From Patescibacteria group bacterium (GTDB lineage Bacteria; Patescibacteriota; Minisyncoccia; Phycocordibacterales; SIBU01): 64,000 nucleotides of DNA. The stretch lies in the NCBI GenBank assembly GCA_040390045.1, contig JAZJZC010000003.1, forward strand, positions 115-64,114, given 5' to 3'. The notes below the pieces were generated by a model. That model made no database searches. It was not told the origin of the DNA and saw only the letters and a list, made by a program, of their open reading frames with translations. Positions 1 to 64,000 of this stretch are shown here, piece after piece (the first letter of the stretch is position 1; each line of letters starts with the position of its first letter). The position numbers and the translations under genes are program-made.

Positions 1-89
1 TTTCGGGACGAAATCTAAAACCCCAGTAGTAGAATTCAATTTTTGATATTCCTCTTGATAATCGAGAGTAGTGCCAAGAGTTAAATTCT

Positions 90-125
90 AACAAGTTGGG
101 GTCCCCGTGAATTCACTACGGGGCA
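90..125 (+). promoter_or_regulatory. Hairpin (ccccgt..acgggg) in the pnp 5' leader; possible RNase III/autoregulatory leader structure or terminator of an upstream gene
   Basis: Inverted repeat ccccgt/acgggg seen directly ~25 nt upstream of the pnp start; pnp leaders classically carry such hairpins. Confidence 0.3.
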
Positions 126-147
126 AGTTTGTAGGTCTCTCAACGCA

Positions 148-2265
148 ATGAAGAAAAAAGAATACTCGATTGAAGTTGGTGGAAAAACGTTAACTGCTGA
201 ATTTAACGACCTTGCCGAACAGGCAAATGGATCGGTGATGTTGCGCTACGGCAACACAGTTATTCTTGCGACTGCCTGTATGTCGAAGAATGCAAAAGAG
301 GGAAGTGATTTTTTCCCACTGACGGTTGATTTTGAGGAACGATTTTACGCTGGAGGAAAAATTGCTGGAAGCCGATTTATGCGACGCGAAGGACGACCTT
401 CAGAAGAAGCGATTCTTTCGGGAAGAATTGTCGACCGAACTATCCGACCAATTTTTGACCAACACATTCGACATGAAGTACAAGTGGTGATTACGGTGCT
501 TTCAGTTGATCAAGATGATCCAGATGTTTTGGCGGTGCTCGGCGCGTCGCTTGCGTTAGGTGTTTCTAATATCCCTTGGAATGGACCAGTTTCGTCAATT
601 CGTATCGGTATGGAAAAAGGCAAAAATGAATTCTCAGTCAATCCTGTCTATGCAATTCGCGACGTAGAAAATTACGATGGCGATGTTGTCGCCTGTGGTA
701 AAGATGGCAACATCAACATGATTGAAGTTGGTGGCAAAGAAATCGGCGAGGAAATTTTGCTTTCCGCCCTCAAAAAAGCCTCTGATGAGATCGAAAAGCT
801 CCAGAAATTCCAAGAAAAAATAATTGCCGAAATTGGCAAACCCAAAAAAGAAATCTCCGCTCCAGAAATACCAAAAGAAATAACCGAACTCTTTGAAGCT
901 GAAATTACCAAAAAACTTCCCGAGTTTGTGATGAGTGGAAAACCCGGAAACGCCAGTATTTATGAATTGAAATCGACATGGATGACCCTGCTCAAAGAAA
1001 AATTACCTGAAGCTAAACTGAGTTTCGGTGATTTTATTTTCGAAGAAAAAGTAAATGAATTGATTCACACCGAGGCTGTTGAGAATAACCGCCGACCAGA
1101 TGCGCGAGGTATGGACGAGTTGCGACCGCTCTTTGCTCAAGCTGGGGGCGTTTCACCCATTCTTCACGGCTCAGGTATCTTTTACCGCGGAGGAACACAC
1201 ATTTTGTCAGCACTGACGCTCGGCGGCCCGGGAGATTCTTTAATAATAGAAGGTATGAATACGCAGGAAAAAAAGCGTTTCATGCACCATTACAATTTTC
1301 CACCGTTTTCTTCTGGCGAAACGGGACGCATTGGTTCCACTAATAGACGAATGATTGGTCACGGTGCTCTTGCGGAAAAAGCCCTGCTTCCAATTTTGCC
1401 TTCGAAAGAAACTTTTCCCTACACTATTCGCCTCGTGTCTGAGGCGCTAGCTTCAAACGGCTCGACTTCGATGGGTAGTGTTTGCGGTTCAACCCTGGCA
1501 CTCATGGACGGAGGCGTACCGATCACGGCAGCAGTGGCAGGAATTGCGTCGGGGTTAATGATGAAAAACGCGAAACAGTACAAAGTTCTCACTGACATCC
1601 AAGGACCAGAAGATCACCACGGCGATATGGATTTTAAAGTGGCAGGGACAAAGAAAGGTGTGACCGCGGTGCAAATGGATGTAAAAGTGGGAGGCATTCC
1701 ACTGCACATTCTTGAAGAAGCGTTTGAAAAAGCTAAACTCGCTCGATTTCAAATTCTTGAAACCATTGAAACTGAAATAAAAATTCCACGAGCGGACATT
1801 TCTCCGAATGCGCCAAAAATTTTGGTTCTCAAAATTAAACCTGACCAAATCGGTTTGGTTATTGGAACTGGAGGCAAGACGATTAACGAAATCAAGGAAA
1901 ACACGGGTGTTGATGGCATTGATATTGAAGACGATGGAACGGTCTTTATCACCGGCAAAAACGGCACGGCGGAAAATGCCAAGAAAATTATCGAGGACAT
2001 GACCCACGAGTACAAAAAAGGTGAGCGTTTCATGGGTACGGTTGTTAAAATTGCCGAATTCGGGGCCTTTGTGAAAATCGGCGGCGGAGCTGAAGGCTTG
2101 GTTCATGTTTCAGAAATCGCCACGTTCCGCATCGATCGAGTTGATTCCGTTCTCAAAGAAGGAGATGTGGTTCCGGTGGTTGTTAAAGAAATTGATGAAC
2201 GAGATCGCATTAAACTTTCGATTAAAGACGCGGATCCCAATTTCATCAAGCGCAAAGCTGCTTGA
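148..2265 (+). CDS. pnp: Polynucleotide phosphorylase (polyribonucleotide nucleotidyltransferase)
   Basis: 705 aa; two RNase PH-like domains, C-terminal KH (VIGTGGKTINEIKENTGV) and S1 (GERFMGTVVKIAEFGAFVKI) domains. Confidence 0.95.
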   Translation: MKKKEYSIEVGGKTLTAEFNDLAEQANGSVMLRYGNTVILATACMSKNAKEGSDFFPLTVDFEERFYAGGKIAGSRFMRREGRPSEEAILSGRIVDRTIRPIFDQHIRHEVQVVITVLSVDQDDPDVLAVLGASLALGVSNIPWNGPVSSIRIGMEKGKNEFSVNPVYAIRDVENYDGDVVACGKDGNINMIEVGGKEIGEEILLSALKKASDEIEKLQKFQEKIIAEIGKPKKEISAPEIPKEITELFEAEITKKLPEFVMSGKPGNASIYELKSTWMTLLKEKLPEAKLSFGDFIFEEKVNELIHTEAVENNRRPDARGMDELRPLFAQAGGVSPILHGSGIFYRGGTHILSALTLGGPGDSLIIEGMNTQEKKRFMHHYNFPPFSSGETGRIGSTNRRMIGHGALAEKALLPILPSKETFPYTIRLVSEALASNGSTSMGSVCGSTLALMDGGVPITAAVAGIASGLMMKNAKQYKVLTDIQGPEDHHGDMDFKVAGTKKGVTAVQMDVKVGGIPLHILEEAFEKAKLARFQILETIETEIKIPRADISPNAPKILVLKIKPDQIGLVIGTGGKTINEIKENTGVDGIDIEDDGTVFITGKNGTAENAKKIIEDMTHEYKKGERFMGTVVKIAEFGAFVKIGGGAEGLVHVSEIATFRIDRVDSVLKEGDVVPVVVKEIDERDRIKLSIKDADPNFIKRKAA

Positions 2266-2400
2266 TGAAATAAATTCGAAGCACTAAATTCGAAATTCGA
2301 GAAAGAAGTCAATCGGGAAAGTAAAGTTCGGGCCGTTTAGGATTTTGAATTTAGTGCTTAAATATTGTTTCGGATTTCGATATTCGAATTTCGTATTTAA
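2266..2400. repeat. Palindromic ~130-bp repeat element abutting the pnp stop codon (family TCGAAGCAC..AAATTCGAAAT); likely terminator-forming
   Basis: Arms aagcactaaattc (2281-2293) / gaatttagtgctt (2346-2358); homologous copy at 11214-11328 with shared AAATAAAYTCGAAGCACYAAATYCGAAATYCGA and ATATTGTTTCG segments. Confidence 0.6.
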
Positions 2401-2441
2401 TTTTGTTTGCCCAGACTCTCTAATTTTGCGACAATGTAGCC

Positions 2442-3341
2442 ATGCCTCCAACTAACGAATCTGAAAAAAACTCTGGACCGAAAGCTTTGAGAACATTCCA
2501 AGGTGATGTCGAGCAAATGATACAGGAAGGAAATGGTTCCTTGACGAAAATCGCCATCGCAGAAAGCAATAAAAGAAGCACGATGCCATACGTTGGCATG
2601 GAACCGGAGGCCCCGAAACATAACATTCTTCTCATAGTCGGAATTGTGGGATTGCTTCTTGTGAGCGTCGGCCTTCTCTCAAGTCTATACTTTTTCAAAT
2701 CGTCTGATAAACCGGTTACCGAAAACAACACCTATCGGCCGGTGCTTTTGGCGGATAGTCAAAAAAATCTAAATGTCACGGGTCTCTCGAGAGATCAGAT
2801 TATAAAAACCTTACTACAGGAAAGAGGCTCGGCCAGTTCAAATCTTTCAGCGATTGAATCCATCGTGATGACAGAAGATAAGACTGAAACGGCTCAACCA
2901 CTTCCTGTTGAACAATTTCTCAGTAAATTACAATCGCACGCTCCAAGCGAGCTTACGCGATCACTTGACTCAGACTACATGTTCGGGATTCACGTGTTAA
3001 ATAAAAAACAATTTTTTCTTGTATTGAAAACGAGCTACTATCAAAATGCGTACGCGGGGATGTTGTCGTGGGAAAAGAATCTCAAAGAAGATTTGGGTGC
3101 ATTTTTCATCTATCCTGACACAGCAAGTACGGCGACAACGAGTACCGCCCTGTTGCAAAAGGTTTCTGGATTCCAAGACGCAGTGGTTAAAAATCGGGAC
3201 GCGCGGGTGTTGCGAGGAGCAAACGGGGCAATCAACTTCCTGTACTCTTTTCCGGATAAAAACACCATTATTATCACCACTAATGCCGATACGCTTGAGC
3301 AGGTTACTTCAAGACTTTTGAAAAATAAGCTTGTTCAATAA
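2442..3341 (+). CDS. Hypothetical single-pass membrane protein
   Basis: 299 aa ORF, one hydrophobic helix (LLIVGIVGLLLVSVGLLSSLYFF), no recognisable motif. Confidence 0.5.
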   Translation: MPPTNESEKNSGPKALRTFQGDVEQMIQEGNGSLTKIAIAESNKRSTMPYVGMEPEAPKHNILLIVGIVGLLLVSVGLLSSLYFFKSSDKPVTENNTYRPVLLADSQKNLNVTGLSRDQIIKTLLQERGSASSNLSAIESIVMTEDKTETAQPLPVEQFLSKLQSHAPSELTRSLDSDYMFGIHVLNKKQFFLVLKTSYYQNAYAGMLSWEKNLKEDLGAFFIYPDTASTATTSTALLQKVSGFQDAVVKNRDARVLRGANGAINFLYSFPDKNTIIITTNADTLEQVTSRLLKNKLVQ

Positions 3342-3407
3342 TAGTAAGGTGAAAATTGCCGCCGCGACTCCGTCGCGGCGGCAATTTTCTTAAGTGCCTC
3401 AATAGGA

Positions 3408-4985
3408 TTGGTCGAAATATTGAAGCCGTTGAAGTGGGATTTCGTGACATTGACAGGTGATTTTGTGCTACAATTACTTTTCGGTATGAAAACACTCGGC
3501 GACAATCACAGTGTTCAGAAGAGCGACAACCCATTTCAAAAAACTCGGGTACAAACGGCTGGCGTCTTTTTTCTGATGATTCTCGTTTCTAGCATTTTTC
3601 CAATCTCCACTTTTGCAGCAAATATTTCAAGTTCGCCCTGCCCATACGTTTGGAAGGAAAATTTAAAATTGGGAAGTTCCAACACTGACGTTCTAAAACT
3701 CCAGCAATTTCTAAATCGTAATCCAGAAACAGCCGTCGCGCTCACGGGCAGTGGCTCAGTCGGCAAAGAGGGGACATATTTCGGAGCGCTGACCAAACAA
3801 GCCGTCATAAAATTTCAAGAAAAATATTCAGCGGATATTTTGACACCCAACGGTCTCTCGAAAGGTACCGGCGCAGTAGCCGCGGCGACTCGCTCTAAAC
3901 TCAATGCACTTTGCACAGGACAAGTAGCGGGAGCTTTCACTTCTGTGGATTCTTCTAAGACGGCCACAACGATAGCTGTCGAAACAAATATTTTAACCGT
4001 CACTGCACCAGCTCAACCTGCTAACACCATCGCGCCAGCAAACGCCGGCGGTGTGCCATTTACCAATTTTACTCTGACCGCAGGCAGTGAAGACGTGACA
4101 GTCAATAACGTGACAGTAGAGCGCACAGGACCTGGCGAAGACGGTGTGTTCTATTCAATTGCACTCAATGATGCAGACGGCAATCAAATTGGAATGGCAA
4201 GAAGCTTGAATTCAAATCACAAAGTTGTCTTGGGCGACCCGTTTGTTGTTCCTGCTCACACCTCACAAACCTTTACCATAACGGGAAACATGGAAAGTGA
4301 CCTTACCAATTACGAAGGTCAGGCACCGATATTGCAAATTGATGCCATCAACACCTCGGTAAAAGTCGTAGGCTCTCTTCCAGTCAGGGGCACTAGTCAA
4401 AACGTAAACACTACGCTGGTCATTGGCACAGCCTACACCTCGCTATCTTCTTTTGATCCTACAGTGGCGACTACCCGCTACATCAATGATACCAATGTCC
4501 GCTTTTCTGGAATTCGGATCACGGCAGATTCACAAGAAGATCTCAGTCTCTCATCGATCGGTTGGGAAAATTCAGGTACCTCTGGAAGCAACGATGTCGA
4601 TCATGTCGTGACAGTCGTACATGAAACTTCGTACCCAACGGAAATAGATGGTAGGATGTTCACATCGGTTTTTGATCCGCCAATCGTTATTCCAAAAGGT
4701 CAGTCGCTCGAGCTCTACGTGCAAGGAAATATCAAACCAAGCGCGGTCAATCGGACTATTAAATTTGATATTCACACGACAGATGATATCGCTCTTTTGG
4801 GAAATAGTTTCGGTTTTTATGTTTCAATTCTTCCTGAAGGCAATACGGGTGCTTCAGGTAATTCTGTCTTTATCACTTCCGACGGCTCACCAGATGGAGA
4901 TAGCGGCTCGCCGTTTTTCAGCGCCTCTCCGGTGAGTGTAAGCGGGGGTACGTTTACGGGTGTAGGGAAGGCAACGTCAAATTAA
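3408..4985 (+). CDS. Secreted protein with putative peptidoglycan-binding (PG_binding_1-like) domain; true start probably at the internal Met near 3486
   Basis: Signal-peptide-like segment AGVFFLMILVSSIFPISTFAAN; motif LKLGSSNTDVLKLQQFLN...GTYFGALTKQAVIKFQEKY resembles PG-binding domain 1. Confidence 0.55.
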   Translation: MVEILKPLKWDFVTLTGDFVLQLLFGMKTLGDNHSVQKSDNPFQKTRVQTAGVFFLMILVSSIFPISTFAANISSSPCPYVWKENLKLGSSNTDVLKLQQFLNRNPETAVALTGSGSVGKEGTYFGALTKQAVIKFQEKYSADILTPNGLSKGTGAVAAATRSKLNALCTGQVAGAFTSVDSSKTATTIAVETNILTVTAPAQPANTIAPANAGGVPFTNFTLTAGSEDVTVNNVTVERTGPGEDGVFYSIALNDADGNQIGMARSLNSNHKVVLGDPFVVPAHTSQTFTITGNMESDLTNYEGQAPILQIDAINTSVKVVGSLPVRGTSQNVNTTLVIGTAYTSLSSFDPTVATTRYINDTNVRFSGIRITADSQEDLSLSSIGWENSGTSGSNDVDHVVTVVHETSYPTEIDGRMFTSVFDPPIVIPKGQSLELYVQGNIKPSAVNRTIKFDIHTTDDIALLGNSFGFYVSILPEGNTGASGNSVFITSDGSPDGDSGSPFFSASPVSVSGGTFTGVGKATSN

Positions 4986-4991
4986 TTTTTT

Positions 4992-5342
4992 ATGGAAAAA
5001 CTCCAACTTTGGATTTATATTATTGGTGCGGTCATTGTTGCACTTTTTGCAAATTCAGCCAGTGCGATTTGGGCGAGCAAGGAAAATAAATTTTCACTAT
5101 GGCTTCTTCTTCTGATACTTATTTCTCCTTTTGTTTTTATAACTTTTGGTTTGGTTGTGTCAAAGGTAGGAGTAGCAATAAGCTCAGCTACAATTGACTC
5201 TCTTCTCACCGTGACAACAATTACAGTCGGACTCATTTTTTTTAATGAGTGGAGCAAAATTTCACCATATCAATACCTTGGAATAGGGCTCGTTCTTGTA
5301 GGCATCTTCCTGATGCAATTTCCTTTTAAAACCGGAGTCTGA
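4992..5342 (+). CDS. Small 4-TM membrane protein (SMR/EamA-like small DMT-type)
   Basis: 116 aa, four hydrophobic helices; topology typical of SMR/ArnE-like small transporters. Confidence 0.5.
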   Translation: MEKLQLWIYIIGAVIVALFANSASAIWASKENKFSLWLLLLILISPFVFITFGLVVSKVGVAISSATIDSLLTVTTITVGLIFFNEWSKISPYQYLGIGLVLVGIFLMQFPFKTGV

Positions 5343-5356
5343 AAACTAAAAAGTTT

Positions 5357-7213
5357 ATGACAGAGCAGTTACACGAGGTTTTAAAAAATAAAAAAACTCC
5401 CCCCTCTTTATCCAGAAAGTTTGTAAAATACGAGCCTCTTAATTTTGCAAGAATTGAACGCCAGTCTAAACGTTTGGCAGATTACATCGAGGATCATTTT
5501 GAGGATCTAGCTCAAATATTATTGGAGTATGAAAGTTATGAGGTCGTTGAGGATGAAACTTCGCGTGTACTAGATTTATTACGAAATCTGAAAGAGAATA
5601 AAAAATATTTTGTTTTGCGTGTTGGTGAAGTTGCCGCGTTTTTACCCAGAAATCAACCTTTATATGCTCTTATGTGCTTTGTTGTTGTACCCTCATTTAT
5701 GGCAAGTGCGGTACATTTTCGAATCCCTCACAGCATGCGGCATTTTTTCCCTAAACTGCTTAGGTTCCTTAATCTACAGGGATTATTTCCGAACATAATT
5801 GTTTCCGACAAACAGCGTTCAGACTTTTTACGTGAACGATCTGCTTTACGTGTAAATCCAAACACCAAAGAAAACATACCGGTTACTGATGTTGTAATTT
5901 TTACTGGCACACCTTCCCACGCAGATCAGTTACGATCAATTTTCGACAAGCGAACCTTGTTTATTTCAAATGGTGCAGGCCATAACCCCTTAATAGTTAC
6001 CGAAAGTGCTAATCTTTCGAAGGCGGTTGAGGCGGTTCTTGTCCTTCAACTTTACAATCAAGGACAAGACTGTGCTGCCCCCAACTCTATCCTTGTACAT
6101 AAAGATGTATTGGCTGCTTTTCTCAACATACTTCGAAACAGACTCCAGTCAGTAAAAGTTGGTAGATACAGTGATAGATCCTGTAGAATTGGACCGATAA
6201 GTGACCCGCAAGATTTAGTTAGAATAGAAAATTTTCTTATTGAGCAACGGGCGTGGATTGATAAGTCAACACCTGGAACCATTCGCTCCCGTGAAGCTAT
6301 TTTAGAACCTACCATTATTTGCAAGCCACTCAGAGAAGGGGGAAACTTCAATGAAATTTTTGCACCCGTAATTTTTGTACAAGAGTATGAGAGTGACCCT
6401 GAGCTGGCTTGTTATTTTGAAGATTCACAGTATGCGCAAAACGCAATGTATATTTCCGTGTATGGAAAAAGCGAGTATATAGAAAATTTAATTGGCCGTT
6501 CCATTGAAGGGAAAGTTCTTCATGATAAAAAGTCTGTTCTTCATAACACTCACTTACATGCACATGGACAAGAGCGGGGAACAAAACCGTACGGAGGATA
6601 TGGATCAGGTGCTTCAAGTCTTAGCATAAACGAACGAACTTTTTCCAAACCAACACTTCCACAAAGAGATATCTATGAATGGATTGTTAAACCATTTTTT
6701 AATGACAAGTCCTTTAAAGACAACAAATCTAGTTTGGGTCACTTTACTGAAGTGCATCAAAAAAATGTCGACAAATTACTAAGATTGAAAGTCTCAACAC
6801 CGACGCAAACTCAAAAAGCCACAACAGGTATAACGTACATAGATCTGGAGGCGTATAAGGTGAATACTAAAGATTTAAGATATGTTGAAGCTGATCCTGA
6901 AAAAATGTATTACTTGCTCGAAAAACCAAACTTAGAGTATATTGCGAAGCTAAACCTAAAGGATATTGACATGATACGAGCCTTGCGAACAAAACTTCTT
7001 AATAAATCCCTAACAACTTTCGAAAAATTCCACAACGAACTTTATGGACTATCGGTAGAACTAACCACTTCAACCACCAGTAATCGAATTTACCAACGCG
7101 TTTTTTTTCAACATGTTTACGAGCTTTTATTGGGTAAAAAATTTGGACCTCGACTCTCTCTGTTTCTCTGGCAGACAAACTCGAAAAAAATACTCGAGCT
7201 ACTTGATATTTAA
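5357..7213 (+). CDS. Aldehyde dehydrogenase-superfamily (LuxC/acyl-CoA reductase-like) domain fused to a ~250-aa C-terminal domain of unknown function
   Basis: ALDH catalytic-Cys motif YNQGQDCAAPNSILVHKD; the position of the ELGGKSP general base is FISNGAGHNPLIV (Glu absent); AT-rich gene. Confidence 0.5.
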   Translation: MTEQLHEVLKNKKTPPSLSRKFVKYEPLNFARIERQSKRLADYIEDHFEDLAQILLEYESYEVVEDETSRVLDLLRNLKENKKYFVLRVGEVAAFLPRNQPLYALMCFVVVPSFMASAVHFRIPHSMRHFFPKLLRFLNLQGLFPNIIVSDKQRSDFLRERSALRVNPNTKENIPVTDVVIFTGTPSHADQLRSIFDKRTLFISNGAGHNPLIVTESANLSKAVEAVLVLQLYNQGQDCAAPNSILVHKDVLAAFLNILRNRLQSVKVGRYSDRSCRIGPISDPQDLVRIENFLIEQRAWIDKSTPGTIRSREAILEPTIICKPLREGGNFNEIFAPVIFVQEYESDPELACYFEDSQYAQNAMYISVYGKSEYIENLIGRSIEGKVLHDKKSVLHNTHLHAHGQERGTKPYGGYGSGASSLSINERTFSKPTLPQRDIYEWIVKPFFNDKSFKDNKSSLGHFTEVHQKNVDKLLRLKVSTPTQTQKATTGITYIDLEAYKVNTKDLRYVEADPEKMYYLLEKPNLEYIAKLNLKDIDMIRALRTKLLNKSLTTFEKFHNELYGLSVELTTSTTSNRIYQRVFFQHVYELLLGKKFGPRLSLFLWQTNSKKILELLDI

Positions 7214-7258
7214 CAAGATAACAATTTAGTGTAATAATCTGTAGGAGTATATAACCGC

Positions 7259-8767
7259 ATGTCTTTCAAGAAAACCAATATGCCGACTAAAAATAAAAAA
7301 CCAAGGAGATTGATCTGGATCACAAGCTTCCTCGCCCTTGCGACTGTGATGATTGCGATTTCAGCATCGTGGCTTCTATATCAGCATACAGTAACTCTTA
7401 TTACAGAAAATCTACGGGAACGTCTCTTAACGATATCTATTACAGAAGCTGCCAATATCGACGCAAAAGATATTGAAGCTCTTCGGGTAGAAGACGATTG
7501 GCAAAAACCAGAGTGGGCGCGTGTCGTTAGTAAAATGCAGAAGGCAAAATACAGCAACGAAAGTATTGTCTTCATGTACATATTTCGAAAAACAAAGGAC
7601 GACCCAAACAAGATGGAGTTCGTTGCAGATGCTGATTCTCTCAATCCTTTTGCAAATATGAGTGGTGACCCCTCAATATATGTTGATGTAAATAGAGACG
7701 GAAAGATTGAACCAGATGGTCCAGATAAACTTCAGTGGCCAGGACAGCCCTATCCTGAAGCCGCGGACATTCCAGAAACTGAGCAAGCCTATGGTGGGCC
7801 AATTACGGTAAAAGATTTGTATACTGACGAATATGGAACTGTCCTCACTGGTTATGCTCCGATTAAGGATGATAACGGAAATACTGTTGCGATTCTCGGC
7901 ACAGACATCAAGGCGGACGATTTTTTTGCTGTAACTGGGCAAACACTATATCCATTTTTGGCCTTTATTGCTTTTCTAGTTTCTATTATTCTAACTTTGG
8001 CAGTCGTCTTAATTTACATTTGGAGAAAGCAGGAGTTGGCATTGGAAATAGTAAACGACCGACTGAAAGAGTTGGATCAATTAAAATCAGAGTTTGTGTC
8101 TCTAGCAACACATCAAATAAGAGGTCCACTGGCTTCGATCAAGGGCTACGCCTCACTTATGATAGAGGGTGATTATGGTGAAGTTCCAGCGCAGCTCAAT
8201 GAACCAATCGATGTTATTTTTCGCTCGAGTCAATCCTTGGCTATTGTTGTTGATGACTTTTTGAATGTATCGAGAATTGAACAAGGAAAAATGAAATATG
8301 ATTTTACAACTTTTGACCTATGCGCCTTAGTCCAGGAGGTTTACACAGAAGCTAAACCCAATATTGAGAAAAAGGGCCTTTCAATTTCCAGCAAATGTTC
8401 ACCAGATACAGTCAATATTAATGGTGACCGCGGTAAACTTAAACAAGTTGTTGGAAATATTTTAGATAACTCAATCAAGTACACCCCGAAAGGCAGTATA
8501 AATTTATCTCTCACAGCCGATAAAGCTTCTGGGAAGGCAATCCTCACAATTAAAGATACTGGTGTTGGTATTCGCGCTACGACTATTCCTCATTTGTTCC
8601 AAAAATTTAGCAGAGCGGAGGATGCTTCGAAGGTAAATATTCTTGGAACTGGACTCGGGCTTTATGTGGCACGCGAGATGATAGAAGCGCATGGTGGGCG
8701 GATCTGGGTAGAATCTCCAGGCCTTGGGCAAGGTTCGACGTTTTTTGTGGAGTTTAGAATGGTTTGA
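7259..8767 (+). CDS. Sensor histidine kinase with ~190-aa extracytoplasmic sensor domain between two TM helices
   Basis: H-box HQIRGPLASIKGYASLM, C-terminal HATPase_c (GTGLGLYVAREMIEAHGGRIWVES). Confidence 0.85.
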   Translation: MSFKKTNMPTKNKKPRRLIWITSFLALATVMIAISASWLLYQHTVTLITENLRERLLTISITEAANIDAKDIEALRVEDDWQKPEWARVVSKMQKAKYSNESIVFMYIFRKTKDDPNKMEFVADADSLNPFANMSGDPSIYVDVNRDGKIEPDGPDKLQWPGQPYPEAADIPETEQAYGGPITVKDLYTDEYGTVLTGYAPIKDDNGNTVAILGTDIKADDFFAVTGQTLYPFLAFIAFLVSIILTLAVVLIYIWRKQELALEIVNDRLKELDQLKSEFVSLATHQIRGPLASIKGYASLMIEGDYGEVPAQLNEPIDVIFRSSQSLAIVVDDFLNVSRIEQGKMKYDFTTFDLCALVQEVYTEAKPNIEKKGLSISSKCSPDTVNINGDRGKLKQVVGNILDNSIKYTPKGSINLSLTADKASGKAILTIKDTGVGIRATTIPHLFQKFSRAEDASKVNILGTGLGLYVAREMIEAHGGRIWVESPGLGQGSTFFVEFRMV

Positions 8768-8844
8768 TATAACCTTGCTGAATTTTACCTAGGGTAAATA
8801 TCAGAACTGTTACTACAATATAATCTGGATCAGACGGGATCGAT

Positions 8845-8876
8845 ATGTTACAATTGTTGTAGGTTAACAACAAAAA
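8845..8876. promoter_or_regulatory. Operator-like palindrome ATGTTACAAT-TTGTTG..GTTAAC..CAACAA upstream of the second histidine kinase
   Basis: Inverted arms TTGTTG/CAACAA around GTTAAC; shares ATGTTACAAT with the site at 10795-10804. Confidence 0.3.
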
Positions 8877-9014
8877 CGATGGGTCAAAAAAATCAGATGC
8901 TTCTTTTGATACTGGTAATTAGCCTTATTATTTCTGTATCAATCACTTTTTATCAAACTGTGGAACAGAGAAACTTTGAAGTTACTAATTTTGTGAAGTA
9001 ATTAAAATTCAGCG

Positions 9015-10736
9015 ATGACTTTAACCACACTGGGTTCTTTTGTTTGTAATCTGCAACAAACAGCTTTTCTTGGAAATTTTTTTGTACTAGCGGGACCGGC
9101 TTTTTTATACTATTCCTATGTGCCGATTGTTTTTATTGCGACATTTCTGGGATTTTACGTTTTTCTAAATGGTCAGCGGTCTATACAAAGCAGAACACTT
9201 CTCAGCCTTACGGTATTTTTTGTTCTTTGGATTTTAAATATTTTAGTTCAATGGATTTCGCCCTACCATACGATCATGATGCTTGCGTGGCAACTTACAG
9301 CAGTTTTTGAAGTTGGATTTTTTCTTATGGCGTTATACTTTTCATATACCTTTTTTAACAAAAAGGATCTTCCGTTTTCTGGAAAATTTTTATTATTTAT
9401 TTTGAGTTTGATTACAATTATTTTAGTTCCTACAAAATTCAATATACCGCTATATAACATCATTGATTGCGAGGGTATTACTGGACCATTGTGGAATGTT
9501 ATATATGCACTGGAGCCGGCAGCCATTGTTCTCATAATATATATGGGTTTTGATGCATATCGCAAAACGCAAGAATCACTATTCAAAAGGCAAATTATCT
9601 TTCTTTCTTCGGGACTGGCAATTTTCTTAACGTCATTTTTTCTTTCAAATCTCTTGGGTGAGATAACAAAAATTTATGAATTCAACCTTTGGGGCACACC
9701 GGGAATGCTTTTATTTTTAGGACTTTTGGCGTACATGATAGTCCAATTCGAAACCTTTAACGCCAAACTTCTCGGAGCCCAAGCTCTTGTTGCAGGTCTT
9801 TTGGCCCTTATTGCCTCAATTCTTTTTGTACCAACAGAATACGTTAGGGTCATTACCTCTATTACCCTTATCCCCGCTTTCATTTTTGGAACAATTCTAA
9901 TTCGAGGTGTTAAGCGCGAAGCAGAGCAACGCGAACAACTCAAAGACCTGAATACTAATTTGGAGAAAAAAGTCTCCGCCCAAACCCTCACCATTCGGCA
10001 TGCGTTGGAAGTCGAGAAAAAAGCCCATGGGGAGCTGGAAAAACTCGATCAAAACAAAAGCGATTTTATTATCATCACCCAACACCATCTTCGCACTCCG
10101 CTAGCCCAAATTCATTGGTACACCGATTCAATCCTCAACGGACTCTACGGCAACATCTCAGGAGAATTCGCTGGTGTCATTGCCAACATTGGCAAAAGTT
10201 CTGAGAAATTGATCAAAACTCTCAACAATTTCCTCGATATTTCGCAATTAAAAATTGGCACTCAAATCCTTTCTCTGGAACCCACGAATCTCAAAGAGAT
10301 TTTGGAAGAATTACTACAGGAAATGTCCCCTGAAATCATAAAGCGTAAAATCAGCGTTAACTTTAGAGAACACGATCCTTGGCCAACCGTTTCAGTTGAT
10401 CCTGCCCGAATGAGAGACTCCCTTTCTATTATTCTCGACAACGCCATCAAGTACAATATCGATGGCGGAACTATCGACATTTCAACCAGCGAAAAGAAAT
10501 CTCAATTGCAGTTGGAAATCAGTAACACCGGTATACTGCTGACCAAAGAAGACCGCTCCAGAATCTTCAAGGAAAGCTTCTTCCGTTCAAAAGAAGCTAA
10601 AAAAGTTAATCCGCTCGGCATGGGCGTTGGACTTCTCGTTGCCAAAACTATTGTGCAGGCACATCGAGGAACAATTTCAGTTGAGAGTAATGGAGAAGGG
10701 GGAATGAAAGTAAGGGTGGGAGCGAGAAGGGGATAA
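9015..10736 (+). CDS. Sensor histidine kinase with polytopic (7-8 TM) N-terminal sensor domain
   Basis: H-box HHLRTPLAQIHWYTD, HATPase_c G-boxes (NPLGMGVGLLVAKTIVQAHRGTISVES); many N-terminal hydrophobic helices. Confidence 0.85.
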   Translation: MTLTTLGSFVCNLQQTAFLGNFFVLAGPAFLYYSYVPIVFIATFLGFYVFLNGQRSIQSRTLLSLTVFFVLWILNILVQWISPYHTIMMLAWQLTAVFEVGFFLMALYFSYTFFNKKDLPFSGKFLLFILSLITIILVPTKFNIPLYNIIDCEGITGPLWNVIYALEPAAIVLIIYMGFDAYRKTQESLFKRQIIFLSSGLAIFLTSFFLSNLLGEITKIYEFNLWGTPGMLLFLGLLAYMIVQFETFNAKLLGAQALVAGLLALIASILFVPTEYVRVITSITLIPAFIFGTILIRGVKREAEQREQLKDLNTNLEKKVSAQTLTIRHALEVEKKAHGELEKLDQNKSDFIIITQHHLRTPLAQIHWYTDSILNGLYGNISGEFAGVIANIGKSSEKLIKTLNNFLDISQLKIGTQILSLEPTNLKEILEELLQEMSPEIIKRKISVNFREHDPWPTVSVDPARMRDSLSIILDNAIKYNIDGGTIDISTSEKKSQLQLEISNTGILLTKEDRSRIFKESFFRSKEAKKVNPLGMGVGLLVAKTIVQAHRGTISVESNGEGGMKVRVGARRG

Positions 10737-10769
10737 CAGAATATGTACGAGCAACCGGTTACTTGCTAT

Positions 10770-10805
10770 AATTGTTGTTAAGAAATAACAATTAATGTTA
10801 CAATA
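10770..10805. promoter_or_regulatory. Operator-like palindrome AATTGTTGTTAAGAAATAACAATT plus ATGTTACAAT upstream of the dksA-like gene
   Basis: Arms AATTGTT/AACAATT with inner TTGTTA/TAACAA; motif shared with 8845-8876. Confidence 0.3.
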
Positions 10806-10814
10806 ATAGTCTGA

Positions 10815-11213
10815 GTGACAGAGAACGATCTTTATTGGTATCATAGGGATATGGAAAACATAGACACAAAAAAATATCGAGAATTATTAACAAAAGAATT
10901 AGCAGTTGTCGAGAAAGAATTAAATACCATAGGCCGAAAAAATCCTTCGAACCCGGCTGACTGGGAAGCGATGCCTGACAAAATGGACACGCTTGCATCC
11001 GACTCAAATGACGTCGCTGACAGTATCGAATCCTACGAAGAAAACACAGGAATTTTGAAACAACTAGAAATTCGTTTTAATGAAATCAAGCGCGCACTAG
11101 AAAGAATCGAAGCTGGAACATACGGAACTTGTGAAGTGAGTGGGGAACCGATTGAAATCAAAAGACTTGATGCCAATCCGGCGGCGACTACCTGCTTGAA
11201 GCACATCAAATAA
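10815..11213 (+). CDS. DksA/TraR-family C4 zinc-finger-like regulator (partial Cys set)
   Basis: 132 aa; coiled-coil N-terminus; C-terminal GTCEVSGEPIEI...AATTC resembles the DksA/TraR zinc finger but has only two of four Cys. Confidence 0.5.
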   Translation: MTENDLYWYHRDMENIDTKKYRELLTKELAVVEKELNTIGRKNPSNPADWEAMPDKMDTLASDSNDVADSIESYEENTGILKQLEIRFNEIKRALERIEAGTYGTCEVSGEPIEIKRLDANPAATTCLKHIK

Positions 11214-11328
11214 ACTCGAAGCACCAAATCCGAAATCCGAAACAAACCCCGAAAATCTAAATGTTTAAAATTTTAAAAATTAGAATTTAGATATTGTTTC
11301 GAATTTCGTGCTTCGAATTTCGGATTTC
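11214..11328. repeat. Second copy of the palindromic stop-codon-abutting repeat family (see 2266-2400)
   Basis: 5' arm CTCGAAGCACCAAATCCGAAATCCGAAAC; 3' arm GTTTCGAATTTCGTGCTTCGAATTTCGGATTTC is its imperfect reverse complement. Confidence 0.6.
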
Positions 11329-11334
11329 ATTCCC

Positions 11335-12882
11335 ATGTCTTTCGCCAAGGTCTACAGCGCCCAAACAACCCTACTCTCCGCTCAGATCATTTCAGTAGAA
11401 ATAGATTTATCTAAAGGATTACACTCATTTTCCATAGTCGGCCTCCCCGACAAGGGTGTGGAAGAATCTCGTGATCGTGTTGCCGCCGCCATCAAAAATT
11501 CCGGCTTCACTTCTCCCAAACAAAAAAACCAGAAGGTGACAATTTCACTGGCGCCCGCGGATGTGAAAAAAGAAGGGCCGATTTTTGATCTGGCGATAGC
11601 TTTGGCCTACCTTGCTGCTTCGGAAGAAATTAAACTGGAACCGGAAGGCAAAATTTTTCTTGGTGAACTGTCTTTGGATGGAAAGTTACGAAAAATTCAC
11701 GGAGTGTTGCCGCTGGCTCGAAAGGCACATGACGAAGGTTTCAAAGAAATTTATGTACCCGAGGAAAACGCGCGCGAAGCGGCGCTCATCGAAGGAATTA
11801 ACGTTTTTGGGATCAACAACTTAACGCAAATTCTGGAACACTTGGCAACCGACGCTGAACCAGATCGGGTAGGAAAAAGTTTGCAGCCTCAGGAAACCAC
11901 GCGGATTGCGAAAAAATCTCAAAATTACGAAGTTGATTTTTCAGACATCAAGGGCCAGGAAACAGCAAAAAGAGGATTGGAAATTGCCGCGGCAGGAGGA
12001 CACAACATTGCCATGTTTGGGCCACCAGGCACCGGCAAAACCATGCTCGCCAAGGCCTTTTGTCATATTTTGCCACCACTTTCTTTTGAAAAAATACTTG
12101 ATGTCACCGCCATTCATTCTATCGCCGGAATTTTAAAAGGCGACATGCTGAGCGAGCCGCCGATCCGTTCACCGCACCACACCGCGTCCTACGTTTCACT
12201 GGTTGGTGGTGGATCGACACCAAAACCCGGCGAAGTGACCCTTTCGCATCACGGAGTTTTGTTTCTCGACGAATTTGCGGAATTTGAACGTCGCGCCATA
12301 GATGCCCTTCGTGAACCTTTGGAAGAAAGGGTAATGAGCGTTTCTCGAGCGCGCGGTACAGTGCATTTTCCGGCAAAATTTATTTTAATTGCCGCCATGA
12401 ATCCGTGCCCGTGCGGGAATAATGGCTCAACGGAAAAAAATTGTATCTGCTCTCCGATTATTCTCAAGCGTTACAAAGATAAAATTTCCGGACCGATTAT
12501 CGACCGGATCGATATTTGGCTTGAAGTTCCTAGAATTTCTCACCAGACTCTTTCGAATAAATCCGGCTCTGAAAGTACAGCGGCAGTCAGAGAAAGGGTC
12601 ATTAAAGCTAGAGAAATCCAAGAAGCGCGGTTCAAGGCACATGGCCGAGCCATCGATACCAATAGCGACCTTTCGGCGCGAGACATCTCAAAAATCATTG
12701 ATCTTGATGAGAGTGTCACAAAAATATTAAACACTTTGGCTGAGCGACTCGGTCTTTCTGGACGAGCCTACCATCGCGTCATTAAACTAGCTCGAACTAT
12801 CGCCGATCTCGACGGCTCCGAAAAAATAGCTGAGAATCACGTACTTGAAGCGCTCCAATATCGCCCGAAGCAGCTGGCGTAG
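11335..12882 (+). CDS. comM: YifB/ComM family Mg-chelatase-like AAA+ ATPase
   Basis: N-terminal Lon-protease-like segment, Walker A GPPGTGKTMLAK, C-terminal Mg-chelatase-type domain. Start moved to 11335 because 11308-11334 lies inside the palindromic repeat. Confidence 0.9.
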   Translation: MSFAKVYSAQTTLLSAQIISVEIDLSKGLHSFSIVGLPDKGVEESRDRVAAAIKNSGFTSPKQKNQKVTISLAPADVKKEGPIFDLAIALAYLAASEEIKLEPEGKIFLGELSLDGKLRKIHGVLPLARKAHDEGFKEIYVPEENAREAALIEGINVFGINNLTQILEHLATDAEPDRVGKSLQPQETTRIAKKSQNYEVDFSDIKGQETAKRGLEIAAAGGHNIAMFGPPGTGKTMLAKAFCHILPPLSFEKILDVTAIHSIAGILKGDMLSEPPIRSPHHTASYVSLVGGGSTPKPGEVTLSHHGVLFLDEFAEFERRAIDALREPLEERVMSVSRARGTVHFPAKFILIAAMNPCPCGNNGSTEKNCICSPIILKRYKDKISGPIIDRIDIWLEVPRISHQTLSNKSGSESTAAVRERVIKAREIQEARFKAHGRAIDTNSDLSARDISKIIDLDESVTKILNTLAERLGLSGRAYHRVIKLARTIADLDGSEKIAENHVLEALQYRPKQLA

Positions 12883-12904
12883 TGAGGCGGAATCAAGACA
12901 AAGA

Positions 12905-12923
12905 AAAAGCCCCTTTCGGGGTT
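12905..12923. terminator. Bidirectional intrinsic terminator between convergent comM and the M23 peptidase gene
   Basis: aaagCCCCtttcGGGGttt; on the minus strand it is followed by tttttctttgt. Confidence 0.55.
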
Positions 12924-12985
12924 TGCAGGAATCTTACCCATTCGACTCGAAGACTCGCTCAGGGTAAAAATCTTAAGAAAGATTT

Positions 12986-14065
12986 TTAAAACGGGTTCTT
13001 GGCTCCTCGGACTTCAAAGTGAAGATGTGCCCCGGTTGATTTTCCCGTATTCCCTACGAAACCAATAACCTGACCTTGATTAACATGCGTCCCCTGAGCA
13101 ACAATATCGCTGGACATGTGCGCATACAACGTTTGAGTACCATTTGGATGTGAAATAACCACATACTCGCCATATCCTCCATTCCAACCTGAATTTTTAC
13201 TGATGATGACCTCTCCAGAAGCGGCAGCCATAATTGGGGTGCCAACGGGATCTCCCAAATCAACACCGTTGTATCCGTGTATACCCTGAGTTTTTACGTA
13301 TGCGCCAAGAGGGGAGGCATAATAACCATCCAAACTTGGACCTCCTGTGCCTCTTGGTTTGGAAGTTGGAGTGGTACCGGTAACTTTCTTAACGGTTGCC
13401 ACTTCACCATCGGGAACGATCAAAGTGCCACCAACAGCCAAAGCTTCTCCATCTTTCAAGTTGTTGAACTGCTTAATTTCTTCAATGTCCGCCTTATACT
13501 TTGCCGCAATGCTTTTTAGGGTGTCGCCTGCCTTGATCGTGTGTTGAGTACCAGAAATAGGCAAAATAATAAGCTGTTGTCCAATTTTTAAACTGCTTGG
13601 AGTAACATCGTTAGCCCAAACAATCGTGTTGACTGAAACGCGGAACATCTTGGCAATCTGAGAAAGAGTGTCGCCTGGACGAACAACATAGATGCTGATC
13701 TGGTCTGAATGAGCCTCGTCGATATCCGCCATACTACCTGATGGACCGGTTTCCGAAAGGAGCGCAGTGTCACTTACCACCACGATGTCGCCACCACCTT
13801 TGGCAAGAGTTGGATTGGAACTGATAGTCGCTTGAAGCAAAGAAATGTTCTGTGAAGTTGCCACCGTAGCAACCTGAGCTTGGGCGGTGTCAGTAAATAA
13901 ATTTGAAACAAAAGAAAAAATCCCCGCATACGCAAAGGTTGGGAGACTTAAAGAGATGAAAATACTAAACAGCCTTGTATAAAAAAGGGCCTGAATTAGC
14001 AATTTTGTGCCTCTACTGAGCCATTTTTTCGAATTTGGCTCGAGAGGTTTGTGGGAGTCTTTCAA
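12986..14065 (-). CDS. LysM-domain M23 family metallopeptidase (peptidoglycan endopeptidase)
   Basis: Signal anchor; two LysM-like repeats (YVVRPGDTLSQIAKMF, HTIKAGDTLKSIAAKY); M23 motifs HxxxD-like GVDLG and HLHFEV. Confidence 0.85.
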   Translation of the reverse strand: MKDSHKPLEPNSKKWLSRGTKLLIQALFYTRLFSIFISLSLPTFAYAGIFSFVSNLFTDTAQAQVATVATSQNISLLQATISSNPTLAKGGGDIVVVSDTALLSETGPSGSMADIDEAHSDQISIYVVRPGDTLSQIAKMFRVSVNTIVWANDVTPSSLKIGQQLIILPISGTQHTIKAGDTLKSIAAKYKADIEEIKQFNNLKDGEALAVGGTLIVPDGEVATVKKVTGTTPTSKPRGTGGPSLDGYYASPLGAYVKTQGIHGYNGVDLGDPVGTPIMAAASGEVIISKNSGWNGGYGEYVVISHPNGTQTLYAHMSSDIVAQGTHVNQGQVIGFVGNTGKSTGAHLHFEVRGAKNPF

Positions 14066-14341
14066 AATAAGCCTATTTCTATGATTAATCTGGCGGTCTT
14101 ACAGAAAAGTGGCTCTAATTAGCCACTAAAAGGAAATCTCCCATATCGGCACTTGCATACTACTATAAACCCTGGCGGGGCGAAGTCAACTGATAAAAAG
14201 ACACCCTGGGGATAACGTTTGGGAGCAAAATTTTAGAAAAATTGTAAGCCAAAACGAGAAAATTAGTCCCGGAAATTTTGCCGCAAAATTTCCAGACAAC
14301 ATTCATCCCTAACTCGTCTCTCATGCTATAGTATTGTCTCA

Positions 14342-16318
14342 ATGAACAACCTCGAAGGACTAAATGCTCAACAAAAAGAAGCTGTACTTCAGACCGAAGG
14401 GCCATTACTCATCATTGCCGGAGCGGGAGCTGGCAAAACCAAGACCATCACGCACAGAATTCTTCACTTGATCACTCAAGGTGTAGCTCCCTCCAATATT
14501 CTTGCTGTAACTTTTACTAACAAAGCGGCCAAAGAGATGCGCGAGCGAGTGATGAAGCTCTTGGCGGAAGACAAAAGTCTCAATTTTCCTGTTTCGAGTT
14601 TCGATTCTTCTAACAACTACCGATCACAAACCACGAACCTTCCTCTTGTCTGCACCTTCCATGCCCTAGGCGTGAAAATTTTGCGTGAAAACTGCCGACT
14701 GCTCAACATTCCACTCCATTTCACCATTCTCGACAAAGGAGATTCCATGAGATTCATCAAAGACGCAATGGATGAGGCAGGCGTTGATAAAAAAAGCTTT
14801 GACCCGGCGGTAATCCAAAACCTCATCAGCAGAGAAAAAGGTTCGGGCATCACCGTCGAAAAATTTCAGGAAAAAATTGGCAACGAATACATCCCGACCG
14901 TGGCACTGTCAGTCTGGAAACGGTACGAAGCCAACTTGGCGAAGGAAAAAGCGCTGGACTTCGATGACCTGTTGCTCAAAACAGCCACATTACTCCGCGA
15001 CAACGAGGCCGTGCGATCGCACTACCAAAAAACCTGGCAATACATTCACATCGACGAATACCAGGACACCAACAAGGTTCAGTATCTCATTGCTAAATAT
15101 TTAGCTGAAAAAACCAAAAACATTTGTGTGGTGGGGGACATCGATCAGACAATTTACAGTTGGCGCGGGGCAGACATCAAAAATATTTTGGGTTTCGAAA
15201 AAGATTACCCAAACGCCAAGATGGTGATGCTCGAGGAAAATTATCGTTCAACCCAGACTATTTTAACCGCGGCCAATCGCGTCATCGCTAAAAATAAAGT
15301 GAGGAGAGACAAAAATCTATTTACTAAAAACGGCGAAGGAGAAAAAGTGGGAATTTTTGAAGCCTACGACGAAACTGACGAAGCTCGTTTTGTAGCTACC
15401 AAATCTCGGCAATTGATTGAAAATGGGACCTCGCCATCTGAAATTGCAGTCTTATATAGAGCCAATTTTCAGGGACGAGCGCTTGAAGAAGGAATGCTGA
15501 GCTTGAGCTTGCCGTATCAAGTTTTGGGAATTCGTTTCTTTGAAAGAAAGGAGGTGAAAGATATTATTTCTTACCTCAAAGCCTCTTTAAATGAAGAAGG
15601 TCTTTCTGATATCAAAAGAATTATTAATGTTCCACCGCGAGGACTCGGTAAGGTGACCGTCTTAAAAATTTTTGCTGGCCAGGAAAATACCTTGCCGGCC
15701 AATACTCTAAAAAAAGTAACGGCTTTCAGAAAAATCCTAGGGGAGATTAGGGAAGTTGCGGCTAAAGAAAAACCGTCACAAACCATTAAACACATTATCC
15801 GTGCCAGTGGCATCGAGCAAGAATTGAGAAATGGTGGAAACGACGATGAAGAGCGTTTAGAAAACATCCGGGAGCTTGTAACCTTTGCCACCAAGTACGA
15901 TGTCTATGAAAAACCCGAAGATGGTATTCTAAAATTTCTTGAGGAGGCGGCGCTAGCATCGGATCAAGATGAAATGATGAAGGGAAGAGATGCCATCAAA
16001 CTAATGACGGTGCATGCGGCCAAGGGATTAGAGTTTGAATATGTGTTTATCACCGGACTTGAAGAGGATTTATTTCCGCACAAAAAAATGAGTGCCGGCA
16101 AGGTTGATGAGCGACAAGAAGAGGAGGAACGCCGATTGTTTTATGTCGCTTTGACGCGAGCTAAGAAAAAATTGTATCTTTCATACGCTAGTATCCGAAC
16201 GATTTTCGGTTCAAAACAAATCAATGTGCCGTCGGAATTTGTATTTGATATCGATGAAGAATTGTCAGAAAAGGAAGAATCATTTGCAGGAGGAGGTAAA
16301 ATAATTTACCTGGATTAG
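14342..16318 (+). CDS. uvrD: UvrD/PcrA-family ATP-dependent DNA helicase
   Basis: Walker A AGAGAGKTKT; DEYQDTN motif; YRS (helicase motif IV). Confidence 0.9.
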   Translation: MNNLEGLNAQQKEAVLQTEGPLLIIAGAGAGKTKTITHRILHLITQGVAPSNILAVTFTNKAAKEMRERVMKLLAEDKSLNFPVSSFDSSNNYRSQTTNLPLVCTFHALGVKILRENCRLLNIPLHFTILDKGDSMRFIKDAMDEAGVDKKSFDPAVIQNLISREKGSGITVEKFQEKIGNEYIPTVALSVWKRYEANLAKEKALDFDDLLLKTATLLRDNEAVRSHYQKTWQYIHIDEYQDTNKVQYLIAKYLAEKTKNICVVGDIDQTIYSWRGADIKNILGFEKDYPNAKMVMLEENYRSTQTILTAANRVIAKNKVRRDKNLFTKNGEGEKVGIFEAYDETDEARFVATKSRQLIENGTSPSEIAVLYRANFQGRALEEGMLSLSLPYQVLGIRFFERKEVKDIISYLKASLNEEGLSDIKRIINVPPRGLGKVTVLKIFAGQENTLPANTLKKVTAFRKILGEIREVAAKEKPSQTIKHIIRASGIEQELRNGGNDDEERLENIRELVTFATKYDVYEKPEDGILKFLEEAALASDQDEMMKGRDAIKLMTVHAAKGLEFEYVFITGLEEDLFPHKKMSAGKVDERQEEEERRLFYVALTRAKKKLYLSYASIRTIFGSKQINVPSEFVFDIDEELSEKEESFAGGGKIIYLD

Positions 16319-16429
16319 GAAATCCAGGTAGCTGATACTAATATACGAATGAATGCGAATCTACAAATAACTACCAATGCTTGGTTGTGGGATTTTATTC
16401 GCAGTTATTAGTAGTATTAGTATAATTAG

Positions 16430-17209
16430 TTGATTAGTATGCTTTACGCTAAAAAATCATTAGGTCAAAATTTTCTCCACTCAAAAAAAGCCATCAGCGA
16501 CATCGTACTTGCTGGAGAAATACAAAAAGGGGAGACGGTGCTCGAAGCTGGGCCAGGTACAGGAATTTTAACTGAAGCTCTTCTACAAGCTGGAGCAAAA
16601 GTGTTGGCCATTGAAAAAGATCGCCGACTCATTCCAGTTCTTGAGCAAAAATTCGCCGTTGAGATTGCCTCGGGCAACCTGACCCTCATCGAAGGCGACA
16701 TCTTAGATTTTGATTCTTCTCTCTACCCACTACATACTACCCACTACAAACTAGTGGCCAACATTCCCTACTACATCACCGGTGTTTTCATCCGAAAATT
16801 TTTAGAAACCGAACATCAACCAAATAAAATTGTTATTTTAATTCAAAAAGAAGTGGCGGAAAGAATCGTGACCAGAGATGGCAAAGAAAGTTTGCTTTCT
16901 TTAGGGGTTAAAGCCTACGGCACACCGAAATACATCGCCACAGTAACAAAAGGGAATTTCCGTCCGGCACCAAACGTCGACTCAGCAATCCTCGCCATTG
17001 AAAACATTTCCCGAAACAATTTTGAAAACCCCGAACAAGAAAAAAAACTTTTCGCGCTAGCCAAAAAAGCTTTCGGTCAAAAAAGAAAAATGATCACCGG
17101 CACACTCGGTGTAAGTGCAGAGACACTTTCAGCCTGTGGCATCGAGGCAAAAGCTCGGCCAGAAGAACTGAGTTTAAAAGACTGGCTTTATCTAACAAAG
17201 AATATCTAA
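16430..17209 (+). CDS. rsmA: 16S rRNA (adenine1518/1519-N6)-dimethyltransferase
   Basis: LGQNFL motif, SAM-binding EAGPGTGILTE; alternative start at 16439. Confidence 0.9.
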   Translation: MISMLYAKKSLGQNFLHSKKAISDIVLAGEIQKGETVLEAGPGTGILTEALLQAGAKVLAIEKDRRLIPVLEQKFAVEIASGNLTLIEGDILDFDSSLYPLHTTHYKLVANIPYYITGVFIRKFLETEHQPNKIVILIQKEVAERIVTRDGKESLLSLGVKAYGTPKYIATVTKGNFRPAPNVDSAILAIENISRNNFENPEQEKKLFALAKKAFGQKRKMITGTLGVSAETLSACGIEAKARPEELSLKDWLYLTKNI

Positions 17210-17213
17210 AATA

Positions 17214-18308
17214 TTATCTACTGCCTGTCACTCCACCAATCAAACCCTCCTGTGGCAGTGAATAGCACGAAGGGTAAGCGATCATCAGACACGTCGACGC
17301 TGGAGTATATGCCCCAACAGCGTTTAACGAAAATGGCAAACTGTAGGTCATATACATCTGGGTACCCATATAATATGTTAAAAGCGCAGGGTATTCTGGA
17401 GGCAAGGGAGTTAGGGTTATCAGCCAATTACCGCTACAAGTGCAGGGGAGAATAAATAGGATTCTTGCACCAAAGGGTAGACCCGTCGTTAGTGCATTAG
17501 CCTTTTCGGGAGCGAAAAGTCCAACAATATTTTTAAAGAAACCCAAGAAACTGCCGGGGCCAGCTTTTGATGAGGTGTTTAAGCCGTGAATTTCAACGCC
17601 ACTTTTCTGAACTTCCTCAATAAATTTTTTTTCTGGATGATTTAAATCGATCTCTTTTTTGACCTGCTCCTTGGCAAAAGTGAGCGCATCTTTAGTATAC
17701 CCCTGTTTTGCCCCAACCCTATCAAGAGCGGCAAAAAGGGCAGACTCATCGAAAACAATTTTGTCTAAAGGCGTTTCGGGGTTTGGGGTAATGAGTTCAG
17801 TGGCAGGGGTTCCTGGAAAAGTAACTTCAGGTTGTACAGGAGTTGGAACCACAGGAGACGTGACGACAGGAAGATTTTGTTGAGTAGAAATATTTTGTAA
17901 TGAAGAAAGTTTTTTTCGTGTTGCGGCTCCCACAAAACCAGTGGCCTGGGAGAGCCCGTTTGGAAATAAAATTTCATCTCGATATTTCCACTGGAAACGC
18001 TTCACCGCATCAAAGGTTTTTGAACCAAAATAGTCGGTTTCAAAACCGATTGAAGCGATACCGCTTCCAGAAACTTGAGTTTCAACATCGGTATTTAACA
18101 TTTTTTGAAGCGCGACAACATCTGCGCCCTGAGAACCGACTGAAAGGTTTCGATAAAAGGAGGAAGTGGAAATTTCCTCGGCCAAAACTGGAATTGAGAG
18201 TACGAAAATGGATACTGCCACCAAAAAACTTTTGAAAAATAGGGTGCTACCTGTCTGCTGTTGTTGTACCGAAATCATATACACAATTATATCATGGAGG
18301 AAAAGCAA
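17214..18308 (-). CDS. Secreted protein with PG_binding_1-like domain and Cys-rich C-terminus
   Basis: Signal anchor; LSVGSQGADVVALQKMLN...YFGSKTFDAVKRFQWKY resembles the peptidoglycan-binding domain; paralogous in domain content to 3408-4985. Confidence 0.5.
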   Translation of the reverse strand: MLFLHDIIVYMISVQQQQTGSTLFFKSFLVAVSIFVLSIPVLAEEISTSSFYRNLSVGSQGADVVALQKMLNTDVETQVSGSGIASIGFETDYFGSKTFDAVKRFQWKYRDEILFPNGLSQATGFVGAATRKKLSSLQNISTQQNLPVVTSPVVPTPVQPEVTFPGTPATELITPNPETPLDKIVFDESALFAALDRVGAKQGYTKDALTFAKEQVKKEIDLNHPEKKFIEEVQKSGVEIHGLNTSSKAGPGSFLGFFKNIVGLFAPEKANALTTGLPFGARILFILPCTCSGNWLITLTPLPPEYPALLTYYMGTQMYMTYSLPFSLNAVGAYTPASTCLMIAYPSCYSLPQEGLIGGVTGSR

Positions 18309-18382
18309 TGTTGCTATTTTTTTGGTATACTTTCTGCTAAAGAAAGGAGGGACTCTGAACCTGCTGGAACTTTTGTATATAA

Positions 18383-19354
18383 ATGAAAAGTGTACACAAA
18401 AAAACTATCGTAATCATCGTTGTACTAGCTTCTATTGTCGCTCTTTTAGTTGTGGTTTTTATTAAATTCTCAAAATCCACCACCTATACCAGCTCACTCG
18501 ATGAAAGTACCATTCAATCAAAAATGCTGGCAGTTGATACCGACTCAGATGGTTTAAAAGATTGGGAAGAACAGCTATGGAAAACTGATCCGAAAAATCC
18601 TGACTCGGATGGTGATGGCGCGCTTGATGGAGAAGAAATTAAAACTGGGCGTGACCCGTTGAAGGCAGGGCCAAATGATAAGCTCGACACCGACACGATA
18701 ACCGCCAAAATAAATCCTGAAACAGAATCTGACCTCTCCGAAACCGACAAATTCTCTCGAGAACTTTTTGTAAAAATAATTGCAGCTGGGGAATCTGACA
18801 CTCCTCCGACAGAAGCCGATTACGAAAATTTTCTGAATCAAACTATTCAGCAACAAATTGACGCTCAAAAAATTAAGAATTACACTTCTGAAGATGTAAA
18901 AGTTGATGCAGAAGAAACTCCTGAAAAAATTAGAGCTTACGGCAATACTATTGCCAGCATTCTGACCAAAAAGCCCCCTCAAAAACTTGAGTTTGAAATT
19001 GCCATTGTGGATAGAGCCCAAACAAAGAACGACCCCGAGGAATTAAAAAAGCTTGAACCTTTGATTGCTGAATATAAACGCATTGAACATGATTTGATCA
19101 AGGTAACTGTACCGAAAAGCGCGTTGAAAAATCATTTGTTACTCATAAATGCCACAACAGCCATGGCGTGGAGCATCACTGGCTTGGAATATGTTTTATC
19201 TGATCCACTCAAAGCCTTGCCGGGAGTTACCGCCTATTCAGACAACGCGGACGGTTTTCAAAATGCAATCAGATCGTTTAAAAGTTATTTTGATTCGGCG
19301 GGAATTATTTTTCAATCAACAGACAGTGGTTATCAATTCTTCGATACGATATAA
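18383..19354 (+). CDS. Membrane-anchored protein with calcium-binding (thrombospondin type-3-like DxDxDG) repeats; first gene of the T4SS-like cluster
   Basis: N-terminal TM; DTDSDGLKDWEE / DPKNPDSDGDGALDGEE repeats. Confidence 0.5.
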   Translation: MKSVHKKTIVIIVVLASIVALLVVVFIKFSKSTTYTSSLDESTIQSKMLAVDTDSDGLKDWEEQLWKTDPKNPDSDGDGALDGEEIKTGRDPLKAGPNDKLDTDTITAKINPETESDLSETDKFSRELFVKIIAAGESDTPPTEADYENFLNQTIQQQIDAQKIKNYTSEDVKVDAEETPEKIRAYGNTIASILTKKPPQKLEFEIAIVDRAQTKNDPEELKKLEPLIAEYKRIEHDLIKVTVPKSALKNHLLLINATTAMAWSITGLEYVLSDPLKALPGVTAYSDNADGFQNAIRSFKSYFDSAGIIFQSTDSGYQFFDTI

Positions 19355-19390
19355 TTAGTAGGACTTATTCAGTCGGCATCCACAGGACTG

Positions 19391-19424
19391 CGTTTTGTTC
19401 TCACATAAGAATGTGAACAAAACG
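19391..19424. promoter_or_regulatory. Near-perfect 16-bp-arm palindrome upstream of the 827-aa secreted protein gene (operator or attenuator/terminator hairpin)
   Basis: CGTTTTGTTCTCACAT aaga ATGTGAACAAAACG. Confidence 0.4.
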
Positions 19425-19437
19425 GGAGCATTTCAAT

Positions 19438-21921
19438 ATGAAAAGTTTTAAAAACACCACGCTCTCAATCCTCATCGTTTCGCTCATCGCGGGACCGACG
19501 CTCTTTTCGTTTCCGACTCAGGCAAAAGCAGGGGTGACAGACTGTATCGCTGGAATGTTGCTCAGCAAAACTAAAAGTACAGGAACCACAGTGGCGGCAA
19601 CCGCGGTAGGTACCGGCGCCATGACCAGCGCAAGCGGCGTAGCAACCGCCAACAAAATTACCTCAGTTCCAACGAGTGACGCTGGGGTAGCGGCCATGAT
19701 TCAAGGCCAAACCACCGCCATCACGTCACTCGTCAAGGCTGATGCAACGATAAATTCTGGAACTAACAGCCAAACCACAGGCTTGAGCATCAAGCGCTGT
19801 ATTATTGAACCGATCGTCACTATCATGGCGAGAACCCTTCTCACCAAATTTACCGCTCAAACAGTTAATTGGATCAATGGTGGTTTCCAAGGCAGTCCAC
19901 AATACGTCACCAACATTCAGGGTTTTATGTCTGATGTTGCCGATCAAGCAATCGGTAGCTACATACGAGGACTTGGCCCCATCGGGGCAATTCTCTGCGG
20001 ACCGTTTGACTTACAAGTGCGACTTTCACTCAATTTACAATATTCTAAAGGACCGAATCTTCGAGAGATCGGTTGTCGACTCTCAGATATCCAAAAAAAT
20101 GTTCAGAACGCTTTCACCAAGGGAGTTTTCGGAAAAAATGGTTGGGATAACTGGCTTCAAATTACTCAGACCCCGCAAAATAATCCTTACGGCGCATATC
20201 TCAAGGGTGTGGAGTCAATCGACGCTAAGATTGCCGGTCAGCAATTTGCCCTGAAAACCCAACTTGATTTTGGCAGAGGTTTTCTTTCTTCGGTTGATCC
20301 AGCAACTGGAAAAATCACAACGCCCGGTTCGATCATCGAGGGTCAGCTAAACGCAACACTCATCCAACCGCTCCAAAATATTGGGTTGGCTAAAGATATC
20401 GACGCTATTTTAAATGCACTAGTTGGACAAATGATCAGTCAGGTTATGGGTGGCATTGGGGGACTGGCCGGCGCAAGCGACTCTCGCTCCGCTTCTGGTG
20501 GATATTCGTCAGCAGTTGATCTTGGTCTAAAACAGACTCCGGCCACTGTTTCTAATGCAAATAATCAGGCTCAAAGTCTTCAAGTTGGTTTGTACATGAA
20601 TACAATTGGTGGAGGAAGAACTGCCGCCACAACAGCCTGTCCAACAAAAACAAGTGATTGTCCTACCGTTACGGGCGGTCCGACACCAACAGAGTTTTGT
20701 ACGCAATTTAAGGCAAACGTCTACGGCACAAAACCAAACGACGCAAGAGTGTGGGTAAAAGTGAACGGTACAGGTGGCGACCAATTGACTTCAAAAACTT
20801 CTGCTACTGGTGACGTACCATGGACTCTTGCTGATTACCGAGCGACGGCCAACTTCTGCCAATTCGTCGATATTACTACGCCGATCGGCGGAGAGGTTGA
20901 TAAATTTGTTGATCAAATAACTCCAAAAGGTGAGGTTACCGCTCCTGTTATCACTCCAGCAAAACCACCGGCAAATAATAATGCCAACCGAGAAATTTCT
21001 CTCTACACCGCGAAACTTAATCAGTCCTTCGTCTATCGTTCCGACGAAGGAATATTGTATGGGCCACAAAACGTCTTCGGCCAAATTGGCGCACTCACAT
21101 ACGGTGGCCCCGCGCCGCATTGGTGGACCGCTTCCTTAAATCAAACTGAGAAGATAGAAACCATTACCGTTAAGTCGATAGTAGACGGACGAACTACTGG
21201 TGCCCACACAATTAGATTCTCCTTACTCCCAGACAGTCAGTCGGGCGTAGCTGTTTCACTAAATCAAGTAAACGCTGGTCAAAACGTCTTCGAGTTTACA
21301 ATTCCATCAAACCCTTCTTTTGGTTCGTACTCTATTAGGATCGGCGGGGTCGAAGTAGCAACTCTTTCTGGAACCAACAATGATTTCACCATCACTTTCA
21401 AAAATCCGATTTCCGCAAATGCCTTGGCAATATCAAGACCAACCTTCCTCTGGCTGTCCCAAGTTACGCTATCGCGCCCACAATCGGCTACTGTTTCTTT
21501 CGATAATGCAATTTCAGATATGGTCCTGCTAAGCAAATCTCAGCCGACAAATATCAGTGTTGGTTTCTCTTCTCGTCTCGACAAAACGATTACTATCAAA
21601 ACCTCGCTTCAAAAATATTTCAACGGGTCATATGTGGGCGAAGCCTTCGCCGGCGGATCAGTCTTTGAAAGTTTCTCTGCTGACATTCAACAGCCGGCGA
21701 GTGGATTGGCAAAGGGTCCTTTTAACGCTTCCGCCATGGAAAGTGGTCAATCTGTAAATATTACTGCGGACAATGGGGCCTTTATAAATTACAGCATAAA
21801 ACCGCCGACGCTCAGTGCTTGTGACGACTCGAGCTTACCGCAATACCGATTGATTACGACTATAAGTGCCGATGAAACCTGGACACAAGTAACGCCGCTT
21901 AATATAAAGTGTAGCGAGTAG
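19438..21921 (+). CDS. Large secreted protein of unknown function (T4SS-like cluster)
   Basis: Signal peptide MKSFKNTTLSILIVSLIAGPTLFSFPTQAKA; 827 aa, Thr/Ser/Gly-rich surface-protein-like. Confidence 0.55.
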   Translation: MKSFKNTTLSILIVSLIAGPTLFSFPTQAKAGVTDCIAGMLLSKTKSTGTTVAATAVGTGAMTSASGVATANKITSVPTSDAGVAAMIQGQTTAITSLVKADATINSGTNSQTTGLSIKRCIIEPIVTIMARTLLTKFTAQTVNWINGGFQGSPQYVTNIQGFMSDVADQAIGSYIRGLGPIGAILCGPFDLQVRLSLNLQYSKGPNLREIGCRLSDIQKNVQNAFTKGVFGKNGWDNWLQITQTPQNNPYGAYLKGVESIDAKIAGQQFALKTQLDFGRGFLSSVDPATGKITTPGSIIEGQLNATLIQPLQNIGLAKDIDAILNALVGQMISQVMGGIGGLAGASDSRSASGGYSSAVDLGLKQTPATVSNANNQAQSLQVGLYMNTIGGGRTAATTACPTKTSDCPTVTGGPTPTEFCTQFKANVYGTKPNDARVWVKVNGTGGDQLTSKTSATGDVPWTLADYRATANFCQFVDITTPIGGEVDKFVDQITPKGEVTAPVITPAKPPANNNANREISLYTAKLNQSFVYRSDEGILYGPQNVFGQIGALTYGGPAPHWWTASLNQTEKIETITVKSIVDGRTTGAHTIRFSLLPDSQSGVAVSLNQVNAGQNVFEFTIPSNPSFGSYSIRIGGVEVATLSGTNNDFTITFKNPISANALAISRPTFLWLSQVTLSRPQSATVSFDNAISDMVLLSKSQPTNISVGFSSRLDKTITIKTSLQKYFNGSYVGEAFAGGSVFESFSADIQQPASGLAKGPFNASAMESGQSVNITADNGAFINYSIKPPTLSACDDSSLPQYRLITTISADETWTQVTPLNIKCSE

Positions 21922-21936
21922 TTTGGTCACAAAAGC

Positions 21937-24900
21937 ATGCGGAAATTTTTACTTTCATTTTTCATAGTCACCCTCACACTCTACGCGTCGTTTTCACCGA
22001 TGGGGAGTTCAAGGGTGTTTGGCCAACTCATCGATATTCCTCTTGATACTGGGGGAGATACAGGTGGCCTAACTTCACCAAATCTTCCAACTCTTCCAGA
22101 TTTTCAACCAGGAGATGGCGTGCGCGCCGACAGCGGAACCAGTCAGGGGGCTGTTGCCGCGGGATCAAACACCGTGGGAGGTGCAAATAATTCTCAATCT
22201 ACACCAGCGGTTATGCAGTTCGCGAGCTGTTTTGTTTTTGCCGCAACAGCTGGATTAGCTGGAGGTTTACACCTAGAAAATTGCGCCGCCAGTGTTATGT
22301 ATATCATCATGTGGATTTTCTCCTGGATACTCTGGTTGTCTGGAAAAATTTTGGACATGTCGGTCTATTACACCATCAACCTTGCTGATCTGTTAAACCA
22401 TGTTCCTGTGGTTGATATTGGGTGGAGAATTTTCCGCGATCTCGCCAACATTTTCTTCATATTTATTCTCTTGTGGGTAGCAATCGGTACGATTCTTGGA
22501 CTGATCTCGGGAAAAACCAAGGAAATTATTGTGCACCTCGTCATCGTGGCGCTTTTAATGAACTTCAGTCTTTTTATAACAAAAACTGTCATTGATGCTT
22601 CAAACATCGTCGCGATTCATTTCTACAACCTCATCGTTACTGGCACTTCCACGGGTACACCTCCAACCACAAGTCTTTCTGGAGCTTTTATGGAAGGCTT
22701 GAAAATTCAAACTCTCTTCCAACCTCAAACTCCTGGAGGGCAGGCGGGAGGAATTGCTGGTTTAGCGGCAGACTATAGTGGTGGAATAATAGACGCCTTT
22801 AAAGTCATCCTCATTGGCGGTTTTGGAATTGCGGTCATGATGATTGCCTCGTACATCTTTTTTGTGGCAGCAATCTTATTTATCGTCCGTCTGATCAATT
22901 TAATGATGGTTATGATTCTCTCACCGTTGGCTTTCCTGGCTTTCGTCCTACCTTCAACGGAAAAATATGCTGACCAGTGGAAAGAGAAATTGATTGGCCA
23001 GTCAATTTTCGCGCCGATTTACCTCGCGATAACCTATGTAGTAATAAAAACTATTCAATCTCCGGCATTTACAAGTGTGGTCTCGGTCAACAATAGAGAC
23101 ACTGGAGCGTCAGTTATGTCAGCTTCTGCTCTTATATTTTATGGCGCATCTGATACCGGTTCCGCTGCCGGCTTCGCCTTTGTCTTTAACTTCATTCTAC
23201 TCATTGGACTCATGCTTGGTTCGATTCTCGTCGCCAAAAAAATGGAAGCGGGTGGAATCGAATTTGCTGTTGAGGCTGGAAAAACAGCGGGAGGGTTTAT
23301 CGGAAGAAGTGTGGCGAGAGGGAAGTATATTACCGCAGTTTCGTCAACCTATTCTGGGGCCGTGGGCGGTATTGGGGGTAGAGTAGCGAATGTTTTAGGT
23401 TTCAAGGACACAGCAAAATCTTTACGAGAACATGCGGCAAAAGTATCCGCTAAGGGCGATTTTGCTCAAAAGAAAATGGATATGAACGAGTGGGATAGAA
23501 AATTTGGAAGGAGCGCTTTTGGTACAACCGAACTGGGAAGTTTTATTAGGGAGAAAACAACTGGCGGCGCCTTATTCGGAACTAAAGCCAAATTTGGTGG
23601 CGAAAAATCAGTAGGCGAGTCCTATGAGGAGAGCGAACATTTGCGTGATGAAGCACAAGATGTGGAACGTGCAAACGACGTCAAGAGAGCCGCTCTTGTG
23701 CTACAAAGTGAAATAAAAAACCCGAAGGCAACAAAAACAAAGGGTGAGCTGTTAGCAAAAGATGCGTCTGGTAAATTTCTTTTCAGGCCAGCCGTTCTTC
23801 CAGACAAACCTGACGGAAAGGGGGGCCTGAGAGAAATGACAGAAGATGAGTGGGTAGCAGATCTGCAAAAAAAGGAAAGGGATGAGAATAAAAAAATACT
23901 GCTCGATGCGGTTCAATCAGCCGTAACACGGCTTCCCTCCACAGGTCTTGTCCATCTCCAAGAAGAAGTCATAAAAACTGTTCTACCTTATTCGACAGAA
24001 AGACAGGTTGACGAACTAATAAAATCTACTGATGGCGGTTGGACAAAAGAAGACAAGGATGAATTTCTTGAAATCTATTTTAATCAACTGAAAGAAGATG
24101 GTGAAAAAGCTTCTGATGAACTCGAAGCGTTTGATCAAAAATTAGCTGCCTACGAGCAAGAAGTTCGAGAAGGTAAATTTGCAATTGATTCTGCCACAGG
24201 AAAAGTAATTACAGACAACAAGGGAAGGGTTATCGCCAAAGGAACCACTCTAGATGCAGACGGAAATGCTTCTGGGGATACTTTTGAAATTCCGGAATAT
24301 AAACAAACCGATGCGTTCCGCGCTGTGTATGCAAAAACTCGTCGATACATGTCAGATAAGGGATTTGAACTCCTAAATATCGTCAACTTTAGCTCTCATC
24401 TTTCGCAAAGTACCAAGGACCGACTCAAAAGAGAGGGAAAAAACGAAAAGGAGGGAAATCTTCTCCGTGCTGTACCTGCTATTGGTAAAATTATGAAATG
24501 GGGCACCGTCCAGAATATACGCGACCCCAACAAAACTTCGGGATTTACAGACCAATTCCGTGTTGATATTCGGTCTATAAAAGATGCTGATTGGGTTAAA
24601 TTACTCACTGTATTACGTGAACAAAAAGATCCTATCACCGGAGAATTTATGTACCGCAATACGGATGACGAGCGCGCCGAAGCGTTGCGAACAGGCAATT
24701 TTGAACTTACCGTTAAAGATAATTTGTGGGAAGCTCGAGCCCGAGACTTTTTGGCCGGGAGAGCGGCTGTTGAATCGGCAAACACCCCTGGAGGATTGCG
24801 TAAATTGTACGAAAATATTCGTCTTATGGGAGCCGAGGTTCTTAGAGAAACAGCTAAAAAGGATCCTGTGGATGTAAAAATCCTTTTGGAGGGAGCCTTT

Positions 24901-25185
24901 CAAGCTCTAAAAGAGAATGAGGAAGGAGAGAGAATGATGACGGTTGAGACTCAACAGCTCATCAGGAAACTAATTCAAACTAAGGAAGGATGGGATATTG
25001 GACAGAAAATGGAAAATGCTGAATTCCAGCGAATGAGAGAGAGGTTGGAAAAGGCTTTCCGAGCGGATAGTAAAAATGTGGTTGAATTCACTGATTGGAC
25101 AGATCCTGCACAACGTGCAGCGGCTATTGCTGAAGGATTAGAGGGTAGATTTAATAGGATGGGATTACCAAAAGCTACACCATAA
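21937..25185 (+). CDS. VirB6/TrbL-like polytopic membrane protein with ~600-aa cytoplasmic/coiled-coil C-terminal extension
   Basis: ~8 hydrophobic helices in the first ~480 aa (e.g. IFFIFILLWVAIGTILGLI, GIAVMMIASYIFFVAAILFIVRLINLMMVMILSPLAFLAF), then a charged region rich in K/E/D. Confidence 0.5.
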   Translation: MRKFLLSFFIVTLTLYASFSPMGSSRVFGQLIDIPLDTGGDTGGLTSPNLPTLPDFQPGDGVRADSGTSQGAVAAGSNTVGGANNSQSTPAVMQFASCFVFAATAGLAGGLHLENCAASVMYIIMWIFSWILWLSGKILDMSVYYTINLADLLNHVPVVDIGWRIFRDLANIFFIFILLWVAIGTILGLISGKTKEIIVHLVIVALLMNFSLFITKTVIDASNIVAIHFYNLIVTGTSTGTPPTTSLSGAFMEGLKIQTLFQPQTPGGQAGGIAGLAADYSGGIIDAFKVILIGGFGIAVMMIASYIFFVAAILFIVRLINLMMVMILSPLAFLAFVLPSTEKYADQWKEKLIGQSIFAPIYLAITYVVIKTIQSPAFTSVVSVNNRDTGASVMSASALIFYGASDTGSAAGFAFVFNFILLIGLMLGSILVAKKMEAGGIEFAVEAGKTAGGFIGRSVARGKYITAVSSTYSGAVGGIGGRVANVLGFKDTAKSLREHAAKVSAKGDFAQKKMDMNEWDRKFGRSAFGTTELGSFIREKTTGGALFGTKAKFGGEKSVGESYEESEHLRDEAQDVERANDVKRAALVLQSEIKNPKATKTKGELLAKDASGKFLFRPAVLPDKPDGKGGLREMTEDEWVADLQKKERDENKKILLDAVQSAVTRLPSTGLVHLQEEVIKTVLPYSTERQVDELIKSTDGGWTKEDKDEFLEIYFNQLKEDGEKASDELEAFDQKLAAYEQEVREGKFAIDSATGKVITDNKGRVIAKGTTLDADGNASGDTFEIPEYKQTDAFRAVYAKTRRYMSDKGFELLNIVNFSSHLSQSTKDRLKREGKNEKEGNLLRAVPAIGKIMKWGTVQNIRDPNKTSGFTDQFRVDIRSIKDADWVKLLTVLREQKDPITGEFMYRNTDDERAEALRTGNFELTVKDNLWEARARDFLAGRAAVESANTPGGLRKLYENIRLMGAEVLRETAKKDPVDVKILLEGAFQALKENEEGERMMTVETQQLIRKLIQTKEGWDIGQKMENAEFQRMRERLEKAFRADSKNVVEFTDWTDPAQRAAAIAEGLEGRFNRMGLPKATP

Positions 25186-25237
25186 CCTAGTGAGTAGTTA
25201 AATTTCTAAGAGCAGAGACAAAGAAAATTACAACACC

Positions 25238-26812
25238 ATGAGTTACATAGACCAAGAACAAAAATTAGAAAAAATCTTGAGTAAATTACCTCAAGCAACT
25301 CAAGAACTGTTTAAAGATTATTCTATACTTTTTATTATTGGTGATACCGGGGACGGTTTTAATTTAACCATGGGAGAAATTGGTGAGGTATGTGAACTGG
25401 TTCGCCAAGTGATCACAAAAGAAAGACCGGTGGAAAAATTTGAGGAAGGGTTGAAAGAAAAATTGGCGGATGATGAGGATAACCTAGCAAAAGCGGGGGA
25501 AATTGTAGCAACTATCAACGAGAAAATTTTTGTGAAGCTCTTGCCGGCGTTGGGATTGAAAGCCTTGCCGATTCTCATGACTCCTGCTGTTGCTAAAAAT
25601 TTACCTGACGTAAACGTTTCATTTGAAGAAGGAAAGAGTAAAGAAGATGAAGAGTCTGCGGTCGCACAACCTTTAGGATCTTCACAACAATCGATCGATT
25701 CTCAACTACCGACTCCGCCTCGTACGGTCATGTTAAATAAAATGCCTCAGACTCAAGCGCCAACTGCTCCAAAACCAAACCGCTTCCCAAACCTAAAATC
25801 AGTAGCACCCGTACTTAACCTCAAACCTTTCTCAGGAGCTCCTTCTCCCGGACTTTCGAAATTTTCGAGTGCTCCAAGTGGATCAGTCGGGGCTTCTGCG
25901 AACACTTCGGCCGCACCGATAAAACCTCGCACGCCACTTATGGAAACACCGACCGAAATGATGTCGGAAAATCAAACCGAATCATTCTTGAAAATGCTCG
26001 CCGGTAAATTGGATGAAAAAGATTTGCAATCAAGATTTGATAAACTGCCATTCGCACTTAAAACCGCGCTCCGCTCGATGGACTCGGCTAAAAAAGTGCT
26101 CGACATTGGCATAAAATACGGCCTTCATGTCGACAAACTCGGAGTGGTAGCCGAAGAAACCGGCTTGGTAATTCTTGGTATGACGCACCCCAATCAATTT
26201 CTTCCTCGACTCAACCGCCGTCTCGGCATTGGCGAAGAAAAAACTCGACCTATCGCTCAAGAAATCAACACTGAAATTTTCCTGAAAATTCGCGAGGCGT
26301 TAAAGCAAGTGAACGGGGAAGAGCCTTCGTATGCAAACCTCGCACAATCTGCCGTAGCGACAAAATCAATTGCACCAGCGACCGAACCAGAACCTCATCC
26401 GTACAACCCGATTGACTTAGCCCAAACAAGTGAAGCTCAGACTGAAAATATCGCTGTTCAACAAGAGGGCGGCGAAATCCTTGATCGTGAAAAAATCCTT
26501 AGAGAAATCGAAAATCCTTCGACAGTAAAAATGACGCCTGTCTCAGTGCCAGTACCAAAAGTTGAGAGCAGACCAGTAGAAATTAAACCTCAAATACCCG
26601 CGCCAATTGTTCCACCTCCAGCACCGCCCGCGCAACCACCGCGCCAGGAATTTCAATTTGAACCTCCAGCACCAAAACCTCAAGAAACCCCTAAGCCTAT
26701 CGTGACCTCTCCAACATCAAACATCGTTGACCAGAAACTTTCTGATGTCACCGCGGCAAAGAAAACAGGAAGTTCTTATTCTGCAGATCCGTACAGAGAA
26801 CCCTTGCAGTAG
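25238..26812 (+). CDS. Hypothetical cytoplasmic protein with internally duplicated ~90-aa domain and Pro-rich linkers
   Basis: Two similar segments (…IGDTGDGFNLTMGEIGEV… / …DIGIKYGLHVDKLGVVAEE…) and a PxxP-rich tail. Confidence 0.5.
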   Translation: MSYIDQEQKLEKILSKLPQATQELFKDYSILFIIGDTGDGFNLTMGEIGEVCELVRQVITKERPVEKFEEGLKEKLADDEDNLAKAGEIVATINEKIFVKLLPALGLKALPILMTPAVAKNLPDVNVSFEEGKSKEDEESAVAQPLGSSQQSIDSQLPTPPRTVMLNKMPQTQAPTAPKPNRFPNLKSVAPVLNLKPFSGAPSPGLSKFSSAPSGSVGASANTSAAPIKPRTPLMETPTEMMSENQTESFLKMLAGKLDEKDLQSRFDKLPFALKTALRSMDSAKKVLDIGIKYGLHVDKLGVVAEETGLVILGMTHPNQFLPRLNRRLGIGEEKTRPIAQEINTEIFLKIREALKQVNGEEPSYANLAQSAVATKSIAPATEPEPHPYNPIDLAQTSEAQTENIAVQQEGGEILDREKILREIENPSTVKMTPVSVPVPKVESRPVEIKPQIPAPIVPPPAPPAQPPRQEFQFEPPAPKPQETPKPIVTSPTSNIVDQKLSDVTAAKKTGSSYSADPYREPLQ

Positions 26813-27213
26813 GGGATAGGGGGTAGGGTTTAGGGTATAATTAAACCAATGACATTAAGTTCATTCAAAGAATTAATTGTTTGGCAAAAAGGTATTGAGC
26901 TTGTTAAAGAGATCTACAAGTTAACGGAAAGCTTTCCGAAAACTGAAACATACGGGCTGACTAGTCAGATGAGAAGGTCCGCGGTTTCAATCCCTTCCAA
27001 CATTGCTGAAGGTTATAAACGAAAAAACGTGAAGGAGTACATACAATTTTTGAGCATAGCTGATGGTTCAGCGGCCGAGCTTGAAACACAGCTAATAATT
27101 TCAAAGTCAATTTACAAAACTAATTTTTCAATAGCTGAAAATTTGTTAGAAGAAATACAGAAAATGCTCATAACGATGATTCGCAAACTAAACCCTAAAC
27201 CCTAAACCCTTCT
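26813..27213. mobile_element. ~400-bp TIR-bounded mini-element carrying a four-helix-bundle (rRNA-IVS-type) protein gene
   Basis: 5' TIR GGGATAGGGGGTAGGGTTTAGGGTATAATTAAACC; 3' TIR ACTAAACCCTAAACCCTAAACCCT (reverse-complementary GGGTTTAGGG repeats); the 3' TIR encodes the protein C-terminus LNPKP*. Confidence 0.6.
26849..27205 (+). CDS. Four-helix-bundle protein (23S rRNA intervening-sequence protein family)
   Basis: LTSQMRRSAVSIPSNIAEGYKRKNVKEYIQFLSIADGSAAELETQL matches the family signature. Confidence 0.8.
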   Translation: MTLSSFKELIVWQKGIELVKEIYKLTESFPKTETYGLTSQMRRSAVSIPSNIAEGYKRKNVKEYIQFLSIADGSAAELETQLIISKSIYKTNFSIAENLLEEIQKMLITMIRKLNPKP

Positions 27214-27215
27214 TT

Positions 27216-27641
27216 ATGAGATTCCAAGTTCCACAATTCATTGAAGTTGAAGATAAAATTTTTGGTCCCTTGACCATCAAACAATTTATCTACCTGGCTG
27301 GAGGTGGGGGATTGTGTTTTATTTTCTATTCATACTTCAAACTCTATATCGCCATACCACTCATGATACCGGTGATAGCCTTTTCTGTAGCCTTAGCGAT
27401 GTACAAAGTCAACAATCGCTCTTTTATACTCATCCTTGAGTCAGCTTTCAAATATATGGTCACCAACAAACTATACATCTGGAAAAAAACCGACAGAAAA
27501 CCGACACACAAAACTGAAACTGCACCCGACACACTTTTGTATGTACCCAAACTTTCCGACAGTAAACTGAAAGACTTAACGTGGAGTCTTGATATTAACG
27601 AAAATACCTCGCTCGGTGCCAAAGAGAGTATGGAGCGTTAG
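27216..27641 (+). CDS. Small 2-TM membrane protein, PrgI/VirB3-like candidate
   Basis: 141 aa, two adjacent hydrophobic helices (LCFIFYSYFKLYIAIPLMIPVIAFSVALAMY) directly upstream of the virB4 genes, as in Gram-positive T4SS. Confidence 0.4.
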   Translation: MRFQVPQFIEVEDKIFGPLTIKQFIYLAGGGGLCFIFYSYFKLYIAIPLMIPVIAFSVALAMYKVNNRSFILILESAFKYMVTNKLYIWKKTDRKPTHKTETAPDTLLYVPKLSDSKLKDLTWSLDINENTSLGAKESMER

Positions 27642-27643
27642 TC

Positions 27644-28157
27644 GATACGAAAATACGAAATGGAAACGAATATACGAAAAAATACGAAAACAACCTCACC
27701 AAGTGTATTGTATCCGGAATTATCGTATGATTTGGTTGGTATTTTTTTTGATGTACACAAAGAACTCGGTTTGTACGGGAGAGAAAAACAATATGCTGAT
27801 GCAATCGAGCTAAAACTCAAGCTTCGAAACATTCCTTATGAAAGGGAACTGGCGATTTCTGATAGTGGCAACATACTTGATTTTCTAGTTGATAGAAAAA
27901 TAATATTGGAATTAAAATCTAAGCGGATGTTAACTCCAGATGATTTTCGCCAAACCCAACACTACTTGCAAGAAACACAAATGCGCTTGGGTTTATTAGT
28001 CAACTTCAGAGAAAAAAATATTAAGCCTGTCCGTATTGTTCGCATAGATACCGTAAAAAAGTTACAATATAAGAACGAGAAGGAAAGTCAGTAAGATTGC
28101 GCAAAAAGTTTTTGTATAATTTCGTATATTGGCATTAATAATTCGTATTTTCGTATG
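27644..28157. mobile_element. ~515-bp TIR-bounded mini-element carrying a GxxExxY (PD-(D/E)xK-like) gene, inserted between the prgI-like and virB4 genes
   Basis: 5' TIR GATACGAAAATACGAAA (27644-27660) / 3' TIR AATTCGTATTTTCGTAT (28141-28156); internal TACGAAA direct repeats; the 3' TIR overlaps the ATG of the downstream gene. Confidence 0.6.
27660..28094 (+). CDS. GxxExxY family protein (PD-(D/E)xK nuclease-like)
   Basis: VGIFFDVHKELGLYGREKQYADAIELKLKLRNIPYERE…DFLVDRKIILELKS…LGLLVNF matches the family pattern; the N-terminus is encoded by the repeat. Confidence 0.65.
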   Translation: METNIRKNTKTTSPSVLYPELSYDLVGIFFDVHKELGLYGREKQYADAIELKLKLRNIPYERELAISDSGNILDFLVDRKIILELKSKRMLTPDDFRQTQHYLQETQMRLGLLVNFREKNIKPVRIVRIDTVKKLQYKNEKESQ

Positions 28158-28805
28158 GCATCTTCCTCAACCAAAGCAACCCAAGATTTTGTTCCTATAA
28201 AAGAAGTGCGTGATGGCATCGTCGTTCTAAAAGACGGCTCTTTCAGAGCAATTCTTATGACGTCCTCCTTAAACTTTGCCTTGAAGTCAGAAGACAATCA
28301 AAATGCCATTATTTTGCAGTTCCAAAACTTTTTAAACTCGCTTGATTTTTCAATTCAACTTTTTATTGAATCGAGGAAACTCGACATCAGACCATACATC
28401 GCCCTTTTGGAAGATCGCTATAAAAATCAAACTGCTGACTTGATGAAAATTCAAACCCGCGAATATATTGAGTTCATTAAAACCTTTACAGAAAACACGA
28501 GCATCATGACCAAAACCTTTTTTGTGGTTGTCCCATTTGCCGCCGCACCCTTGCAAATGAAAAAAGGAGTAATGGATTTTGCCGGAAAACTGCTCACTCG
28601 CAAGCAAGCTGAAGAAAAAATTCAACAAAAACAGGACAACTTTGAAGAAAGCCGAAGCCAGCTGCTTCAAAGAATTTCAGTGGTGGAGCAGGGACTGATG
28701 CGTTGCGGTATCAGAGCAGTAGAACTGGGAACTGAGGAGGTGGTTGAGTTGTATTACAAAATTTTTAATCCGGGAGATACCGACAAACCAATCCAAATCA
28801 ATTAA
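28155..28805 (+). CDS. VirB4/TrbE N-terminal (CagE_TrbE_VirB-like) domain protein, a separate ORF from the ATPase
   Basis: PIKEVRDGIVVLKDGSFRAILMTSSLNFALKSEDNQNAIILQFQNFLNSLDFSIQLFIESRK resembles N-termini of Gram-positive VirB4 (PrgJ/TcpF-type); recalled similarity, no search run. Confidence 0.55.
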   Translation: MASSSTKATQDFVPIKEVRDGIVVLKDGSFRAILMTSSLNFALKSEDNQNAIILQFQNFLNSLDFSIQLFIESRKLDIRPYIALLEDRYKNQTADLMKIQTREYIEFIKTFTENTSIMTKTFFVVVPFAAAPLQMKKGVMDFAGKLLTRKQAEEKIQQKQDNFEESRSQLLQRISVVEQGLMRCGIRAVELGTEEVVELYYKIFNPGDTDKPIQIN

Positions 28806-28813
28806 TAAATACC

Positions 28814-30631
28814 ATGGGACTATTTGATATTTTTAAGAAAAAAGAAAAACTTCCCGACATTGCGTCAATTTTGCCACAAGAAATTTATGCTGCCGGTGTG
28901 TTGGAATTGAAAGATATCATCGCACCGTCGGCGCTCAAGGTCAGCCCACGGACGCTGAACCTGGGAGAAAAAATTGTCAGAACTTTTTTTGTGATTTCCT
29001 ACCCACGATTTCTATCAGCTGGTTGGTTTTCACCGATTATCAACCTCGACAAAGTGTTTGATATTTCAATCTTCATTCATCCGATTGACACAGCGGTAGT
29101 CTTGCGACAATTCCAGAAAAAGGTAGCCGAGGTGCAAAGCCAAATTGCTACGAGAGAGAAAAAAGGGCTTGTCCGCGACCCAATGCTTGATACGGCATAT
29201 CACGATCTCGAAAGTCTCCGTGATAACTTGATGCAAGCTCAAGAAAAATTGTTTGATGTCGGTCTCTATATTTCCATTTACGCCGACAGCGATGCTGAAC
29301 TCGACAAAATCGAATCGGAAATAAAATCCCTACTCGAATCAAAATTAATTTATTTAAAACCGGCGCTCTTCCAACAGGAACAGGCATTTCGAAGTGTTAT
29401 TCCTATGGCTCAAGATGAACTCATGATCCATTCAAAGCTAAATTCGTCTCCGCTTTCTTCGTTGTTTCCGTTTACGTCTTTCGATCTTACGTCAGACAAA
29501 GGAATTCTCTATGGCATTAACCGCCACAACTCATCACTGGTCCTTTTTGATCGTTTCAGTTTGGAAAACTATAACTCAATTACGTTCGCCAAATCTGGTT
29601 CCGGAAAAAGTTACAACACTAAATTGGAAATTTTGAGAACCTTGATGTTTGATACTGAGGTCATTGTCATCGACCCTGAACGCGAATATGAATACATGGC
29701 GGAAGCCACGGGAGGGAAGTACTTTACGATTTCGCTCAACTCAAATCATCACATCAACCCGTTTGATCTACCGATCCCGCGAGAAGATGAATCGGCCACG
29801 GATGTCCTTCGCTCAAACATCATCAACCTAGTTGGTCTTTTCAGAATTATGCTCGGCGGTCTTTCTGCCGAAGAAGACGCTTTGATTGACCGCGCCATTA
29901 GCGAAACCTATGCTCTTAAAGACATCACGCCTGACTCGGATTTTAAAAATATCGAGCCGCCTCTGCTTTCAGATTTTGAACTGGTGCTTGCCGGTATGGA
30001 AGGCGCGGAGTCTTTGGTGCAACGTTTGAGTAAATATACTCGTGGCACTTGGGCTGGTTTTATCAATAGACCTTCAAACATCGACATCGATAGTAAATTT
30101 ATTGTCTTCTCTCTTCGCGATATGGAAGACGAATTGAAACCAGTCGCCATGTATATCGTCATGCACTATATCTGGAATGCAATCCGCAAAAATTTACGCA
30201 AACGTTTGCTTGTCATCGACGAGGCGTGGTGGATGATGAAATCAGAAGACACGGCATCATTTCTCCTTGGGCTCGCCAAGCGAGGACGAAAATATTTCCT
30301 CGGCCTTTCCACCATCACACAAGACGTGGACGACTTTTTGAAATCCCCTTACGGCTTGCCGATTATTACCAACTCGTCGATCCAAATGCTTCTCAAGCAG
30401 TCGCCGTCCTCAATCGATAAAATTCAAAAAGTGTTCAGCTTAACTGATGAAGAAAAATATTTATTACTCGAATCCGATGTTGGAGAGGGAATTTTCTTTG
30501 TTGGACTAAAACACGTGGCTATAAAAGTGATTGCTTCATACACCGAAGATCAGATTATCACTTCGGATCCATCACAATTACTCGCCATCAAAAAGGCGAA
30601 GAAGGAGCTTGAGGCAGGACAGACCACGTAA
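28814..30631 (+). CDS. VirB4-like type IV secretion ATPase (C-terminal ATPase part)
   Basis: Walker A AKSGSGKS, Walker B LLVIDEAWWMM, 605 aa. Confidence 0.85.
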   Translation: MGLFDIFKKKEKLPDIASILPQEIYAAGVLELKDIIAPSALKVSPRTLNLGEKIVRTFFVISYPRFLSAGWFSPIINLDKVFDISIFIHPIDTAVVLRQFQKKVAEVQSQIATREKKGLVRDPMLDTAYHDLESLRDNLMQAQEKLFDVGLYISIYADSDAELDKIESEIKSLLESKLIYLKPALFQQEQAFRSVIPMAQDELMIHSKLNSSPLSSLFPFTSFDLTSDKGILYGINRHNSSLVLFDRFSLENYNSITFAKSGSGKSYNTKLEILRTLMFDTEVIVIDPEREYEYMAEATGGKYFTISLNSNHHINPFDLPIPREDESATDVLRSNIINLVGLFRIMLGGLSAEEDALIDRAISETYALKDITPDSDFKNIEPPLLSDFELVLAGMEGAESLVQRLSKYTRGTWAGFINRPSNIDIDSKFIVFSLRDMEDELKPVAMYIVMHYIWNAIRKNLRKRLLVIDEAWWMMKSEDTASFLLGLAKRGRKYFLGLSTITQDVDDFLKSPYGLPIITNSSIQMLLKQSPSSIDKIQKVFSLTDEEKYLLLESDVGEGIFFVGLKHVAIKVIASYTEDQIITSDPSQLLAIKKAKKELEAGQTT

Positions 30632-30710
30632 CACATAGCATGGAACATGTAACAGAATAGCTTTGTATCCATGATTCATGTTGCGTGCTCCATGTTTCAT
30701 TTTTTAATCT
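30632..30710. repeat. Intergenic repeat sharing GAACATG / GCTCCATG / TGTTGCGTG submotifs with the rpmH-dnaA spacer
   Basis: catagcatggaacatgtaacagaa…catgttgcgtgctccatgtttc versus 37101-37200 catagaacatgtatcacagaacatggaaca…atgctccatg…tgttgcgtg. Confidence 0.5.
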
Positions 30711-31727
30711 ATGGCTGAAAAAGAACCAGAAAAAATTTCTCAAAAAGACAAAATTTCCGGCACTGAGTGGGGGATGGTGCTTGGGGTTCTTTTGATTGTT
30801 GATCTGGTCCAATTTGCACTCGACTGGATAGGAATTCCTTTTATTGGGAACCTAGGAACAGTTCTAAATCGATTCATTGATATCGGGGTTGCCCTTGGTT
30901 GGTCTACATACCTATATTTACGCGGGATTACGATGGAAACCAAAAAAATTGGTAGTATTATATTGACCTTTTTCTTTGAGGAGATACCGAGCATTGACGC
31001 TTTCCCGTTTTGGACTGCTGACGGGGCCTTTATTTACTTTTCAGTAAAAGCTGAGAAGCAAGTGCAGGCGGTGGCGGCAGTGGGAGTAGCGGTGGCGGCA
31101 GTAGCCCTTGCTCCGGAAACTGGCGGCGCGTCTCTTGCAGCAGAGGGAGTAGTAGCTGCTGATGTCGCAGCTGAAGGTGGAGCTGTAGCCGAGGAGGCAG
31201 CAGAGGGAGTAACTGGAGTGGCAGAAACCGTTCATGGTGCCGAGGAGGGTTTGGAAATGTCAGATGCCTATGCGGACGAAATGGGACAAGAAAGTGACGC
31301 TCGTGACAATCAAACCGAGCCCGAAACTGAACACTTAGAGGAAGATAGTGGAACGGGTGACGAAAACCATGACCTTTCGGATGAAGAGAATGACGAGATG
31401 GGAAGACAGTCTGACGAACAATCGAAAGAAAACAAAACACCAGAAGAAGAGGAAGAAACCAGTAAAAAAAAGAAGAGGGAATCTGAGAAAGGGTCTCGGG
31501 AATCGCTTTTGGGTGGTGGACAAACAGGAAAACCTGGTGAAATTGGTGGCAATCGAAACAATCTCGACCTCCGCGGCAGTGCCGCTTATGGGGAAAGAAG
31601 GAAAAAAGAAAGAGAGCTTGGTGCACTTCAAAATGTCACTGATTTAACCATGTCGTACAAACAAAGAAAAGAGGGAAGGAAAGATAATAGTAAAATTAAA
31701 GACGATGAAACTTCACTTGCTGAATAA
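30711..31727 (+). CDS. Membrane protein with 3-4 TM helices and a long acidic, low-complexity C-terminal tail
   Basis: Hydrophobic N-terminal third; tail rich in E/D/K (EEDSGTGDENHDLSDEENDEMGRQSDEQSKENK). Confidence 0.5.
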   Translation: MAEKEPEKISQKDKISGTEWGMVLGVLLIVDLVQFALDWIGIPFIGNLGTVLNRFIDIGVALGWSTYLYLRGITMETKKIGSIILTFFFEEIPSIDAFPFWTADGAFIYFSVKAEKQVQAVAAVGVAVAAVALAPETGGASLAAEGVVAADVAAEGGAVAEEAAEGVTGVAETVHGAEEGLEMSDAYADEMGQESDARDNQTEPETEHLEEDSGTGDENHDLSDEENDEMGRQSDEQSKENKTPEEEEETSKKKKRESEKGSRESLLGGGQTGKPGEIGGNRNNLDLRGSAAYGERRKKERELGALQNVTDLTMSYKQRKEGRKDNSKIKDDETSLAE

Positions 31728-31771
31728 GCGGTACTAGTATCAGTAAAACTTGTGGTAAAATGTAATCACTT

Positions 31772-32788
31772 ATGAAATATCTCAACTTCATATTTTTATT
31801 GGCAATGATGTTTGTCTCAGTGAGCACAGCGCATGCCCAACTTCAAAGCCTCGACAATCAGTCTGGAGGTATCATTATAAATAGCGACCCGGCGAATCCG
31901 AAGCCTCGACAGTTTGTCACCGTTACCATCCAAAGTTACACCACAGACCTCGACCGTTCCGAGGTGTCTTGGTTTGTAAATGGTGTTTTGCAAAAAAAAG
32001 CCATCGGTGAAAAAAGTTTTCTTTTTAAAACCGGCGGGCTTGGAAGTTTCTCAAATATTTTAGTCACCATCAAAACTCCAGAGGGTGAATTTCTACAATC
32101 GGTTTTAAATATCAACCCCGCGAGCCTCGACCTTATGTGGGAAGCTCAGTCCTACACACCACCTTTTTTTGAAGGTAAGGCAAGCTATCCTTTTGAAGGG
32201 TCTGTTAAAATTGTGGCGATGCCAAGTATTTCAAACGAGAATGGTGTGGCTATAAATCCAAAAACCCTCGTTTACACATGGTCAATTAACGGCGATGCTG
32301 TTTCTAAAGTTTCAGGCTATGGCAGAAATTTCATGTTTTTAGATGGCACCATACCAATAAACGCCACAACAGTTAGTGTAGAGGCCGCGACACTTGATAA
32401 AAAATACGTCGCAAAAAATTCAATTACCATAACTCCGTCTAGCTCCCAGATAATTTTGTATGAGGATAGCCCAACATTGGGAGTGTTATATAATAAAGCG
32501 CTCACAGGAAGTTTGGATCTTCAAAATCAAGAAATTCGTATCGCAAGCATTCCTTTCTTTTTAAGTGCTAAAAACCGCGAAGACGGAACCTTGAAATACG
32601 AATGGACCCAAAACGACCAGCAGGTAAACAGCAGTGACACCAGCAGTCTTTCTTTCAAACAATCCGGAGGTGCCGCAGGTAATGCGCTTATTGGTGTCCA
32701 AGTTAGCCACTTGACCAAAATTCTTCAGTTTGTACATAGTGGGCTTTCTATTAATTTTGGTCAATCAGTCTCTGGAGGCGTTTTTTAA
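31772..32788 (+). CDS. Secreted protein of unknown function
   Basis: Signal peptide MKYLNFIFLLAMMFVSVSTAHA; beta-rich composition. Confidence 0.5.
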   Translation: MKYLNFIFLLAMMFVSVSTAHAQLQSLDNQSGGIIINSDPANPKPRQFVTVTIQSYTTDLDRSEVSWFVNGVLQKKAIGEKSFLFKTGGLGSFSNILVTIKTPEGEFLQSVLNINPASLDLMWEAQSYTPPFFEGKASYPFEGSVKIVAMPSISNENGVAINPKTLVYTWSINGDAVSKVSGYGRNFMFLDGTIPINATTVSVEAATLDKKYVAKNSITITPSSSQIILYEDSPTLGVLYNKALTGSLDLQNQEIRIASIPFFLSAKNREDGTLKYEWTQNDQQVNSSDTSSLSFKQSGGAAGNALIGVQVSHLTKILQFVHSGLSINFGQSVSGGVF

Positions 32789-32794
32789 AGCACA

Positions 32795-33781
32795 ATGTTT
32801 ACTACACTCAAAAAAATCTTTTCGGTTCAAAGCGCTCTGTCAATTTTAATACTATTTTTTTTCTTGGCTCCCCTTATCTCGTACTCTCTTGATTACGTAC
32901 CCCTTGCGGAGATTCCCGGAACCGTAAGCAACGCTACTGGTGGCACAACACTTTCAACGTACCTTACGGGAATATTCAGAGCTGGTATTGTTATGGCGGG
33001 AGTTTTAGCCTTCCTAATGATTGTGATTGGAGGATTCCAGTATCTATCAACTGACGCCATGACAGGAAAAGAGGAGGGAAAGGTACGAATAGAGCGCGCA
33101 GTTGGGGGGCTTCTCTTGGCCCTTGCCTCGTATATTATTCTCTACACGATCAACCCAGACTTGGTAAGTCTTAATTTAACCTTAAGCGGCACAAGGCCCG
33201 CCTCAGATGTGGGTAGGCCACCAGATCTCATCTCAGCTGAAAGTGCGGCCCTAGACAGGGCCGCTTCAGAGATCAACAAAAACCGACAAGCGACACGTGA
33301 CGAGGCAACGAAACTTGACGAAGCGGTTGGTGTGTACCGAGCCCAAAGAGAAGCTATTTTGAAAGAGATCGCTGCAGGGGACAACTCCCACATCGCTCAA
33401 TTTAATGAGTTGCAACAAAAAATTGTCATCAACCAAACTGACGCTCAGGCAATCCGTGACTATGGTAGCGCAAAAAATGGAATTTTACTGAAAACAACAT
33501 CGGCTATCAGCGAGGGCGCCCAAGCACAAAATTCTGTGGGAGGAATTTATGCCCGATGGATAGGTGGTGCAGCGCCAGCCGAACTTGAAGATCACCTAGA
33601 TGCCATCGACCTAAGTGTCAATACTGCAACGGCGAAATTAAACCGGGAAATAGAGACGGCAAGAACAATCAATAACCCTGAACTCGCCGCAAAGTACACT
33701 GCATGGCTTGATGAAATTAAGGCCTACGCTGCCACATCAAAGACCCAGATTACTAGTGCATATAATCCACCGCGACCATAA
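32795..33781 (+). CDS. VirB2/TrbC-like pilin candidate with ~200-aa C-terminal extension
   Basis: Signal peptide, then two hydrophobic helices separated by a short charged loop (GIVMAGVLAFLMIVIGGFQYL…GKEEGK…AVGGLLLALASYIILYTI), the VirB2 topology. Confidence 0.4.
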   Translation: MFTTLKKIFSVQSALSILILFFFLAPLISYSLDYVPLAEIPGTVSNATGGTTLSTYLTGIFRAGIVMAGVLAFLMIVIGGFQYLSTDAMTGKEEGKVRIERAVGGLLLALASYIILYTINPDLVSLNLTLSGTRPASDVGRPPDLISAESAALDRAASEINKNRQATRDEATKLDEAVGVYRAQREAILKEIAAGDNSHIAQFNELQQKIVINQTDAQAIRDYGSAKNGILLKTTSAISEGAQAQNSVGGIYARWIGGAAPAELEDHLDAIDLSVNTATAKLNREIETARTINNPELAAKYTAWLDEIKAYAATSKTQITSAYNPPRP

Positions 33782-33783
33782 CT

Positions 33784-35049
33784 ATGTCCAAAAAAACCGC
33801 CATTGCCATAATCGTTTTTCTTGTCCTGCTCATCGCTGGTGGCTTTTTGGCTTTTTATTTTTACTTTAATCGTGGTACGGGCAACGACATCATCCCCGCA
33901 ACAAACACACCGGTTACAAGTATTTTTCCTTCGAGTAACGTCGGGGGCTCAAACAGTGGAAACAACGGGGGTAACAATACTTCAGCAAGTACTACAATTA
34001 GCGGAAACCAGAATCAATCTAACTCTCTGCCGATGCCGGTTCTTAAACAACTATCTATTCGTCCAAGTGCTGGGGCTGTTGTTATCGCCACCACCTCTCC
34101 GGTTGTACTAGTAAATTTTATTGAAAAGGGGACGGGAAATGTCTACCAGGTCAGCCCAGAAAACAATCTTGAAATTCGACTTTCCAATACCACCATACCA
34201 AAAATCCAAGAGGCGCTCTGGAACAAAACAGGTTCACAGGTGATCACTCGGTACACTACTTCAGATGAAGTTGATTCGATCAAATCCTACAGCGGCTTTC
34301 TGTTGCCGAAATCGGCCGACAATCCCGATGGCGCGCTTACAGGATATTTTCTTTCAGAAAATATTAGAGCCATGGTTAAAAATCCAGACCAAAACAAAAT
34401 CTTCTATTTACTACCGACGTCATCTGGTAGCACCGGCATCATCGCCGATTTCGATGGCAGCAAAAAAACCCAAATTTTTGACTCCCTTCTAAAGGAATGG
34501 CTCGTTGACTGGACATCACCAAATATCATTTCCCTCAACACCAAGCCATCTGCTGGAGTTCCAGGCTACTTATTTCTTCTGAATACCAAAACCGGCGGCC
34601 TCTCACGGGCGATCACTGGTATTAAAGGACTGACCTCCAAAGTCAGCCCGACTGGGAACATCATCTTGTACTCAGAAAGCGCTGATGGAGCGCTCTCATT
34701 AAAAATCTACAATCTTAAAACGGGTACAACATTAGAAACTCCCGTTGCGACCTTGGCAGAAAAGTGTGTTTGGTCAAGCAATAATTCCGACATCTTCTAC
34801 TGTGCAGTACCAACGTATGTTCCACCCGGCAACTTTCCGGATGACTGGTACAAAGGCCTGGTACTCTTTTCAGATGAGATCTGGAGAATAGACAGCACCA
34901 CAGGAACTGGAGAACTGATAGCTGATCCCACAAACCTTACTAAAGAACAAATTGACGGCGTAAACCTATCTCTAAGTCCAAAAGAGGATTACCTGCTATT
35001 TACTAATAAAAAAGATTTTCATTTGTGGAGTTTGCGGTTACAACAATAA
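33784..35049 (+). CDS. Membrane-anchored extracytoplasmic protein (possible beta-propeller)
   Basis: Signal anchor IAIIVFLVLLIAGGFLAFYFYF; 421 aa. Confidence 0.5.
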   Translation: MSKKTAIAIIVFLVLLIAGGFLAFYFYFNRGTGNDIIPATNTPVTSIFPSSNVGGSNSGNNGGNNTSASTTISGNQNQSNSLPMPVLKQLSIRPSAGAVVIATTSPVVLVNFIEKGTGNVYQVSPENNLEIRLSNTTIPKIQEALWNKTGSQVITRYTTSDEVDSIKSYSGFLLPKSADNPDGALTGYFLSENIRAMVKNPDQNKIFYLLPTSSGSTGIIADFDGSKKTQIFDSLLKEWLVDWTSPNIISLNTKPSAGVPGYLFLLNTKTGGLSRAITGIKGLTSKVSPTGNIILYSESADGALSLKIYNLKTGTTLETPVATLAEKCVWSSNNSDIFYCAVPTYVPPGNFPDDWYKGLVLFSDEIWRIDSTTGTGELIADPTNLTKEQIDGVNLSLSPKEDYLLFTNKKDFHLWSLRLQQ

Positions 35050-35050
35050 C

Positions 35051-35190
35051 TCGATACGAAAATACCTTTTACCCTCCGATACGAAATACGGACAAACGAA
35101 AATACGAAATTATACGAAAACCGTAGCGGTGGTAGAAAGTTTTCGTATTTTTTCGTATGTTCGTACTCACCATTCGTATTTTCGTATCGA
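35051..35190. mobile_element. 140-bp cargo-less MITE of the GATACGAAAATAC TIR family, exactly filling the stop-to-stop gap between convergent genes
   Basis: TCGATACGAAAATACC (35051-35066) … TTCGTATTTTCGTATCGA (35174-35191); internal TACGAAA / TTTCGTA repeats. Confidence 0.65.
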
Positions 35191-35652
35191 CTAGGCGACA
35201 TATTTAATCACAACGCGCCGTTGCGCCCCTTCGCCACGAGACTCAGTTTTAATATCTTTTTGACCATCGAGAAATGAGTGAACCTGCATTCGTTCGTAAG
35301 AAGACATCGGGTCAAGTTCGACATCAACCTTAAACGATCGTGCTCGATCAGACATAATTTTTACTTTAGCTTTCAGGTGTTCGAGCGCTTTATCTTGATA
35401 GCCATTAACATCAACTACAAACTTTACAGGAGTTCCCGTCGGGGAAGTTTTTTTTGAAATAACCCTACGAATAATGTAATTAAGCGCACCGAGATGCTCT
35501 CCTTGTGGCCCAATTAAAACCGAAGAATCTTTTGTGTGTATTAAAAAACGAACGTGCTTTGATTGTGAGTTTTCGATACGCTCAATTTTCTCAAAACCCA
35601 CATTCATAAAGGTTAAAAACTCTTTTAAGACTGCTTCTATATCCATTTCCAT
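35191..35652 (-). CDS. jag: Jag/KhpB (KH + R3H domain RNA-binding protein)
   Basis: KH-like LIGPQGEHLGALNYIIR and C-terminal R3H segment; located with yidC. Confidence 0.8.
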   Translation of the reverse strand: MEMDIEAVLKEFLTFMNVGFEKIERIENSQSKHVRFLIHTKDSSVLIGPQGEHLGALNYIIRRVISKKTSPTGTPVKFVVDVNGYQDKALEHLKAKVKIMSDRARSFKVDVELDPMSSYERMQVHSFLDGQKDIKTESRGEGAQRRVVIKYVA

Positions 35653-35736
35653 GATGGTATTACTATACTATATATTTTTAAAAAAACACCCAAGAATGGG
35701 CAATTTTTCAAAAAATACTGAGAATTGTGGACAATT

Positions 35737-36486
35737 TTAGGCTTTTACTTGTTCTTCGGGTGTCATTTTTGCCATATTTCGGCGAACATATAGCTCCTGA
35801 CCGATAGCAAAGAGGTTGCTGGTAATCCAATACAAAGATACCGCACCCGAAATGCTATAAGAAATAAATCCTACAAACACAGGGAGAAAGTATCGCATTT
35901 GTAAATTGAGAGTTCGAGCGAAGTCGTCTTTCATAGAAGCTCCGGAGGGGGTTTTCAATTTAGGCACTGCCGGCATAGCAAAGCGGACTTGAAAATACTG
36001 GCTAGCGGAAACTAAAATAGCTAAAATCAGGCTGCCTTTGGTAATATCGATAATGCCCAAAAAATGCATATTAACCAGCGGGCTCGAAACAAACGGGTAG
36101 AGCAGTTCAGTGCGAATGGCTGGCAAACCACCTTTATAAAAAATATAGTATAAGGTTAAAATTATCGGAATTTGGATAATAGTCAAAAAGAAAGTCGTAA
36201 AGGGATTAACGTTTTTTTCTTTGTACAAAGCAAGCGTCGCTCGAGTATGAGCCTCGCGATCATCTTTATGCAACTCTTTGAGACGTGCGATTTCTCCTTC
36301 CAAGGTTTTCATCTTTATCTGAGTAACCGTGGCTTTTTGGGAAAGAGGGAAGAGGGCGAGCTTGACGAGAAAGGTCAAAATAACCACCGCGATGCCAGCG
36401 TCAGCCCACGGCAAAATATCCATAAGAAAAACCAAGCCGTTGTATAAAGGTTGGTAGACAATGAGGGTGAAAATATGAGTTATCAT
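35737..36486 (-). CDS. yidC: YidC/Oxa1 family membrane protein insertase (short Gram-positive type)
   Basis: 249 aa, 5 TM, conserved yidC-jag-rnpA-rpmH context. Confidence 0.85.
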   Translation of the reverse strand: MITHIFTLIVYQPLYNGLVFLMDILPWADAGIAVVILTFLVKLALFPLSQKATVTQIKMKTLEGEIARLKELHKDDREAHTRATLALYKEKNVNPFTTFFLTIIQIPIILTLYYIFYKGGLPAIRTELLYPFVSSPLVNMHFLGIIDITKGSLILAILVSASQYFQVRFAMPAVPKLKTPSGASMKDDFARTLNLQMRYFLPVFVGFISYSISGAVSLYWITSNLFAIGQELYVRRNMAKMTPEEQVKA

Positions 36487-36544
36487 TTTGAATACTATAG
36501 CGTATTTTGGACCCGCGCGCCAACAAAAGAGACCTGCCTAGTAC

Positions 36545-36883
36545 TTAACCTGTGATTGCTGCTTTTTTAAAAACAGCCTCAATCTCGGTTTTTAATTTTT
36601 CTATAGGATCCTTCGCAATCTTCTTCTTTAAAAAGAAAACTGCTTGCAATCCTGACTTTGCTTTGGAAAGGTACGGGCGTATCAGAGCATACATTCTCCT
36701 TTTCATAAAATTTCTTTGAACTGCACGTTTCTCGATTTTTTTAGAAACAACCACTGAAAACCGAGCTGGCTGGCTACCTAAGGACACCGTTCGCAATGAA
36801 AAGCTCTCCGAGTGAAAGCTTTTGCCTTTTTCTAAAATATCCTTGAAGAGGCGAGTGCCCACTTTTCTATTAGAAGGAATCAT
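36545..36883 (-). CDS. rnpA: Ribonuclease P protein component
   Basis: MIPSNRKVGTRLFKDILEKGK… basic ~112 aa, downstream of rpmH; the ORF-track start at 36895 likely over-extends. Confidence 0.8.
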   Translation of the reverse strand: MIPSNRKVGTRLFKDILEKGKSFHSESFSLRTVSLGSQPARFSVVVSKKIEKRAVQRNFMKRRMYALIRPYLSKAKSGLQAVFFLKKKIAKDPIEKLKTEIEAVFKKAAITG

Positions 36884-36889
36884 AGTTAA

Positions 36890-36966
36890 ATACAAAATAC
36901 TAATGGATACGAATATACAAATTCTCTCATTTGTACCTTTGTACTGATTTGTATTTCGTATTTCCT
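36890..36966. repeat. Degenerate copy of the GATACGAA-TIR element between rpmH and rnpA
   Basis: GGATACGAATATACAAA … TTTGTATTTCGTATTTCC (imperfect inverted repeat). Confidence 0.4.
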
Positions 36967-37100
36967 TAAACCGAGAGCTTTTTGCGGCCCTTCTGTCGTC
37001 GGCTACTCAAAACCTTTTTACCTCCGTGCTTTCTTTGGCGAGCCAAAAAACCGTGAGTTCTAGCTCTCTTTTTCTTTTTTGGTTTGTAGGTGAATGACAT
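36966..37100 (-). CDS. rpmH: 50S ribosomal protein L34
   Basis: Hand-translated 44 aa [44 protein letters not shown]; below the ORF-track length cutoff. Confidence 0.85.
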
Positions 37101-37302
37101 ATGGGTTCATAGAACATGTATCACAGAACATGGAACACCTGAAGAAAACACACTCTGTTTTTCTTATGCTCCATGCTGTATGTTACGTGTTGCGTGTTAT
37201 TAACATCTTATGCACACATTATAAACATATCCGGGCCCTTTCCACAAGCTACCCAAAAATTAATTAGGTATATAATGAACCCACTAAAAACTTTTAAAAA
37301 TA
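37101..37302. promoter_or_regulatory. Candidate oriC / dnaA promoter region (rpmH-dnaA spacer)
   Basis: Conserved origin gene order; DnaA-box-like TTATGCACA and TTTCCACAA; AT-rich stretch before dnaA; contains the GAACATG repeat shared with 30632-30710. Confidence 0.5.
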
Positions 37303-38649
37303 ATGGAAAACGAACAGCTTTGGAACAATGTTTTGCTAGAAATTGAATTGGCTGTTTCTAAAGCCAACTTTAATACGTGGTTTAAAGACACTCGCATCCT
37401 AAAACAGGAGGAGGGGGTAGTGTTTATTTCTGTGCCTAACGCTTTCGCAAAAGACTGGCTTTTTAACAAATACCATAAGACTGTTTTGAAGTCCCTACGG
37501 ACCCTGGCGGAAAATGTTCGAGCTCTTGAGTACGTTATAGCCAAAGATGATGGCAAACGAAGAGAGGTTGAGCCGGTGAGAAGCCCGAGTGCAAGCCCCG
37601 CTGCACAATTACCACTTCAAGATTTTTACATCGACAAAGATAACAACTTAAACCCAAAATACACCTTCGAATCCTTTGTTGTTGGACCTTTCAACGAACT
37701 TGCGCACGCAGCGGCTCAGGCGGTTGCTAAAAAACCTGGTAGCGCCTACAACCCTTTGTTTATCTACGGCAACACCGGCCACGGAAAAACTCACCTCATC
37801 CAAGCGGTAGGAAATTTCATAAAAAACCAAAACGCCGGCAAAAAAATTTTTTATGTCACCTCAGAAAAATTTGCAATTGATTACGTAAACGCCGTTCAAG
37901 TAAACAAAGTAAATCTTTTTAAGGAAAAATACCGAAAATATGACGTCCTTATCATGGACGACATTCAATTTTTCTCAAATAAAGAAAAAACTCAAGAGGA
38001 ACTTTTCCATTTGTTTAATAATCTCCACGAAAACAACAAACAAATTATATTTTCTTCTGATAAACACCCAAACTTTATACCAAACCTTGAGGACCGTTTA
38101 AAATCTCGTTTTTCCGCCGGCATGATTATTGACATTCCGACGCCTGATAGGGAATCGCGTTTAGCTATTCTTAAAACGAAAGCTCTTCTATCATCCGTTC
38201 ATATCGCTGACGACGTTTTAGAACACCTAGCCACTGCTATCGAGGGAAACATTCGCGAGCTTGAGGGAATGCTAAATGTTTTGGTCTGTCAATCACAACT
38301 GAAAGGTAAGGAACTTGGCTTAAGTGAAGTGAGAAATCTCATAAAAAATAGCTCGAAACCTAAAAAGGCTATTTCTGTAAAAGAAGTAACCAAAGCCGTG
38401 GCCAGCTTTTTTAATATTGAAGAATCAGACATCTACGAAAAAACCCGCAGGAAGGAAGTGGTGAAGCCGCGTCAGTTAGTTATGTACATTTTACGAGAAG
38501 ATTTTCGAATTTCTTATCCTTTAATCGGGCAGAAGCTCGGTGGACGCGATCACACAACCGTCATTCACTCCTGTGAGAAAATAAAAGAGGAGTTAAAATC
38601 AAATCCGGCCTTAATTCAAGAGATTGATCAGATCCGAACACTGCTTTAA
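37303..38649 (+). CDS. dnaA: Chromosomal replication initiator protein DnaA
   Basis: Walker A GNTGHGKTHL, C-terminal DnaA-box binding domain. Confidence 0.95.
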   Translation: MENEQLWNNVLLEIELAVSKANFNTWFKDTRILKQEEGVVFISVPNAFAKDWLFNKYHKTVLKSLRTLAENVRALEYVIAKDDGKRREVEPVRSPSASPAAQLPLQDFYIDKDNNLNPKYTFESFVVGPFNELAHAAAQAVAKKPGSAYNPLFIYGNTGHGKTHLIQAVGNFIKNQNAGKKIFYVTSEKFAIDYVNAVQVNKVNLFKEKYRKYDVLIMDDIQFFSNKEKTQEELFHLFNNLHENNKQIIFSSDKHPNFIPNLEDRLKSRFSAGMIIDIPTPDRESRLAILKTKALLSSVHIADDVLEHLATAIEGNIRELEGMLNVLVCQSQLKGKELGLSEVRNLIKNSSKPKKAISVKEVTKAVASFFNIEESDIYEKTRRKEVVKPRQLVMYILREDFRISYPLIGQKLGGRDHTTVIHSCEKIKEELKSNPALIQEIDQIRTLL

Positions 38650-38862
38650 AAATTTTTAGGGGGATAAGAAGGGGAAAAGTCGGGAACAGTCTGGGGAAAA
38701 GTTTATGAAAAAATTAAAACGAAAAAATTCTTCACAACCACAAGTCAGTTTCGCACACCTTATACTTTTAAGAATTCAATAAAAACCCTTACCCAGCAAC
38801 ACAAGCCGCCAAAACAATGTTATCCCCAAGGTTAGTAGTAGTAATATATTTAATATAGACAT
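38650..38862. promoter_or_regulatory. dnaA-dnaN spacer with DnaA-box-like sites (second oriC candidate)
   Basis: TGTTATCCCCA (one mismatch to TTATCCACA), AACCACAAG. Confidence 0.35.
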
Positions 38863-39963
38863 ATGAAAATAGAGTGTGCACAAAACAAATTGCAGCAAGT
38901 GTTACAACAAGCTGAAAAAATTGCTGGAAGAAATTTAAATCTCCCTGTTCTTTCCTGTGTTCTTCTTGAAGCTAAAAAAGGTCAGCTCACGATTCGCTCC
39001 ACCAATCTTGATTTAGGGTTTGAAGCTGTAGTACCTGCAAAAATCGACGCCGAAGGCGTTCTTGCTGTTCCAGCTGCTGTGTTGAACTCCACTATTGCCA
39101 GTATTCCAAATGAAAAAAGTGTTAAATTTGAAAATACTGAATTAAACCTTACGATTACCACCAACAAAAGTAAAAGTACTATCAAATGCATGCCAACTGA
39201 AGATTTTCCAACCATACCCATGTTGGAAAAAACTCAATACTGCGAAATGCCAGCGGCAGACTTCGTAAAAGGCTTGAAGGCTGTTTGGTACAGCTCGTCG
39301 GTTTCCAGTATCAAACCAGAACTTTCAAGTGTTTGTATTTATTCGGAGGACGGAAGCTTAATTTTTGTGGCCACTGACTCATTCCGACTCGCTGAAAAAA
39401 AAGTGAAAACTAAAATTACTAAAGATTTTGAAAAAGTCTTGATTCCATTTAAAAATATTTCTGAAATTATTCGAACTTTAGAAAAAGCAGAAGGCAGTAT
39501 GGAAATTCGATTCAGCAAACATCAAATCGCCTTCGTGTTTAACGGAACCTACCTCACTTCTCGAGTTATCGATGGTAGTTTTCCTGATTACCATCAAATT
39601 ATTCCTAAGGAATTTAAAACCGAAGCGGTGCTTTTGAAAGAGGATCTCGTCCAGTCGCTCAAAGTCAGTACGATTTTTTCTGACTCCTTTAATCAGGTGA
39701 ATGTAGCGCTTGATCCAGAAGCCAAAAAATTTCAACTGACCACCAAAAACGTTTCTTTGGGAGAAAACAGCACCAAACTCGACGCCGCGCTTTCCGGCGA
39801 CCCTGCCGAAGCTAACTTTAATTTTCGTTATATCAACGACTGCTTGCAATCAATCGACTCAGACAGCCTTTCCCTCTCGTTTGCTGGTCCAAGCCGTCCT
39901 GTGGTCATCCGGGGCGTCTCTGATAAGAGTTTTACCTATCTCGTGATGCCGATGAATAAATAA
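38863..39963 (+). CDS. dnaN: DNA polymerase III beta sliding clamp
   Basis: 366 aa, three-domain clamp pattern, immediately after dnaA. Confidence 0.9.
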   Translation: MKIECAQNKLQQVLQQAEKIAGRNLNLPVLSCVLLEAKKGQLTIRSTNLDLGFEAVVPAKIDAEGVLAVPAAVLNSTIASIPNEKSVKFENTELNLTITTNKSKSTIKCMPTEDFPTIPMLEKTQYCEMPAADFVKGLKAVWYSSSVSSIKPELSSVCIYSEDGSLIFVATDSFRLAEKKVKTKITKDFEKVLIPFKNISEIIRTLEKAEGSMEIRFSKHQIAFVFNGTYLTSRVIDGSFPDYHQIIPKEFKTEAVLLKEDLVQSLKVSTIFSDSFNQVNVALDPEAKKFQLTTKNVSLGENSTKLDAALSGDPAEANFNFRYINDCLQSIDSDSLSLSFAGPSRPVVIRGVSDKSFTYLVMPMNK

Positions 39964-40093
39964 ATATAGCAAGCTACTAATCAAACTAACACCACTAATA
40001 ACTACCAACAAAAAAGAGCAGAGTTAACACCCATTATTTGTAACCCAATACTTAGACTTAATCTTAATAAAATCTTAAAATAATTTACTATTT

Positions 40094-40495
40094 ATGGAAA
40101 AGCTAGAAAAGAATCCGGAAGGAGTTGAATTGCAAAGAGTCGTTGAAGATTTTGATCAAACAATGGGGTCTGGAAATCTTCAAACTGTCGAAAAATTCAA
40201 AGAAATTTGTAAGTATAGAGCTCAACTTGTTCGTCAAAACATAGTATCTCTGGGAGAGTGGGGGAAGCAAGATCTTTTAAAAGAAGCGTCCAGGTTAGAG
40301 AAGGCCGCAAATGGAGACGTTGATGAACTAGTTGCTGAGGCAATGGGACATGCGCGTGCCCATAATTCGACGCGTGAAATACCTACCATATTACAAAAGA
40401 ACCGATCTAAATCACAAGAAGATCAGGAAGCAGTTACAGCGGAGAAAACATGGAAGCGTCTCGCAAGATTGGTAAAAAAACCTGTTCAATCTTAA
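40094..40495 (+). CDS. Hypothetical protein
   Basis: 133-aa ORF, charged; no recognisable motif. Confidence 0.4.
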   Translation: MEKLEKNPEGVELQRVVEDFDQTMGSGNLQTVEKFKEICKYRAQLVRQNIVSLGEWGKQDLLKEASRLEKAANGDVDELVAEAMGHARAHNSTREIPTILQKNRSKSQEDQEAVTAEKTWKRLARLVKKPVQS

Positions 40496-40543
40496 AAAAT
40501 TAGTACATTAAATTATCATCTGTATATTTAGTGTTCCATTTCT

Positions 40544-40801
40544 ATGGAAAAAATTTCCTTCTTCTTAGAAAAATTCAAAACGCTCGGGCTCGGAGATATT
40601 CTCACTAAAAGATTGTTTGCAGAACAAGTCGAAAAAGTTCTGAATATTAAACTCAACAAAGACGATGTGTCTTTGAGAGACGGCGTTATCTACGTCAAAG
40701 CTCACCCGGTTTTGAAGAGCGAGTTGTATATGAAAAAACAGCTCGTTATCGACGAACTCTCAAAAGTTTTGGGCTCGGTCAAGATTACTGGCCTACGCTA
40801 G
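40544..40801 (+). CDS. DUF721/DciA-like small protein (possible helicase-loader family)
   Basis: 85 aa with C-terminal pattern DGVIYVKAHPVLKSELYMKKQLVIDEL; typical position downstream of dnaN. Confidence 0.45.
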   Translation: MEKISFFLEKFKTLGLGDILTKRLFAEQVEKVLNIKLNKDDVSLRDGVIYVKAHPVLKSELYMKKQLVIDELSKVLGSVKITGLR

Positions 40802-43316
40802 TGTTAACGCTAAAGGTTATTTTAGTTTCTCCTCGATTAAGCTCAGTGTCGTAGGCAACAACGCGCAATTCATTTTCCGGTTTCAGATTTTCAATCGATG
40901 ATGGAGTGAACACAAAACTCCACGGCGCGCGCGCCGCTGACCCAACAAAGTTGCCGTTAATGAAATAATCAACTTTTGATATCGGGAATCTTCCTAAAAT
41001 GTTTACACTAACTGCAATTGGTTGATTTTTAGGGTACGAAACTCCAGCGCTGGGGCTTGAGACGTAAATTTGTGGCGCTAATCCAGGTGCATGCATTGAG
41101 TCACTGCCGAGTGGAATAACTGAACTATTTTCATTCTGGAATCCATTTTCCGCTCCCCATTTTTGGACTGCGTATTCCCACGATTTAAATTGAGGGTCGT
41201 CTCCGGGGTTCGTAGGTGCAGGACCGGTTGGATTATTTTTATCCACCCAATACAAAATTGAATGCAAATTTTTAACCACCCGTTCTTCCTTCATTTCTGG
41301 CGGAGTAAATTCCGTCGCTAGTTCGCCTGTCGGTTTGTTGACGAAGTACGATTGATTTCCTTGCCAGAAGCCAGCAAGCGCGGGCTTTAGGGTGGTCTTG
41401 TCGATTGGTGCGGGTTTTTTGAATGTTTCTACTGGGTAATTTTTTAATGCCGCTTGCGTTACCGCGTTCCAAAATGGCGCCACAATGAAACCGGCAATTT
41501 TTTTCTCCATCGGGCTGTTATTGTTGTTACCTGCCCACGCACCGATCACAAGGTTTGGGGTGTACCCAAGTATCCATGCGTCTTTGTAATCATTTGTAGT
41601 ACCCGTTTTGACTGCTACAGGCCGGCTCTCAATGTAGAGTGCCGAATGCTCACCGAATTCTGGCGCACGCGCCGCATTGTCACTTAAAACGTCATTCATA
41701 AGTAGCGCGGTTTGTTCAGGTAACACTTGAACGGGGTGAGGTTCAAATTCTTCTAAAACTGTTCCCGATTTATCTTCAACTTTTAAAATACTGGCATATG
41801 GGTTTCGAGTGCCGTTGTCAGCGAAGACCGAATACGCGCTTGTCATATCAAGGAGCGAAACCTCTCCACCTCCCAAAACCAAGGTGAGTCCGTATTGCCC
41901 GACGTTGGTCAGACTTTCGATACCCATATCTTTCGCCAAGTGTAGTGAATCTTTAAGTCCAGCAAGATAAAGGACTTGGATAGCGGGAATATTTCTTGAT
42001 TGTGCCAGCGCATCACGGAAACTAATTGGACCTAAATATTTACCGTCAAAGTTTACTGGCATGTAACACTTATCCTCATTACCCGCCAGTATTGGCGTAC
42101 CGTCAGGATTACACTCAGTGTCAAATTCAGTTGGTATATCAAAGACTGCGGTGTCTGGAGTGTAGCCTTTGTTGAAGGCTTCCGAATACACAATCGGTTT
42201 AAAGGATGAACCTGGCTGACGGTGAGCGAGGGCGACGTTAAAGTTACCATCAATATCTTTGTCAAAGTAGTCGCGCGAACCGACCATGGTTAAAATTTGC
42301 CCAGTTTTAGGGTCGATGGCAACCAGAGAAAGATTTTCTGCGTTAAATTTTTTCTTATTCTCTAGTGCATATTTTTTAGCAAGTTCCTCAGCAGTTTTTT
42401 CTAGGTTGTAGTCGAGTGTAGTGATAACTTTGAGCCCACCCTGTTCAACCATGTCTCTACCGTAGGTTTCTTCAAGGTACTGTCTGACATACATCACAAA
42501 GTGCGGCGCCTTTATGCCAATACTTTCCTGCTCTTTCCAGGTGACCTTCTCAAGTTTGGCTTTGGCGTACTCATCTTCATTGATGAAATTTTTTTCCAAC
42601 ATTTTTGATAAAACCAAATTTTTTCGATCTTCCAATCGTTGCGTATTGTTGCCGTACGGTGAGTAAAAAGTCGGAGCATTTGGAAGCGACGCGAGGTACG
42701 CCGCTTCAGCGATGCTAAGATCGGCAGCTTTTTTGCCAAAATAAGTTTCGCTCGCTTCCTCAATTCCGTACACGGTTCCACCGTAGGGAACTTCATTTAA
42801 ATAAATATCCAAAATTTCAGTTTTCGAAAGCACTCGCTCAAGTTTAACCGCCAAAACCCACTCTTTTAGTTTTCTGGAAATGGTTTTTTCAGTAGTGAGC
42901 AGAGAATTTTTGACGACCTGTTGGGTTATGGTTGAACCTCCTTGGGAAAGTTTTCCGTCTTTGAGGTTAACCCACACCGCGCGCAAGAAAGACAAGGGCT
43001 TAATACCATTGTGTTCGTAAAATTCGCTATCCTCGATGGCCACCGTGGCATTTTTAATATTCAAAGAAATTTCGCTGTCGGGCACCACGCTTCGCTTGAT
43101 ACCTTGATTTAAATCATACAAAAGAACCTCGCCGGTCCGGTCGTAAATTTTTGTCGATTCGCTCACCTTCCGTTCGTTAAACGAAGAGAGGTCGGGAATT
43201 TTGAAGGTCGAAACCCAAAAAAATAGTCCACCCCCAACAAAAAGTCCGAATACTAGGGAGGCAAGGATGATTTCTTTGACGTGATGTTTGCGTAATTTTA
43301 TTTTTTTTCTTCGCAT
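40785..43316 (-). CDS. Class A penicillin-binding protein (PBP1A; transglycosylase + transpeptidase)
   Basis: GT51 motif AIEDSEFYEHNGI, transpeptidase SxxK (PGSSFKP), N-terminal TM anchor. Confidence 0.9.
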   Translation of the reverse strand: MRRKKIKLRKHHVKEIILASLVFGLFVGGGLFFWVSTFKIPDLSSFNERKVSESTKIYDRTGEVLLYDLNQGIKRSVVPDSEISLNIKNATVAIEDSEFYEHNGIKPLSFLRAVWVNLKDGKLSQGGSTITQQVVKNSLLTTEKTISRKLKEWVLAVKLERVLSKTEILDIYLNEVPYGGTVYGIEEASETYFGKKAADLSIAEAAYLASLPNAPTFYSPYGNNTQRLEDRKNLVLSKMLEKNFINEDEYAKAKLEKVTWKEQESIGIKAPHFVMYVRQYLEETYGRDMVEQGGLKVITTLDYNLEKTAEELAKKYALENKKKFNAENLSLVAIDPKTGQILTMVGSRDYFDKDIDGNFNVALAHRQPGSSFKPIVYSEAFNKGYTPDTAVFDIPTEFDTECNPDGTPILAGNEDKCYMPVNFDGKYLGPISFRDALAQSRNIPAIQVLYLAGLKDSLHLAKDMGIESLTNVGQYGLTLVLGGGEVSLLDMTSAYSVFADNGTRNPYASILKVEDKSGTVLEEFEPHPVQVLPEQTALLMNDVLSDNAARAPEFGEHSALYIESRPVAVKTGTTNDYKDAWILGYTPNLVIGAWAGNNNNSPMEKKIAGFIVAPFWNAVTQAALKNYPVETFKKPAPIDKTTLKPALAGFWQGNQSYFVNKPTGELATEFTPPEMKEERVVKNLHSILYWVDKNNPTGPAPTNPGDDPQFKSWEYAVQKWGAENGFQNENSSVIPLGSDSMHAPGLAPQIYVSSPSAGVSYPKNQPIAVSVNILGRFPISKVDYFINGNFVGSAARAPWSFVFTPSSIENLKPENELRVVAYDTELNRGETKITFSVNTSVGQ

Positions 43317-43382
43317 GCAGGTTTACATAATACCACGAGCGCGAGGGGATTTTTAGAGGGAGGTTGTGTTAAAATAAACGCC

Positions 43383-44585
43383 ATGGAAAATCAAGAAAAA
43401 ATTGAAGAGCTTTTGACCCGAGGAGTGGAAAAGGTTTACCCAACCAAAGAATTTTTACGTGACCGGCTTTTGAAGGGAGAAAAACTCTCGATCTACTTCG
43501 GTATTGATCCAACCGGCCCTGCGCTTCACATTGGTCATGCGGTCAATCTACTTAAACTACGCGAATTTCAAGACTTAGGGCATAAAATAATCATTCTATA
43601 CGGCGGGTTTACGGCCCAGATTGGCGATCCGACGGGGAAAGGGGAGGCGCGCCAGCAACTAACCGCTGAACAGGTTAAAAAAAATACTCTTGCCTACAAA
43701 AAAATGATCGGCAAGATTTTAGATTTGAAAAAAGCCAACATCAGATTTTTGGATAATGAAAAGTGGAGTAATAAATTAAAACCAGTTGACCTCATTGCGT
43801 TAACTTCTCATTTTACGGTAGCTCAAGTGCTTGAACGCGACATGTTCCAAGAGCGCATAAAACAAGGAAAAGAAATTTACCTCCACGAATTTTTGTACCC
43901 ACTGTTCCAGGCATACGACGCGGTGACCATGGATGTTGATATTCAAATTGGCGGTAATGATCAGACCTTCAACATGCTCGCCGGTAGAACCCTGATGCGG
44001 AAAATGAAAAACAAGGAAAATTCTGTTATTTCCATGAAGTTGCTCGTTGATCCAACGGGCAAAAAAATGGGAAAAAGCGAGGGTAACATGGTAACGCTCG
44101 ATGAAAGTCCAGAAGAAATGTTCGGCAAGGTCATGAGTTGGCCTGACGGCATGATTTTGCCGGCGTTTGAATTGTGCACCAAGGTTGCCACTTCCAAAAT
44201 TGCAGAAATAAAAATTAAACTCGACGCTGGCCAAAATCCCAAGGAAGCTAAACTTATGTTAGCAGAACAGATTGCCGCTATTTATCATGGCGAAAAAAAA
44301 GCCGCACAAGCGCGCGAAAGTTTTCAAAAAACTTTTAGCCGAGGAGAATTACCGACCGATGTTCCAGAATTTAAAGCTCAGGCTGGCAGTTTTCTTTCAG
44401 ACTCTCTGTTGACCGCTGGAGTGATCGCTTCCAAATCTGAATGGCGCCGACTTGTTGGAGAAAATGCTGTTGGTGAGATTGCGTCTGATGGGGCAATCTC
44501 TAAAATTTCTGATTTTAATTTTAAAATTGAAAAATCTGCGGTTTTCAAAATCGGTAAGCATCGATTTCTAAAAGTTTTAATTTAA
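43383..44585 (+). CDS. tyrS: Tyrosyl-tRNA synthetase
   Basis: HIGH (ALHIGHAV), KMGKS, C-terminal S4-like domain; 400 aa. Confidence 0.9.
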   Translation: MENQEKIEELLTRGVEKVYPTKEFLRDRLLKGEKLSIYFGIDPTGPALHIGHAVNLLKLREFQDLGHKIIILYGGFTAQIGDPTGKGEARQQLTAEQVKKNTLAYKKMIGKILDLKKANIRFLDNEKWSNKLKPVDLIALTSHFTVAQVLERDMFQERIKQGKEIYLHEFLYPLFQAYDAVTMDVDIQIGGNDQTFNMLAGRTLMRKMKNKENSVISMKLLVDPTGKKMGKSEGNMVTLDESPEEMFGKVMSWPDGMILPAFELCTKVATSKIAEIKIKLDAGQNPKEAKLMLAEQIAAIYHGEKKAAQARESFQKTFSRGELPTDVPEFKAQAGSFLSDSLLTAGVIASKSEWRRLVGENAVGEIASDGAISKISDFNFKIEKSAVFKIGKHRFLKVLI

Positions 44586-44588
44586 AAA

Positions 44589-44633
44589 GGTCAAAAGAAA
44601 AACTCCCCTGGGCGGGGAGTTTTTCTTTTGACC
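44589..44633. terminator. Perfect 20-bp-arm palindromic bidirectional terminator after tyrS
   Basis: GGTCAAAAGAAAAACTCCCC tgggc GGGGAGTTTTTCTTTTGACC. Confidence 0.7.
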
Positions 44634-44735
44634 TTAGATTAGGTCTGCTTCCTCAGTATCAATGTCCGGAGAAGCTTCTTCTACATCATCCATTAAATTT
44701 GGATCAAGTGGCTTGTTGTCGTCTTCGCTTTCCAT
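44634..44735 (-). CDS. Possible 33-aa highly acidic peptide (MESEDDNKPLDPNLMDDVEEASPDIDTEEADLI)
   Basis: Hand-translated ORF; its stop codon abuts the terminator palindrome; below the ORF-track cutoff. Confidence 0.2.
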   Translation of the reverse strand: MESEDDNKPLDPNLMDDVEEASPDIDTEEADLI

Positions 44736-44785
44736 AGTTTAAAATTAACTACTAATTTCTATCGATTGTTTTCTCTCGAGCAAAT

Positions 44786-44986
44786 TTATTTTCGATGAAA
44801 CAATCGCTCGTGCCATAGTTTTATCAGATATAAATTTTTTTGCAAATCTACGCAAGCTGTGGATAAATGGCGCTCGGGCAGTTTTGGGAAAATGCGTGCT
44901 TCGGCAACACGGAAATCATAGTCGTTTCGTAACGAAAAACTCATAAGTCGCTTCGCTTCTGCGGCCAACTTCGTTTTTCTACTCAA
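44786..44986 (-). CDS. Hypothetical small basic protein
   Basis: 66-aa ORF only; contains a perfect DnaA-box 9-mer TGTGGATAA at 44851-44859 (probably chance). Confidence 0.3.
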   Translation of the reverse strand: MSRKTKLAAEAKRLMSFSLRNDYDFRVAEARIFPKLPERHLSTACVDLQKNLYLIKLWHERLFHRK

Positions 44987-45051
44987 CTCCTTGATTTCCG
45001 TGTCGCCTTTCGCAATGCATTTCCAAAACTGCCCTCGCTAAGATACCGATG

Positions 45052-45672
45052 TTAAGAAACATCGGTAGGCAGAGGTGTCTGTGGTTTTGCTATAGTTTTT
45101 CTTCTGAAGAAACAAATATTCCACACGGTGGTATTGGCCACAACAAGAGTTGTCAGGTATGCGGAAGTTAGAAAATTATATTTATTACTCATTGCTAGTG
45201 CTAGCATGCTGGTTGCGGTCATTATTCCCCAGTAAGAGAGAGTCTCGCTCCACGGTTCTTCAAAGGATTTTCTGAATGTTGGCAGGTAACCAAGTCCATC
45301 AATTATTGAAATCATTAGTACCGAAAGCCAAGGGTTTCTTAGCCACCACCACACTACTACGGCCGCTAAGGCAGAGATGAGTACGAACGTGTCGCTTTTG
45401 GTGATGTTTTTGGTACCATATTTAAAAGCTAATAAAAAAACTAAAACTACTAGGATATTTCCAACGATGAGACTAAAAGTTCCATAATTTCCTCCTCCAC
45501 CTTTTAGAAAAGCTACTGTTGCAGTAATTTGAGTAATAACCCAAATTAACCACGTGTACAAATGAGGCTTTGTTTTTCTAAGAAAAATATCCCGAACATA
45601 AGGAACAAATCCAACTATGGTTAGAATTCCAGTGAGCAAAGATAGTAACAACTTAAAATTAAAATTTTCCAT
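45052..45672 (-). CDS. Hypothetical 5-6 TM membrane protein
   Basis: 206 aa, multiple hydrophobic helices, overlaps ruvC by 14 nt (operon). Confidence 0.5.
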   Translation of the reverse strand: MENFNFKLLLSLLTGILTIVGFVPYVRDIFLRKTKPHLYTWLIWVITQITATVAFLKGGGGNYGTFSLIVGNILVVLVFLLAFKYGTKNITKSDTFVLISALAAVVVWWWLRNPWLSVLMISIIDGLGYLPTFRKSFEEPWSETLSYWGIMTATSMLALAMSNKYNFLTSAYLTTLVVANTTVWNICFFRRKTIAKPQTPLPTDVS

Positions 45673-46153
45673 TAGTTATTTTTGTTTTTTCCCTCGCAAA
45701 GTAGGTAAGTCCCAGGGCGATTGCGTCATATTCATCATCCTCTTTGATCTTTTTTCCAACAACTAAAAGTTTTTCCACCATAAATTTCACTTGAGCCTTG
45801 TCACTTCTGCCGTAGCCAGTCACCGCCACCTTTACTTCAAGTGGGGTGTATTCTTTTATAGACAAATCTCCTCGCGTGCATTCATAGATAATCACCCCCC
45901 GAGCTTCAGAGACACGCATAGCCGTTTTTTGATTGTCAGCAAAAAACAATTTCTCAATAGCCAAAGCTTTCGGTTTGTATTTTTCAATTATTTTTTCAAT
46001 TTCTTTTCCAAGATTACACAGGCGAACTTCTACGGCATCACTTCGTTTGGTTTTAAAACACTCTGAAAAAATCAGAATTTCTTTTCCATTTATTTTTTCA
46101 ACCACTGCCACCCCCATTTTTTCGTACCCTGGATCGACTGCTAAAATTTTCAT
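45659..46153 (-). CDS. ruvC: Holliday junction resolvase RuvC
   Basis: MKILAVDPGYEKMGVAVVE… RNase-H fold signature, 164 aa. Confidence 0.85.
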   Translation of the reverse strand: MKILAVDPGYEKMGVAVVEKINGKEILIFSECFKTKRSDAVEVRLCNLGKEIEKIIEKYKPKALAIEKLFFADNQKTAMRVSEARGVIIYECTRGDLSIKEYTPLEVKVAVTGYGRSDKAQVKFMVEKLLVVGKKIKEDDEYDAIALGLTYFAREKTKITNGKF

Positions 46154-46180
46154 AATTGAAAATGCTGCGCGTTACACTTT

Positions 46181-46708
46181 TTACTCAGCATTAGTGAAGA
46201 CTTCCTGCACTTCGTCGTTATCTTCGAGTTCTTCAACCAGTTTTCCTAAAAGTTGTAAGTCCGATTCTTCAAGTGGAATTGTGGTTGTTGGTTTCCAACT
46301 CATACCTTCTTTGGCAAAAGCCCAGGTCGCGCTTCCCATGCCAGCCAATTCAAAACCATGTTTGGAAAGGATGAATTTAATTTCTTGGGCAGCTTTGTTG
46401 CGATTGTCGGTCAGCGCTTCAATGATGAGCGCCGATCCTCCAGGGCCATAGGCTTCATAGGTAATTGAATCCATTATCGCCGAACTATCCGTAGCTTTTT
46501 TGATAGCTCGCTCGATATTTTCATTCGGCATATTTTCCGCTCGGGCTTTTTCAATTGTGGCTCGTAACCCCGGTGCGTCTCGGTTACCTTTAGCTTTCTT
46601 ACTTTCGGCAGTAATTAACCTGGCGTACTTGCTAAACGTCTTGCTCTTTTGAGCATCGGTTACACCTTTTTGTCTCTTAATTTGTGACCATTTATTATGT
46701 CCGGACAT
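46181..46708 (-). CDS. yebC: YebC/PmpR family DNA-binding regulatory protein (short form)
   Basis: MSGHNKWSQIKRQKG… family signature. Confidence 0.85.
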   Translation of the reverse strand: MSGHNKWSQIKRQKGVTDAQKSKTFSKYARLITAESKKAKGNRDAPGLRATIEKARAENMPNENIERAIKKATDSSAIMDSITYEAYGPGGSALIIEALTDNRNKAAQEIKFILSKHGFELAGMGSATWAFAKEGMSWKPTTTIPLEESDLQLLGKLVEELEDNDEVQEVFTNAE

Positions 46709-46781
46709 GGGGAAGTTGTTAGTTAGTAGTTCGTAGTGAGTAGTATAGGAGAAAAAATAGAAAAAACCAATTCATGGCTTT

Positions 46782-49334
46782 TTGCTCACGATTTTCTATA
46801 ATGGTGGGATGTCTGAACGAATACTTTTGGGACAAGGTGATCTCGACAAAAAGGCGCACGAAGAAGTACCAGTTGGCCTTTTAGAGAATGCTTTACTTTT
46901 AAAAAATAGAGAAAAAAATTCTGCGCAGGCCGTTCGAGCATGGATTGCTGGTGATCAGAATAGGCTCGCGGCGGTTGAAGTCGCGTTGGCTGAGAAGGTT
47001 CAAGATGAACATGAAATAAGTTTCGCAACGCTTGAACTTTTGGGGGAAATTGAGCAAGAACGGGGACTTGTTTTTGTAAATGAAAAACTAGCTTGGAATT
47101 TAGAAATGAACCCCGATCTTTTTTCTGGTGATGCAGTGCGGTACATTCAAGAAAACATTCGAGGCACTAATCCTGAGGCCAATCTCGCATTTCACAAGTT
47201 TCTAGATTTTGTCCACCAACAGGCCGTCACCGTTCAGGACCCACCCCTTAGGCAAAAACTTAACAGCGCGAAGCAGCTTCACTCTAGAAGAGGGTTTTTT
47301 CTAGATTTTTGTTATTTGGCTGAGCGGGAACTTCCAAATTGTCGCAATTATCTCATTCAAAAACACGTTCAGGATATTTTAGAGACGTGGCGACAAGCAG
47401 GTTCAAAAAAGAAAGGTGCACTTCCAGGGATAGCTGGCGGTGCAAGTGATCAAACGATATATACGTTTTCTCATGTTGGGGAGTCATATAGAAACGCTTT
47501 GAAATTAGGCATCAATAGAGGTTACCCGCTAGCTCATCCCGTCCTTCCCATTTCTCCCGGATACTATGCTCAATATAGCAACGGCATAGTTGAAGATGTG
47601 TATCGCGAGCAAGGTGAGGTTTCAATAGAAGAAAAAGAGCGCCAGTATATTTCACAAAATGATCCGAGCGATGAATATATTTATGATGAAATAAATTCAT
47701 TCAATAGATCCAACCCAGGCCCCAACAGGAGAGGTCCGTCCAATGGTCTGCCATTATTCCAAAACATCTGGGATTTCGATAAACACTTGAAGGCAAGTGG
47801 GAGGACTTTTTATTATGACATCTCTAGAATTACCAACACGGATTTACATCCAGTTGTAGTCGGAGACTTTTATACAAGAAACCAACAGTACCGGCACACC
47901 CTAGGAGAAAAAGAAAACACTTCCCAGCCAATTTCTTACGATGATTTTATGCGTCAACTATATCCAGCAGGGGAATTGACTGAAGAAAAATTGTATCACT
48001 ACAAAAACCTGAGCAAGCTCCATATGCGAAAAAAAATCGAAGATGATTTCGGTTTTGATTTGTCGCAATCAGATTTGTGGACTCAGCGGATGTTTTTGGA
48101 GTTTTTAGAAACCCGAGATATTGAGAATGTGCAAAAACTTCAAAAATTTGTAAAAGAGTTCGGCTCAGCTGGTCTCAAAACCTTCCTTTCTCTTGAATAC
48201 GGTCCGGAATTTGGTGACGACATCATTGCACTCGGAGAAAAATTACCGAAAGCCGAAGCAGAAAAGATTTTTGCTAAGTATGGAGAATTGGTCGATGCAA
48301 CCACAGAAGCAGAAACTGCTTTACGTGAAAATTTTCCCAAGTCTCAAGTCACCCCAGAACTTGTTTCAGCCGCTCGAGAAAGTCTCTTAAAAAAGGGAAG
48401 AGACATGCTGGTTTCGTTCTCGGCGCAGGTCAAAGCCTCCGGTCAAGCTGGGCAAGCATTGTCTATCCCTAATCTAGAAAGAGAGCTTGAGCTATTGCGT
48501 GGAAACGCCGCGCTTTTCGCTGTGGGGTTTAAAGAGCTGTCGATGCGGGGAGAAAAATTAAATCTGGCTGAAATTAAAGGCGATGTCACCTTTGAGCAAG
48601 GGGTTTCTCCAGAAACATTTTCTCCTGCTGATCGAGAGCGGATGAAAGAATTGTATCGTATAAATTATGCCAAAACTCCCATATTCCAGAAAAAACTCAT
48701 TGAAGGGTTTGACCGTGTATTGAATGAGCCCGACAACCAATTTTATGTCTTACGATATGGGGGAGTTATCGAAGGTTTTTATCGTCTTGAAATAACGCCG
48801 CAAGACACGCTTTATTTTGGAGCCTTCAACTTAAATCCCAAGTACGCTGGTTCCGGTATCGGTGAAGCCTTAATGCGACAGTCTCTCGACGTACGGGCGA
48901 AAGAGGCAATCGTCAAGGCTAGTTGCACCGCTACTTTGCCAATCGCATCAAACTATATCGAGCGAGGTTTTGTCGGTACTAAAACAGAACAGGTGGATGA
49001 AGTGTATTCCATGAATATTATTCGCCACGATACCAAGGAAAATTTGTTTCGTTCAAAAGACCTCACAGAGCAGCAGATTATGGAAACCTGCGAAACCACT
49101 TCCGACTTTGTTTGCCGCAAAGTTCCATTGGGGCAACTTTCTTCCAAGGACTTTTCTCTCCTCGAAGAACAAGCCACAGACGGCGCTTCACAATTTGTTC
49201 TTACTCGTTACATTCGAGATAAGCAGAGTAAACAAAATGCGAGTGCATACCTTGTGTTTGAAAAAACCACTCAGGATACTTTAGATAACTTTTCTACTCC
49301 CGAGAAGCCGCTACGGTTTTCTCATCAGGAATAA
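46782..49334 (+). CDS. Large cytoplasmic protein of unknown function with C-terminal GNAT (acetyltransferase)-like domain
   Basis: 850 aa; C-terminal …YRLEITPQDTLYFGAFNLNPKYAGSGIGEALMRQ… resembles the GNAT motif A. Confidence 0.55.
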   Translation: MLTIFYNGGMSERILLGQGDLDKKAHEEVPVGLLENALLLKNREKNSAQAVRAWIAGDQNRLAAVEVALAEKVQDEHEISFATLELLGEIEQERGLVFVNEKLAWNLEMNPDLFSGDAVRYIQENIRGTNPEANLAFHKFLDFVHQQAVTVQDPPLRQKLNSAKQLHSRRGFFLDFCYLAERELPNCRNYLIQKHVQDILETWRQAGSKKKGALPGIAGGASDQTIYTFSHVGESYRNALKLGINRGYPLAHPVLPISPGYYAQYSNGIVEDVYREQGEVSIEEKERQYISQNDPSDEYIYDEINSFNRSNPGPNRRGPSNGLPLFQNIWDFDKHLKASGRTFYYDISRITNTDLHPVVVGDFYTRNQQYRHTLGEKENTSQPISYDDFMRQLYPAGELTEEKLYHYKNLSKLHMRKKIEDDFGFDLSQSDLWTQRMFLEFLETRDIENVQKLQKFVKEFGSAGLKTFLSLEYGPEFGDDIIALGEKLPKAEAEKIFAKYGELVDATTEAETALRENFPKSQVTPELVSAARESLLKKGRDMLVSFSAQVKASGQAGQALSIPNLERELELLRGNAALFAVGFKELSMRGEKLNLAEIKGDVTFEQGVSPETFSPADRERMKELYRINYAKTPIFQKKLIEGFDRVLNEPDNQFYVLRYGGVIEGFYRLEITPQDTLYFGAFNLNPKYAGSGIGEALMRQSLDVRAKEAIVKASCTATLPIASNYIERGFVGTKTEQVDEVYSMNIIRHDTKENLFRSKDLTEQQIMETCETTSDFVCRKVPLGQLSSKDFSLLEEQATDGASQFVLTRYIRDKQSKQNASAYLVFEKTTQDTLDNFSTPEKPLRFSHQE

Positions 49335-50088
49335 TTTTCCACTGGTACTCGAAAAGATTTCGGTGGAGTGCTGCAATGCGAGAGTCTTCAATGATGACTC
49401 CGATTTTTTGGTTTTCGGTCAGAGTGATGTACGAGACTTTGTTGTCATAAATTTGCATGATGGTATGCGATGGTGCGGTAGGGAAGGCAATAAATTTATT
49501 TTCAGTAATGTCCGGATTGTAGTTTTGTAACAGTTTCCGTGCTTCCGGTGAATCAAAGATCAACCCTTTTTTCTTGGTATTAAATTTTCTTCGCTTGGCG
49601 ACGTAGTCTTTGTTTATTTCCGAAATATATTTTTCAATAGAAATAATATCCGAGTAGGCATAAATTTCTGATTGAGCGGTGAGCGAATCTTCCAACACTT
49701 TTTTCATACCATCCATCCCCTCATAAAATTGCACGTTAGGTTTTCCCGATAGCAGATTAAAATCAGAAACCATTTTTCCCATGATTCCGCCAAGACTCGC
49801 CTCTGCGGTTTTTATAGCTTCTTCGCGTTTTTGCAGAAGATCGCGGAGCTTTCCTGGGTGGGTAGGGAAGAAGAGTGTGATCTTTCCAACGTTATCCCTT
49901 TTTTCTACCAAACCAAAGACTATCAACTGTTCTAGTATTTTGTACGCAAGGCTTCTTTTTACCCCCGATTTTTGCGCTACCACTCGGGCTGGCATAAGGC
50001 CGTTTTTTAGTAAGGATTCATACACCAAGGACTGCTCTTTATTGAGCCCGAGTTCTCCTAAAAATTTTTCGTATTGAATGTTTTCCAT
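49294..50088 (-). CDS. TrmB-family HTH transcriptional regulator
   Basis: N-terminal wHTH LGLNKEQSLVYESLLKNGLMPARVVAQKSGVKRSLAYKILEQLIVFGLVEK; start placed at MENIQYEKF. Confidence 0.6.
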   Translation of the reverse strand: MENIQYEKFLGELGLNKEQSLVYESLLKNGLMPARVVAQKSGVKRSLAYKILEQLIVFGLVEKRDNVGKITLFFPTHPGKLRDLLQKREEAIKTAEASLGGIMGKMVSDFNLLSGKPNVQFYEGMDGMKKVLEDSLTAQSEIYAYSDIISIEKYISEINKDYVAKRRKFNTKKKGLIFDSPEARKLLQNYNPDITENKFIAFPTAPSHTIMQIYDNKVSYITLTENQKIGVIIEDSRIAALHRNLFEYQWKIIPDEKTVAASRE

Positions 50089-50129
50089 GCCACAAGTATA
50101 GCATTTATATGTTTTTGTCACAAGTATAT

Positions 50130-50882
50130 GACAATATTGATATGTGGATAAGCCATATTTAACAAGCTGTTACAGCTAAATAGCCGTATTTGCCATAGTT
50201 AATTGACAGAACAAATTAAAACTGTTACTATTTTGCGCAGAGAGTTTAGGTCATTGAGGAGATAGCTAAAAGATTGTTCCCCGCCTCTAGTTCGAAAGAA
50301 AGGTACTACGGCCTTCCGCCACAGCGGACTAAGCGTAGAAAGAAGAGAGGAAGGGGAGAGAAACAGCCTTTTGAATATCTTGTTTCGAATGATGAGTGTT
50401 CTACATATAGTCAGGCTTCGAAACCCTACTAGATGAAGGAGCTATGTCTTTAAGACAAACTTATCGCACGGAGTTCGGCGAGTAATCGCCAGGACATCGA
50501 TGGCGCAAAAAGTCTAACCCGCTTTATGCGTCAAAATGTCCTTACGCCAAGAAGCCGCACAAAAAGAGAGTTGTGCGGAAGTGAAAGGAAAGAGTAAGGA
50601 AGATGTTTGAAAAATAAATAGCGAATCAGGAAAACGCGAAACAAGAAATGTGTTTTGCAATGTTGTTCCTCTTCGCCCCACTCATTAAAAGTTTTTACTT
50701 GAGGTTGGTGGGGTAAGAGGGAATGCAAATGCAATTCCTTTTGTGGCGTTCACGTTCGACAAGCAAGCGGGGACAGTCTAGACCCCCGCTAGCTTGTCGA
50801 AAAATTCTTAGAGACATATCTGAAATGCCGAAAAAAGGCAGGATGTGGAAAGTGGAGATAGTATCAACATTTTCATTTTGAG
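50130..50882. other. ~750-bp noncoding region at the left edge of the high-GC island; multiple hairpins, no supportable ORF
   Basis: GC rises from ~40% to ~50% across it; hairpins at 50553-50578 and 50757-50799; isolated perfect DnaA-box 9-mer TGTGGATAA at 50142-50150. Confidence 0.4.
50757..50799. promoter_or_regulatory. Strong GC-rich hairpin (8+6 bp stem, 11-nt loop containing GTCTAGAC) without a flanking U-tract
   Basis: CGACAAGCaaGCGGGGacagtctagacCCCCGCtaGCTTGTCG. Confidence 0.4.
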
Positions 50883-51239
50883 ATGAGTGAATTCACCATG
50901 ATTAAAATTAACTTCTCCGGCCACCCGGTGGCCGGATTCGACGTTGCTCCTTTGGTGGGAGCCAACCTGCCTTTCGAGGCAGCTACCTTGGCCGAGACGG
51001 TTCGGGAACTCATTTTGGCCCTCCCTGGCCGGGATGAGCTCCTCAAAGGGGCCAAGGCGGAGATAATTCTCCCCGGCCTTGGCAGTGCCGTGGCCGTTTT
51101 GTTGGCCGAATGGCATGGCCAGTTCGGCAACTGGCCCTCGATCCGGTGGGCCGTCCGCGGGGAGAAGGGGTTCACTTGGCCCGACGAGGCCCGGGTGGAC
51201 TTGAACTCCGTGCGGGAGTCCGCACGGACCGCTCGCTAG
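50883..51239 (+). CDS. Hypothetical protein (high-GC island)
   Basis: 118-aa ORF with GC3-rich codon usage distinct from the host; no recognisable motif. Confidence 0.5.
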   Translation: MSEFTMIKINFSGHPVAGFDVAPLVGANLPFEAATLAETVRELILALPGRDELLKGAKAEIILPGLGSAVAVLLAEWHGQFGNWPSIRWAVRGEKGFTWPDEARVDLNSVRESARTAR

Positions 51240-51402
51240 TTGCGGACAAAAATCCCAGAGCAATCTGGTTGCGACAAAATCCGGTCGTGTAAATCGAGGT
51301 AAAAAGTTTGTCCCCGTTTTCTTGGAAAAATGGAGAGTCGTGAAGGAGCAGAACTTCCGTCAGGATGACTGTCGACAATAGTCATGAGGGTTAAATTTAT
51401 CT

Positions 51403-51428
51403 GGAGAAGTTTTGGTTAAAACTTCTCC
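51403..51428. repeat. Perfect hairpin GGAGAAGTTTT-ggtt-AAAACTTCTCC (island hairpin family copy 1), preceded by a second hairpin at 51365-51385
   Basis: Exact 11-bp inverted arms; loop context TTTTGGTTAAAA is shared with copy 2. Confidence 0.6.
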
Positions 51429-51522
51429 TACTTATCAAGTTCATAAAATTATTTTGTGAACTTTTAGGTATCAGAGATGTTCTTTCCAGAAATGGTGGCG
51501 CAAATATTTCGCGCTTCTGTTT

Positions 51523-51969
51523 ATGGAAAGAACACTTGTATTGATAAAACCTTTGGGGCTCCAGAATTCACTTCTGGAAATCCTCCGGGCTTTGAAGTCG
51601 ATTGGCACTATTGTTGAAAGGCAATTGGTTCCGGTTTCAAGTGAGCGGATAGCCGCCCATTACGCCGAACACTCCACAAAGGCGTGGTTCGGCAAGATCG
51701 TGGGTTACTACCACGGTCAGACAGTGATGGCGCTGGTCCTCGAGGGGCCCGACGTCACCGCACGCTTGCGTGGAATTGTCGGACCATCCGACCCGCGGAA
51801 GGCAGCACCCGGACAAATTCGGGCGCTCGTCCTGGCCAAGTTCCAGGATAAAAAAGACGGGTGGCGAGCGATAGAGCTCGTCACTTCTGGCGTGGACAAT
51901 TTTATCCACGCCTCGGACTCTCCGGAGGCCGCCGAGCGAGAAATCGCTCTGTGGTTTCCAAAAAAATAA
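51523..51969 (+). CDS. ndk: Nucleoside diphosphate kinase homolog (divergent)
   Basis: LVLIKPLG…HYAEH…VMALVLEG…NFIHASDSPEAAEREIALWF aligns with the NDK catalytic His loop NxxHGSD and the conserved Lys, Tyr and Glu. Confidence 0.75.
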   Translation: MERTLVLIKPLGLQNSLLEILRALKSIGTIVERQLVPVSSERIAAHYAEHSTKAWFGKIVGYYHGQTVMALVLEGPDVTARLRGIVGPSDPRKAAPGQIRALVLAKFQDKKDGWRAIELVTSGVDNFIHASDSPEAAEREIALWFPKK

Positions 51970-52099
51970 TTTGGGTTTTCAAAGGAGAAGCAAAGGGTTT
52001 TGCTTCTCCTCTTTATTTGGCTCGCGGTAACCGTATGTACGGAAGTATCGTTGGTCAATCAAGAAACCATTCAGCGCAGTGTTGCGCTAGAAAGGAAGT

Positions 52100-52567
52100 A
52101 TGGATATAAAAAAACTTTTCGCCTTGGCAGATAGGGCGAAAACAATTGAGGCAGGGCAAAATTATGCCCTGCCCAATGCGGTGTTTTGCGTTCTCCTCGA
52201 TGTCCTATTCAAGGGCAAAGAGGGAGCGCAGAGTCTCAGGGTGGAACTTGAGACTGAAGATTCAGACGGGTTGTATGTCAACGAGGCGTATTACGACCTG
52301 TTCGTTCTCCGTCATTCCGACGGAGAAGGCTTGTGCATCCCCGCGCCGCTTCTCCATGTGGAGACGGCGATGACCCTAACGAAGAGGGCGCTCGTCACTG
52401 TCAGAGGACAGCACGACCGGCAACATGAGCCGGCCGAATCGGAAGAGTTCTTTAGGCTGTGGGAACAATTCCACGAAGAAGTCTCGCCGGCGAGACTTCT
52501 CGACTCTGTCCGTGAACATCTCAGCAAGTCTGCCCGCTTGGCAGCGGGTTTCCTTGAGACTGAATAA
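52100..52567 (+). CDS. Hypothetical protein (high-GC island)
   Basis: 155-aa ORF, island codon usage, followed by an intrinsic terminator. Confidence 0.45.
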   Translation: MDIKKLFALADRAKTIEAGQNYALPNAVFCVLLDVLFKGKEGAQSLRVELETEDSDGLYVNEAYYDLFVLRHSDGEGLCIPAPLLHVETAMTLTKRALVTVRGQHDRQHEPAESEEFFRLWEQFHEEVSPARLLDSVREHLSKSARLAAGFLETE

Positions 52568-52637
52568 AATAAGTTGAAGGTTACAAGGGAAGAGTGACTT
52601 CCTAATCCTCCGGGATAAATTGTCGCAAGGGTTTATC

Positions 52638-52668
52638 GAGCACCAATATCTTTTGGTGCTCGGGTTTT
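52638..52668 (+). terminator. Intrinsic terminator after the 52100-52567 ORF
   Basis: GAGCACCAA tatctt TTGGTGCTC followed by GGGTTTTTG. Confidence 0.6.
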
Positions 52669-52669
52669 T

Positions 52670-52697
52670 GGAGAAACTTTTGGTTAAAAGTTTCTCC
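52670..52697. repeat. Perfect hairpin GGAGAAACTTTT-ggtt-AAAAGTTTCTCC (island hairpin family copy 2)
   Basis: Exact 12-bp inverted arms; the stem differs from copy 1 by compensatory substitutions; same ggtt loop. Confidence 0.6.
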
Positions 52698-52788
52698 TCT
52701 CGATCGGGCTTGCAATTAATTTTGTAAATCCGTAGAGAGCAATCTCGAACCGCGCTCCGCAGGCGTAACCATCTGTGGAAAATGCCTT

Positions 52789-53607
52789 TTGAAAGGAGGG
52801 CGAAAAATGAATCAGTTCTATAAAGTGCAAAAGGGGATTGGGTCGCCGGGGAAACTCTGGACTGGGGATAAAAATATCCCCGCGGAGCCAACGGTGGCCG
52901 AGGCAAAACTGTTCGAGATGACGTGCGCATGCGGTGCAACAACTCGAAAGCTCTACCTCGACAACCGCCTCACGGGAGACACACTGAAAGCGGTCGACAT
53001 TTCGAAGATTCCCCTTCTCCACATCGCGACGGGTGGTGTTGGTTCCATCTCCTCCGCTACTTCGGTGGAGGGGGAGAAGGGAATCCACTCCAGCAAAGAA
53101 AACCAGTTGCAGAGCACCTGCAACTGGTCTGGCCGCATCGGGGGATACGCGGTGGTGAACCCGGTCGCTGTCATCAGCGGCCGAAAGATATATCATCCGC
53201 CTCCAGCCACTCAGGGTTTTCATTGGGAGAACGTCTATAGCGGGTCCACTCTCACCGAGTGGATTTTGGTGGCGGACGATGTCACTCGGCACTCACTGCC
53301 GGTGATTAGCCTCCAGCGGACCTGCCCGATTTGCCGCAAAAAGCAGGAGGTTGCGGAGCTTCCCGAAGATCTCACGGTCACTCGCGATGAGCTGACAGTC
53401 GCAGGACTGTCGGAGGAGCAACTGGAGGAAGCGCTCTCTTCTATGGTTAACATGGAGGGAGGTGGGGAAGTTAGAACTTCTCCAAATCTTTCTGCAAGGT
53501 TACTCCTTGCCTACACCCATTCCGAGAGTTGTTGGTGCTCGGAGGCAATTGTGGCGGCCATCAAGGCAGCCAAAAAGCGTTCGGTGCAATCGCCGGCCGT
53601 CGTCTGA
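52789..53607 (+). CDS. Hypothetical protein with Cys-x2-Cys pairs (possible zinc ribbon), high-GC island
   Basis: 272-aa ORF; CACGATTRK … CPICRKK motifs. Confidence 0.45.
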   Translation: MKGGRKMNQFYKVQKGIGSPGKLWTGDKNIPAEPTVAEAKLFEMTCACGATTRKLYLDNRLTGDTLKAVDISKIPLLHIATGGVGSISSATSVEGEKGIHSSKENQLQSTCNWSGRIGGYAVVNPVAVISGRKIYHPPPATQGFHWENVYSGSTLTEWILVADDVTRHSLPVISLQRTCPICRKKQEVAELPEDLTVTRDELTVAGLSEEQLEEALSSMVNMEGGGEVRTSPNLSARLLLAYTHSESCWCSEAIVAAIKAAKKRSVQSPAVV

Positions 53608-53832
53608 AAATTTTGCGCGTTTTAATTACAAAACGCGTTGCACCCGCAAAGTGGGAAAGGGTTAACACGTGAACGTTGCGGCGTTCATTAAAAAAACAAT
53701 TTTCCAGCACTGCCTTGGTCGGTGGTGTTGGACTTTATCGGGCTCGCGAATTTATTTCGTGCGTCCGTAGAGGTGGCCATTTTTTAAAAAATATCTAATC
53801 AGGTTCAGAATATAAAATTTAAATTTTGAATT

Positions 53833-54930
53833 TTGTATTCTGAACCTGATGACAGAAAAAAATTAAAAAATGTGAATACACCAAATCAAACAATGGTTGA
53901 GTTGGCGGCAAAGTACAAAAAAGCCGCCGATGAAAAAATGGAAGAAATCGTACACCTCTCAAAAGTTTCGCAGGACTCTGCGTACAGAGAGGGATTCAGG
54001 CACGAGGCTCTTTGTCGAGCTCAAACGGCCGCCGAGACTGACAAGGTCTTTTTTAGTGGCCTCGGGGTCAAGGGTGTTCTCATCCTTGGCATTTCAACTC
54101 TCGAGCCTAAAAAAGCTCAGAGCGTTATCGCCTCGTCAGGCGGTTGGAAGTCACACGCGAATTCGACCCTGCTCTGCCTAGATGGAGAGAAAGGGGAAAT
54201 TCGTAAGAACAAAGCGGGGACATGCTGGATCATCGATCTTGCATCTCCGCGGCGGACAGCCATGTTTGCGTGGGAATCCGGACCAAAGTCAGTTCGGCTC
54301 GCTGGACCTCGACTTAATACCACCAACGGCGCAGCTCACTGGTGTGGACTTGTGTCGGAGATGATGCCGTTCAATACGGAAATGTCCCCGCACACAGCTT
54401 CGTTTCTTAAGCGAGCCGTAGCTTGCATGACCGAACATGGGATGACCCCCAAGCAATGGGAGCGTGCCGAAAATGCTCGGCGTACTGCCGAGAGCGAACG
54501 ACGATCCGAGATCATCTGTGCCGCCACGAAGGCTGGGCAAATTGACGGTGTCGTTGTCTGTGTTGAGTGTGGTTGCAACCCAACTCGGGGTGAGAATTAT
54601 ATTCTTGCTGCCGAGGAGCTCGCCGGTACTACTGGCCCTGTGCCAGAAAATCTCGCGGAGTTAGTCCACGCGAAAATCGCGGCTACCAAACTGGCGGCCG
54701 AAGAAGCTCGGATTATGGCCGAGCTGAAATCTGAACAGCTTCGAATTACTGAGGCAAAAATCGAGGCGGAAGTCACAGCAAAACAACAGGTAGAAACTGA
54801 AAAAGTTTGCCGTTTGATCGGTGTCTCTTTTGCCGAATGGCAAGGACTGACGCCAAAACAACAAAGACAAGCGCTTCATCGCGCTCGTCTCGCGGGTAAA
54901 CTTCAAACGCAGAAATACAGAAATAAATGA
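53833..54930 (+). CDS. Hypothetical protein with Cys cluster (CVECGC) and C-terminal coiled coil, high-GC island
   Basis: 365-aa ORF; C-terminal A/E/K-rich helical region. Confidence 0.5.
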   Translation: MYSEPDDRKKLKNVNTPNQTMVELAAKYKKAADEKMEEIVHLSKVSQDSAYREGFRHEALCRAQTAAETDKVFFSGLGVKGVLILGISTLEPKKAQSVIASSGGWKSHANSTLLCLDGEKGEIRKNKAGTCWIIDLASPRRTAMFAWESGPKSVRLAGPRLNTTNGAAHWCGLVSEMMPFNTEMSPHTASFLKRAVACMTEHGMTPKQWERAENARRTAESERRSEIICAATKAGQIDGVVVCVECGCNPTRGENYILAAEELAGTTGPVPENLAELVHAKIAATKLAAEEARIMAELKSEQLRITEAKIEAEVTAKQQVETEKVCRLIGVSFAEWQGLTPKQQRQALHRARLAGKLQTQKYRNK

Positions 54931-55238
54931 ATCTTCAAGATTTAGTCCTCCTCCGCGTTTGGGTGGAGGGAAATCACAGTGCTCTGGAATGGAAGGTCGG
55001 TGATCGGACATTCCAGATACTGGGAATCAAAGGCGCGGAAGGGGGCTACGAGAGGTTTTTTGATCGCGGGAAGCACCCGATGCGCCAGAGAATCTCAGAA
55101 CAAGAGGTGATGAAGGCGCTCGAAAACGCCATATCACCTCTCGAACTTTACCAGAACGAAAAAGGTTCTGGGGAGTTTTTTCCCAACGCTGAAACGGCAC
55201 TTGATGCCGCGAAGCGTTGGGTCGGTCAGCGGGTCTGA
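54927..55238 (+). CDS. Hypothetical protein (high-GC island), 4-nt overlap with the upstream ORF
   Basis: 103-aa ORF translationally coupled (ATGA overlap) to 53833-54930. Confidence 0.4.
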   Translation: MNLQDLVLLRVWVEGNHSALEWKVGDRTFQILGIKGAEGGYERFFDRGKHPMRQRISEQEVMKALENAISPLELYQNEKGSGEFFPNAETALDAAKRWVGQRV

Positions 55239-55513
55239 CCAAATCACGGAGCGCGGACCTCCCTTAATTGTCCGACAAGTTTGCAAGTTCACGGAGAGTC
55301 TTGCAAAATTTCAGGGTTAAAAATTCTCCACTTCTAATGCAGCCATCATTCTAATATTCTTGTCCGTATCAAATGTAACCAATTATTTTAAAGGTACATT
55401 TGGGCGGGTTAAATTACGAGATTGATGCCGGTCACAAGCCCGAATAAATTGCAGAGTGGGATGTGTACCCCAAGGGGTTCACGAAGCGTGTGTTTCTCTC
55501 TTCGCACACAAAA

Positions 55514-55550
55514 CAAAACCGCCCCGATGTAGATCGGGGCGGTTTTGTTT
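55514..55550. terminator. Bidirectional intrinsic terminator immediately downstream of ruvB
   Basis: AAAACCGCCCCGAT gtag ATCGGGGCGGTTTTGTTTT. Confidence 0.75.
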
Positions 55551-56629
55551 TACAAAAGTTTTTCCTGAGCCGAAGATTTATTTTTAATTTTAAGGTGTCC
55601 GTAAGCTTTCGCTGTGGCAGTCCGGCCGCGTGGAGTTCGCTCGATAAGGCCGAGCTGAAGCAGGTAGGGTTCGTTGACTTCCTCGATAGTGGCTTGTTCT
55701 TCGGAGAGCGCGGCGGCGAGGGTATTAAGTCCCACTGGTCCACCATCAAATTTTTCGATAAGGGTATTTAAAAGAGAGCGATCAGAATGCCCGAGACCGA
55801 GTTCGTCAATGCCGAGAAGGGCCAGTGCTTTGTCCACAATGTCTTTAGATAATTTTCCTTTATTCACTTGCGCAAAATCTCTCGCCCGCTTCAAAAGATA
55901 GTTGGCGGTTCGCGGCGTGAAGCGGCTGCGTTTGGCAATTTCTGCTCCAGCCAATTTTTCTACCTCAACTCCTAAAATTTTGGCAGACCGGCGCACGATT
56001 TCTTCGATCTCTTCGTTTGAATAAAATTCCAAACGGAAAACGCCACCACCAAAGCGTGAACGTAATGGTGAAGAGAGAAGTGCGATGCGTGTAGTTGCGG
56101 CAATGAGGGTAAACGGCGGTAGTTCAAGCTGAATGGTTCGAGCTGAAGGACCTTTGCCGATAATAATGTCGAGCTGACCCGACTCCATGGCAGGGTAGAG
56201 GACTTCTTCGATAGCTTTATTGAGTCGATGAATTTCATCGATGAACAAAATGTCGCCTGGAGCGAGGTTGGTGAGTACCGAGGCAAGATCGCCCACCTTT
56301 TCAATGGCAGGTCCCGAAGTAATTTTGATTTGAGCACCGATTTCTTTAGCGATTAGGTGAGCGAGGGTGGTTTTTCCGAGCCCCGGGGGTCCATAAAAGA
56401 GCAAATGTTCCGGCGGATGCTTCCGTTCGGCGGCAGCAGTGAGCAAAATCCTCAAGTTTTCCTTGATATTTTTTTGCCCAATGTAATCTTCCCACAAACT
56501 CGGTCTTAGAGCCTGATCAAGAAAGATTTCTTCTTCCACTAAAACTTCCTTTTTACCCTTATTGTTAGGGCTATTTTCCTCTTCCTGCGAGCCAGGTTGT
56601 GTAAGTTTATTTACGGAACTTCTTGACAT
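55550..56629 (-). CDS. ruvB: Holliday junction branch migration ATPase RuvB
   Basis: Walker [18 protein letters not shown], Walker [12 protein letters not shown]-terminal winged helix. Confidence 0.95.
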
Positions 56630-56747
56630 AAAAACGTTTGTGTGCTAAATTCTTGTCAGTTAGTTGATAGAGGTAATGACGTACGCGGCTCCGCGTATTT
56701 TTTGTTGTAAACAAAGGATCGAAATATTTTCCTTCCAACGTATAAAT

Positions 56748-56886
56748 CTCTAAGCAATTAGGCCTCCGGGCTTCACTAATATTTTTTTGAGGACGTTCTG
56801 GTTATCACTTCGGTGGTTTGCTGGTGCTATCCTTGGGGATATATTTAACTTTTAGTACGCATATTAAAAGTATTGCTTAGAGATTT
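56748..56886 (+). ncRNA. Candidate structured RNA element (unassigned) in the pilB-ruvB spacer
   Basis: Perfect 14-bp long-range inverted repeat AATCTCTAAGCAAT…ATTGCTTAGAGATT enclosing nested hairpins, including a cUUCGg tetraloop (ATCACttcgGTGGT) and a 7-bp hairpin ACTTTTA…TAAAAGT. Confidence 0.3.
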
Positions 56887-57094
56887 ATGTTTTGGAAGGT
56901 AGGACTTATGATTTTGGCGCATTTCTTTGTCGCCAGCTCCGTTTGCTCCTGCAACGTATGAGAATACGTTTTAGTCGCAAGCCTCGCTGCTTCTCGAACT
57001 GCATCCAAAATCCCAAGTCCACATTTCTAGTCCTATAGTACCGCCCGAAAATTCTAAAGGCAATCGTTTTCACACTTTTCAACAGGAAAAAACA

Positions 57095-57160
57095 AAAAAG
57101 CAAGACCCGTTCAAAGAAAGTCCCCCGCAACTTCGGAAGTTGCGGGGGACTTTCCGTTTT
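57095..57160. terminator. Bidirectional intrinsic terminator downstream of pilB
   Basis: GAAAGTCCCCCGCAACTTC gga AGTTGCGGGGGACTTTC flanked by A-run (5') and T-run (3'). Confidence 0.75.
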
Positions 57161-57368
57161 CCTACCCAGAATTTTCTGAAATTCTGGGTATTCCAGCGAG
57201 GGTGGTTTTGGAAAATATATTGCGAAAGGCGATATGAAAATCAGGGAGCTGGATAGAAAAACGAAGTTGGCCGCAGGAGCAAGGCGACCTATGAGTTTTT
57301 CGTTATGAGGCGACTATGATTTTCATTTCGTCGAAGCACGTATTTTCCAAAACTACCCGAGCGCCTTT

Positions 57369-59045
57369 TTACTCTTTTTCTAGGTCCACGACGCGTGCAA
57401 GCTCAGTAATTGAAGTTATTCCCGCCAGTATTTTAATGATCCCATCTTGTTTCATTGTTGGAATTTTTTGAGGCAGGGCAGCTTTTTGGATTTCGCGTTC
57501 CGAAGGACTTTCACGAATGACTGTTTCAATAGCTTCGTCCATCAAAATCGCTTCGTATACACCAACGCGTCCTTTGTAGCCCGTGTGATTACAGATGTCA
57601 CAACTGCCCTCTACCCACATTTTAGTAGTGTTAGTTATTTCACTCTTATCTTCAATTTCCGCGACAACCTTATCAACAAGCTCTTTGTTTTTTCCTTCAA
57701 TCATCACTTCTTTTTTGCAGTCCTTGCATAGAACGCGCACCAGTCGTTGAGCCATTGAAACGTTAATGGCGGAGGCCATGGTTTTGGGATTCACGCCAAG
57801 GTCAATGAGGCGAGGGAAAGTGCCGGCCGCGGTGTTGGTGTGCAAAGTAGAAAACACTAAGTGACCAGTTTCCGCGGCGTTGACCGCAATTTCGGCTGTT
57901 TCGCTGTCTCGAATTTCACCAACCATGATGATGTCGGGGTCTTGTCGGAGTGCGCTGCGCAAACCTTCGAGGAAGGTGTAGCCTTTTTCTGCGTTAGTTT
58001 GAGTTTGGACAATCCCGGGCAAGTGATATTCGATCGGATCTTCAATCGTAATAATTTTAATATCAGGCGTGTGAACTTTTTTGAGAAAGGCATAAAGGGT
58101 CGTGGTTTTTCCGCTTCCTGTCGGACCGGTCGTGAGGATCATACCGTGGGGCTTGCTGATTTCATGTTGCAAAATAGCCAAAAGTTTTGGGTGGATTCCC
58201 AATTGTTCAATTGGAACTGAAATTGATTTTGGATTTAAAATTCTTAACACGATCGATTCGCTATAGGCGCCTGGCAAGAGAGAGGTTCGGATTTCGATAT
58301 CGTCCTCATTTATTTTTACACTAAAACGGCCATCTTGCGCCTCGGCTTTGATGTTCAATTTAATACCCGAAAGCAATTTAATTCGAGAATTGACCAATGC
58401 ATAGGTCGCCTTATCAAATCGTAAGATGTCGTTGAGCACGCCGTCCAAACGGTAGCGAAGGCGAGCGTAATCTTCTTCGGGCTCGATGTGAACATCTGAT
58501 GCTTTGGTGGCGAGCGCACCGGCTAAAATAATTTCAATCATGCGCGAGATGCGATAACTTTTTTTCTCAGCCAAAATTTTTTCAATGAGAGCGCCAATAT
58601 CGCTGATCGAGTGAACGCTTTCCAAAAATTTTCCCATTTCCTCGCTCGACACGTCGAGCGCACCGCCTGTGGATTCGGTTGAATAGGAAAGCTCTTTATA
58701 GTGCGTCCAGGCTTTTTCCAAACCTTCTTTGGTGGTAATAAACAGAACAACTGAAAAGCCGGAGTCGGTGAGAGACTTTGTGACAGATTTTACACCTTCA
58801 GAGTCGAGAGAGGTCGCGGCAAGATGAACTTTCTTGTCGAGAATATTAAAAGCGGCGACATTATTTTCTCTGGCGGTCGCTTCTTTTATTAATTTGAGAG
58901 CGTCAGTATCGATTGGGAAATTCACGAGATTGGCGTATTCAACCCCATGTTGTTCTGCCAATGATCGCGCAAAATCCTCTTCCTCTTTTTTTCGCAATAA
59001 GTCGAGTCTCGCAGTCTGTTTGTCTTCGTCGAAGATGATAGTCAT
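57369..59045 (-). CDS. pilB: Type IV pilus / type II secretion assembly ATPase (PilB/GspE family)
   Basis: N-terminal GspE_N-like region, Walker A TGPTGSGKTTTLYA, Asp and His boxes, C-terminal tetracysteine CDICNHTGYKGR. Confidence 0.9.
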   Translation of the reverse strand: MTIIFDEDKQTARLDLLRKKEEEDFARSLAEQHGVEYANLVNFPIDTDALKLIKEATARENNVAAFNILDKKVHLAATSLDSEGVKSVTKSLTDSGFSVVLFITTKEGLEKAWTHYKELSYSTESTGGALDVSSEEMGKFLESVHSISDIGALIEKILAEKKSYRISRMIEIILAGALATKASDVHIEPEEDYARLRYRLDGVLNDILRFDKATYALVNSRIKLLSGIKLNIKAEAQDGRFSVKINEDDIEIRTSLLPGAYSESIVLRILNPKSISVPIEQLGIHPKLLAILQHEISKPHGMILTTGPTGSGKTTTLYAFLKKVHTPDIKIITIEDPIEYHLPGIVQTQTNAEKGYTFLEGLRSALRQDPDIIMVGEIRDSETAEIAVNAAETGHLVFSTLHTNTAAGTFPRLIDLGVNPKTMASAINVSMAQRLVRVLCKDCKKEVMIEGKNKELVDKVVAEIEDKSEITNTTKMWVEGSCDICNHTGYKGRVGVYEAILMDEAIETVIRESPSEREIQKAALPQKIPTMKQDGIIKILAGITSITELARVVDLEKE

Positions 59046-59117
59046 TGCGATATTCTACCACTGTTTGAGAGTAGGGCACAAACGAAAGGTTCAAAACTGG
59101 GCTTTAAATTAAGGTTT

Positions 59118-59486
59118 TTGAGGAGATTAAAAACCTTGACAGAAATGGTAAATAATGCTATTATTAAAACAGGCATTTTAGATGCTGAAATTCACCACTC
59201 AACTCAGAAATTCTGTCACTCTATGAAAACTAGTCGTTTGTTCTTTGTTGTCGCCATCGCGTTCCTATCAACCTTCCTCACGGGTTGTGTCGTCGCTGTG
59301 CGACCGGGCGTCGTGGTTGATCGGTACTACGATCCAGGCTATGACTACCCCGGTTACCGGGCATATTATCCCGGTGGCGGGTATCGGAGCGCTCCGGTCT
59401 ACGTTCCCCAAACCCAGTGCGCGCCGAGTGGGGGCGTCTCTGCCCCCACCTATACCCCACAAGGGGGCGGCGGGCGACACCACTAA
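59118..59486 (+). CDS. Small secreted/lipoprotein-like Gly/Tyr/Pro-rich protein
   Basis: N-terminal hydrophobic anchor with LTGC lipobox-like; YYDPGYDYPGYRAYYPGGGYRSAP low-complexity. Confidence 0.4.
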   Translation: MRRLKTLTEMVNNAIIKTGILDAEIHHSTQKFCHSMKTSRLFFVVAIAFLSTFLTGCVVAVRPGVVVDRYYDPGYDYPGYRAYYPGGGYRSAPVYVPQTQCAPSGGVSAPTYTPQGGGGRHH

Positions 59487-59565
59487 GAGTGGTGTCAAAA
59501 TTTCACGAAGCGATCTGAGTTTACTCGGATCGCTTTTTTGTTGCTTGTGTTATGATTTTCAAATG

Positions 59566-60009
59566 GAAATAAGTAGTAAATCTTTAGAAGATACTAAGAA
59601 ATTCGCAAAGGATTTTGTGGAGAAAATTTCCACTCTCGAAAAAACTCGCGGCGGCGCAACCGTTGTTGGTTTGTACGGCAATCTCGGTTCGGGTAAAACC
59701 ACCTTTGTGCAATGTGTGGCGGAAATTTTGGGGGTCAAAGAACATTTGACTAGCCCCACTTTCGTTATTCTTAAAAGCTATAAGCTGACAGCTGAGAGCT
59801 TTAAGCTTCTTCACCACATCGACGCGTATAGACTTAAAGACGGAAGAGACTTGTTGAAGCTCAGATTCGACGAGTTGCTCGCTGATCCCAAAAATTTAAT
59901 CTTAATCGAGTGGGCGGATTTGGTGGCGGACATCTTACCCAACGATGTTATCAAACTGCAGTTTGAATTTGTAGACGAAAAAACTCGAAAGATAGAATCA
60001 GGAATATAG
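59566..60009 (+). CDS. tsaE: tRNA threonylcarbamoyladenosine biosynthesis ATPase TsaE
   Basis: P-loop GNLGSGKTTFVQ, HIDAYRL motif; the ORF-track N-terminal extension (59245) overlaps another gene and was trimmed to MEISSKSL. Confidence 0.7.
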   Translation, partial: EISSKSLEDTKKFAKDFVEKISTLEKTRGGATVVGLYGNLGSGKTTFVQCVAEILGVKEHLTSPTFVILKSYKLTAESFKLLHHIDAYRLKDGRDLLKLRFDELLADPKNLILIEWADLVADILPNDVIKLQFEFVDEKTRKIESGI

Positions 60010-60028
60010 TACGAATTCGCGGCTCTCT

Positions 60029-60304
60029 TTAGAGATAGCGGCCAAAAGTTTTCTCAATATGATCAAAGTGAGAGTTGTCGAAGCGATGTTCACCCATGTG
60101 TTCTTCTTTGAGGCGCTCAATACCTTTTTTAAATTCATGCTGGCTGATGCCTTTTCCAAAACCTCCTTCTTCAAGGTCACCACCGAAAGTGCTCCGCACT
60201 TTATTTATTTGATGATCAGAAAAACCCGCACTCTCTTTTAAATCATAGAGAGCTTTGTGGAATTCATGTTGCGAAATTCTATTGCCGTCTGCAAAAAATG
60301 CCAT
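60029..60304 (-). CDS. Hypothetical small protein with duplicated ISQHEFxK motif
   Basis: 91-aa ORF; internal repeat …RISQHEFHKALYDLKE… / …GISQHEFKKGIERLKE…. Confidence 0.35.
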   Translation of the reverse strand: MAFFADGNRISQHEFHKALYDLKESAGFSDHQINKVRSTFGGDLEEGGFGKGISQHEFKKGIERLKEEHMGEHRFDNSHFDHIEKTFGRYL

Positions 60305-60518
60305 ACATTTTTAGTTACTTAATAATTTCTAAAGCTATGTACAATTATAAACCTTTGTAAAATTTTGGTATAGACCTCAATATTGTAACTGAGCCTTTAA
60401 AATAATTTGACATTTAATCCGGGACGTGTAATTTTGAGGTCAGATTACCGAAACGGTTCACGGGGTCTCCTCGTCGCGTCATTGGCGACAAGAGCGCCTT
60501 ACAGGGCCAGATTCTCTG

Positions 60519-61274
60519 TTGTGGAGAATGCGGTTGAACCTTAAAATCGTTCCAAGTGGAACAAAACCTTACAGGGTTTATATGAAAATAGAAGAAAAGT
60601 TGTTGCGAAGAATTGTGTCTGAGATTAGCAATCCCACTGTGTTGGGCAGAGTGATACAGATCTGTCTTAGTGACACACCTAACCAAAAACAGAATGTTCG
60701 AAAGGACGAGCAATTTGTTCGTATGCATCAATTGGACAGCTTCTCTAATGTGTGTGCCATTGACGTGGCGCCGGCAGTTGCCTTTTTTGTTTCGCTTAAC
60801 GCGGAAACGGCAACCGAAATTGCTTTGGCCATGCGAGGTGTCCCAAAAGTAGAAGGGGGTCAAGCGCGCTGGACACGATTTGTTGAATTTCAACGCGGTT
60901 TTTTTCTCGGGTTTCTGAGGGGGGTAGCCAGATCGGAAGGATATACCGAGGAAACCCTACGCCAACTTGGTGGTTATTATTCTGACATTGTGGCGCATGA
61001 ATTCTCTGGAGAAGCGGAATCGAGCGCCTATGCCGGGGATCTTTCAAATGCAATTGGGTTAGTTTCAGCCAAGAGTTTTCCTTTTGTCGACCAGTTCATG
61101 AGCGACAGGGCTCAAAGGGATATTTCGGTCAGACCCATTGGCTTAAGAATTTTCGAAGGTTTTCTGCATGCCGAGGTGCATCAACACCAAAGCCTTAGGG
61201 CAAAAATTGATCTATGGCCAAAGCTTTCGTCAGGTAGAGGTACCCTGTTGGTTGGATCAACCAAGCACCCTTAA
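60519..61274 (+). CDS. Hypothetical protein
   Basis: 251-aa ORF (alternative start MKIEEKLL at ~60583); no recognisable motif. Confidence 0.4.
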   Translation: MWRMRLNLKIVPSGTKPYRVYMKIEEKLLRRIVSEISNPTVLGRVIQICLSDTPNQKQNVRKDEQFVRMHQLDSFSNVCAIDVAPAVAFFVSLNAETATEIALAMRGVPKVEGGQARWTRFVEFQRGFFLGFLRGVARSEGYTEETLRQLGGYYSDIVAHEFSGEAESSAYAGDLSNAIGLVSAKSFPFVDQFMSDRAQRDISVRPIGLRIFEGFLHAEVHQHQSLRAKIDLWPKLSSGRGTLLVGSTKHP

Positions 61275-61375
61275 GTTTATCGAGTCGCCGGAGAATATTT
61301 TCTCCGGCTTTTTCTTTGGGTGGGAAATGCTAGAATGGGTAATAAAGTTAAAATTAAAAGCTAAGAGTTAAAAAT

Positions 61376-63919
61376 TTGAATCCTGAATCCAAAAAGAAAC
61401 GTTTAGTTTTGCTCGACGCTCACGCCATCTTGCATCGTGCCTACCACGCGCTGCCGGATTTTTCTTCGAGTAAGGGAATTCCCACGGGAGCTTTGTACGG
61501 GCTTTCGAGCATGCTCATTAAAATTATTACTGATTTAAAACCGGACTATCTTGTAGCGGCGTATGATTTGCCGAAGCCGACCTATCGTCACGAGGCGTAC
61601 AAAGAATACAAAGCAGGACGCGCTAAGGCCGATCCGGAACTGGTGTCGCAGATGAAAAGTTCTCGCGATGTGTTTGAAGCATTTTCTATTCCGATGTATG
61701 ACAAGGAGGGATTTGAGGCGGATGATGTGCTGGGAACCATTGTGGAGAAGGTAAAACAGGGTCTAGGGTCTAGGGTAGAGGGTAAAGAAAAAGAAAAAAA
61801 TTCAAAAACTTCTAAACCCTTTCTCCTAAACCCTAACCCCTTCGATCTCGATATCATCATCGCTTCGGGAGACATGGACACCCTTCAACTTGTGGATGAT
61901 AAAAAAGTGCAGGTGTATACATTGAAGAAGGGAATTCAGGATACGATTTTATACGATGAGGAAGCGGTGGTGAAGCGGTTTGGTTTTGTGCCAAAACTTT
62001 TGCCGGATTACAAAGGTCTGCGAGGCGATCCGTCGGACAATATTATCGGCATCAAGGGAATTGGAGAAAAAACTGGCGGGATTTTGATCAGCAAATTCGG
62101 CACGATTGAGGATATTTATAAAAAATTAAAAAAAGATACGAAAGAATTTAAAAAAGCTGGACTGACAGATCGGATCATCGGACTTTTGAAGGATAATGAA
62201 GAGGAGGCGTTGTTTAGCAAAATGTTGGCGACTATTCGAAGGGATGCGCCGATAGATTTCGTGTTGCCTGAGAAAACGTGGAGAGAAACGCTTGATATGG
62301 GAAAAGTAAATAAAATGTTTGCTGAGTTTGAGTTTAGGAATTTGGGACCGAGGTTCGCGCAAGCTTTGATGGGGAAGGGTCCGGCATCTCCGTCGGAACT
62401 TCGAGCGGCGGGCGCCGGAGGAACTCCAGCTCCCGATGCTGGCCAAGGGATGTTTTCCAGTATGGTGAGTGTTGAAAGCGTTGATCCAAAAATTTTAGCT
62501 GAAACTTCTGTGGCGCTTTGGTTGGTTAATTCCAACATTACCAATCCGCAACTTTCAGATATTTTAAATTTCAGTGGGGCGACAACGTTTGACGAAGCTC
62601 GCGTGGCAATTTTTAAACGTTTGTCGGAATTAAAATTGGATTTTGTTTTTGAGAGTATTGAAAAACCACTTTTGCCGATTGTGCGCGCCATGAAAGAGCG
62701 AGGGATTAGCATCGACAAAGATTGTTTGAAAAAACTTTCCAAGGAGTACCATCACGAATTGAATTCGCTCGAGAAAAAAATTTGGAAATTAGCTGGTGAA
62801 GAATTTAACGTGGCATCGCCCAAACAGCTCGGGGTAATTCTTTTTGAAAAGCTCGGTCTGAAGGCTAAAAATCAGAAGAAAACTGGCAGTGGCGCGCTTT
62901 CCACCAAAGAATCTGAGCTTGAGAAGTTGCGCGAGAGTCATCCGATTATCACCTTGATTTTGGAGTATCGCGAGTTGGCGAAATTGCTCGGCACCTACAT
63001 CGACACCATTCCTGACATGGTTGGCGCTGACGGGAAACTGCACGCTCAATTTTTGCAATCGGGAACGACGACCGGGCGTATGGGTTGTGAAGATCCAAAT
63101 TTGCAAAACATTCCCAATAAAACCGAACTCGGCCGAGCGATTAGGCATGCATTTGTGGCCACACCCAAATTTAGTTTGGTAGCATTTGATTATTCTCAAA
63201 TTGAACTTCGCATCGCGGCTTTTTTGTCGGGTGACAAGAAACTGATCGAGATTTTCAAAAACGGTGAGGATGTTCACACGGCTGTAGCTTCGGAAGTGTT
63301 TGGAGTTTCGCCTGCCGATGTGAAGCCTGACATGAGACGAAAAGCCAAGGTAATTAATTTCGGCGTGATGTACGGCATGGGAGTCAATGCATTGCGGGCA
63401 AATCTCGGTGGCAACCCTTCAACCGGCTCAGGGCAAGCGACACGAGAAGAATCGCAGAAATTTTATAATGATTATTTTGAAAAGTTTTCGGGCCTAGCGA
63501 AGTATCTCGATTCTGTTAAAGCTCAAACCGCACGGACAGGTTTTACCGAAACTTTTTTTGGCAGGAGACGTTATTTCCCTGGCATTACTTCAAAAATTCC
63601 GTTCATCCGCGCTTCAGCAGAACGCATGGCGATCAATGCGCCGATTCAGGGAACTGAGGCAGATATTATTAAAATTGCCATGGTTCGAGCTGATGAGTTA
63701 ATCAAATCGTCCGGACTTTCTGAGAAAGCCTATCTTCTGCTTCAGGTGCACGACGAATTGGTGTACGAAGTTGAAACTTCGCAGGTAGAAAAATTTATTG
63801 AAAAAGTGAAACCGATTATGGAGTTGGTTATTCCACCGGAAAAAATTAGCGACATTGTCTGTAAGGTGGAAGCAAAGGTGGGTGAGAATTGGGGGGAGAT
63901 GAAGAAGCTTGAAGCTTAA
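61376..63919 (+). CDS. polA: DNA polymerase I (5'-3' exonuclease + polymerase domains; 3'-5' exo region degenerate)
   Basis: N-terminal 5' nuclease motifs (LLDAHAILHRAYHALP, DDVLGTIV, GDMDTLQLV), polymerase motifs A (LVAFDYSQIELRIAAFLS) and B (RRKAKVINFGVMYGM), HDE near the C-terminus. Confidence 0.95.
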   Translation: MNPESKKKRLVLLDAHAILHRAYHALPDFSSSKGIPTGALYGLSSMLIKIITDLKPDYLVAAYDLPKPTYRHEAYKEYKAGRAKADPELVSQMKSSRDVFEAFSIPMYDKEGFEADDVLGTIVEKVKQGLGSRVEGKEKEKNSKTSKPFLLNPNPFDLDIIIASGDMDTLQLVDDKKVQVYTLKKGIQDTILYDEEAVVKRFGFVPKLLPDYKGLRGDPSDNIIGIKGIGEKTGGILISKFGTIEDIYKKLKKDTKEFKKAGLTDRIIGLLKDNEEEALFSKMLATIRRDAPIDFVLPEKTWRETLDMGKVNKMFAEFEFRNLGPRFAQALMGKGPASPSELRAAGAGGTPAPDAGQGMFSSMVSVESVDPKILAETSVALWLVNSNITNPQLSDILNFSGATTFDEARVAIFKRLSELKLDFVFESIEKPLLPIVRAMKERGISIDKDCLKKLSKEYHHELNSLEKKIWKLAGEEFNVASPKQLGVILFEKLGLKAKNQKKTGSGALSTKESELEKLRESHPIITLILEYRELAKLLGTYIDTIPDMVGADGKLHAQFLQSGTTTGRMGCEDPNLQNIPNKTELGRAIRHAFVATPKFSLVAFDYSQIELRIAAFLSGDKKLIEIFKNGEDVHTAVASEVFGVSPADVKPDMRRKAKVINFGVMYGMGVNALRANLGGNPSTGSGQATREESQKFYNDYFEKFSGLAKYLDSVKAQTARTGFTETFFGRRRYFPGITSKIPFIRASAERMAINAPIQGTEADIIKIAMVRADELIKSSGLSEKAYLLLQVHDELVYEVETSQVEKFIEKVKPIMELVIPPEKISDIVCKVEAKVGENWGEMKKLEA
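61758..61840. repeat. In-frame 83-bp palindromic element (GGGTYTAGGG TIR family) inserted within the polA 5'-nuclease domain
   Basis: AGGGTCTAGGGTCTAGGGTAGAGGGTA … TAAACCCTTTCTCCTAAACCCTAACCCC; encodes LGSRVEGKEKEKNSKTSKPFLLNPNPF between conserved DDVLGTIV…KQG and DLDIIIASGDMD. Confidence 0.6.
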
Positions 63920-64000
63920 AGCTGGTAGCTGTCAGCTTAAAAAAATTTGCGTTTTGAAACAAAGAGGGGTAGTTTATACTTCAGATAGATAGAAGGAGGA

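Follow-up and report, generated by a model that had tools for sequence, protein, structure and literature searches.

Patescibacteria encode a chromosomal type IV secretion system (T4SS) that has been described in recent work. In the Patescibacteria-clade T4SS of Quinonero-Coronel et al. (2025, Microb Genom, PMC12102498), a split VirB4 of the MPF-FATA type with an adjoining TrsD-like protein is accompanied by PrgI/VirB3, VirB6 and a VirB2-like pilin, the relaxase is missing from the vicinity, and the genes lie near dnaA; in Paceibacteria, the same parts list, likewise with no relaxase, is found in a neighborhood of dnaA, dnaN, ksgA and rnpA. Epibiotic growth of Saccharibacteria depends on a homologous cluster (Wang et al. 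2023, Cell, PMC10633639), as established by Tn-seq in Southlakia epibionticum only. In Paceibacterales that parasitize methanogens, the genes of unknown function that rank highest in expression include those for T4SS pilins and for galactose-binding-fold, Ig-like and peptidoglycan (PG)-binding proteins (PMC10936435). The locus reported here is one more example of the T4SS described in these papers of 2023-2025. Its novelty is low, because the architecture is already published (PMC12102498; also PMC10633639 and PMC12857230), and so is the conclusion that the system is non-conjugative. What we add are folds for three of its proteins (a lectin, g2; an Ig-like protein, g11; a TolB-like protein, g13), a description of two others (g4 and g10) and the recognition of two ORFs as inserted cassettes.

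In the 64-kb window, by which we mean the whole stretch of 64,000 nucleotides that was analyzed, the locus comprises 13 tightly spaced, co-directional ORFs (g1 to g13, gaps of 2-83 nt), of which 11 belong to the T4SS and two are small cassette genes (Table 1). It is flanked on the 5' side by uvrD and ksgA and on the 3' side by jag-yidC-rnpA-dnaA-dnaN. We compared it with 42 full-length, species-level related loci, all from Paceibacteria (Parcubacteria) genomes; in all 42, the genes that lie between ksgA and yidC-dnaA are arranged in the same order. The host of the locus is a member of the Paceibacteria/Parcubacteria, not of the Saccharibacteria. An initial annotation had proposed a run of 15 co-directional genes that included a Ca-binding anchor protein, an 827-aa secreted protein, a VirB6/TrbL-like protein of 1082 aa, a PrgI-like protein with two transmembrane (TM) helices, a VirB4 in two ORFs and a VirB2-like pilin candidate. 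The co-directional run stands, but the count does not; each of the named components was borne out by the matches given below and in Table 1, the VirB6-like protein and the pilin candidate mainly by way of their homologues and, for the former, of a predicted fold.

The locus shares with the Patescibacteria-clade T4SS (PMC12102498) all of the components and neighbors listed above, including a pilin gene close to virB4, an uncommon feature among monoderm systems; we find no essential difference, and in the part of that paper used here g2, g4, g10, g11 and g13 have no assigned function. The S. epibionticum cluster (SEML1_0006-0019, PMC10633639) is similar in its VirB4 of ~610 aa, ahead of which a small hypothetical protein and PrgI are encoded, in its VirB6-like proteins of ~1000-1089 aa with a C-terminal ARM/alpha-repeat domain, in its PF18895 pilins and in the absence of a relaxase and a coupling protein (T4CP) from the cluster. 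However, about six short pilins form an array in S. epibionticum, which also encodes an NTF2-like (VirB8-fold) protein and, downstream of virB4, carries peptidase/lysozyme genes, whereas our locus has one long pilin-coiled-coil fusion, with Ig-repeat and beta-propeller proteins encoded downstream.

Table 1. Coordinates of the T4SS locus and of neighboring and related features in the window
Feature	Position	Strand	Supporting match or feature
ksgA	16430-17209		
PG-binding protein, divergent	17214..18308	-	PG_binding_1 E=7.2e-6
T4SS locus, 13 ORFs	18383-35049	+	
g1, N-terminally anchored protein with Ca-binding TSP3 repeats	18383..19354	+	TSP3_bac E=5.6e-8, 32.9 bits (cutoff 25)
g2, secreted protein, 827 aa	19438..21921	+	signal peptide
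g3, extended VirB6/TrbL-like polytopic membrane protein, 1082 aa	21937..25185	+	
g4, soluble protein with C-terminal DPYRE motif	25238..26812	+	
Cassette 1	26808..27213	+	
g5 (in cassette 1), 23S_rRNA_IVP / bAvd-like four-helix bundle	26849-27205		Pfam E=5.6e-38
g6, PrgI/VirB3-like protein with two TM helices	27216..27641	+	PrgI PF12666 E=2.4e-11, 44.5 bits (cutoff 27)
Cassette 2	27645..28156	+	
g7 (in cassette 2), PDDEXK_3 nuclease fold	27660-28094		Pfam E=5.9e-21
g8, TrsD/TraC-like, VirB4 N-terminal domain as its own polypeptide	28155..28805	+	
g9, VirB4 ATPase, middle and C-terminal domains, 605 aa	28814..30631	+	CD1110 family
g10, small polytopic membrane domain with disordered tail	30711..31727	+	TM segments
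g11, secreted protein with tandem Ig-like beta-sandwich repeats	31772..32788	+	signal peptide
g12, putative VirB2-like pilin domain with ~200-aa coiled-coil extension	32795..33781	+	
g13, N-terminally anchored TolB-like beta-propeller	33784..35049	+	TM helix 6-24
rnpA	36545-36895		
dnaA	37303-38649		
dnaN	38863-39963		
PilB-like ATPase	57369-59045		

The motor of the system is a VirB4 made as two polypeptides (g8 and g9), encoded together with a VirB3-like PrgI (g6) and an extended VirB6 (g3). The larger polypeptide, g9, matches positions 185-733 of the CD1110 model NF045971 with 364.5 bits (cutoff 325), and further matches are to P-loop_TraG (E=1.5e-28), PDB 4ag5 (E=2e-40) and TrwK (E=5e-5). 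Both of its Walker motifs are intact (A, AKSGSGKS; B, LLVIDEA), and as a VirB4-family ATPase with these motifs it places the locus, by its sequence, in the T4SS superfamily. In NCBIfam, g8 matches TrsD (E=2.9e-5) and three VirB4 models at their N-terminal positions (among them VirB4_plasma, 99-233, E=2.7e-12, and CD1110, 2-118, E=4.4e-8), its orthologues carry the annotation PF26593 TraC-like, and it adjoins VirB4 in 42 of 42 loci, with a median identity of 64%. PrgI is likewise found in every locus (median identity 56%) and, by analogy, would be the membrane anchor for VirB4.

We find that g9 is 83-93% identical to thousands of Parcubacteria VirB4s. Over the 42 loci, the median identity is 82% for VirB4, 63% for DnaA and 51% for DnaN, and the exposed parts of the T4SS are only 28-39% identical; as far as sequence comparison can tell, the motor is under strong purifying selection. 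Outside the CPR, the best relatives of g9 are plasmid-encoded VirB4s of the CD1110 family from Bacillota and Actinomycetota, at 28-36% identity. The same split is seen on Firmicutes plasmids, in which a g8-like gene lies directly upstream of virB4, and a pilin-like gene is also found upstream in a Pontibacillus megaplasmid locus. These likenesses point to a Firmicutes ancestry. The class compared is that of the monoderm MPF-FATA conjugative T4SS (TrsD-TrsE of pGO1/pSK41, the CD1110 VirB4s of Clostridia/Bacilli and Mbov_0395/0397 of the Mycoplasma ICE), which shares with our locus the CD1110-type VirB4, the split into TrsD-like and VirB4 proteins, and PrgI. The locus differs from this class in that the cluster has no relaxase, T4CP, PrgB-type adhesin or large VirB1 hydrolase, in its chromosomal position near the origin, in its vertical inheritance and in the very strong purifying selection on its VirB4. 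Very probably, the locus is the Paceibacteria version of the Patescibacteria-clade chromosomal T4SS, derived from monoderm MPF-FATA (Firmicutes-type) conjugation machinery, fixed beside oriC and vertically transmitted.

The VirB6-like protein g3 had been called giant; its size is real but normal for the family, given that the Saccharibacterial VirB6 has 1089 aa. Its own match to Pfam TrbL is below the cutoff (E=2.8e-4; 21.1 versus 25.9 bits), and TrbL matches at E<0.01 in only 9 of 61 orthologues, but three homologues (P0157, P0179 and P0193) score above the cutoff (28.2, 27.1 and 26.6 bits, respectively). The protein has six or seven hydrophobic helices and consists of a polytopic part (residues ~110-435) followed by an all-alpha C-terminal domain of ~520 aa. 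The AF2 model has a pLDDT of 79.5 (>90 in the C-terminal domain), and the top seven relevant Foldseek matches to the PDB are TrwI/VirB6 chains (prob 0.99-1.0, target TM 0.38-0.49, ~310 aligned columns, with modest E values of 0.015-0.11). The polytopic part is the stretch whose predicted fold resembles R388 TrwI best among PDB chains, and the phmmer match to TrwI is marginal (E=0.73). Thus, the homologues and the predicted fold suggest that g3 has a VirB6 fold, like that of R388 TrwI and A. tumefaciens VirB6. However, nothing in TrwI corresponds to the predicted alpha-solenoid of the C-terminal domain; extended VirB6 proteins (PMC12857230) have a similarly large, hydrophilic C-terminal domain, and in g3 this domain is, from the model, probably cytoplasmic. 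Residues N209, S211 and R318 are invariant, and g3 is found in all 42 loci. The locus also differs from R388 and A. tumefaciens in its monoderm envelope and in having no VirB7, VirB9 or VirB10.

The pilin domain of g12 spans residues ~30-125, with a signal peptide and a hairpin of two hydrophobic helices (60-78 and 102-120). The match of g12 itself to T4SS_pilin (PF18895) is below the cutoff (E=0.024; 15.2 versus 26.6 bits), but 49 of 54 syntenic orthologues match this family (best E=4.7e-10), and none of the 42 loci lacks g12. Thus, we consider g12 a probable VirB2-like pilin by way of its orthologues. At the T4SS locus, no gene could be assigned confidently as VirB8-like or VirB1-like. The divergent gene beside g1, which occupies this position in 14 of the 42 loci, encodes a product with a weak match to the PG-binding/hydrolyzing protein 5tv7 (E=0.013); it may be a cell-wall remodeling accessory analogous to VirB1, and may or may not belong to the system.

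The initial annotation had found no assignable function for most of the partner genes, a view that no longer holds, since lectin, Ig-repeat and beta-propeller folds can now be given. The secreted protein g2 combines a conserved Cys-rich helical N-domain with C-terminal fucolectin/CBM32 (F5/8 type C) lectin domains, and is probably a host-glycan adhesin. In g11, found in 42 of 42 loci, the recurring motifs are W-x-VNG and Y-x-W, and members of its family match BiPBP_C, Ig_3 and PKD_3. Propeller Pfam matches are weak for g13, which is equally widespread (42/42); the only fold family in the PDB that its family profile matches is TolB (E=0.0034). The anchor protein g1 has its TM helix at residues 9-27 and an orthologue in 36 of the 42 loci, and its C-terminal domain has no match among PDB sequences. 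The soluble protein g4, detected in 23 of 42 loci, has no match in Pfam or NCBIfam; its small helical domain, which occurs twice here, leads into a long disordered linker rich in Pro, and the DPYRE end is invariant, with D517, Y519 and E521 unchanged throughout an alignment of 36 orthologues. In g10, a membrane domain (residues 1-135) with the motif E-x-IP...(L/F)P-x-W precedes a disordered tail that is acidic and then basic; this slot holds a small TM protein in most loci, 26 of which are related by phmmer. The roles proposed for g1, g4, g10, g11 and g13 are drawn from fold and location only.

VirB4 is known for its role in pilin extraction and pilus assembly. By analogy, VirB4 would dock at the single membrane via PrgI and VirB6, which would together form the translocon, and would extract the pilin g12 from the membrane for assembly into a fiber or conduit across the cell wall. 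The lectin protein g2 may bind glycans of the host cell, and g11, g13, g1 and g10 may make up a lineage-specific scaffold that spans the wall or covers the surface. We infer that the machine serves contact-dependent interaction with the host cell, with protein or other non-DNA cargo as the most likely freight, rather than conjugation; the export of proteins by the T4SS is, in our judgment, an even call.

If the locus were instead an integrative conjugative element or its decayed remnant, its relaxase and coupling protein would have to lie outside the window. VirB4, PrgI, VirB6 and TrsD are indeed all derived from conjugation, the closest non-CPR relatives are plasmid-borne, and T4CP homologues are common in Patescibacteria genomes, usually far from virB4 (PMC12102498); relaxases, however, are present in no more than 103 Patescibacteria genomes, rarely near virB4 (PMC12102498). 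In agreement with the initial annotation, no Pfam family of coupling proteins (VirD4) or relaxases, nor of integrases, matched any ORF of at least 110 aa in the window, and T4CP families were also absent among the called genes in ~3.5 kb past its 3' end, coverage on the 5' side reaching hardly beyond the window; it is for the window and these ~3.5 kb only that the statement 'no coupling protein' is valid. We found no att-like boundary at the locus and none of the marks of mobility (an integrase, a variable site, a deviant composition): all 42 genomes carry the locus at the same site, and the GC content is 0.435 compared to 0.431 in the flanks and the rest of the window. Moreover, the identity of VirB4 exceeds that of DnaA, the opposite of what is expected for a mobile element. 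Because of this conservation, the fixed gene order and the lack of VirD4 and relaxase in the window, we conclude that the locus, with dnaA and dnaN as neighbors, is a vertically inherited chromosomal machine of an ultra-small episymbiont, as had been proposed, and not a conjugative element, a reading that we consider extremely improbable.

A machine for DNA uptake (competence) or import, comparable to H. pylori ComB or archaeal Ced, could feed a cell that cannot make its own nucleotides. The Patescibacteria cell, probably an auxotroph, has to obtain its nucleotides; ComB- and Ced-type systems, to our knowledge, likewise have no relaxases; and g9 has a weak match to CedB (E=7.5e-9). This match is limited to the P-loop core (residues 438-508), however, and no DNA-binding component was recognized within the cluster. 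In Saccharibacteria, competence requires comEC and type IV pili, and cells that have lost comEC are viable though no longer competent, while the T4SS is still essential (PMC12857230). We think that DNA uptake is quite improbable as the function of the locus. It is also unlikely that VirB4 only polymerizes g12 into a surface fiber that displays the lectin g2 for attachment, with no cargo, although this would be consistent with the pilin in every locus, the lectin and Ig-like surface proteins encoded alongside, the lack of a coupling protein in the window and the high expression of T4SS pilins and adhesion-type proteins in Paceibacterales (PMC10936435). Such a fiber poorly explains both the large, well-folded, probably cytoplasmic C-terminal domain of the extended VirB6 and the conserved g4 with its DPYRE tail, and adhesion is already served by type IV pili, for which a PilB-like ATPase is encoded in the window and which have been described (PMC10633639).

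The contact-dependent machine that we favor could be taken further in a joint reading that, as a whole, we hold to be unlikely. The proteins g2, g11, g13, g1 and g10 would form, with the extended VirB6, a dedicated host-tapping organelle; VirB4 would be its essential housekeeping motor, possibly importing host material rather than exporting effectors; and g4, with its DPYRE end, would be the missing coupling adaptor or the conserved substrate, docking either on VirB4 or on the C-terminal alpha-solenoid of VirB6.

The cassettes that carry g5 and g7 are unrelated insertions and no part of the T4SS. Cassette 1 has heptamer-repeat inverted arms on both sides of g5, with a predicted closing stem (z=-3.6), and is found in only 7 of the 42 loci, at three different intergenic sites. 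Similarly, cassette 2, found in 2 of 42 loci, is bounded by perfect 15-nt inverted arms (27645-27659 and 28142-28156, 100% complementary), with a predicted closing stem of z=-5.2.

The region at 18383-35049 holds 13 ORFs (g1 to g13, numbered in order), all on the + strand and separated by only 2-83 nt, rather than the 15 genes counted in the initial annotation. The identification of this region as a type IV secretion system (T4SS)-like cluster holds, as searches with Pfam and NCBIfam found the core T4SS families in it. Scanning the window for Rfam families and tRNAs gave no hits, a search for promoters and terminators gave nothing above shuffled sequence, and the family HMMs found no paralogues of the cluster families in the rest of the window.

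Features of the cluster and its surroundings, with median amino acid identity to the window across 42 related full-length loci
Feature	Position	Strand	Evidence or character	Median identity
g1			anchored protein with Ca-binding TSP3 repeats	within 28-39%
g2			lectin protein	within 28-39%
g3, VirB6-like, 1082 aa	21937-25185	+	TrbL (Pfam), 21.1 bits, under cutoff of 25.9	within 28-39%
g4	25238-26812	+	soluble, mostly disordered, Pro-rich; invariant C-terminal DPYRE motif	within 28-39%
g5, 23S_rRNA_IVP/bAvd-like	26849-27205 (cassette 26808-27213)	+	Pfam, E=5.6e-38	
g6, PrgI/VirB3	27216-27641	+	Pfam, E=2.4e-11, over cutoff	56%
g7, PDDEXK_3	27660-28094 (cassette 27645-28156)	+	Pfam, E=5.9e-21	
g8, TraC-like	28155-28805	+	N-terminal part only of VirB4 models (NCBIfam)	64%
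g9, VirB4 ATPase, Firmicutes CD1110 family	28814-30631	+	364.5 bits, cutoff 325	82%
g10			small polytopic membrane protein family, filling the slot 3' of virB4 in most loci	
g11			secreted protein, tandem Ig-like repeats	within 28-39%
g12, pilin candidate	32795-33781	+	T4SS_pilin, weak alone, E=0.024	within 28-39%
g13			anchored beta-propeller; TolB the sole fold family matched by profile, E=0.0034	within 28-39%
DnaA	37303-38649			63%
DnaN				51%
KsgA				49%
YidC				46%
PilB-like ATPase	57369-59045	-	T2SSE, E=5e-119	
High-GC stretch	52100-54930		three ORFs (155, 272 and 365 aa)	
Secreted or anchored protein	3408-4985			
Secreted or anchored protein	2442-3341			

VirB4 is encoded by two ORFs, as had been noted from the sequence. 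The larger of these, g9, has intact Walker A and Walker B motifs, matches P-loop_TraG in Pfam (E=1.5e-28) and the Thermoanaerobacter VirB4 structure 4ag5 in the PDB (E=2e-40), and spans positions 185-733 of the CD1110 model. The smaller, g8, matches positions 2-118 of the CD1110 model and positions 99-233 of VirB4_plasma, as well as TrsD (E=2.9e-5). Because g8 covers the N-terminus of the model and g9 the remainder, the two together constitute one VirB4. The assignment of g8 as the N-terminal part comes from the NCBIfam models; PDB sequence searches with g8, both as a single sequence and as a profile, returned no match. We rejected a frameshift or pseudogene as the source of the split, since the split is found in all 42 full-length loci, in which the small ORF is annotated as PF26593 TraC-like, and also on Firmicutes plasmids, where a small g8-like gene lies immediately 5' of virB4.

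The description of g3 as VirB6/TrbL-like stands on the predicted fold of the protein and on its relatives, although g3 itself scores under the TrbL cutoff. TrbL is detected at E<0.01 in only 9 of 61 syntenic g3 orthologues, but clear g3 homologues in the protein database exceed the cutoff, at 26.6-28.2 bits. With the AlphaFold2 model of g3 (83-sequence alignment, mean pLDDT 79.5) as the query, every one of the best PDB fold matches was a TrwI/VirB6 chain from the R388 T4SS (prob 0.99-1.0, E 0.015-0.11, target TM 0.38-0.49); the g3 family profile gave only coiled-coil noise in the PDB, arising from the C-terminal region. Residues ~560-1075 form an all-alpha domain with pLDDT above 90, for which solenoid-like matches are only weak, and which the sequence suggests is cytoplasmic because a basic stretch follows the last transmembrane helix. 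The protein had been called giant, but its size is ordinary: homologues of 1000-1270 aa are common, and the Saccharibacterial VirB6, with its ARM-repeat C-terminus, is comparable in size at 1089 aa. Similarly, the pilin assignment of g12 is carried by its orthologues, 49 of 54 of which contain PF18895 T4SS_pilin. A signal peptide and a two-helix hairpin are present in g12, and the pilin part is fused to a coiled-coil extension of ~200 aa, which is replaced as fusion partner in a few relatives by an SLT, CHAP or M15 wall hydrolase. The g12 profile also found only coiled-coil noise in the PDB.

Most partners of the core had been left with no assignable function, and we can now give folds for g2, g11 and g13 (see table). 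The lectin domain of g2 dominated both fold searches, and these gave no classification for the N-terminal helical domain; DUF4141 was matched once, in one g2 orthologue. The profile of g1 matched Ca-binding repeats and nothing else in the PDB, such that a VirB8/NTF2-like C-terminal domain was not demonstrable. The C-terminus of g4, DPYRE(P)(I/L), is invariant across 36 orthologues, and resembles, to judge from its sequence, a docking or secretion motif; g4 has a second conserved motif, I-E-N-P, and an N-terminal helical domain that is duplicated in this genome and in two close relatives.

The cluster is chromosomal and vertically inherited. It lies beside the replication origin, flanked by uvrD-ksgA and jag-yidC-rnpA-dnaA-dnaN-pbp1, and its GC content is 0.435, compared to 0.431 for the remainder of the window. 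A species-level scan with one genome per species yielded 80 loci, from Taylorbacteria, Zambryskibacteria, Kaiserbacteria, Wolfebacteria and other Paceibacteria. Many species-representative records among these (loci L005-L083) are titled 'uncultured Candidatus Saccharibacteria bacterium', but the titles look generic or wrong, since VirB4 and synteny match Parcubacteria/Paceibacteria. The synteny comparison suggested in the initial annotation was run on the 42 Paceibacteria loci with 10 kb on each side, and gene order is identical in every one. Across Paceibacteria, VirB4 is more conserved than DnaA, DnaN, YidC and KsgA, whereas the surface proteins diverge quickly, with the lowest median identities found among the exposed or membrane partners. 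Constraint of this degree is unusual for a conjugation-derived ATPase.

If the cluster were a conjugative element, we would look for coupling-protein, relaxase and integrase families; none of these occurs among window ORFs of at least 110 aa, which extends to 64 kb the initial observation that coupling protein and relaxase are lacking. Likewise, genes for a T4SS, a T4CP or a relaxase are absent from the ~3.5 kb past the 3' end, the only new sequence obtained beyond either end of the window. This excludes an integrative conjugative element of the ordinary kind, and a remnant of one is highly improbable; a T4CP may still lie elsewhere in the genome, as T4CP genes of Patescibacteria are usually located far from virB4 (Quinonero-Coronel et al. 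2025, PMC12102498). The fixed gene order and the lack of relaxase and T4CP in the window support the initial reading of a chromosomal, non-conjugative apparatus.

Patescibacteria account for much of bacterial diversity, and their way of life seems to be attachment to other cells. The cluster most likely encodes a contact-dependent, non-conjugative host-interaction machine that would carry, most probably, proteins or another non-DNA cargo. By analogy with established T4SS biology, PrgI and VirB6 would hold VirB4 (g8 with g9) at the membrane, where it would power the extraction of the VirB2-like pilin and its polymerisation, and drive transport via a channel that spans the single membrane and the wall. 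The folds suggest that g2 may bind glycans on the host surface, and that the Ig-repeat, propeller and Ca-binding proteins may scaffold the extracellular part. Assembly of a fibre or adhesin alone is an unlikely role, and DNA uptake a slightly less likely one. In Saccharibacteria, the homologous cluster is required for epibiotic growth (Wang et al. 2023, PMC10633639), independently of comEC-dependent competence (PMC12857230), and the Patescibacteria T4SS is, from Saccharibacteria Tn-seq, the sole T4SS known to be essential for its carrier (PMC12857230). In Paceibacterales that parasitise methanogens, T4SS pilins are highly expressed, as are proteins of galactose-binding-fold, Ig-like and PG-binding types (PMC10936435), and we infer that these genes are linked to orthologues of the present cluster.

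The existence, composition, relaxase absence and origin-proximal position of this system are already known. The cluster agrees point by point with the Patescibacteria T4SS of PMC12102498, which has an MPF-FATA-related VirB4, an adjacent TrsD, PrgI, VirB6 and VirB2-like pilins, almost no relaxases, and, in Paceibacteria and Microgenomatia, a dnaA/dnaN/ksgA/rnpA neighbourhood; the system is also treated by Wang et al. (PMC10633639) and in a 2025 nomenclature review (PMC12857230). We add a gene-by-gene map of folds for the Paceibacteria version (probable lectin adhesin, Ig-repeat protein, TolB-like propeller, DPYRE-tailed protein and VirB6 with an alpha-solenoid domain) and the contrast between a motor more conserved than DnaA and fast-diverging surface parts, which together provide concrete candidates for host recognition and substrate recruitment. 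The remaining interest lies in the cargo, the accessory fold map and g4.

Beyond the phylum, the nearest relatives are the CD1110-type systems found in Bacillota and Actinomycetota, with 28-36% VirB4 identity and a VirB4 that is likewise split. On a Pontibacillus sp. megaplasmid (NZ_CP062975.1, 351801-361354), the only locus examined for an upstream pilin-like gene, such a gene is present, and the order is that of our cluster: pilin-like gene, 780-aa hypothetical, small protein, g8-like protein and CD1110 VirB4, followed by a gene for a 1050-aa PG metalloendopeptidase. This locus, typed 'non-mobilizable' and adjoining flagellar genes, could offer a useful comparison, in a cultivable host, for MPF-FATA-type systems that lack a relaxase.

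Of separate and minor interest, the operon contains two IVS-like cassettes. The cassette genes, g5 and g7, are not part of the T4SS machine and sit in intergenic gaps; small genes of these types (four-helix bundle and PDDEXK_3) are typical of 23S rRNA intervening sequences. Each is flanked by inverted arms of 7-8-nt tandem units (for example, TAGGGTT x4 and AACCCTA x3), predicted to close a long stem enclosing the gene (z=-3.6 for the g5 cassette, z=-5.2 for that of g7). Of the 42 loci, 7 carry the IVP gene, which occupies three different intergenic sites among them, and 2 carry the PDDEXK gene; relatives with cassettes include loci L028, L047, L067, L074, L076, L084 and L005, and arms built of repeats in a similar way were seen in roughly half of the cassettes examined. 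Because they are sporadic in relatives and lie at differing gaps, the cassettes seem to behave like mobile elements, in mRNA rather than rRNA, and could possibly be excised by RNase III. In the titles and abstract openings of the papers listed by a full-text search for the protein name and two Pfam family names, a cassette-in-operon arrangement is not described; one of these papers deals with insertion sequences in the rRNA genes of CPR bacteria.

Three further observations concern the rest of the window. The PilB-like ATPase lies ~22 kb from the T4SS, which means that type IV pilus machinery is encoded in this genome as well. The sole high-GC stretch (0.50 versus ~0.43) may be a small foreign island; its three ORFs match no Pfam family, and several Cys pairs (CPICRK, CVECGC) are found in them. 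The two secreted or anchored proteins outside the cluster, also with no Pfam match, are candidates for additional surface proteins, and in the 525-aa member of this pair the N-terminal region is PG-binding-like, while the long C-terminal part is Thr/Ser-rich and of beta type.

Follow-up and report, generated by a model that had tools for sequence, protein, structure and literature searches.

Two small genes of rRNA intervening-sequence families lie between inverted tandem-word arrays in a patescibacterial secretion operon

Introduction

Intervening sequences (IVSs) of the 23S rRNA that carry an ORF of the S23p family have been described in Coxiella burnetii and in Leptospira (PMC4990558, citing Ralph and McClelland, 1993). 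The IVS of Coxiella combines a 28-bp terminal stem, the S23p ORF and three tandem GACAGAT heptamers, and it is cleaved by RNase III (PMC4990558). Heptamers also build the STRR repeats of Cyanobacteria, which form intergenic hairpins, such as the one between hupS and hupL, and are proposed to affect the stability of transcripts or to couple translation (PMC2670836). A link between STRR repeats and PF05635 genes is not described in the searchable literature. To our knowledge, no account of the origin of rRNA intervening sequences has been given in 30 years, and the same holds for the cyanobacterial heptamer repeats. The genes concerned are far from rare, as PF05635 and GxxExxY genes rank among the most numerous unexplained small genes of bacteria, and one search alone returned about 8000 close relatives.

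Results

The secretion operon and its two cassettes

Both kinds of gene are present in one secretion operon of the window, by which we mean the whole 64-kb stretch of patescibacterial DNA that was analysed. The features of the operon are:

21937-25185 (+): membrane protein of 1082 aa, weakly TrbL/VirB6-like below threshold (PF04610, E-value 2.8e-4, 21.1 bits against a gathering cutoff of 25.9), syntenic in 80 orthologous loci
25238-26812 (+): 'P524', Pro-rich protein without family, TAG stop at 26810-26812
26810-26848 (+): left arm of cassette 1, heptamers TAGGGGA TAGGGGG TAGGGTT TAGGGTA and then TATAAT (from the sequence, lag-7 periodicity and TAG enrichment)
26849-27205 (+): cargo 1, four-helix-bundle (4HB) protein of 118 aa, 23S rRNA IVS protein/S23p family (PF05635, TIGR02436, 2GSC)
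27186-27213 (+): right arm of cassette 1, CTAAACC three times, pairing with the left arm in the RNA fold
27216-27641 (+): PrgI-like protein of 141 aa between the two cassettes (PF12666, E-value 2.4e-11), conserved in relatives
27644-27691 (+): left arm of cassette 2, ATACGAA(A)-type words (inverted-repeat scan), homologous to the left half of a cargo-less family
27660-28094 (+): cargo 2, GxxExxY protein of 144 aa with a PD-(D/E)XK nuclease fold (TIGR04256, PF13366)
28108-28156 (+): right arm of cassette 2, TTCGTAT-type words, overlapping the ATG (28155) of the VirB4 N-domain
28155-28805 (+): N-terminal part of VirB4, 216 aa (N-terminal matches to NF045975 and NF045971; PF26593, TraC-like, in an identical copy)
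28814-30631 (+): ATPase part of VirB4, 605 aa (NF045971, 364.5 bits against a cutoff of 325)

VirB4 is split in the window into the last two of these genes. A sister lineage carries an intein in its VirB4.

Profile search assigned the first cargo gene to PF05635 (E-value 5.6e-38) and TIGR02436 (127.3 bits, cutoff 24), and its closest solved relative is XCC0516 (PDB 2GSC, E-value 1e-23), a pentameric toroid. Avd, the accessory protein of diversity-generating retroelements, was rejected as an identity for this protein because NF033474 (24.5 bits, cutoff 80) and PF22296 (32.2, cutoff 40) both stay below their cutoffs and no reverse transcriptase was found among the ORFs of the window that were scanned. 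The left arm begins with a word that is itself the TAG stop codon of the 'P524' gene, whose C-terminus (...DPYREPLQ*) ends at the identical position in relatives with empty junctions. The heptamer tandem upstream of the 4HB start runs over 26810-26837, and TATAAT (26835-26840) lies 8 nt upstream of the ATG. At the other end, the right arm is read as the final six residues and stop of the protein (AAA CTA AAC CCT AAA CCC TAA, KLNPKP*), and the ATG of PrgI follows 2 nt beyond it. The arms (26808-26842 with 27186-27213) are complementary over 25-26 nt at 81-84% and are of the GGGTTTAGGG type; both the MFE and the centroid RNA fold of the cassette close on them (z = -3.0). With at most one mismatch, GGGTTTAGGG occurs 12 times in the window against 2.9 expected, a count reached by none of the shuffles.

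The second cargo gene matches TIGR04256 (71.6 bits, cutoff 35) and PF13366 PDDEXK_3 (E-value 5.9e-21, 75.4 bits, cutoff 22) in the profile search, while a sequence search found no PDB relative for its product. We know of no cleavage activity of GxxExxY proteins. The left arm includes the ATG of the gene (27660) and roughly its first 11 codons. Positions 27645-27659 pair perfectly with 28142-28156 (15/15), a second pair (27669-27691 with 28108-28130) is 87% complementary over 23 nt, and the RNA fold of this cassette closes on its arms as that of cassette 1 does, with a z-score of -4.5. ATACGAAAATACGAA with at most two mismatches is found 8 times in the window, where 0.17 occurrences are expected, and here too no shuffle reached the count. 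The end of the right arm, TTCGTATTTTCGTATGGC, is also present in two loci of the comparison (L110 and L113); the identical junction and arm end in two separate clades are compatible with homing, or with ancient descent and loss. The original prediction, that both genes belong to rRNA-IVS families and are bracketed by inverted repeats, of which the 3' one encodes the last residues of the 4HB protein in the first case and overlaps the start codon of the VirB4 N-domain gene in the second, is borne out by these arms and by the profile scores, which exceed the cutoffs for both genes.

Each cassette fits exactly from the stop codon of the upstream gene to the start codon of the downstream one. A scan of 26500-28500 for canonical promoters and terminators gave no enrichment over shuffles, and the region is free of internal terminators, so the cassettes and the operon genes are probably co-transcribed. 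Rfam returned 0 matches over the whole window at the gathering threshold, and hence no rRNA lies in it; a relaxed search of 56600-57400 added sub-threshold terminator-like matches only.

Filled and empty junctions in related operons

The comparison set held about 160 related loci, of which 80 orthologous Paceibacteria operons were mapped. The junctions are empty in most of these 80, with gaps of mostly -4 to 50 nt, while filled junctions measure 400-660 nt, and about 75% of the orthologous operons have neither cassette gene. Occupancy is patchy over three or four junctions and scattered on the host tree: Fitch parsimony on a quick neighbour-joining tree of the hosts (about 466 residues) requires at least 24 gain or loss events, namely at least 12, 6 and 6 at three junctions. 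The 4HB protein of the window shares 80% identity with that of a sister lineage of identical arrangement and at most 58% with 4HB proteins at the same junction in other species. Its nearest relatives outside its own clade (73-75%) are found in lspA/comM and fba/pfkB contexts with TAGGGTA-type arms, and close homologues also occur among pilus genes. The search for an empty site among strains used the exact PrgI protein and led to a single further contig, which is filled in the same way.

The gene upstream of a cassette gene is co-oriented in 60 of 63 cases, and the median gaps to the two neighbours are 41 and 26 nt. The genes are concentrated in the secretion operon (22/22 in the operon set, and at least 13 of about 72 loci chosen by similarity alone), which could reflect a functional link instead of pure selfishness and possibly also ascertainment bias. 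Universal 23S and 16S motifs gave chance matches only across all 176 loci, and 0 of about 95 sampled CPR elements lie in rRNA.

The arms across the family

The word design differs between the two cargo families, with 7-nt words containing TAG for 4HB genes and 8-9-nt 'CGAAT' words for GxxExxY. Over 92 elements, the pairing of an element with its own arms reaches a median percentile of 0.97 (p = 8e-16), and 19/22 operon elements exceed the 95th percentile of the mismatched-flank control. Lag-7 autocorrelation amounts to 0.42 upstream and 0.41 downstream of the genes against 0.27 within them; period-7 arrays number 81 in 1.38 Mb, whereas periods 5, 6, 8, 9 and 10 yield 0-6, and 47% of the 81 adjoin cargo genes, as do 4.5% of bases. 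Stop codons are frequent in the arms (3.2 TAG per left arm against 1.3, and 3.5 TAA per right arm against 2.3), with TAG present in all three frames in 43/92 left arms, and the C-terminus and stop codon of the cargo fall within the right arm in nearly all members. The more identical two proteins are, the more similar are their left arms (6.4 rising to 12.4, Spearman 0.32); since related cargo genes have related arms in unrelated contexts, arm and gene travel together. Among arm mismatches on the sense strand, G:T/T:G (66) and A:C/C:A (73) show no G:U excess (p = 0.61), and therefore the complementarity looks made at the DNA level and selection for an RNA stem is not claimed.

Six 4HB and three GxxExxY examples on plasmids were inspected. 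On cyanobacterial and Riemerella plasmids, 4HB genes with heptamer arrays stand between nrdB/nrdA, cas6/cas4, cmr2/cmr3 and sufA/sufB, the same arrangement surrounds 4HB genes on plasmids of Nostoc and Calothrix, and a GxxExxY gene of Bacteroides has a 30-nt inverted repeat. In a few members (Pseudanabaena, Fusobacteria) the arrays are direct instead of inverted.

Cargo-less hairpins

Word arrays that carry no gene were found at five further places of the window:

2267-2391 (no strand): cargo-less palindrome of AAATTCGAA words, beginning right after the PNPase stop codon
11212-11327 (no strand): cargo-less palindrome of AAATCCGAA words, filling the dksA-like/comM-like junction
16334-16438 (no strand): cargo-less palindrome of ATACTAAT/GAATGCGAAT words, filling the uvrD-like/ksgA junction
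35050-35190 (no strand): cargo-less hairpin of the ATACGAA family, exactly filling the gap between the convergent genes 33784-35049 (+) and 35191-35652 (-, jag-like)
61756-61842 (+): cargo-less hairpin of the GGGTCTA/TAGGG family, in frame (29 codons) within the 5' nuclease domain of DNA polymerase I

The 64 kb contain five or more different word types. The hairpin at 35050-35190 aligns with three elements from junctions of locus L001 over its full length, which takes in the loop, and the ATACGAA hairpins form one dispersed family, common to a sister species at non-homologous sites; arms and loop are alike across four copies in two species, the arms being variable word arrays. For the insert at 61756-61842, the Pol I of M. 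smegmatis lacks about 27 aa in the alignment at precisely this position. More in-frame arrays were detected (L108, L113 and L147), but in-frame copies are a minority and most arrays are intergenic. No other cargo families were found beside cargo-less arrays, whose neighbours are ordinary host genes (prepilin peptidase, pilins, SSB, RpiB).

The claims that the two genes had been inserted between adjacent secretion genes (PrgI and VirB4) and that cargo-less copies of both repeat families in the window imply mobility agree with these data: filled and empty sites exist among the orthologues, with most of the 80 empty, and both the ATACGAA and the GGGTCTA type occur without cargo at the positions given above. 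Together with the scatter of insertions on the host tree, the arms that go with the gene and the dispersal of the cargo-less ATACGAA family, this comparison of sequences supports the view that the cassettes are mobile and have entered gene junctions many separate times.

Discussion

We consider it likely that both genes are the cargo of IVS-type selfish cassettes living in mRNA operons. Such a cassette is about 400-510 nt long and has a tandem-word array on either side of a small ORF, the words on the right being complementary to those on the left. On the operon transcript, the arms may pair over about 25-45 bp into a stem from which the cargo is looped out, and the flanking stop codon would then come to lie close to the flanking start codon. 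The analogy of the intervening sequences in 23S rRNA suggests that RNase III probably cuts this stem, and such an excision would render the insertion tolerable to the host. With a TAG in the left and a TAA in the right arm every 7 nt, stops would arise in all three frames, shielding the neighbours from translational read-through and ending the cargo ORF, while the -10-like box (TATAAT/TATAG) at the end of the left arm could drive a near-leaderless cargo mRNA. As for movement, we favour a DNA-level process that would use the hairpins or word arrays themselves, possibly by recombining with cargo-less hairpins already in place or by switching template to them, and nuclease-assisted homing may be a further option for GxxExxY; a sequence-specific transposase is not favoured.

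A bolder proposal, which is attractive but on balance doubtful, is that the 4HB protein and the flanking UAG-N4 heptamer arrays form one functional pair, in which the toroid would bind the periodic words of its own arms, as RNA or as single-stranded DNA. TRAP, which binds spaced (G/U)AG triplets, may serve as a model for such binding. If this were true, protein and repeats together would make up a mobile cassette without a transposase, from which would descend, among others, the intervening sequences of 23S rRNA, the STRR repeats of Cyanobacteria, the palindromes inserted in frame in proteins and the 'mystery' IVP genes found within secretion, cas, nrd and suf operons.

Three other explanations have to be weighed against selfish cassettes. 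The first, to which we would give a minor yet appreciable chance, regards the word-hairpins as resident, independently spreading intergenic elements (REP/STRR/MITE-like) and the ORFs as secondary guests at the hairpin apex, in the way that IVSs sit at the apex of rRNA helices, so that the arms would belong to the vehicle and not to the gene. It accounts well for the fact that cargo-less arrays are about as common as cargo-bearing ones (43/81), for identical arms with and without cargo inside one genome (L078; L001), and for the GxxExxY ORF of the window, which occupies the loop position of the cargo-less family and whose first codons are arm sequence also present in cargo-less copies. However, related arms accompany related 4HB genes even where genome and context differ, the cargo's C-terminus and stop lie inside the right arm almost throughout, and the ORF of L001 does not take the place of a loop but has a small, complete hairpin behind it.

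The second, that these are TIR transposons of the classical non-autonomous kind, resembling MITEs that carry passenger genes and mobilised in trans by a transposase elsewhere in the genome, appears quite improbable. Inverted termini, small size with cargo-less derivatives and multiple dispersed copies at non-homologous sites, including the family common to two species, would all fit it, but the arm sequences differ within one genome (five or more word types per 64 kb), and the strong co-orientation and exact stop-to-start fit are unusual for transposase-driven insertion. What the original prediction called TIRs are real inverted repeats; the name fails in that they are degenerate, low-complexity tandem-word arrays of variable copy number, with neither defined nor conserved transposase-type ends. 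Target-site duplications, which it had suggested looking for, did not appear, as no flanking direct duplication was seen at the inspected junctions (the window, L001, L078 and L081), the ends being uncertain in low-complexity arms. Nor was a transposase, integrase or reverse transcriptase detected among the approximately 49 largest ORFs of the window, a scan in which about 16 ORFs are family-less and which leaves aside 60029-60304 and polA.

The last, that the genes are working accessory or regulator genes of a secretion or DNA-uptake operon, with the palindromes as immobile regulatory or processing sites, would suit their striking and always co-oriented concentration there, the probable co-transcription in a region without terminators and an earlier reading of 4HB genes as functionally linked to cas operons (PMC3936711), but it is very improbable and already largely refuted by the patchy distribution, given that about three quarters of orthologous operons lack them, that four alternative junctions are occupied in a scattered manner, that the closest homologues lie in unrelated operons (lspA/comM, fba/pfkB, pilus genes) and that nrd, cas and suf operons house them in other phyla.

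Taken as selfish cassettes, the elements tie three puzzles together: the small genes, the rRNA intervening sequences and the cyanobacterial heptamers. A module of gene and heptamer arms seems to enter ordinary operon junctions repeatedly, in Patescibacteria and on the few plasmids of Cyanobacteria and Bacteroidota that were inspected, and cassette genes should be read with caution, not as functional partners of host operons such as cas loci. The module is a concrete unit that may be cut by RNase III, may pair a protein with the repeats it binds and may offer a way of moving genes independently of a transposase. We found no literature on GxxExxY, PF05635 or STRR heptamers as inverted-repeat cassettes outside rRNA, although most subscription journals lay outside the search and a prior description is possible.

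Comparison with known systems

Homing endonuclease genes and inteins are alike in being small selfish genes wedged in or between conserved genes (VirB4, RNR, SufB, polymerases) with a patchy distribution, and GxxExxY shares a nuclease fold with them; unlike homing endonuclease genes, the 4HB cargo has no nuclease fold, and those genes do not come with inverted word arrays. The palindromic elements of Rickettsia insert a palindrome in frame into a conserved protein, where it adds a surface peptide. The DNA polymerase I insert at 61756-61842, with its 27-29 or so extra residues, resembles them, but it belongs to another sequence family and host phylum, and the arrays here are mainly intergenic.

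Correia (Neisseria), ERIC (enterobacterial) and REP/BIME elements are co-transcribed miniature inverted repeats that fold in mRNA, of which Correia elements have a TA duplication and REP elements a dedicated RAYT transposase. They are likewise palindromic units of about 100-150 nt with dispersed copies at gene junctions, which can bear promoter-like boxes and in some cases are RNase III substrates, yet their ends are conserved within each family, whereas the arrays described here are degenerate, of many word types and in some copies accompanied by a gene. The STRR repeats are closer, being inverted arrays of tandem 7-nt words between co-transcribed, co-oriented genes, and such arrays were found here to flank 4HB genes on cyanobacterial plasmids; they have been described as cargo-less and cyanobacterial, while the present ones are patescibacterial.

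The closest resemblance is to the 23S rRNA intervening sequences, which have about 430 nt, a PF05635 ORF enclosed by terminal inverted repeats that form a stem of about 28 bp, and a variable number of tandem heptamers between the stem and the ATG, and which are regarded as selfish and possibly mobile. They differ in being inserted in helix 25 or 45 of the rRNA, while the present cassettes occupy the spacers of protein-coding operon genes, and in that RNase III cleavage, shown in Coxiella, would apply here by analogy; moreover, the cassettes of this operon extend the same design to a second cargo family, GxxExxY, with words of 8-9 nt.

Anatomy of the Two Cassettes

Two genes at 26800-28160 had been predicted to be bracketed by inverted repeats, and the sequence is as described, the repeat pairs being found mechanically. 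Cassette 1 separates the genes of P524 (524 aa, no family) and PrgI, while cassette 2 separates PrgI from VirB4, which is encoded in two parts (N part of 216 aa and ATPase part of 605 aa, 28155-30631). The TrbL/VirB6 match of another neighbor is weak and sub-threshold.

Arms and genes of the two cassettes
26808-26842 / 27186-27213, cassette 1 arm pair (25-26 nt, 81-84% complementary)
26849-27205, four-helix-bundle (4HB) '23S rRNA intervening sequence protein' (PF05635, E 5.6e-38; TIGR02436, 127 bits, cutoff 24)
27645-27659 / 28142-28156, cassette 2 arm pair (15/15 complementary)
27669-27691 / 28108-28130, cassette 2 second-layer arm pair (23 nt, 87% complementary)
27660-28094, GxxExxY / PD-(D/E)XK_3 protein (family search)

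The 4HB protein also matches XCC0516 (PDB 2GSC) at E 1e-23. Cassette 1 begins at the TAG stop codon of P524 and its left arm reads TAGGGGA, TAGGGGG, TAGGGTT and TAGGGTA, followed by TATAAT 8 nt upstream of the ATG. Its right arm (CTAAACC three times) encodes the last residues (KLNPKP) and stop of the 4HB protein, as originally proposed, and ends 2 nt upstream of the PrgI ATG. Cassette 2 starts 3 nt past the PrgI stop and extends to the VirB4-N ATG at 28155, which its right arm overlaps, again in agreement with the earlier description; both cassettes are placed exactly from stop to start. Within the window, ATACGAAAATACGAA occurs eight times with up to two mismatches (0.17 expected from shuffles) and GGGTTTAGGG 12 times with up to one mismatch (2.9 expected). 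RNA folding closed both elements by their terminal arms in MFE and centroid structures (z of -3.0 and -4.5). The Rfam search matched no family and no canonical promoter or terminator stood out in a scan of 26500-28500.

Filled and Empty Junctions Among Relatives

The comparison of orthologous T4SS loci suggested with the original prediction was performed with one genome per species, resulting in 80 operons from Paceibacteria/Parcubacteria MAGs (VirB4-C identity 79-91%). The order TrbL-P524-PrgI-VirB4N-VirB4C is kept, and in most loci the three junctions are only -4 to ~50 nt long. The 4HB junction differs between species: P524/PrgI in eight loci, PrgI/VirB4N in three of the first tblastn map and two found later (L051 and the first 4HB of L062), VirB4N/VirB4C in four and upstream of TrbL in one. 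The closest relative likewise carries GxxExxY at PrgI/VirB4N. On a neighbor-joining host tree of 85 taxa, built from VirB4N and 250 residues of VirB4C, the Fitch parsimony count was at least 12, 6 and 6 changes for the three junctions. Within the clade made up of the window, L081 and L001, L081 has both insertions and L001 only the GxxExxY cassette, its other two junctions being occupied by cargo-less ATACGAA hairpins. These comparisons show repeated gain or loss.

The VirB4 split (216-aa N gene and ~605-aa ATPase gene) is common to all 80 loci, and the insertion sites include the junction between its two parts. The cassettes are concentrated in this particular operon; in L081, the sister lineage sharing both, the VirB4 ATPase (6019-8360) additionally contains an intein that includes a LAGLIDADG endonuclease domain, so selfish elements of several kinds have gathered in this operon. 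In locus L099 (1086-2593), tblastn gives VirB4N-like hits (1086-1736 and 2174-2593) on either side of a 4HB gene, which may reflect insertion within the VirB4N gene or local duplication. At many empty junctions upstream of PrgI and VirB4N (L001-L080), TATAAT or TATACT precedes the ATG by 6-10 nt and nothing resembling a Shine-Dalgarno sequence is present, suggesting that in Paceibacteria transcription often starts inside this operon in a leaderless or near-leaderless way. A second envelope-machinery hot spot is the type IV pilus cluster of L112 (1-4700; prepilin peptidase, two pilin-like genes), which contains two 4HB cassettes and, without cargo, at least three heptamer hairpins and a single array at a fourth junction.

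Arms and Gene Together

The window 4HB shares 80% identity with its L081 counterpart and at most 58% with same-junction 4HBs of other species, while genes in unrelated contexts (e.g., lspA/comM, fba/pfkB) reach 73-75%. The latter again have TAGGGTA-type left arms and a protein tail encoded by the right arm. In a second, unbiased set (80 metagenome loci picked by 4HB similarity alone), lag-7 autocorrelation was 0.42 upstream and 0.41 downstream vs. 0.27 within genes, with lag-14 values of 0.39 and 0.37. Pairing with the own arm ranked at a median 97th percentile among all cross-pairings (92 elements, p 8e-16), and left-arm similarity was higher the more identical the proteins, rising from 6.4 to 12.4. 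Left arms average 3.2 TAG (1.3 expected), and right arms 3.4 CTA (1.5 expected) and 3.5 TAA (2.3 expected). The upstream neighbor has the same orientation in 60 of 63 cases, with median gaps to neighboring genes of 41 and 26 nt. Strict tandem arrays of period 7 numbered 81 in 1.38 Mb of loci, vs. 0-6 for periods 5, 6, 8, 9, and 10; 38 of the 81 are no more than 120 nt away from a cargo gene, a zone that holds only 4.5% of the bases. GxxExxY cassettes use words of 8-9 nt ('nnnnCGAAT'), and the window, L110 and L113 share an identical arm end, TTCGTATTTTCGTATGGC. Judged from these data, arms and gene travel together.

Cargo-Less Hairpins

Arrays without cargo are inverted word hairpins, exactly filling junctions of ordinary genes or standing in-frame inside long ORFs. 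In the window such elements, including the anticipated cargo-less copies of both repeat families, fill four positions next to genes and stand inside polA.

Cargo-less elements of the window
2267-2391, hairpin after pnp
11212-11327, hairpin at the dksA-like/comM-like junction
16334-16438, hairpin at the uvrD-like/ksgA junction
35050-35190, hairpin between a convergent gene pair
61756-61842, in-frame word palindrome (87 nt) within polA (61376-63919), in a loop of the 5' nuclease domain of DNA polymerase I

The reverse complement of 35050-35190 can be aligned from end to end, including the loop, with the three L001 junction elements. Together they constitute one of the dispersed cargo-less families (~110-130 nt), whose loop position is exactly that occupied by the GxxExxY ORF of the window. 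The polA insert adds ~27-29 residues (QGLGSRVEGKEKEKNSKTSKPFLLNPNPF); the M. smegmatis enzyme matches the sequence on either side and has just 4 residues between the two aligned parts. Long ORFs of L108, L113 and L147 also contain similar in-frame heptamer arrays, three in the first and two in the second. Another word palindrome (36889-36966, ATACAAA/ATACGAA words) lies in the intergenic region between rnpA and dnaA (36884-37302), likely the replication origin neighborhood (jag, yidC, rnpA, dnaA, dnaN). In addition, ruvB is separated from a T2SSE-type ATPase gene by ~740 nt without genes (56700-57360). Two inverted repeats of long range (56731-56758/56872-56899 and 57200-57217/57341-57358) lie here, as does a strong hairpin resembling a terminator (57116-57154). 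Rfam gave no family at threshold for this stretch, which may harbor an undescribed structured RNA.

Possible Mechanism and Nature of the Elements

By analogy with rRNA intervening sequences (IVSs), the arms would pair within the operon transcript and be processed by RNase III. Stops spaced by 7 nt would cover all three reading frames, as 43 of the 92 left arms do with TAG alone. A near-leaderless cargo mRNA could arise from the -10-like box closing the left arm; the TATAAT-N6-10-ATG design is present at many empty junctions too. Arm mismatches are not more often G:U-compatible (66) than A:C (73), so the complementarity looks DNA-made, and these counts speak against RNA-level selection on the stem. 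The window represents core chromosome near dnaA/dnaN, with no transposase, integrase or reverse transcriptase among its ~49 largest ORFs scanned, and no target duplication, which the original prediction had proposed to look for, is visible at the junctions inspected. The reading as mobile IVS-gene elements between secretion genes was essentially right; the best description is that of IVS-type cassettes residing in mRNA operons, not of classical TIR transposons.

Comparison With Known Systems

Plasmids of Nostoc, Calothrix, Pseudanabaena, Picosynechococcus, and Riemerella carry 4HB genes between nrdB/nrdA, cas6/cas4, cmr2/cmr3, and sufA/sufB, with heptamer flanks such as TAGGGAG (eight copies) and TCCCTAC (five), TAGGGTG and CTACACC, or GGTTTAA and TTGAACC. 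On the Pseudanabaena plasmid L169 (cas6/cas4) the arrays are direct, not inverted (AAAGCTA and AAAGCCA, 15 and 10 copies). A GxxExxY gene of the Fusobacteria plasmid L174 likewise departs from the inverted design, lying between direct repeats of ~24-50 nt (CAGATTTAATCCGTGTACCTAT), and one from Bacteroides has an inverted repeat of 30 nt with 9-nt words. 23S_rRNA_IVP genes in cas loci have been reported before and interpreted as functional partners (PMC3936711), while the short tandemly repeated repetitive (STRR) heptamer hairpins between co-transcribed genes of cyanobacteria are known without explanation (PMC2670836). Our literature search, incomplete in coverage, found no report linking these two with rRNA IVSs. 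The in-frame polA palindrome resembles the Rickettsia palindromic elements. The Coxiella 23S rRNA IVS (428 nt) has a terminal stem of 28 bp, an S23p ORF and two to three GACAGAT heptamers upstream of the ATG, and is cleaved within the stem by RNase III (PMC4990558).

Follow-up and report, generated by a model that had tools for sequence, protein, structure and literature searches.

In the stretch of DNA analysed here (64 kb, hereafter the window), from a Patescibacteria bacterium with a tiny genome (Paceibacteria), two short spacers, one downstream of a VirB4-like ATPase gene and the other separating rpmH from dnaA, contain 7-bp units in two arrays that face each other, with about five contiguous units per arm. 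The repeat has the same anatomy at both loci, is specific to them within the window, and is conserved across species at its constrained positions. We consider that each site is a composite cis-element, in which facing arrays of four to six heptads would be bound cooperatively by a protein on duplex DNA, an interpretation that we hold with as much belief as doubt.

Anatomy and specificity of the facing arrays

Site A lies between the VirB4-like ATPase gene (28814–30631, + strand; TraG P-loop and AAA_10 domains) and orfX1 (30711–31727, + strand), which opens a series of four + strand ORFs downstream of the site and is predicted to encode a membrane protein that falls in no Pfam family. Its left arm (30614–30655, + strand) consists of six contiguous heptads, GCAGGAC, AGACCAC, GTAACAC, ATAGCAT, GGAACAT and GTAACAG, and overlaps the last codons of VirB4, whose stop codon TAA (30629–30631) falls within a heptad. 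After a gap of 15 bp in which the heptad consensus is not matched (30656–30670), the right arm (30671–30705, − strand) holds five heptads, from the outer end inward AAAAAAT, GAAACAT, GGAGCAC, GCAACAT and GAATCAT, and stops 5 nt short of the orfX1 ATG (30711). The placement of type IV secretion system (T4SS) genes next to dnaA in Patescibacteria was already noted, with no cis-element described (PMC12102498).

Site B occupies the spacer between rpmH, which encodes ribosomal protein L34 (36966–37100, − strand) and is the first gene of an rpmH-rnpA-yidC-jag block, and dnaA (37303–38649, + strand). The left arm (37104–37138, + strand; GGTTCAT, AGAACAT, GTATCAC, AGAACAT and GGAACAC) begins 4 nt from the rpmH start codon (37100, − strand) and is separated by 27 bp (37139–37165) from the right arm (37166–37200, − strand), whose five heptads, read inward as ATAACAC, GCAACAC, GTAACAT, ACAGCAT and GGAGCAT, fit the consensus at 25 of the 25 scored positions. 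The order is thus the same at both sites, with five or six + strand units, a gap of 15 or 27 bp and five − strand units, and the arrays occupy the spacers directly upstream of the orfX1 and rpmH start codons. Over 60 units from the window and its relatives the consensus is 5'-R-N-A-(A/G)-C-A-Y-3', which is non-palindromic; position 3 is A in 58 units, position 5 is C in 57 and position 6 is A in 54, with positions 2 and 4 variable.

The initial annotation had reported related repeat blocks in these two segments, and all of them were recovered where it had placed them; it was also right about the neighbouring genes (VirB4, rpmH, dnaA), but it set the start of site A about 18 bp too far to the right. 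Four exact 9-mers are common to the two spacers, and among the shared blocks are GAACATGTA (at 30643 and 37112), GCTCCATG (30687 and 37168), TGTTGCGTG (30679 and 37188) and likewise CATGGAACA. They come in a different order at each site because they are junctions of adjacent 7-bp units and not copies of one longer repeat. The spacers have 12 7-mers in common against 1.6 expected and eight 8-mers against 0.4 expected, and none of 2000 dinucleotide shuffles reached either count; their local alignment scored 21, against 10.2 ± 1.8, a value matched by one of 2000 shuffles. Taken singly, each shared word occurs in the window at chance frequency, and the signal lies only in co-occurrence and in the 7-bp register.

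When this register was scored, runs of four or five consecutive units reaching 20/20 and 24–25/25 were found in the four arms only, the shuffle maxima being 18/20 and 21/25. A matrix built from site A alone ranked the site-B arms at the top of the rest of the window (29.8 and 27.7 bits; next hit 14.4, shuffle maximum 17.6), and with matrices built from the relatives L003 or L131 only, the four window arms ranked first at 23–31 bits, the next best reaching 8–11. Two adjacent perfect units occur 13 times in 64 kb, every time within site A or B, and the heptad motif was found neither upstream of any other gene of the window nor in its other intergenic regions. The motif is therefore specific to two places in 64 kb and is not a ubiquitous intergenic word. 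When viral contigs were scanned for runs of five units in succession, the hits were same-strand tandem repeats only, many of them in giant-virus (GVMAG) contigs, and were uninformative.

CATG is depleted window-wide (156 sites against about 240 expected), and the densest 80 bp for this word are 30639–30718, with five sites. A CATG methylation cluster, by analogy with GATC/SeqA, was considered and rejected: CATG is one realisation of the junction between the CAY of one unit and the R of the next, and site B of L003 contains a single CATG.

Conservation in relatives and origin features beside site B

The same arrays are present at both orthologous spacers in L003, whose DnaA is 84% identical, and in its duplicate L083. 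The post-VirB4 arrays are kept in L131 and L109, and weakly in L084; in these three relatives the rpmH-dnaA spacer carries a different 7-bp unit than their post-VirB4 site, and the independent genomes with the same unit at both sites number only two. The proposal that replication and secretion are co-regulated through this repeat is thus not supported as a conserved feature. L004 retains array remnants only, and L002 has a gene inserted at site A.

What recurs at the rpmH-dnaA spacer is the layout. Lag-7 autocorrelation alone was too insensitive for variant arrays, and we used instead an invariant-column test, which asks for at least three invariant columns across four tandem 7-mers in this spacer. 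Facing arrays of 7-bp period were found in seven of ten distinct close relatives, with differing unit sequences (AATTNTC, AGTATNN and others); the same test identified no relatives at periods of 5, 6, 9 or 10 and two at period 8. The array of L082 has 4 + 5 units and a 28-bp gap, that of L087 has 5 + 5 units, the gap of site B in L003 is again 27 bp, and arm gaps overall range from 15 to 43 bp. No partner sites for the variant units were found within the fetched loci (site A of L082 is cut off at the locus end), and in 2.19 Mb of related loci no other above-threshold arrays were found except four isolated single-arm matches in L021. The flanking spacer sequence fails to align across species, while A3, C5 and A6 of the units persist.

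Directly to the right of site B are three DnaA-box-like 9-mers, TTATTAACA, TTATGCACA and TTATAAACA (37197–37227, + strand), in 11-bp phasing and conserved in relatives, followed by a conserved CTTTCCACAAG box and the conserved dnaA −10, GGTATATAAT (37238–37276, + strand; TATAAT at 37271–37276). On the opposite strand, a TATAAT at 37218–37223 with a TTGTGG 18 nt upstream, conserved in relatives, is a possible rpmH −10 as judged from the sequence. The dnaA-dnaN spacer holds the DnaA box TTATCCCCA, then AGGT, then TAG TAG TAG TAA TAT (38820–38847, + strand), in which 38833–38847 form a run like a DnaA-trio (PMC8235120). This module of DnaA box, GC step and TAG/TAA trinucleotides is conserved in relatives at the same spacer and is the probable unwinding module. 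The assignment of the origin to the rpmH-dnaA spacer is thus correct only in part: this spacer holds the phased 9-mers to the right of the array, but the unwinding-type module sits on the other side of dnaA. The GC skew proposed as a check, taken over the 64 kb, reaches a shallow cumulative minimum at about 38–48 kb; an origin in the vicinity of dnaA would agree with this, but the minimum is not decisive.

Alternative readings of the arrays

The arrays end 4–5 nt before the rpmH and orfX1 start codons, which speaks against a protein-bound array in that it would also suit an element acting at the RNA level. In that case a long imperfect hairpin would form in the rpmH 5' leader and in the RNA between VirB4 and orfX1, and would mask or expose the adjacent start codon or offer a processing or binding site; in one variant the binder could be Jag, a KH/R3H protein of the rpmH operon, which might recognise NCAY repeats. 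The possible − strand −10 at rpmH would place all of site B in the rpmH leader, and the arrays can indeed fold as long imperfect hairpins more stable than shuffles, with z-scores of −1.5 to −2.9 and of −7.7 for site B of L003 (−1.96 for the + strand of site A, −2.69 for the − strand of site B, −2.86 for site A of L003, the −7.7 being for the + strand). However, strand preference was inconsistent, the sense strand not being the more stable one in site A of L131, site B of L003, L109, L084 and site B of L131, and the RNAalifold covariation term of +1.56 (five site-A and two site-B orthologues) gave no support. At variable positions left and right arms are as alike between sites (0.58) as within a site (0.54; permutation p 0.4–1.0), so that the unit consensus by itself accounts for the potential to pair. 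No Rfam family matches, and a hairpin leaves the strict 7-nt periodicity unexplained. Searches for known RNA families and tRNAs gave none, nor was a terminator predicted. We rejected a selected hairpin, the strand, covariation and arm-mirroring tests all being negative in a small orthologue sample, and an RNA-level element in general seems to us unlikely.

Rather improbable, in our assessment, is that the arrays are centromere-like partition sites (type Ib parS, served by a ribbon-helix-helix (RHH) ParB and a ParA) or another origin-proximal architectural element, the main role being chromosome segregation or organisation and not gene control. Site B adjoins the DnaA-box cluster, the arms contain four or more contiguous units apiece, the number that the parS of plasmid pSM19035 needs to activate its ParA (PMC9499535), and the fast switching of units between close relatives resembles incompatibility-driven divergence. 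The 64-kb origin region also has no canonical parS: the best match to the 16-bp palindrome TGTTNCACGTGNAACA has two mismatches, which is chance frequency, and none has one or fewer. No RHH, ParA or ParB Pfam family was detected among the window ORFs, and the small ORFs showed nothing RHH-like by eye; the lack of a canonical parS and of a ParA/ParB gene in this region counts for the reading, that of a ParA-like ATPase or RHH gene nearby against it. The search covered the window, and a ParAB pair may be encoded in another part of the genome. Site A, moreover, lies among the secretion genes and immediately precedes a gene start.

The position of both segments upstream of genes and of site B beside DnaA boxes could also indicate generic promoter modules, as the initial annotation had suggested, or DnaA-dependent origin parts such as variant DnaA boxes or iterons. 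We consider this very unlikely. No −35/−10 consensus (sigma-70-like hexamer pair) was found inside either array, and the motif recurs in no other intergenic region of the window. The heptads do not match the DnaA box TTATCCACA, clade-wide conservation holds for the DnaA boxes and the dnaA promoter but not for the heptad sequence, and the DnaA-trio-like module sits in the dnaA-dnaN spacer. The other suggestion made for these segments, a common factor independent of DnaA, agrees with the repeat architecture and with units unlike DnaA boxes, as far as sequence can tell.

That the arrays have no function, and arose by chance, as simple repeats generated by slippage or as remains of a small mobile element of the MITE/REP kind, is scarcely credible: there are two copies only in the window and some close relatives lack arrays (the remnants in L004, the insertion in L002), but chance is excluded by the shuffle statistics, the retention of A3, C5 and A6 beside differing free positions and non-aligning flanks indicates selection and not recent slippage, and the copies occupy orthologous positions from one genome to the next, without being colinear as copies of a single element would be.

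A putative heptad-binding protein and its precedents

The arrays look like docking sites for a DNA-binding protein and not like a promoter or origin core. To our knowledge, RHH proteins such as omega/ParB of pSM19035 are the only well-studied precedent for 7-bp spacing, and their heptad operators or centromeres would be the closest precedent for the arrays described here. Short-period arrays are also bound by other RHH proteins, namely MetJ (metboxes, 8-bp tandem), ParG of TP228 and ParB of pB171, the last through 6-bp repeats in parC1 and parC2, which flank the par genes. These systems are alike in having tandem short units with one cooperative dimer on each, and two arrays flanking a gene block, but differ from the heptads in period and unit sequence.

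Omega binds 7–10 contiguous WATCACW heptads, direct or inverted, with one dimer per heptad, and at least four contiguous heptads are required for full activity (PMC9499535). The arrays share with this system contiguous non-palindromic 7-bp units, at least four per array, direct and inverted arrangements including convergent ones, and a location in spacers that may be promoter-proximal (PMC9499535). The unit core is alike in part, A-x-C-A-Y here and A-T-C-A-C in omega, ATCAC being present in three of 60 units (GTATCAC, AAATCAC and ATATCAC). In contrast, the consensus is R-N-A-(A/G)-C-A-Y and not WATCACW, the position equivalent to the omega T is T in seven of 60 units, the arms are parted by 15–43 bp free of heptads whereas omega arrays are gapless, and the setting is chromosomal, beside dnaA in a Paceibacteria genome, with no omega- or delta-like gene found in 64 kb.

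Two origin-related systems offer looser comparisons. The HP1021 boxes of Helicobacter pylori (consensus KGTWDCD) are 7-bp recognition units at the origin sub-region oriC2 and at gene promoters (PMC8266642), and one non-DnaA regulator thereby links replication and transcription; the consensus loosely resembles the present unit read on the opposite strand (TGTTNC), but the boxes are isolated, not contiguous and phased, and are bound by an atypical response regulator of an unrelated phylum. DnaA-box clusters and the DnaA-trio (PMC8235120) are likewise origin-proximal, and site B abuts phased DnaA-box-like 9-mers, but their 9-mers and trinucleotides differ from the 7-bp period, the units are not TTATCCACA-like, and the trio is in the dnaA-dnaN spacer.

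If the arrays are bound by a protein, then by analogy each heptad would be one putative site for a small dimeric sequence-specific protein, cooperative along the array. From their position the arrays may serve as operators, and the putative bound protein would control or block transcription of orfX1 and of rpmH-rnpA-yidC-jag, next to the dnaA control region. Since this genome and L003 carry the same unit at both loci, a single factor would act on the two. The switch of unit under a constant layout at rpmH-dnaA suggests that binder and sites change specificity together. The search of the window ORFs yielded no binder, which counts against the protein-bound reading. Among the proteins considered, orf133 (downstream of dnaN) was set aside because it occurs in this genome only whereas the element is clade-wide, and Jag and RnpA do not diverge in step with unit type.

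More speculatively, and with low confidence, the arrays may belong to a clade-wide chromosomal heptad system at the origin, similar to omega or type Ib systems. A small protein would coat the facing arrays that separate rpmH from the DnaA boxes and, in part of the lineages, those of the post-VirB4 spacer as well, as an operator and/or centromere; its recognition sequence would have changed four times or more across species with DnaA proteins 70–85% identical, and here it would couple a T4SS-associated operon to the rpmH/dnaA region.

Very little is known of gene-expression control or chromosome-origin organisation in Patescibacteria (CPR). An array that conserves its layout while changing its sequence between close relatives gives a concrete starting point in the search for a regulator or segregation factor in uncultured bacteria. 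Should the binder also work with an ATPase, a partition design of the plasmid type would here be in use on a chromosome.

Facing heptad arrays at two sites

The words quoted by the initial annotation, which had described rearranged blocks shared by the spacer after the VirB4 gene and the rpmH-dnaA spacer, are present where it placed them, and taken individually none is more frequent in the window than expected by chance. Spacers 30632-30710 and 37101-37302 have four exact 9-mers in common (CATGGAACA, GAACATGTA, TGCTCCATG and TGTTGCGTG), together with 12 7-mers and 8 8-mers, either count being reached in 0 of 2000 dinucleotide shuffles. The pair ranks 8th-9th among 1560 intergenic pair comparisons, and certain other pairs show greater likeness for unrelated reasons. 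Hairpin-forming segments (e.g. TGGAGAAGTTTTGGTTAAAACTTCTCC) are common to 2266-2441 and 11214-11307, and to 51264-51522 and 52568-52788; these may be terminator-type repeats. A separate repeat of about 115-128 nt (79% identity) is found at 44947-45075 and 57151-57290, in inverted copies 12 kb apart, and also in the related locus L084. In one copy AAGGAG stands at the end, ahead of a small ORF, whereas strong hairpins come after the other, beside a PilB-like ATPase gene; the repeat has no Rfam match and may represent a conserved leader or a small RNA.

When read in 7-nt register, both segments consist of contiguous units of the form R-N-A-N-C-A-Y. At site A, after the VirB4 gene, one arm lies on the + strand (30614-30655: GCAGGAC, AGACCAC, GTAACAC, ATAGCAT, GGAACAT, GTAACAG) and, across a 15-bp gap, faces an arm on the - strand (30705-30671: AAAAAAT, GAAACAT, GGAGCAC, GCAACAT, GAATCAT). 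Site B, between rpmH and dnaA, is formed by a + strand arm (37104-37138: GGTTCAT, AGAACAT, GTATCAC, AGAACAT, GGAACAC), a 27-bp gap and the facing - strand arm (37200-37166: ATAACAC, GCAACAC, GTAACAT, ACAGCAT, GGAGCAT). The shared blocks are therefore real, but they are junctions of adjacent 7-nt units, which is why their order differs between the sites. Likewise, the CATG cores singled out earlier are the CAT/G unit junction, a common one; the other junctions are CAC/G, CAC/A and CAT/A. Across the whole window CATG is scarcer than base composition predicts (156 sites against an expected 240 or so), which could be due to a restriction system specific for CATG or to a general avoidance of palindromes.

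Specificity was measured as the number of matches to R1, A3, C5, A6 and Y7 over consecutive units, on both strands of the whole window. Only the four arms reach at least 17/20 over four consecutive units; they score 20/20 over four units and 24-25/25 over five, while the maxima in 100 shuffles were 18/20 and 21/25. There are 13 pairs of adjacent perfect units, every one inside sites A and B, with about 2.7 expected in a shuffled window of equal size. Since the pattern was first read off these same sequences, log-odds matrices were used as a guard against circularity. When the matrix was derived from site A only, nothing else in the window scored as high as the two arms of site B (29.8 and 27.7 bits); the runner-up had 14.4 bits, and shuffles peaked at 17.6. 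Deriving it solely from L003, a dnaA-region locus of a related genome, puts exactly the four window arms at the top (28.2-30.6 bits; next best 10.6), and a matrix from site A of a second locus, L131, likewise ranks them first. These results show both the anatomy and the specificity of the arrays.

Conservation and divergence in related genomes

Pfam scans agree with the gene map assumed in the initial annotation. A T4SS-like cluster with a TrbL/VirB6-like protein (21937-25185, +), PrgI (27216-27641, +) and a VirB4-like ATPase (28814-30631, +) is followed by orfX1-X4, four ORFs without a curated family match (30711-35049, +), then by jag, yidC, rnpA and rpmH (35191-37100, -), and by dnaA (37303-38649) and dnaN. 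Small genes of bAvd-like (23S-rRNA-intervening-sequence) and PD-(D/E)XK_3 nuclease families lie within the T4SS-like cluster, either side of prgI (26849-27205 and 27660-28094). Judged by the relatives recovered with DnaA, the organism belongs to the Paceibacteria (Patescibacteria/CPR), throughout which the order VirB4 - orfX genes - (jag) - yidC - rnpA - rpmH / dnaA - dnaN is retained. The T4SS near dnaA has already been published, in a paper from which the word promoter is absent and which describes no cis-element (PMC12102498). A 133-aa ORF between dnaN and a DciA-like ORF (40094-40495) is an insertion specific to this genome, because no homologue is present in the loci of close relatives. 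Region 50000-56000, with a G+C content of 0.47-0.51 against about 0.42 elsewhere in the window and several ORFs without a Pfam match, may be a foreign island.

Across the dnaA loci of 160 related contigs (2.19 Mb), R-N-A-(A/G)-C-A-Y arrays were found almost only at positions orthologous to sites A and B. L003 (DnaA 84% identical) carries them at both sites, as does L083, a duplicate contig of L003 from the same groundwater site; L131 and L109 have arrays at site A, and L084 weaker ones there. The hits in L021 (64% identical) are four isolated single arms, of which two lie upstream of its dnaA and the others at different points of the locus, and L004 retains only remnants. In L002 a gene is inserted after VirB4 and the array is absent; by eye, from its translation, the inserted gene is small and DUF559-like, and it lies between VirB4 and orfX1 (L002 2800-3380), at the array's position in the window. 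Among 60 pooled units, A occupies position 3 in 58, C position 5 in 57 and A position 6 in 54, positions 2 and 4 being variable. Since positions 3, 5 and 6 are nearly constant although the spacer outside the arrays is not alignable between these genomes, the pattern points to selection at specific positions and not to a recent duplication. Conservation of the arrays is thus shown.

Close relatives without this unit at site B carry different 7-bp periodic facing arrays at that place, right after the rpmH start and right before the conserved DnaA-box block. These comprise AATTATC, AATGTTC, AATTATT and AATTTTC, a 28-bp gap and five GANAATT units (L082, L086); five AGTATNN units facing five NATACNT units (L087); ATTCAGT/AGTTATN-like units (L002, L109, L084); and AAAANNN-like units (L085, L131). 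The units of the L082 array (7816-7906, 4+5 layout; AATTNTC) resemble Fur-box hexamers (GATAAT), yet their period is 7 bp. Counting a spacer as periodic if four tandem units had at least three invariant columns, period 7 was found in 9/12 spacers of close relatives (DnaA at least 75% identical), that is, in 7/10 distinct genomes, period 8 in two, and periods 5, 6, 9 and 10 in 0/12; by the same test, the 128 more distant spacers show no period-7 excess. Because period-7 arrays with differing units recur in close relatives, the facing-heptad layout is a clade feature whose unit sequence changed repeatedly among species with about 70-85% DnaA identity. Several lineages retain RNAACAY at site A with a different unit at site B, so one unit at both sites is a property of the window genome and L003, and is not clade-wide.

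Candidate binding arrays and alternative readings

Runs of at least four contiguous non-palindromic 7-bp units, present in both orientations, are known to characterise the sites of omega, the RHH ParB of pSM19035. One omega dimer binds each WATCACW heptad, cooperatively with its neighbours, and full activity requires at least four contiguous heptads; these arrays overlap promoters and double as centromeres (PMC9499535). Shifted by one base, the unit described here reads N-A-(A/G)-C-A-Y-R and has the A-x-C-A-Y core in common with omega, but the consensus differs. Because contiguous 7-bp units in both orientations match the omega signature, sites A and B are most likely arrays to which a small DNA-binding protein would bind cooperatively. 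Their positions would suit control of orfX1-X4 and, near the dnaA control region, of rpmH-rnpA-yidC-jag. That a protein binds, the family it comes from and any regulatory effect are what we infer; the 64 kb encode no candidate binder, and the common regulator proposed for both sites is putative but plausible. A role in partition is a live alternative, favored by a window without canonical parS and without parAB.

The arrays might instead act as a hairpin in RNA. Each array ends 4-5 nt short of a start codon, that of orfX1, a predicted membrane protein gene (30711-31727, +), at site A and that of rpmH at site B. A conserved TATAAT on the - strand (37218-37223) could, from its sequence, be an rpmH promoter, in which case site B would fall within the rpmH leader. 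Facing arrays of one unit are of necessity partly self-complementary, and their predicted folds somewhat exceed those of shuffled sequences in stability (z mostly -1.5 to -2.9; -7.7 for L003 site B). However, the more stable strand does not consistently match that of the downstream gene (strongly opposite for L131 site A and L003 site B), the RNAalifold covariation term for five site-A orthologues is positive, hence unfavourable, and at variable positions left and right arms are no more alike within a site than across sites (0.54 vs 0.58; permutation p 0.4-1.0). All three tests speak against the hairpin, so that, on these small samples, this reading is weakened and we argue that fold stability is a by-product of the facing arrays. 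Neither an Rfam family, which also counts against an RNA element, nor a tRNA, terminator or consensus promoter was found within the arrays, and the proposed promoter module is thus not supported.

The suggestion of an origin element finds no support either, as the arrays adjoin the DnaA-dependent elements but differ from them. On the right of site B, block 37197-37276 contains three DnaA-box-like 9-mers with 11-bp phasing (37197-37227), the - strand TATAAT (37218-37223), a CTTTCCACAAG box and the dnaA -10 (37271-37276). The block is kept clade-wide, whereas the heptad sequence is not; it could represent a back-to-back promoter pair, for rpmH and for dnaA, that overlaps DnaA boxes. The dnaA-dnaN spacer contains a module (38820-38862) with DnaA box TTATCCCCA, AGGT and TAG TAG TAG TAA TAT, followed by AT-rich DNA roughly 20 nt ahead of dnaN, and an equivalent box and TAA/TAG trinucleotide run are conserved in relatives. 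This matches the published unwinding arrangement of DnaA box, GC step and DnaA-trio (PMC8235120); it is probably a DnaA-trio unwinding module, with the unwinding site downstream of dnaA. GC skew across the 64 kb is weakly informative on origin position. If the module is of this type, the origin would be bipartite around dnaA. With DnaA elements right of site B and in the dnaA-dnaN spacer, the heptad arrays are adjacent to, yet distinct from, these elements. The heptad element, confined to a narrow Paceibacteria clade, is a cis-architecture of a known kind in a new form, with a putative binding protein.

Follow-up and report, generated by a model that had tools for sequence, protein, structure and literature searches.

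The locus

What is the 140-bp sequence that fills, from stop codon to stop codon, the gap between two convergent genes at 35051-35190 of the DNA analysed here (a stretch of 64 kb, referred to below as the window), and what put it there? An earlier note had described it as a cargo-less MITE with inverted termini and internal TACGAAA/TTTCGTA repeats occupying the entire spacer, and the sequence and coordinates are as that note gave them. The locus is made up as follows:

33784-35049, + strand: conserved 421-aa hypothetical protein (left flank), stop codon TAA 1 nt before the element
35051-35121: left arm, five TACGAAA-type units on the + strand
35122-35138: asymmetric centre, CGTAGCGGTGGTAGAAA
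35139-35190: right arm, four units on the - strand
35191-35652, - strand: jag/khpB, with KH and R3H domains (right flank), stop codon TAG abutting the element with 0 spare bases

Both flanking genes are real and syntenic in relatives, where the left-hand orthologues (411-415 aa) are also convergent with jag; the nearest Jag relatives of the window are Taylorbacteria- and Magasanikbacteria-like. Beyond jag/khpB the gene order runs yidC, rnpA and rpmH, followed by a divergent dnaA. A type IV secretion-like cluster at 19438-30631 (prgI-like, traC-like and traG/VirB4-like genes and large neighbouring genes) adjoins the dnaA-rpmH-rnpA-yidC-jag block, and this is syntenic in five CPR relatives (L045, L048, L051, L056 and L058).

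The element itself is an ORF-less imperfect palindrome that reads TCGATACGAAAATACC...GGTATTTTCGTATCGA. Its termini, TCGATACGAAAATAC (35051-35065) and GTATTTTCGTATCGA (35176-35190), are complementary at 15 of 15 positions, and an inner arm pair of 26 nt is complementary at 88%. Allowing at most one mismatch, ATACGAAA occurs five times on the + strand of the left half and four times on the - strand of the right half; compared with other members of its family, one arm carries a 24-nt insertion. The sole ORF across the region is a mechanical one of 60 aa. The repeat exceeds chance: within the window the 13-mer GATACGAAAATAC with up to two mismatches has 9 matches against 2.25 expected, a number that none of 100 shuffles reached, and the TACGAAA 7-mer has 27 (12.1 expected), with three clusters accounting for 14. 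Inverted k-mer arrays with at least three supporting k-mers are found in the window only at 27598-28363 and 35054-35187, and were seen in none of 20 Markov simulations. A short-read Logan contig from the same organism (SRR26324623_18291, L001) stops within the 140-bp palindrome.

Members of the family

A covariance model, R1, was built from 12 ORF-less copies and run unfiltered over the window, with these matches:

35078-35188: 96.8 bits, E = 3e-17
16334-16441: E = 3e-8
27644-27753: E = 1e-5 (left part of the gene-carrying copy described below)
36889-36962: E = 2e-4
28047-28157: E = 3e-3 (right part of the gene-carrying copy)

The 64-kb window thus holds four family loci (27642-28157, 35051-35190, 36889-36962 and 16334-16441), and in five related Parcubacteria-like genomes R1 finds 1-4 copies per 10-12 kb; about 80 kb of relatives has 14 loci. 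These loci bear out the proposal that the spacer, small, ORF-less and with inverted repeats, belongs to a dispersed family. Two of the members in the window are of a TACNAAT variant:

36889-36962: degenerate member, between the rpmH stop (36966) and the rnpA start
16334-16441: fourth member, in the gap after gene 14342-16318

The first of these, noticed earlier as a weaker copy between rpmH and rnpA, is real; it has the units TACAAAA/TACTAAT/TACGAAT/TACAAAT, with their complements on the opposite arm, and folds at -22.8 kcal/mol (z = -6.1). The second was absent from the earlier list. The gap of L034 that is orthologous to 16334-16441 contains a TACGAAA-type copy that can be aligned with it unit by unit, yet each of the two is closer to the copies of its own genome than to its orthologue, which points to turnover or concerted evolution.

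A pattern scan with one genome per species recovered nine true copies in a single MAG, CAYHDB01, whose proteins are 75-81% identical to those of the window and syntenic with them, though it is titled Saccharibacteria and the window is Parcubacteria-like. The 42 pattern matches outside this MAG were rejected as mostly chance matches in coding DNA. One pattern match, L043 6300-6361, is the GxxExxY coding motif EKVYEN, spelled GAAAAAGTATACGAAAAT and thereby containing the repeat unit ATACGAAAAT; this is probably a coincidence.

Gain and loss at orthologous gaps

The reading set against a mobile repeat was that of a conserved terminator, kept at this exact position and having no further copies. 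What was found is the opposite on both counts: more copies turned up in the 64-kb window, in the genome collection and in the five relatives, and a given orthologous gap may be occupied in one genome and vacant in another. Between traC and traG, L056 and L058 have a copy where the window has just 8 nt; between two genes of about 338 aa, L048 and L051 have one where the window has an empty 44 nt; between the 5xx-aa gene and prgI, the window has a different cassette where L056 and L058 have a TACGAAA palindrome; and after the orthologue of gene 2442-3341 there is a palindrome in L016 where the window has a classical GC-rich terminator. The jag gap is filled in every relative examined, with contents that differ per genome: a palindrome of TACCAAT/TACTAAT units in L045, one of CTAGGCN units in L051 and, in the Taylorbacteria genome L048, a four-helix-bundle gene between inverted ACTGAAT arrays. 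L051 has, in its rpmH-rnpA gap, a palindrome of the same family as that in the jag gap of L045.

Because copies are present or absent at orthologous gaps, the element is not a site-specific conserved terminator; it is very probably a palindromic repeat that is dispersed and prone to gain and loss, and to read it as a mobile repeat is broadly right. No target-site duplication could be made out, the flanks having no repeat beyond the ATACG/CGTAT of every copy and the filled and empty orthologous sites being too diverged, and no excision footprint was identified at the sites examined.

The gene-carrying copy and its nuclease

A further copy, lying between the stop codon of a prgI-like gene and the start codon of a traC-like gene, surrounds an ORF:

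27642-28157, + strand: gene-carrying copy
27642-27691: left array, four or five + units, overlapping the start of the ORF
27660-28094, + strand: GxxExxY/PDDEXK_3 nuclease ORF, catalytic D..ExK intact
28107-28157: right array, - units, ending in the ATG of the next gene

This copy, too, is real, and homology links its arms to those of the 140-bp element (81-89% identity); the similarity includes a 21/22 stretch that spans the upstream stop codon, the junction TAG+TCGATACGAAAATACGAA at the end of jag being identical at 21 of 22 positions to 27638-27659.

The ORF (about 130 aa) matches Pfam PDDEXK_3 (E = 4.5e-21) and TIGR04256 (E = 5e-20), its sole Pfam/NCBIfam matches, and the D/E/K catalytic residues are invariant among its homologues. 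Its predicted structure (pLDDT 90.9) has a PD-(D/E)XK fold; the best match in a fold search was Cas4 SSO0001, alongside lambda-type exonucleases, splicing endonucleases and Hjc, all at a generic level of resemblance (TM about 0.5). No relative in the PDB was found by sequence, and PADLOC gave only weak Cas4b/Cas1-fusion similarity. In L056 (4986-5500) the GxxExxY ORF is flanked by a near-identical direct repeat of 16/17 nt (left ATACGAACAAATACGAAAA, right ACACGAACAAATACGAAAA). Past the stop codon, the second copy of this repeat begins a complete inner hairpin, a possible trace of the joining of ORF and palindrome.

The earlier note had taken the two copies for an autonomous/non-autonomous pair. 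The homology of the arms upholds part of that view; the other part fails, as the cargo is a nuclease rather than a recognised transposase and occupies one and the same site, prgI|traC, in three genomes (the window, L056 and L058). That it keeps this site despite protein identities of just 76-77% makes "autonomous element" the wrong picture for this lineage. Single-copy within the 64-kb window, the gene behaves as a vertically kept, single-site, RAYT-like gene and not as an autonomous transposon.

Association of the arrays with the nuclease subfamily

Since the cross-phylum protein alignment is too diverse for a locus search, metagenomes were scanned for the CPR subfamily only. This yielded 80 loci, of which 62 were non-redundant and had enough flank for units of the form T[AG]CNAA[AT] to be counted:

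Upstream 160 nt, 62 loci: + units 4.0, - units 0.35
Downstream 200 nt, 62 loci: + units 0.42, - units 4.58

At least two units on each side in the inverted arrangement were present at 51 of the 62 loci, and the reverse arrangement at none. The homologues, at 56-81% identity and from many CPR groups, begin with M-x-TNIRxNTK (for example METNIRKNTK or MDTNIRTNTK), which is the translated array; start codons called inside arrays thus give false TNIR-type N-termini in annotation. The genes downstream of the cassette vary among the metagenomic loci (traC-like, ABC ATPase, mutM-like and others). Over longer times, then, the cassette has reached many sites, always with its arrays, and standing beside so many different genes it is not strictly immobile. 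Viral contigs, scanned both by pattern and by protein, gave nothing convincing for carriage by phages.

These loci bear directly on a rather unlikely alternative, namely that the element is a classical MITE moved by a canonical transposase from another part of the genome (such as an IS630/Tc1-like enzyme that targets TA), with the GxxExxY gene a mere passenger. A random passenger would not be expected to have arrays tied to it at 51 of 62 loci or overlapping its start codon, and neither the window nor about 100 kb of related loci showed any transposase. The element does resemble a MITE in its perfect 15-nt terminal inverted repeats, small size, lack of an ORF, copy number and insertion polymorphism, and in its intergenic position and its presence or absence between relatives it is like Correia/NEMIS, RUP and ERIC; it differs from them in having no demonstrable target-site duplication and no cognate IS with a known transposase and in its internally repetitive arms, and the relative that has the same ends encodes GxxExxY/PDDEXK_3 in place of a transposase. 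All ends are ATACG...CGTAT, which is compatible with a TA duplication, though the TA is inseparable from the repeat itself. Transposon ends typically have subterminal arrays of short motifs, which counts for a MITE, and inverted arrays of short motifs at both ends resemble multi-site transposon ends. An integron attC site was considered and rejected: the ends have no GTTRRRY core, the arrays lie on both sides of the ORF, and no integrase turned up in the window or related loci.

Recognition sites or hairpin

Among 12 ORF-less copies every TACGAA core is invariant, while the spacers and the centre vary. RNAalifold found compensatory changes in none of the 23 predicted pairs of these copies; in the cassette arms, the central base does not co-vary between arms: units of matching rank share it in 32% of cases and permuted ones in 35%, and many relatives fold with a mismatch there. 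Invariant cores combined with the lack of compensatory change make protein-binding sites a likelier reading than a selected hairpin, which was dropped as the main explanation on the strength of the compensatory and central-base results. To judge from this pattern of conservation, the units look like protein recognition sites rather than a selected stem. One arm also occurs on its own (L009 7142-7185).

The palindrome nevertheless folds strongly, at -48.3 kcal/mol as RNA (z = -5.6, with z = -4.3 for the other strand) and at z = -4.8 as DNA. It is strictly intergenic and abuts stop codons, and one might suppose that it is an RNA-level element whose hairpin ends or protects both convergent transcripts or is an RNase III site, the copies resembling each other through shared function and gene conversion. 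The palindrome of L016 that takes the place of a classical GC-rich terminator fits this supposition, as does the fact that rRNA intervening sequences (IVS) with the same ORF family as one cassette of the window (see below) are cut by RNase III (PMC4990558), such insertions being present in CPR rRNA genes (PMC11270868). As the main account, however, it is unlikely. A pattern scan of 35051-35190 found no intrinsic terminator (GC stem plus T-run), though the genome uses classical ones elsewhere (3345-3395 and 12905-12925 in the window); the cores are invariant with no compensatory changes; the pairing of many relatives would be poor, given that the central base does not co-vary in the cassette arms; some arms stand alone and some arrays are in direct orientation; and orthologous gaps can be fully empty. 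The asymmetric centre has no orientation bias relative to transcription (3 forward and 2 reverse among co-directional gene pairs). Rfam at the gathering threshold and ARAGORN gave no tRNA and no Rfam match over the whole window, and Rfam at an E-value threshold gave nothing relevant over 44.4-57.5 kb. An RNA-level role of the element may coexist with recognition of the units by a protein.

From start to start, the units are 8, 9 or 10 nt apart with equal frequency and hardly ever 7, a finding on which the element was rejected as a heptameric simple-sequence repeat (STRR). Slippage during replication has been proposed for over-represented intergenic heptamers (PMC4692102, PMC4679880), and here it would have multiplied 7-nt units in place into something locally palindromic, with nothing moving; that each gap in the relatives can hold a different unit would suit it. 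It is largely contradicted, and highly improbable, given that the units are separated by variable 1-3-nt spacers rather than being head-to-tail, that whole arms of about 50 nt and the asymmetric centre can be aligned across sites and genomes, and that one unit has stayed with a protein subfamily across identities of 56-81%.

A proposed system of repeat and resident nuclease

The closest working analogy is that of the REPINs and their RAYT gene. In E. coli and Pseudomonas, REPINs are extragenic inverted doublets that flank a single-copy, vertically inherited enzyme gene, and repeat and enzyme co-diversify (PMC3116915). The elements described here are likewise dispersed extragenic imperfect palindromes with two inverted conserved halves and a less conserved spacer, the same repeats flank an enzyme gene, and repeat sequence and enzyme lineage go together. 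They differ in that the enzyme is a PD-(D/E)XK protein of about 130 aa (GxxExxY) and not an HUH/Y1 IS200-like transposase, a difference on which membership in REPIN/RAYT fails; in that an arm consists of some five 7-nt units in an array and not of one REP palindrome; in that the array overlaps the start codon of the gene; and in that compensatory changes, common in REPINs, are absent here.

By this analogy, the 140-bp spacer and the GxxExxY nuclease would form a REPIN/RAYT-like system of a repeat and its resident nuclease, an interpretation for which the balance stands about even, and the same evenly weighted judgement applies to the nuclease being the cognate acting protein of the palindromes. 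The model of a MITE and its autonomous partner would give way to it. The spacer would be a non-autonomous copy, each of its arms having about five 7-nt units (T[AG]C-N-AA[AT], here TACGAAA) spaced at 8-10 nt, and the units would be putative binding sites that the nuclease binds or cuts. A single, vertically kept nuclease may act in trans on the dispersed ORF-less palindromes and mobilise copies, so that palindromes would come and go in the short gaps that follow stop codons. Each copy would incidentally give the flanking transcripts a strong 3'-terminal hairpin, and in the case of 35051-35190 both convergent transcripts would have it.

Searches of the literature, mostly outside subscription journals, found no paper that links GxxExxY or PDDEXK_3 to flanking repeats, and the function of PDDEXK_3 is given as "Unknown" (PMC3424549). 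The association suggests a repeat-plus-enzyme partnership of TACGAAA-type arrays and a small nuclease, one found described nowhere in that mostly non-subscription literature.

The same architecture with other units and proteins

The window contains a second cassette of the same type, with a different protein:

26812-27210, + strand: four-helix-bundle cassette (23S_rRNA_IVP/bAvd-like, DGR Avd-like), ORF 26849-27205

The ORF is bracketed by inverted TTAGGGT/GTAGGGT arrays (26812-26840 and 27186-27210), and the cassette is absent from the orthologous site in L056 and L058, where there is a TACGAAA palindrome instead. Cyanobacterial plasmids have further examples. A four-helix-bundle gene has inverted GGCAGAA arrays in Stanieria and, in Calothrix (44% identity to that of the window), inverted TAGGGTG arrays, the unit type of the window. 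In Picosynechococcus (L143) such a gene, with inverted GGAGATA arrays, lies between cas10 and cmr3, and in Pseudanabaena (L142) the arrays are in direct orientation, AAAGCTA upstream and AAAGCCA downstream. The Pseudanabaena gene is located between cas6 and cas4, so that the L142 and L143 insertions are both within CRISPR-Cas operons. Among GxxExxY genes, that of Bacteroides finegoldii has inverted CAGAGGA arrays, that of Gemmatirosa adjoins a palindrome of CGCGGAT arrays, and those of Treponema and Sedimentisphaerales have plain inverted repeats. That an unrelated four-helix-bundle protein, not a nuclease, occupies the same type of cassette means that the ORFs could be passengers in hairpins moved in some other way.

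Four intergenic palindromes of other units also occur in the window (2266-2405, 11214-11327, 30632-30710 and 37101-37215), two of them made of AAATYCGAA and two of CATGGAAC/CATGTAAC, one of the latter in the rpmH-dnaA gap; no ORF associated with any of the four was seen within the window.

Two classes of known repeat come close to these cassettes. The 23S rRNA IVS of Leptospira and Coxiella, which have S23p/four-helix-bundle ORFs, are regarded as selfish and horizontally spread as well as RNase III-cut (PMC4990558), and the insertions in CPR rRNA genes occur with and without 23S_rRNA_IVP ORFs (PMC11270868). Like the elements of the window, IVS are sporadic and have complementary ends that form a long stem around a small ORF or none, and cassette 26812-27210 encodes the same protein family; unlike them, the 140-bp element lies between protein-coding genes and not in helix 25 or 45 of 23S rRNA (there is no rRNA in the window), and the cargo of its related copy is a nuclease, not S23p.

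The heptameric intergenic repeats, namely the cyanobacterial STRR, GGGAATC of Xanthomonas (with 70-75 convergent inverted pairs) and TAACTGA of Beggiatoaceae, are over-represented in the intergenic DNA of several phyla, slippage being the proposed cause and their function unknown (PMC4692102, PMC4679880). They share with the present elements 7-nt units in intergenic DNA, and such arrays bracket the four-helix-bundle genes of cyanobacterial plasmids; they are mostly perfect head-to-tail tandems, whereas the units here are 8-10 nt apart and tied to a nuclease gene. The two papers describe the repeats without an associated gene and make no mention of S23p/four-helix-bundle genes.

A wider and more tentative reading, possible though doubtful at present, is that GxxExxY (PDDEXK_3) nucleases and four-helix-bundle "23S rRNA IVS" proteins are the cognate proteins of short-unit array palindromes across many phyla, together making up one class of REPIN/RAYT-like selfish or domesticated cassettes whose ORF-less derivatives would explain heptamer-type repeats, CPR intergenic palindromes and rRNA IVS.

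Significance

Both protein families, PDDEXK_3/GxxExxY and the 23S-IVS four-helix bundle, are large, span phyla and have no assigned function (PDDEXK_3 being the one listed as "Unknown", PMC3424549), and heptamer-type intergenic repeats and rRNA IVS have gone for decades without an origin or a mechanism (PMC4692102, PMC4990558). The oriented association of gene and arrays provides a testable hypothesis, that a small protein recognises units both around its own gene and scattered genome-wide. The joint class, if true, would account for heptamer-type repeats known since 1990 (STRR and the Xanthomonas GGGAATC pairs), for the dense palindromes of CPR genomes and for rRNA IVS. In the reduced genomes of CPR bacteria the elements fill a large share of scarce intergenic DNA; assemblies can break at these palindromes, which are also relevant to how CPR transcripts end.

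Other features of the gaps

A small DUF559 (Vsr-like) endonuclease ORF lies in the gap downstream of the traG-like gene in the relative (L056 8119-8603 / L057 3428-3775), a further case of a small nuclease gene in a spacer between genes. The window also has long, strongly structured non-coding gaps at 44586-45051, 50122-50807 and 51264-57368, with fold z of -4 to -10, and a perfect 22-bp terminator-like stem is present within one of them, at 44587-44635.
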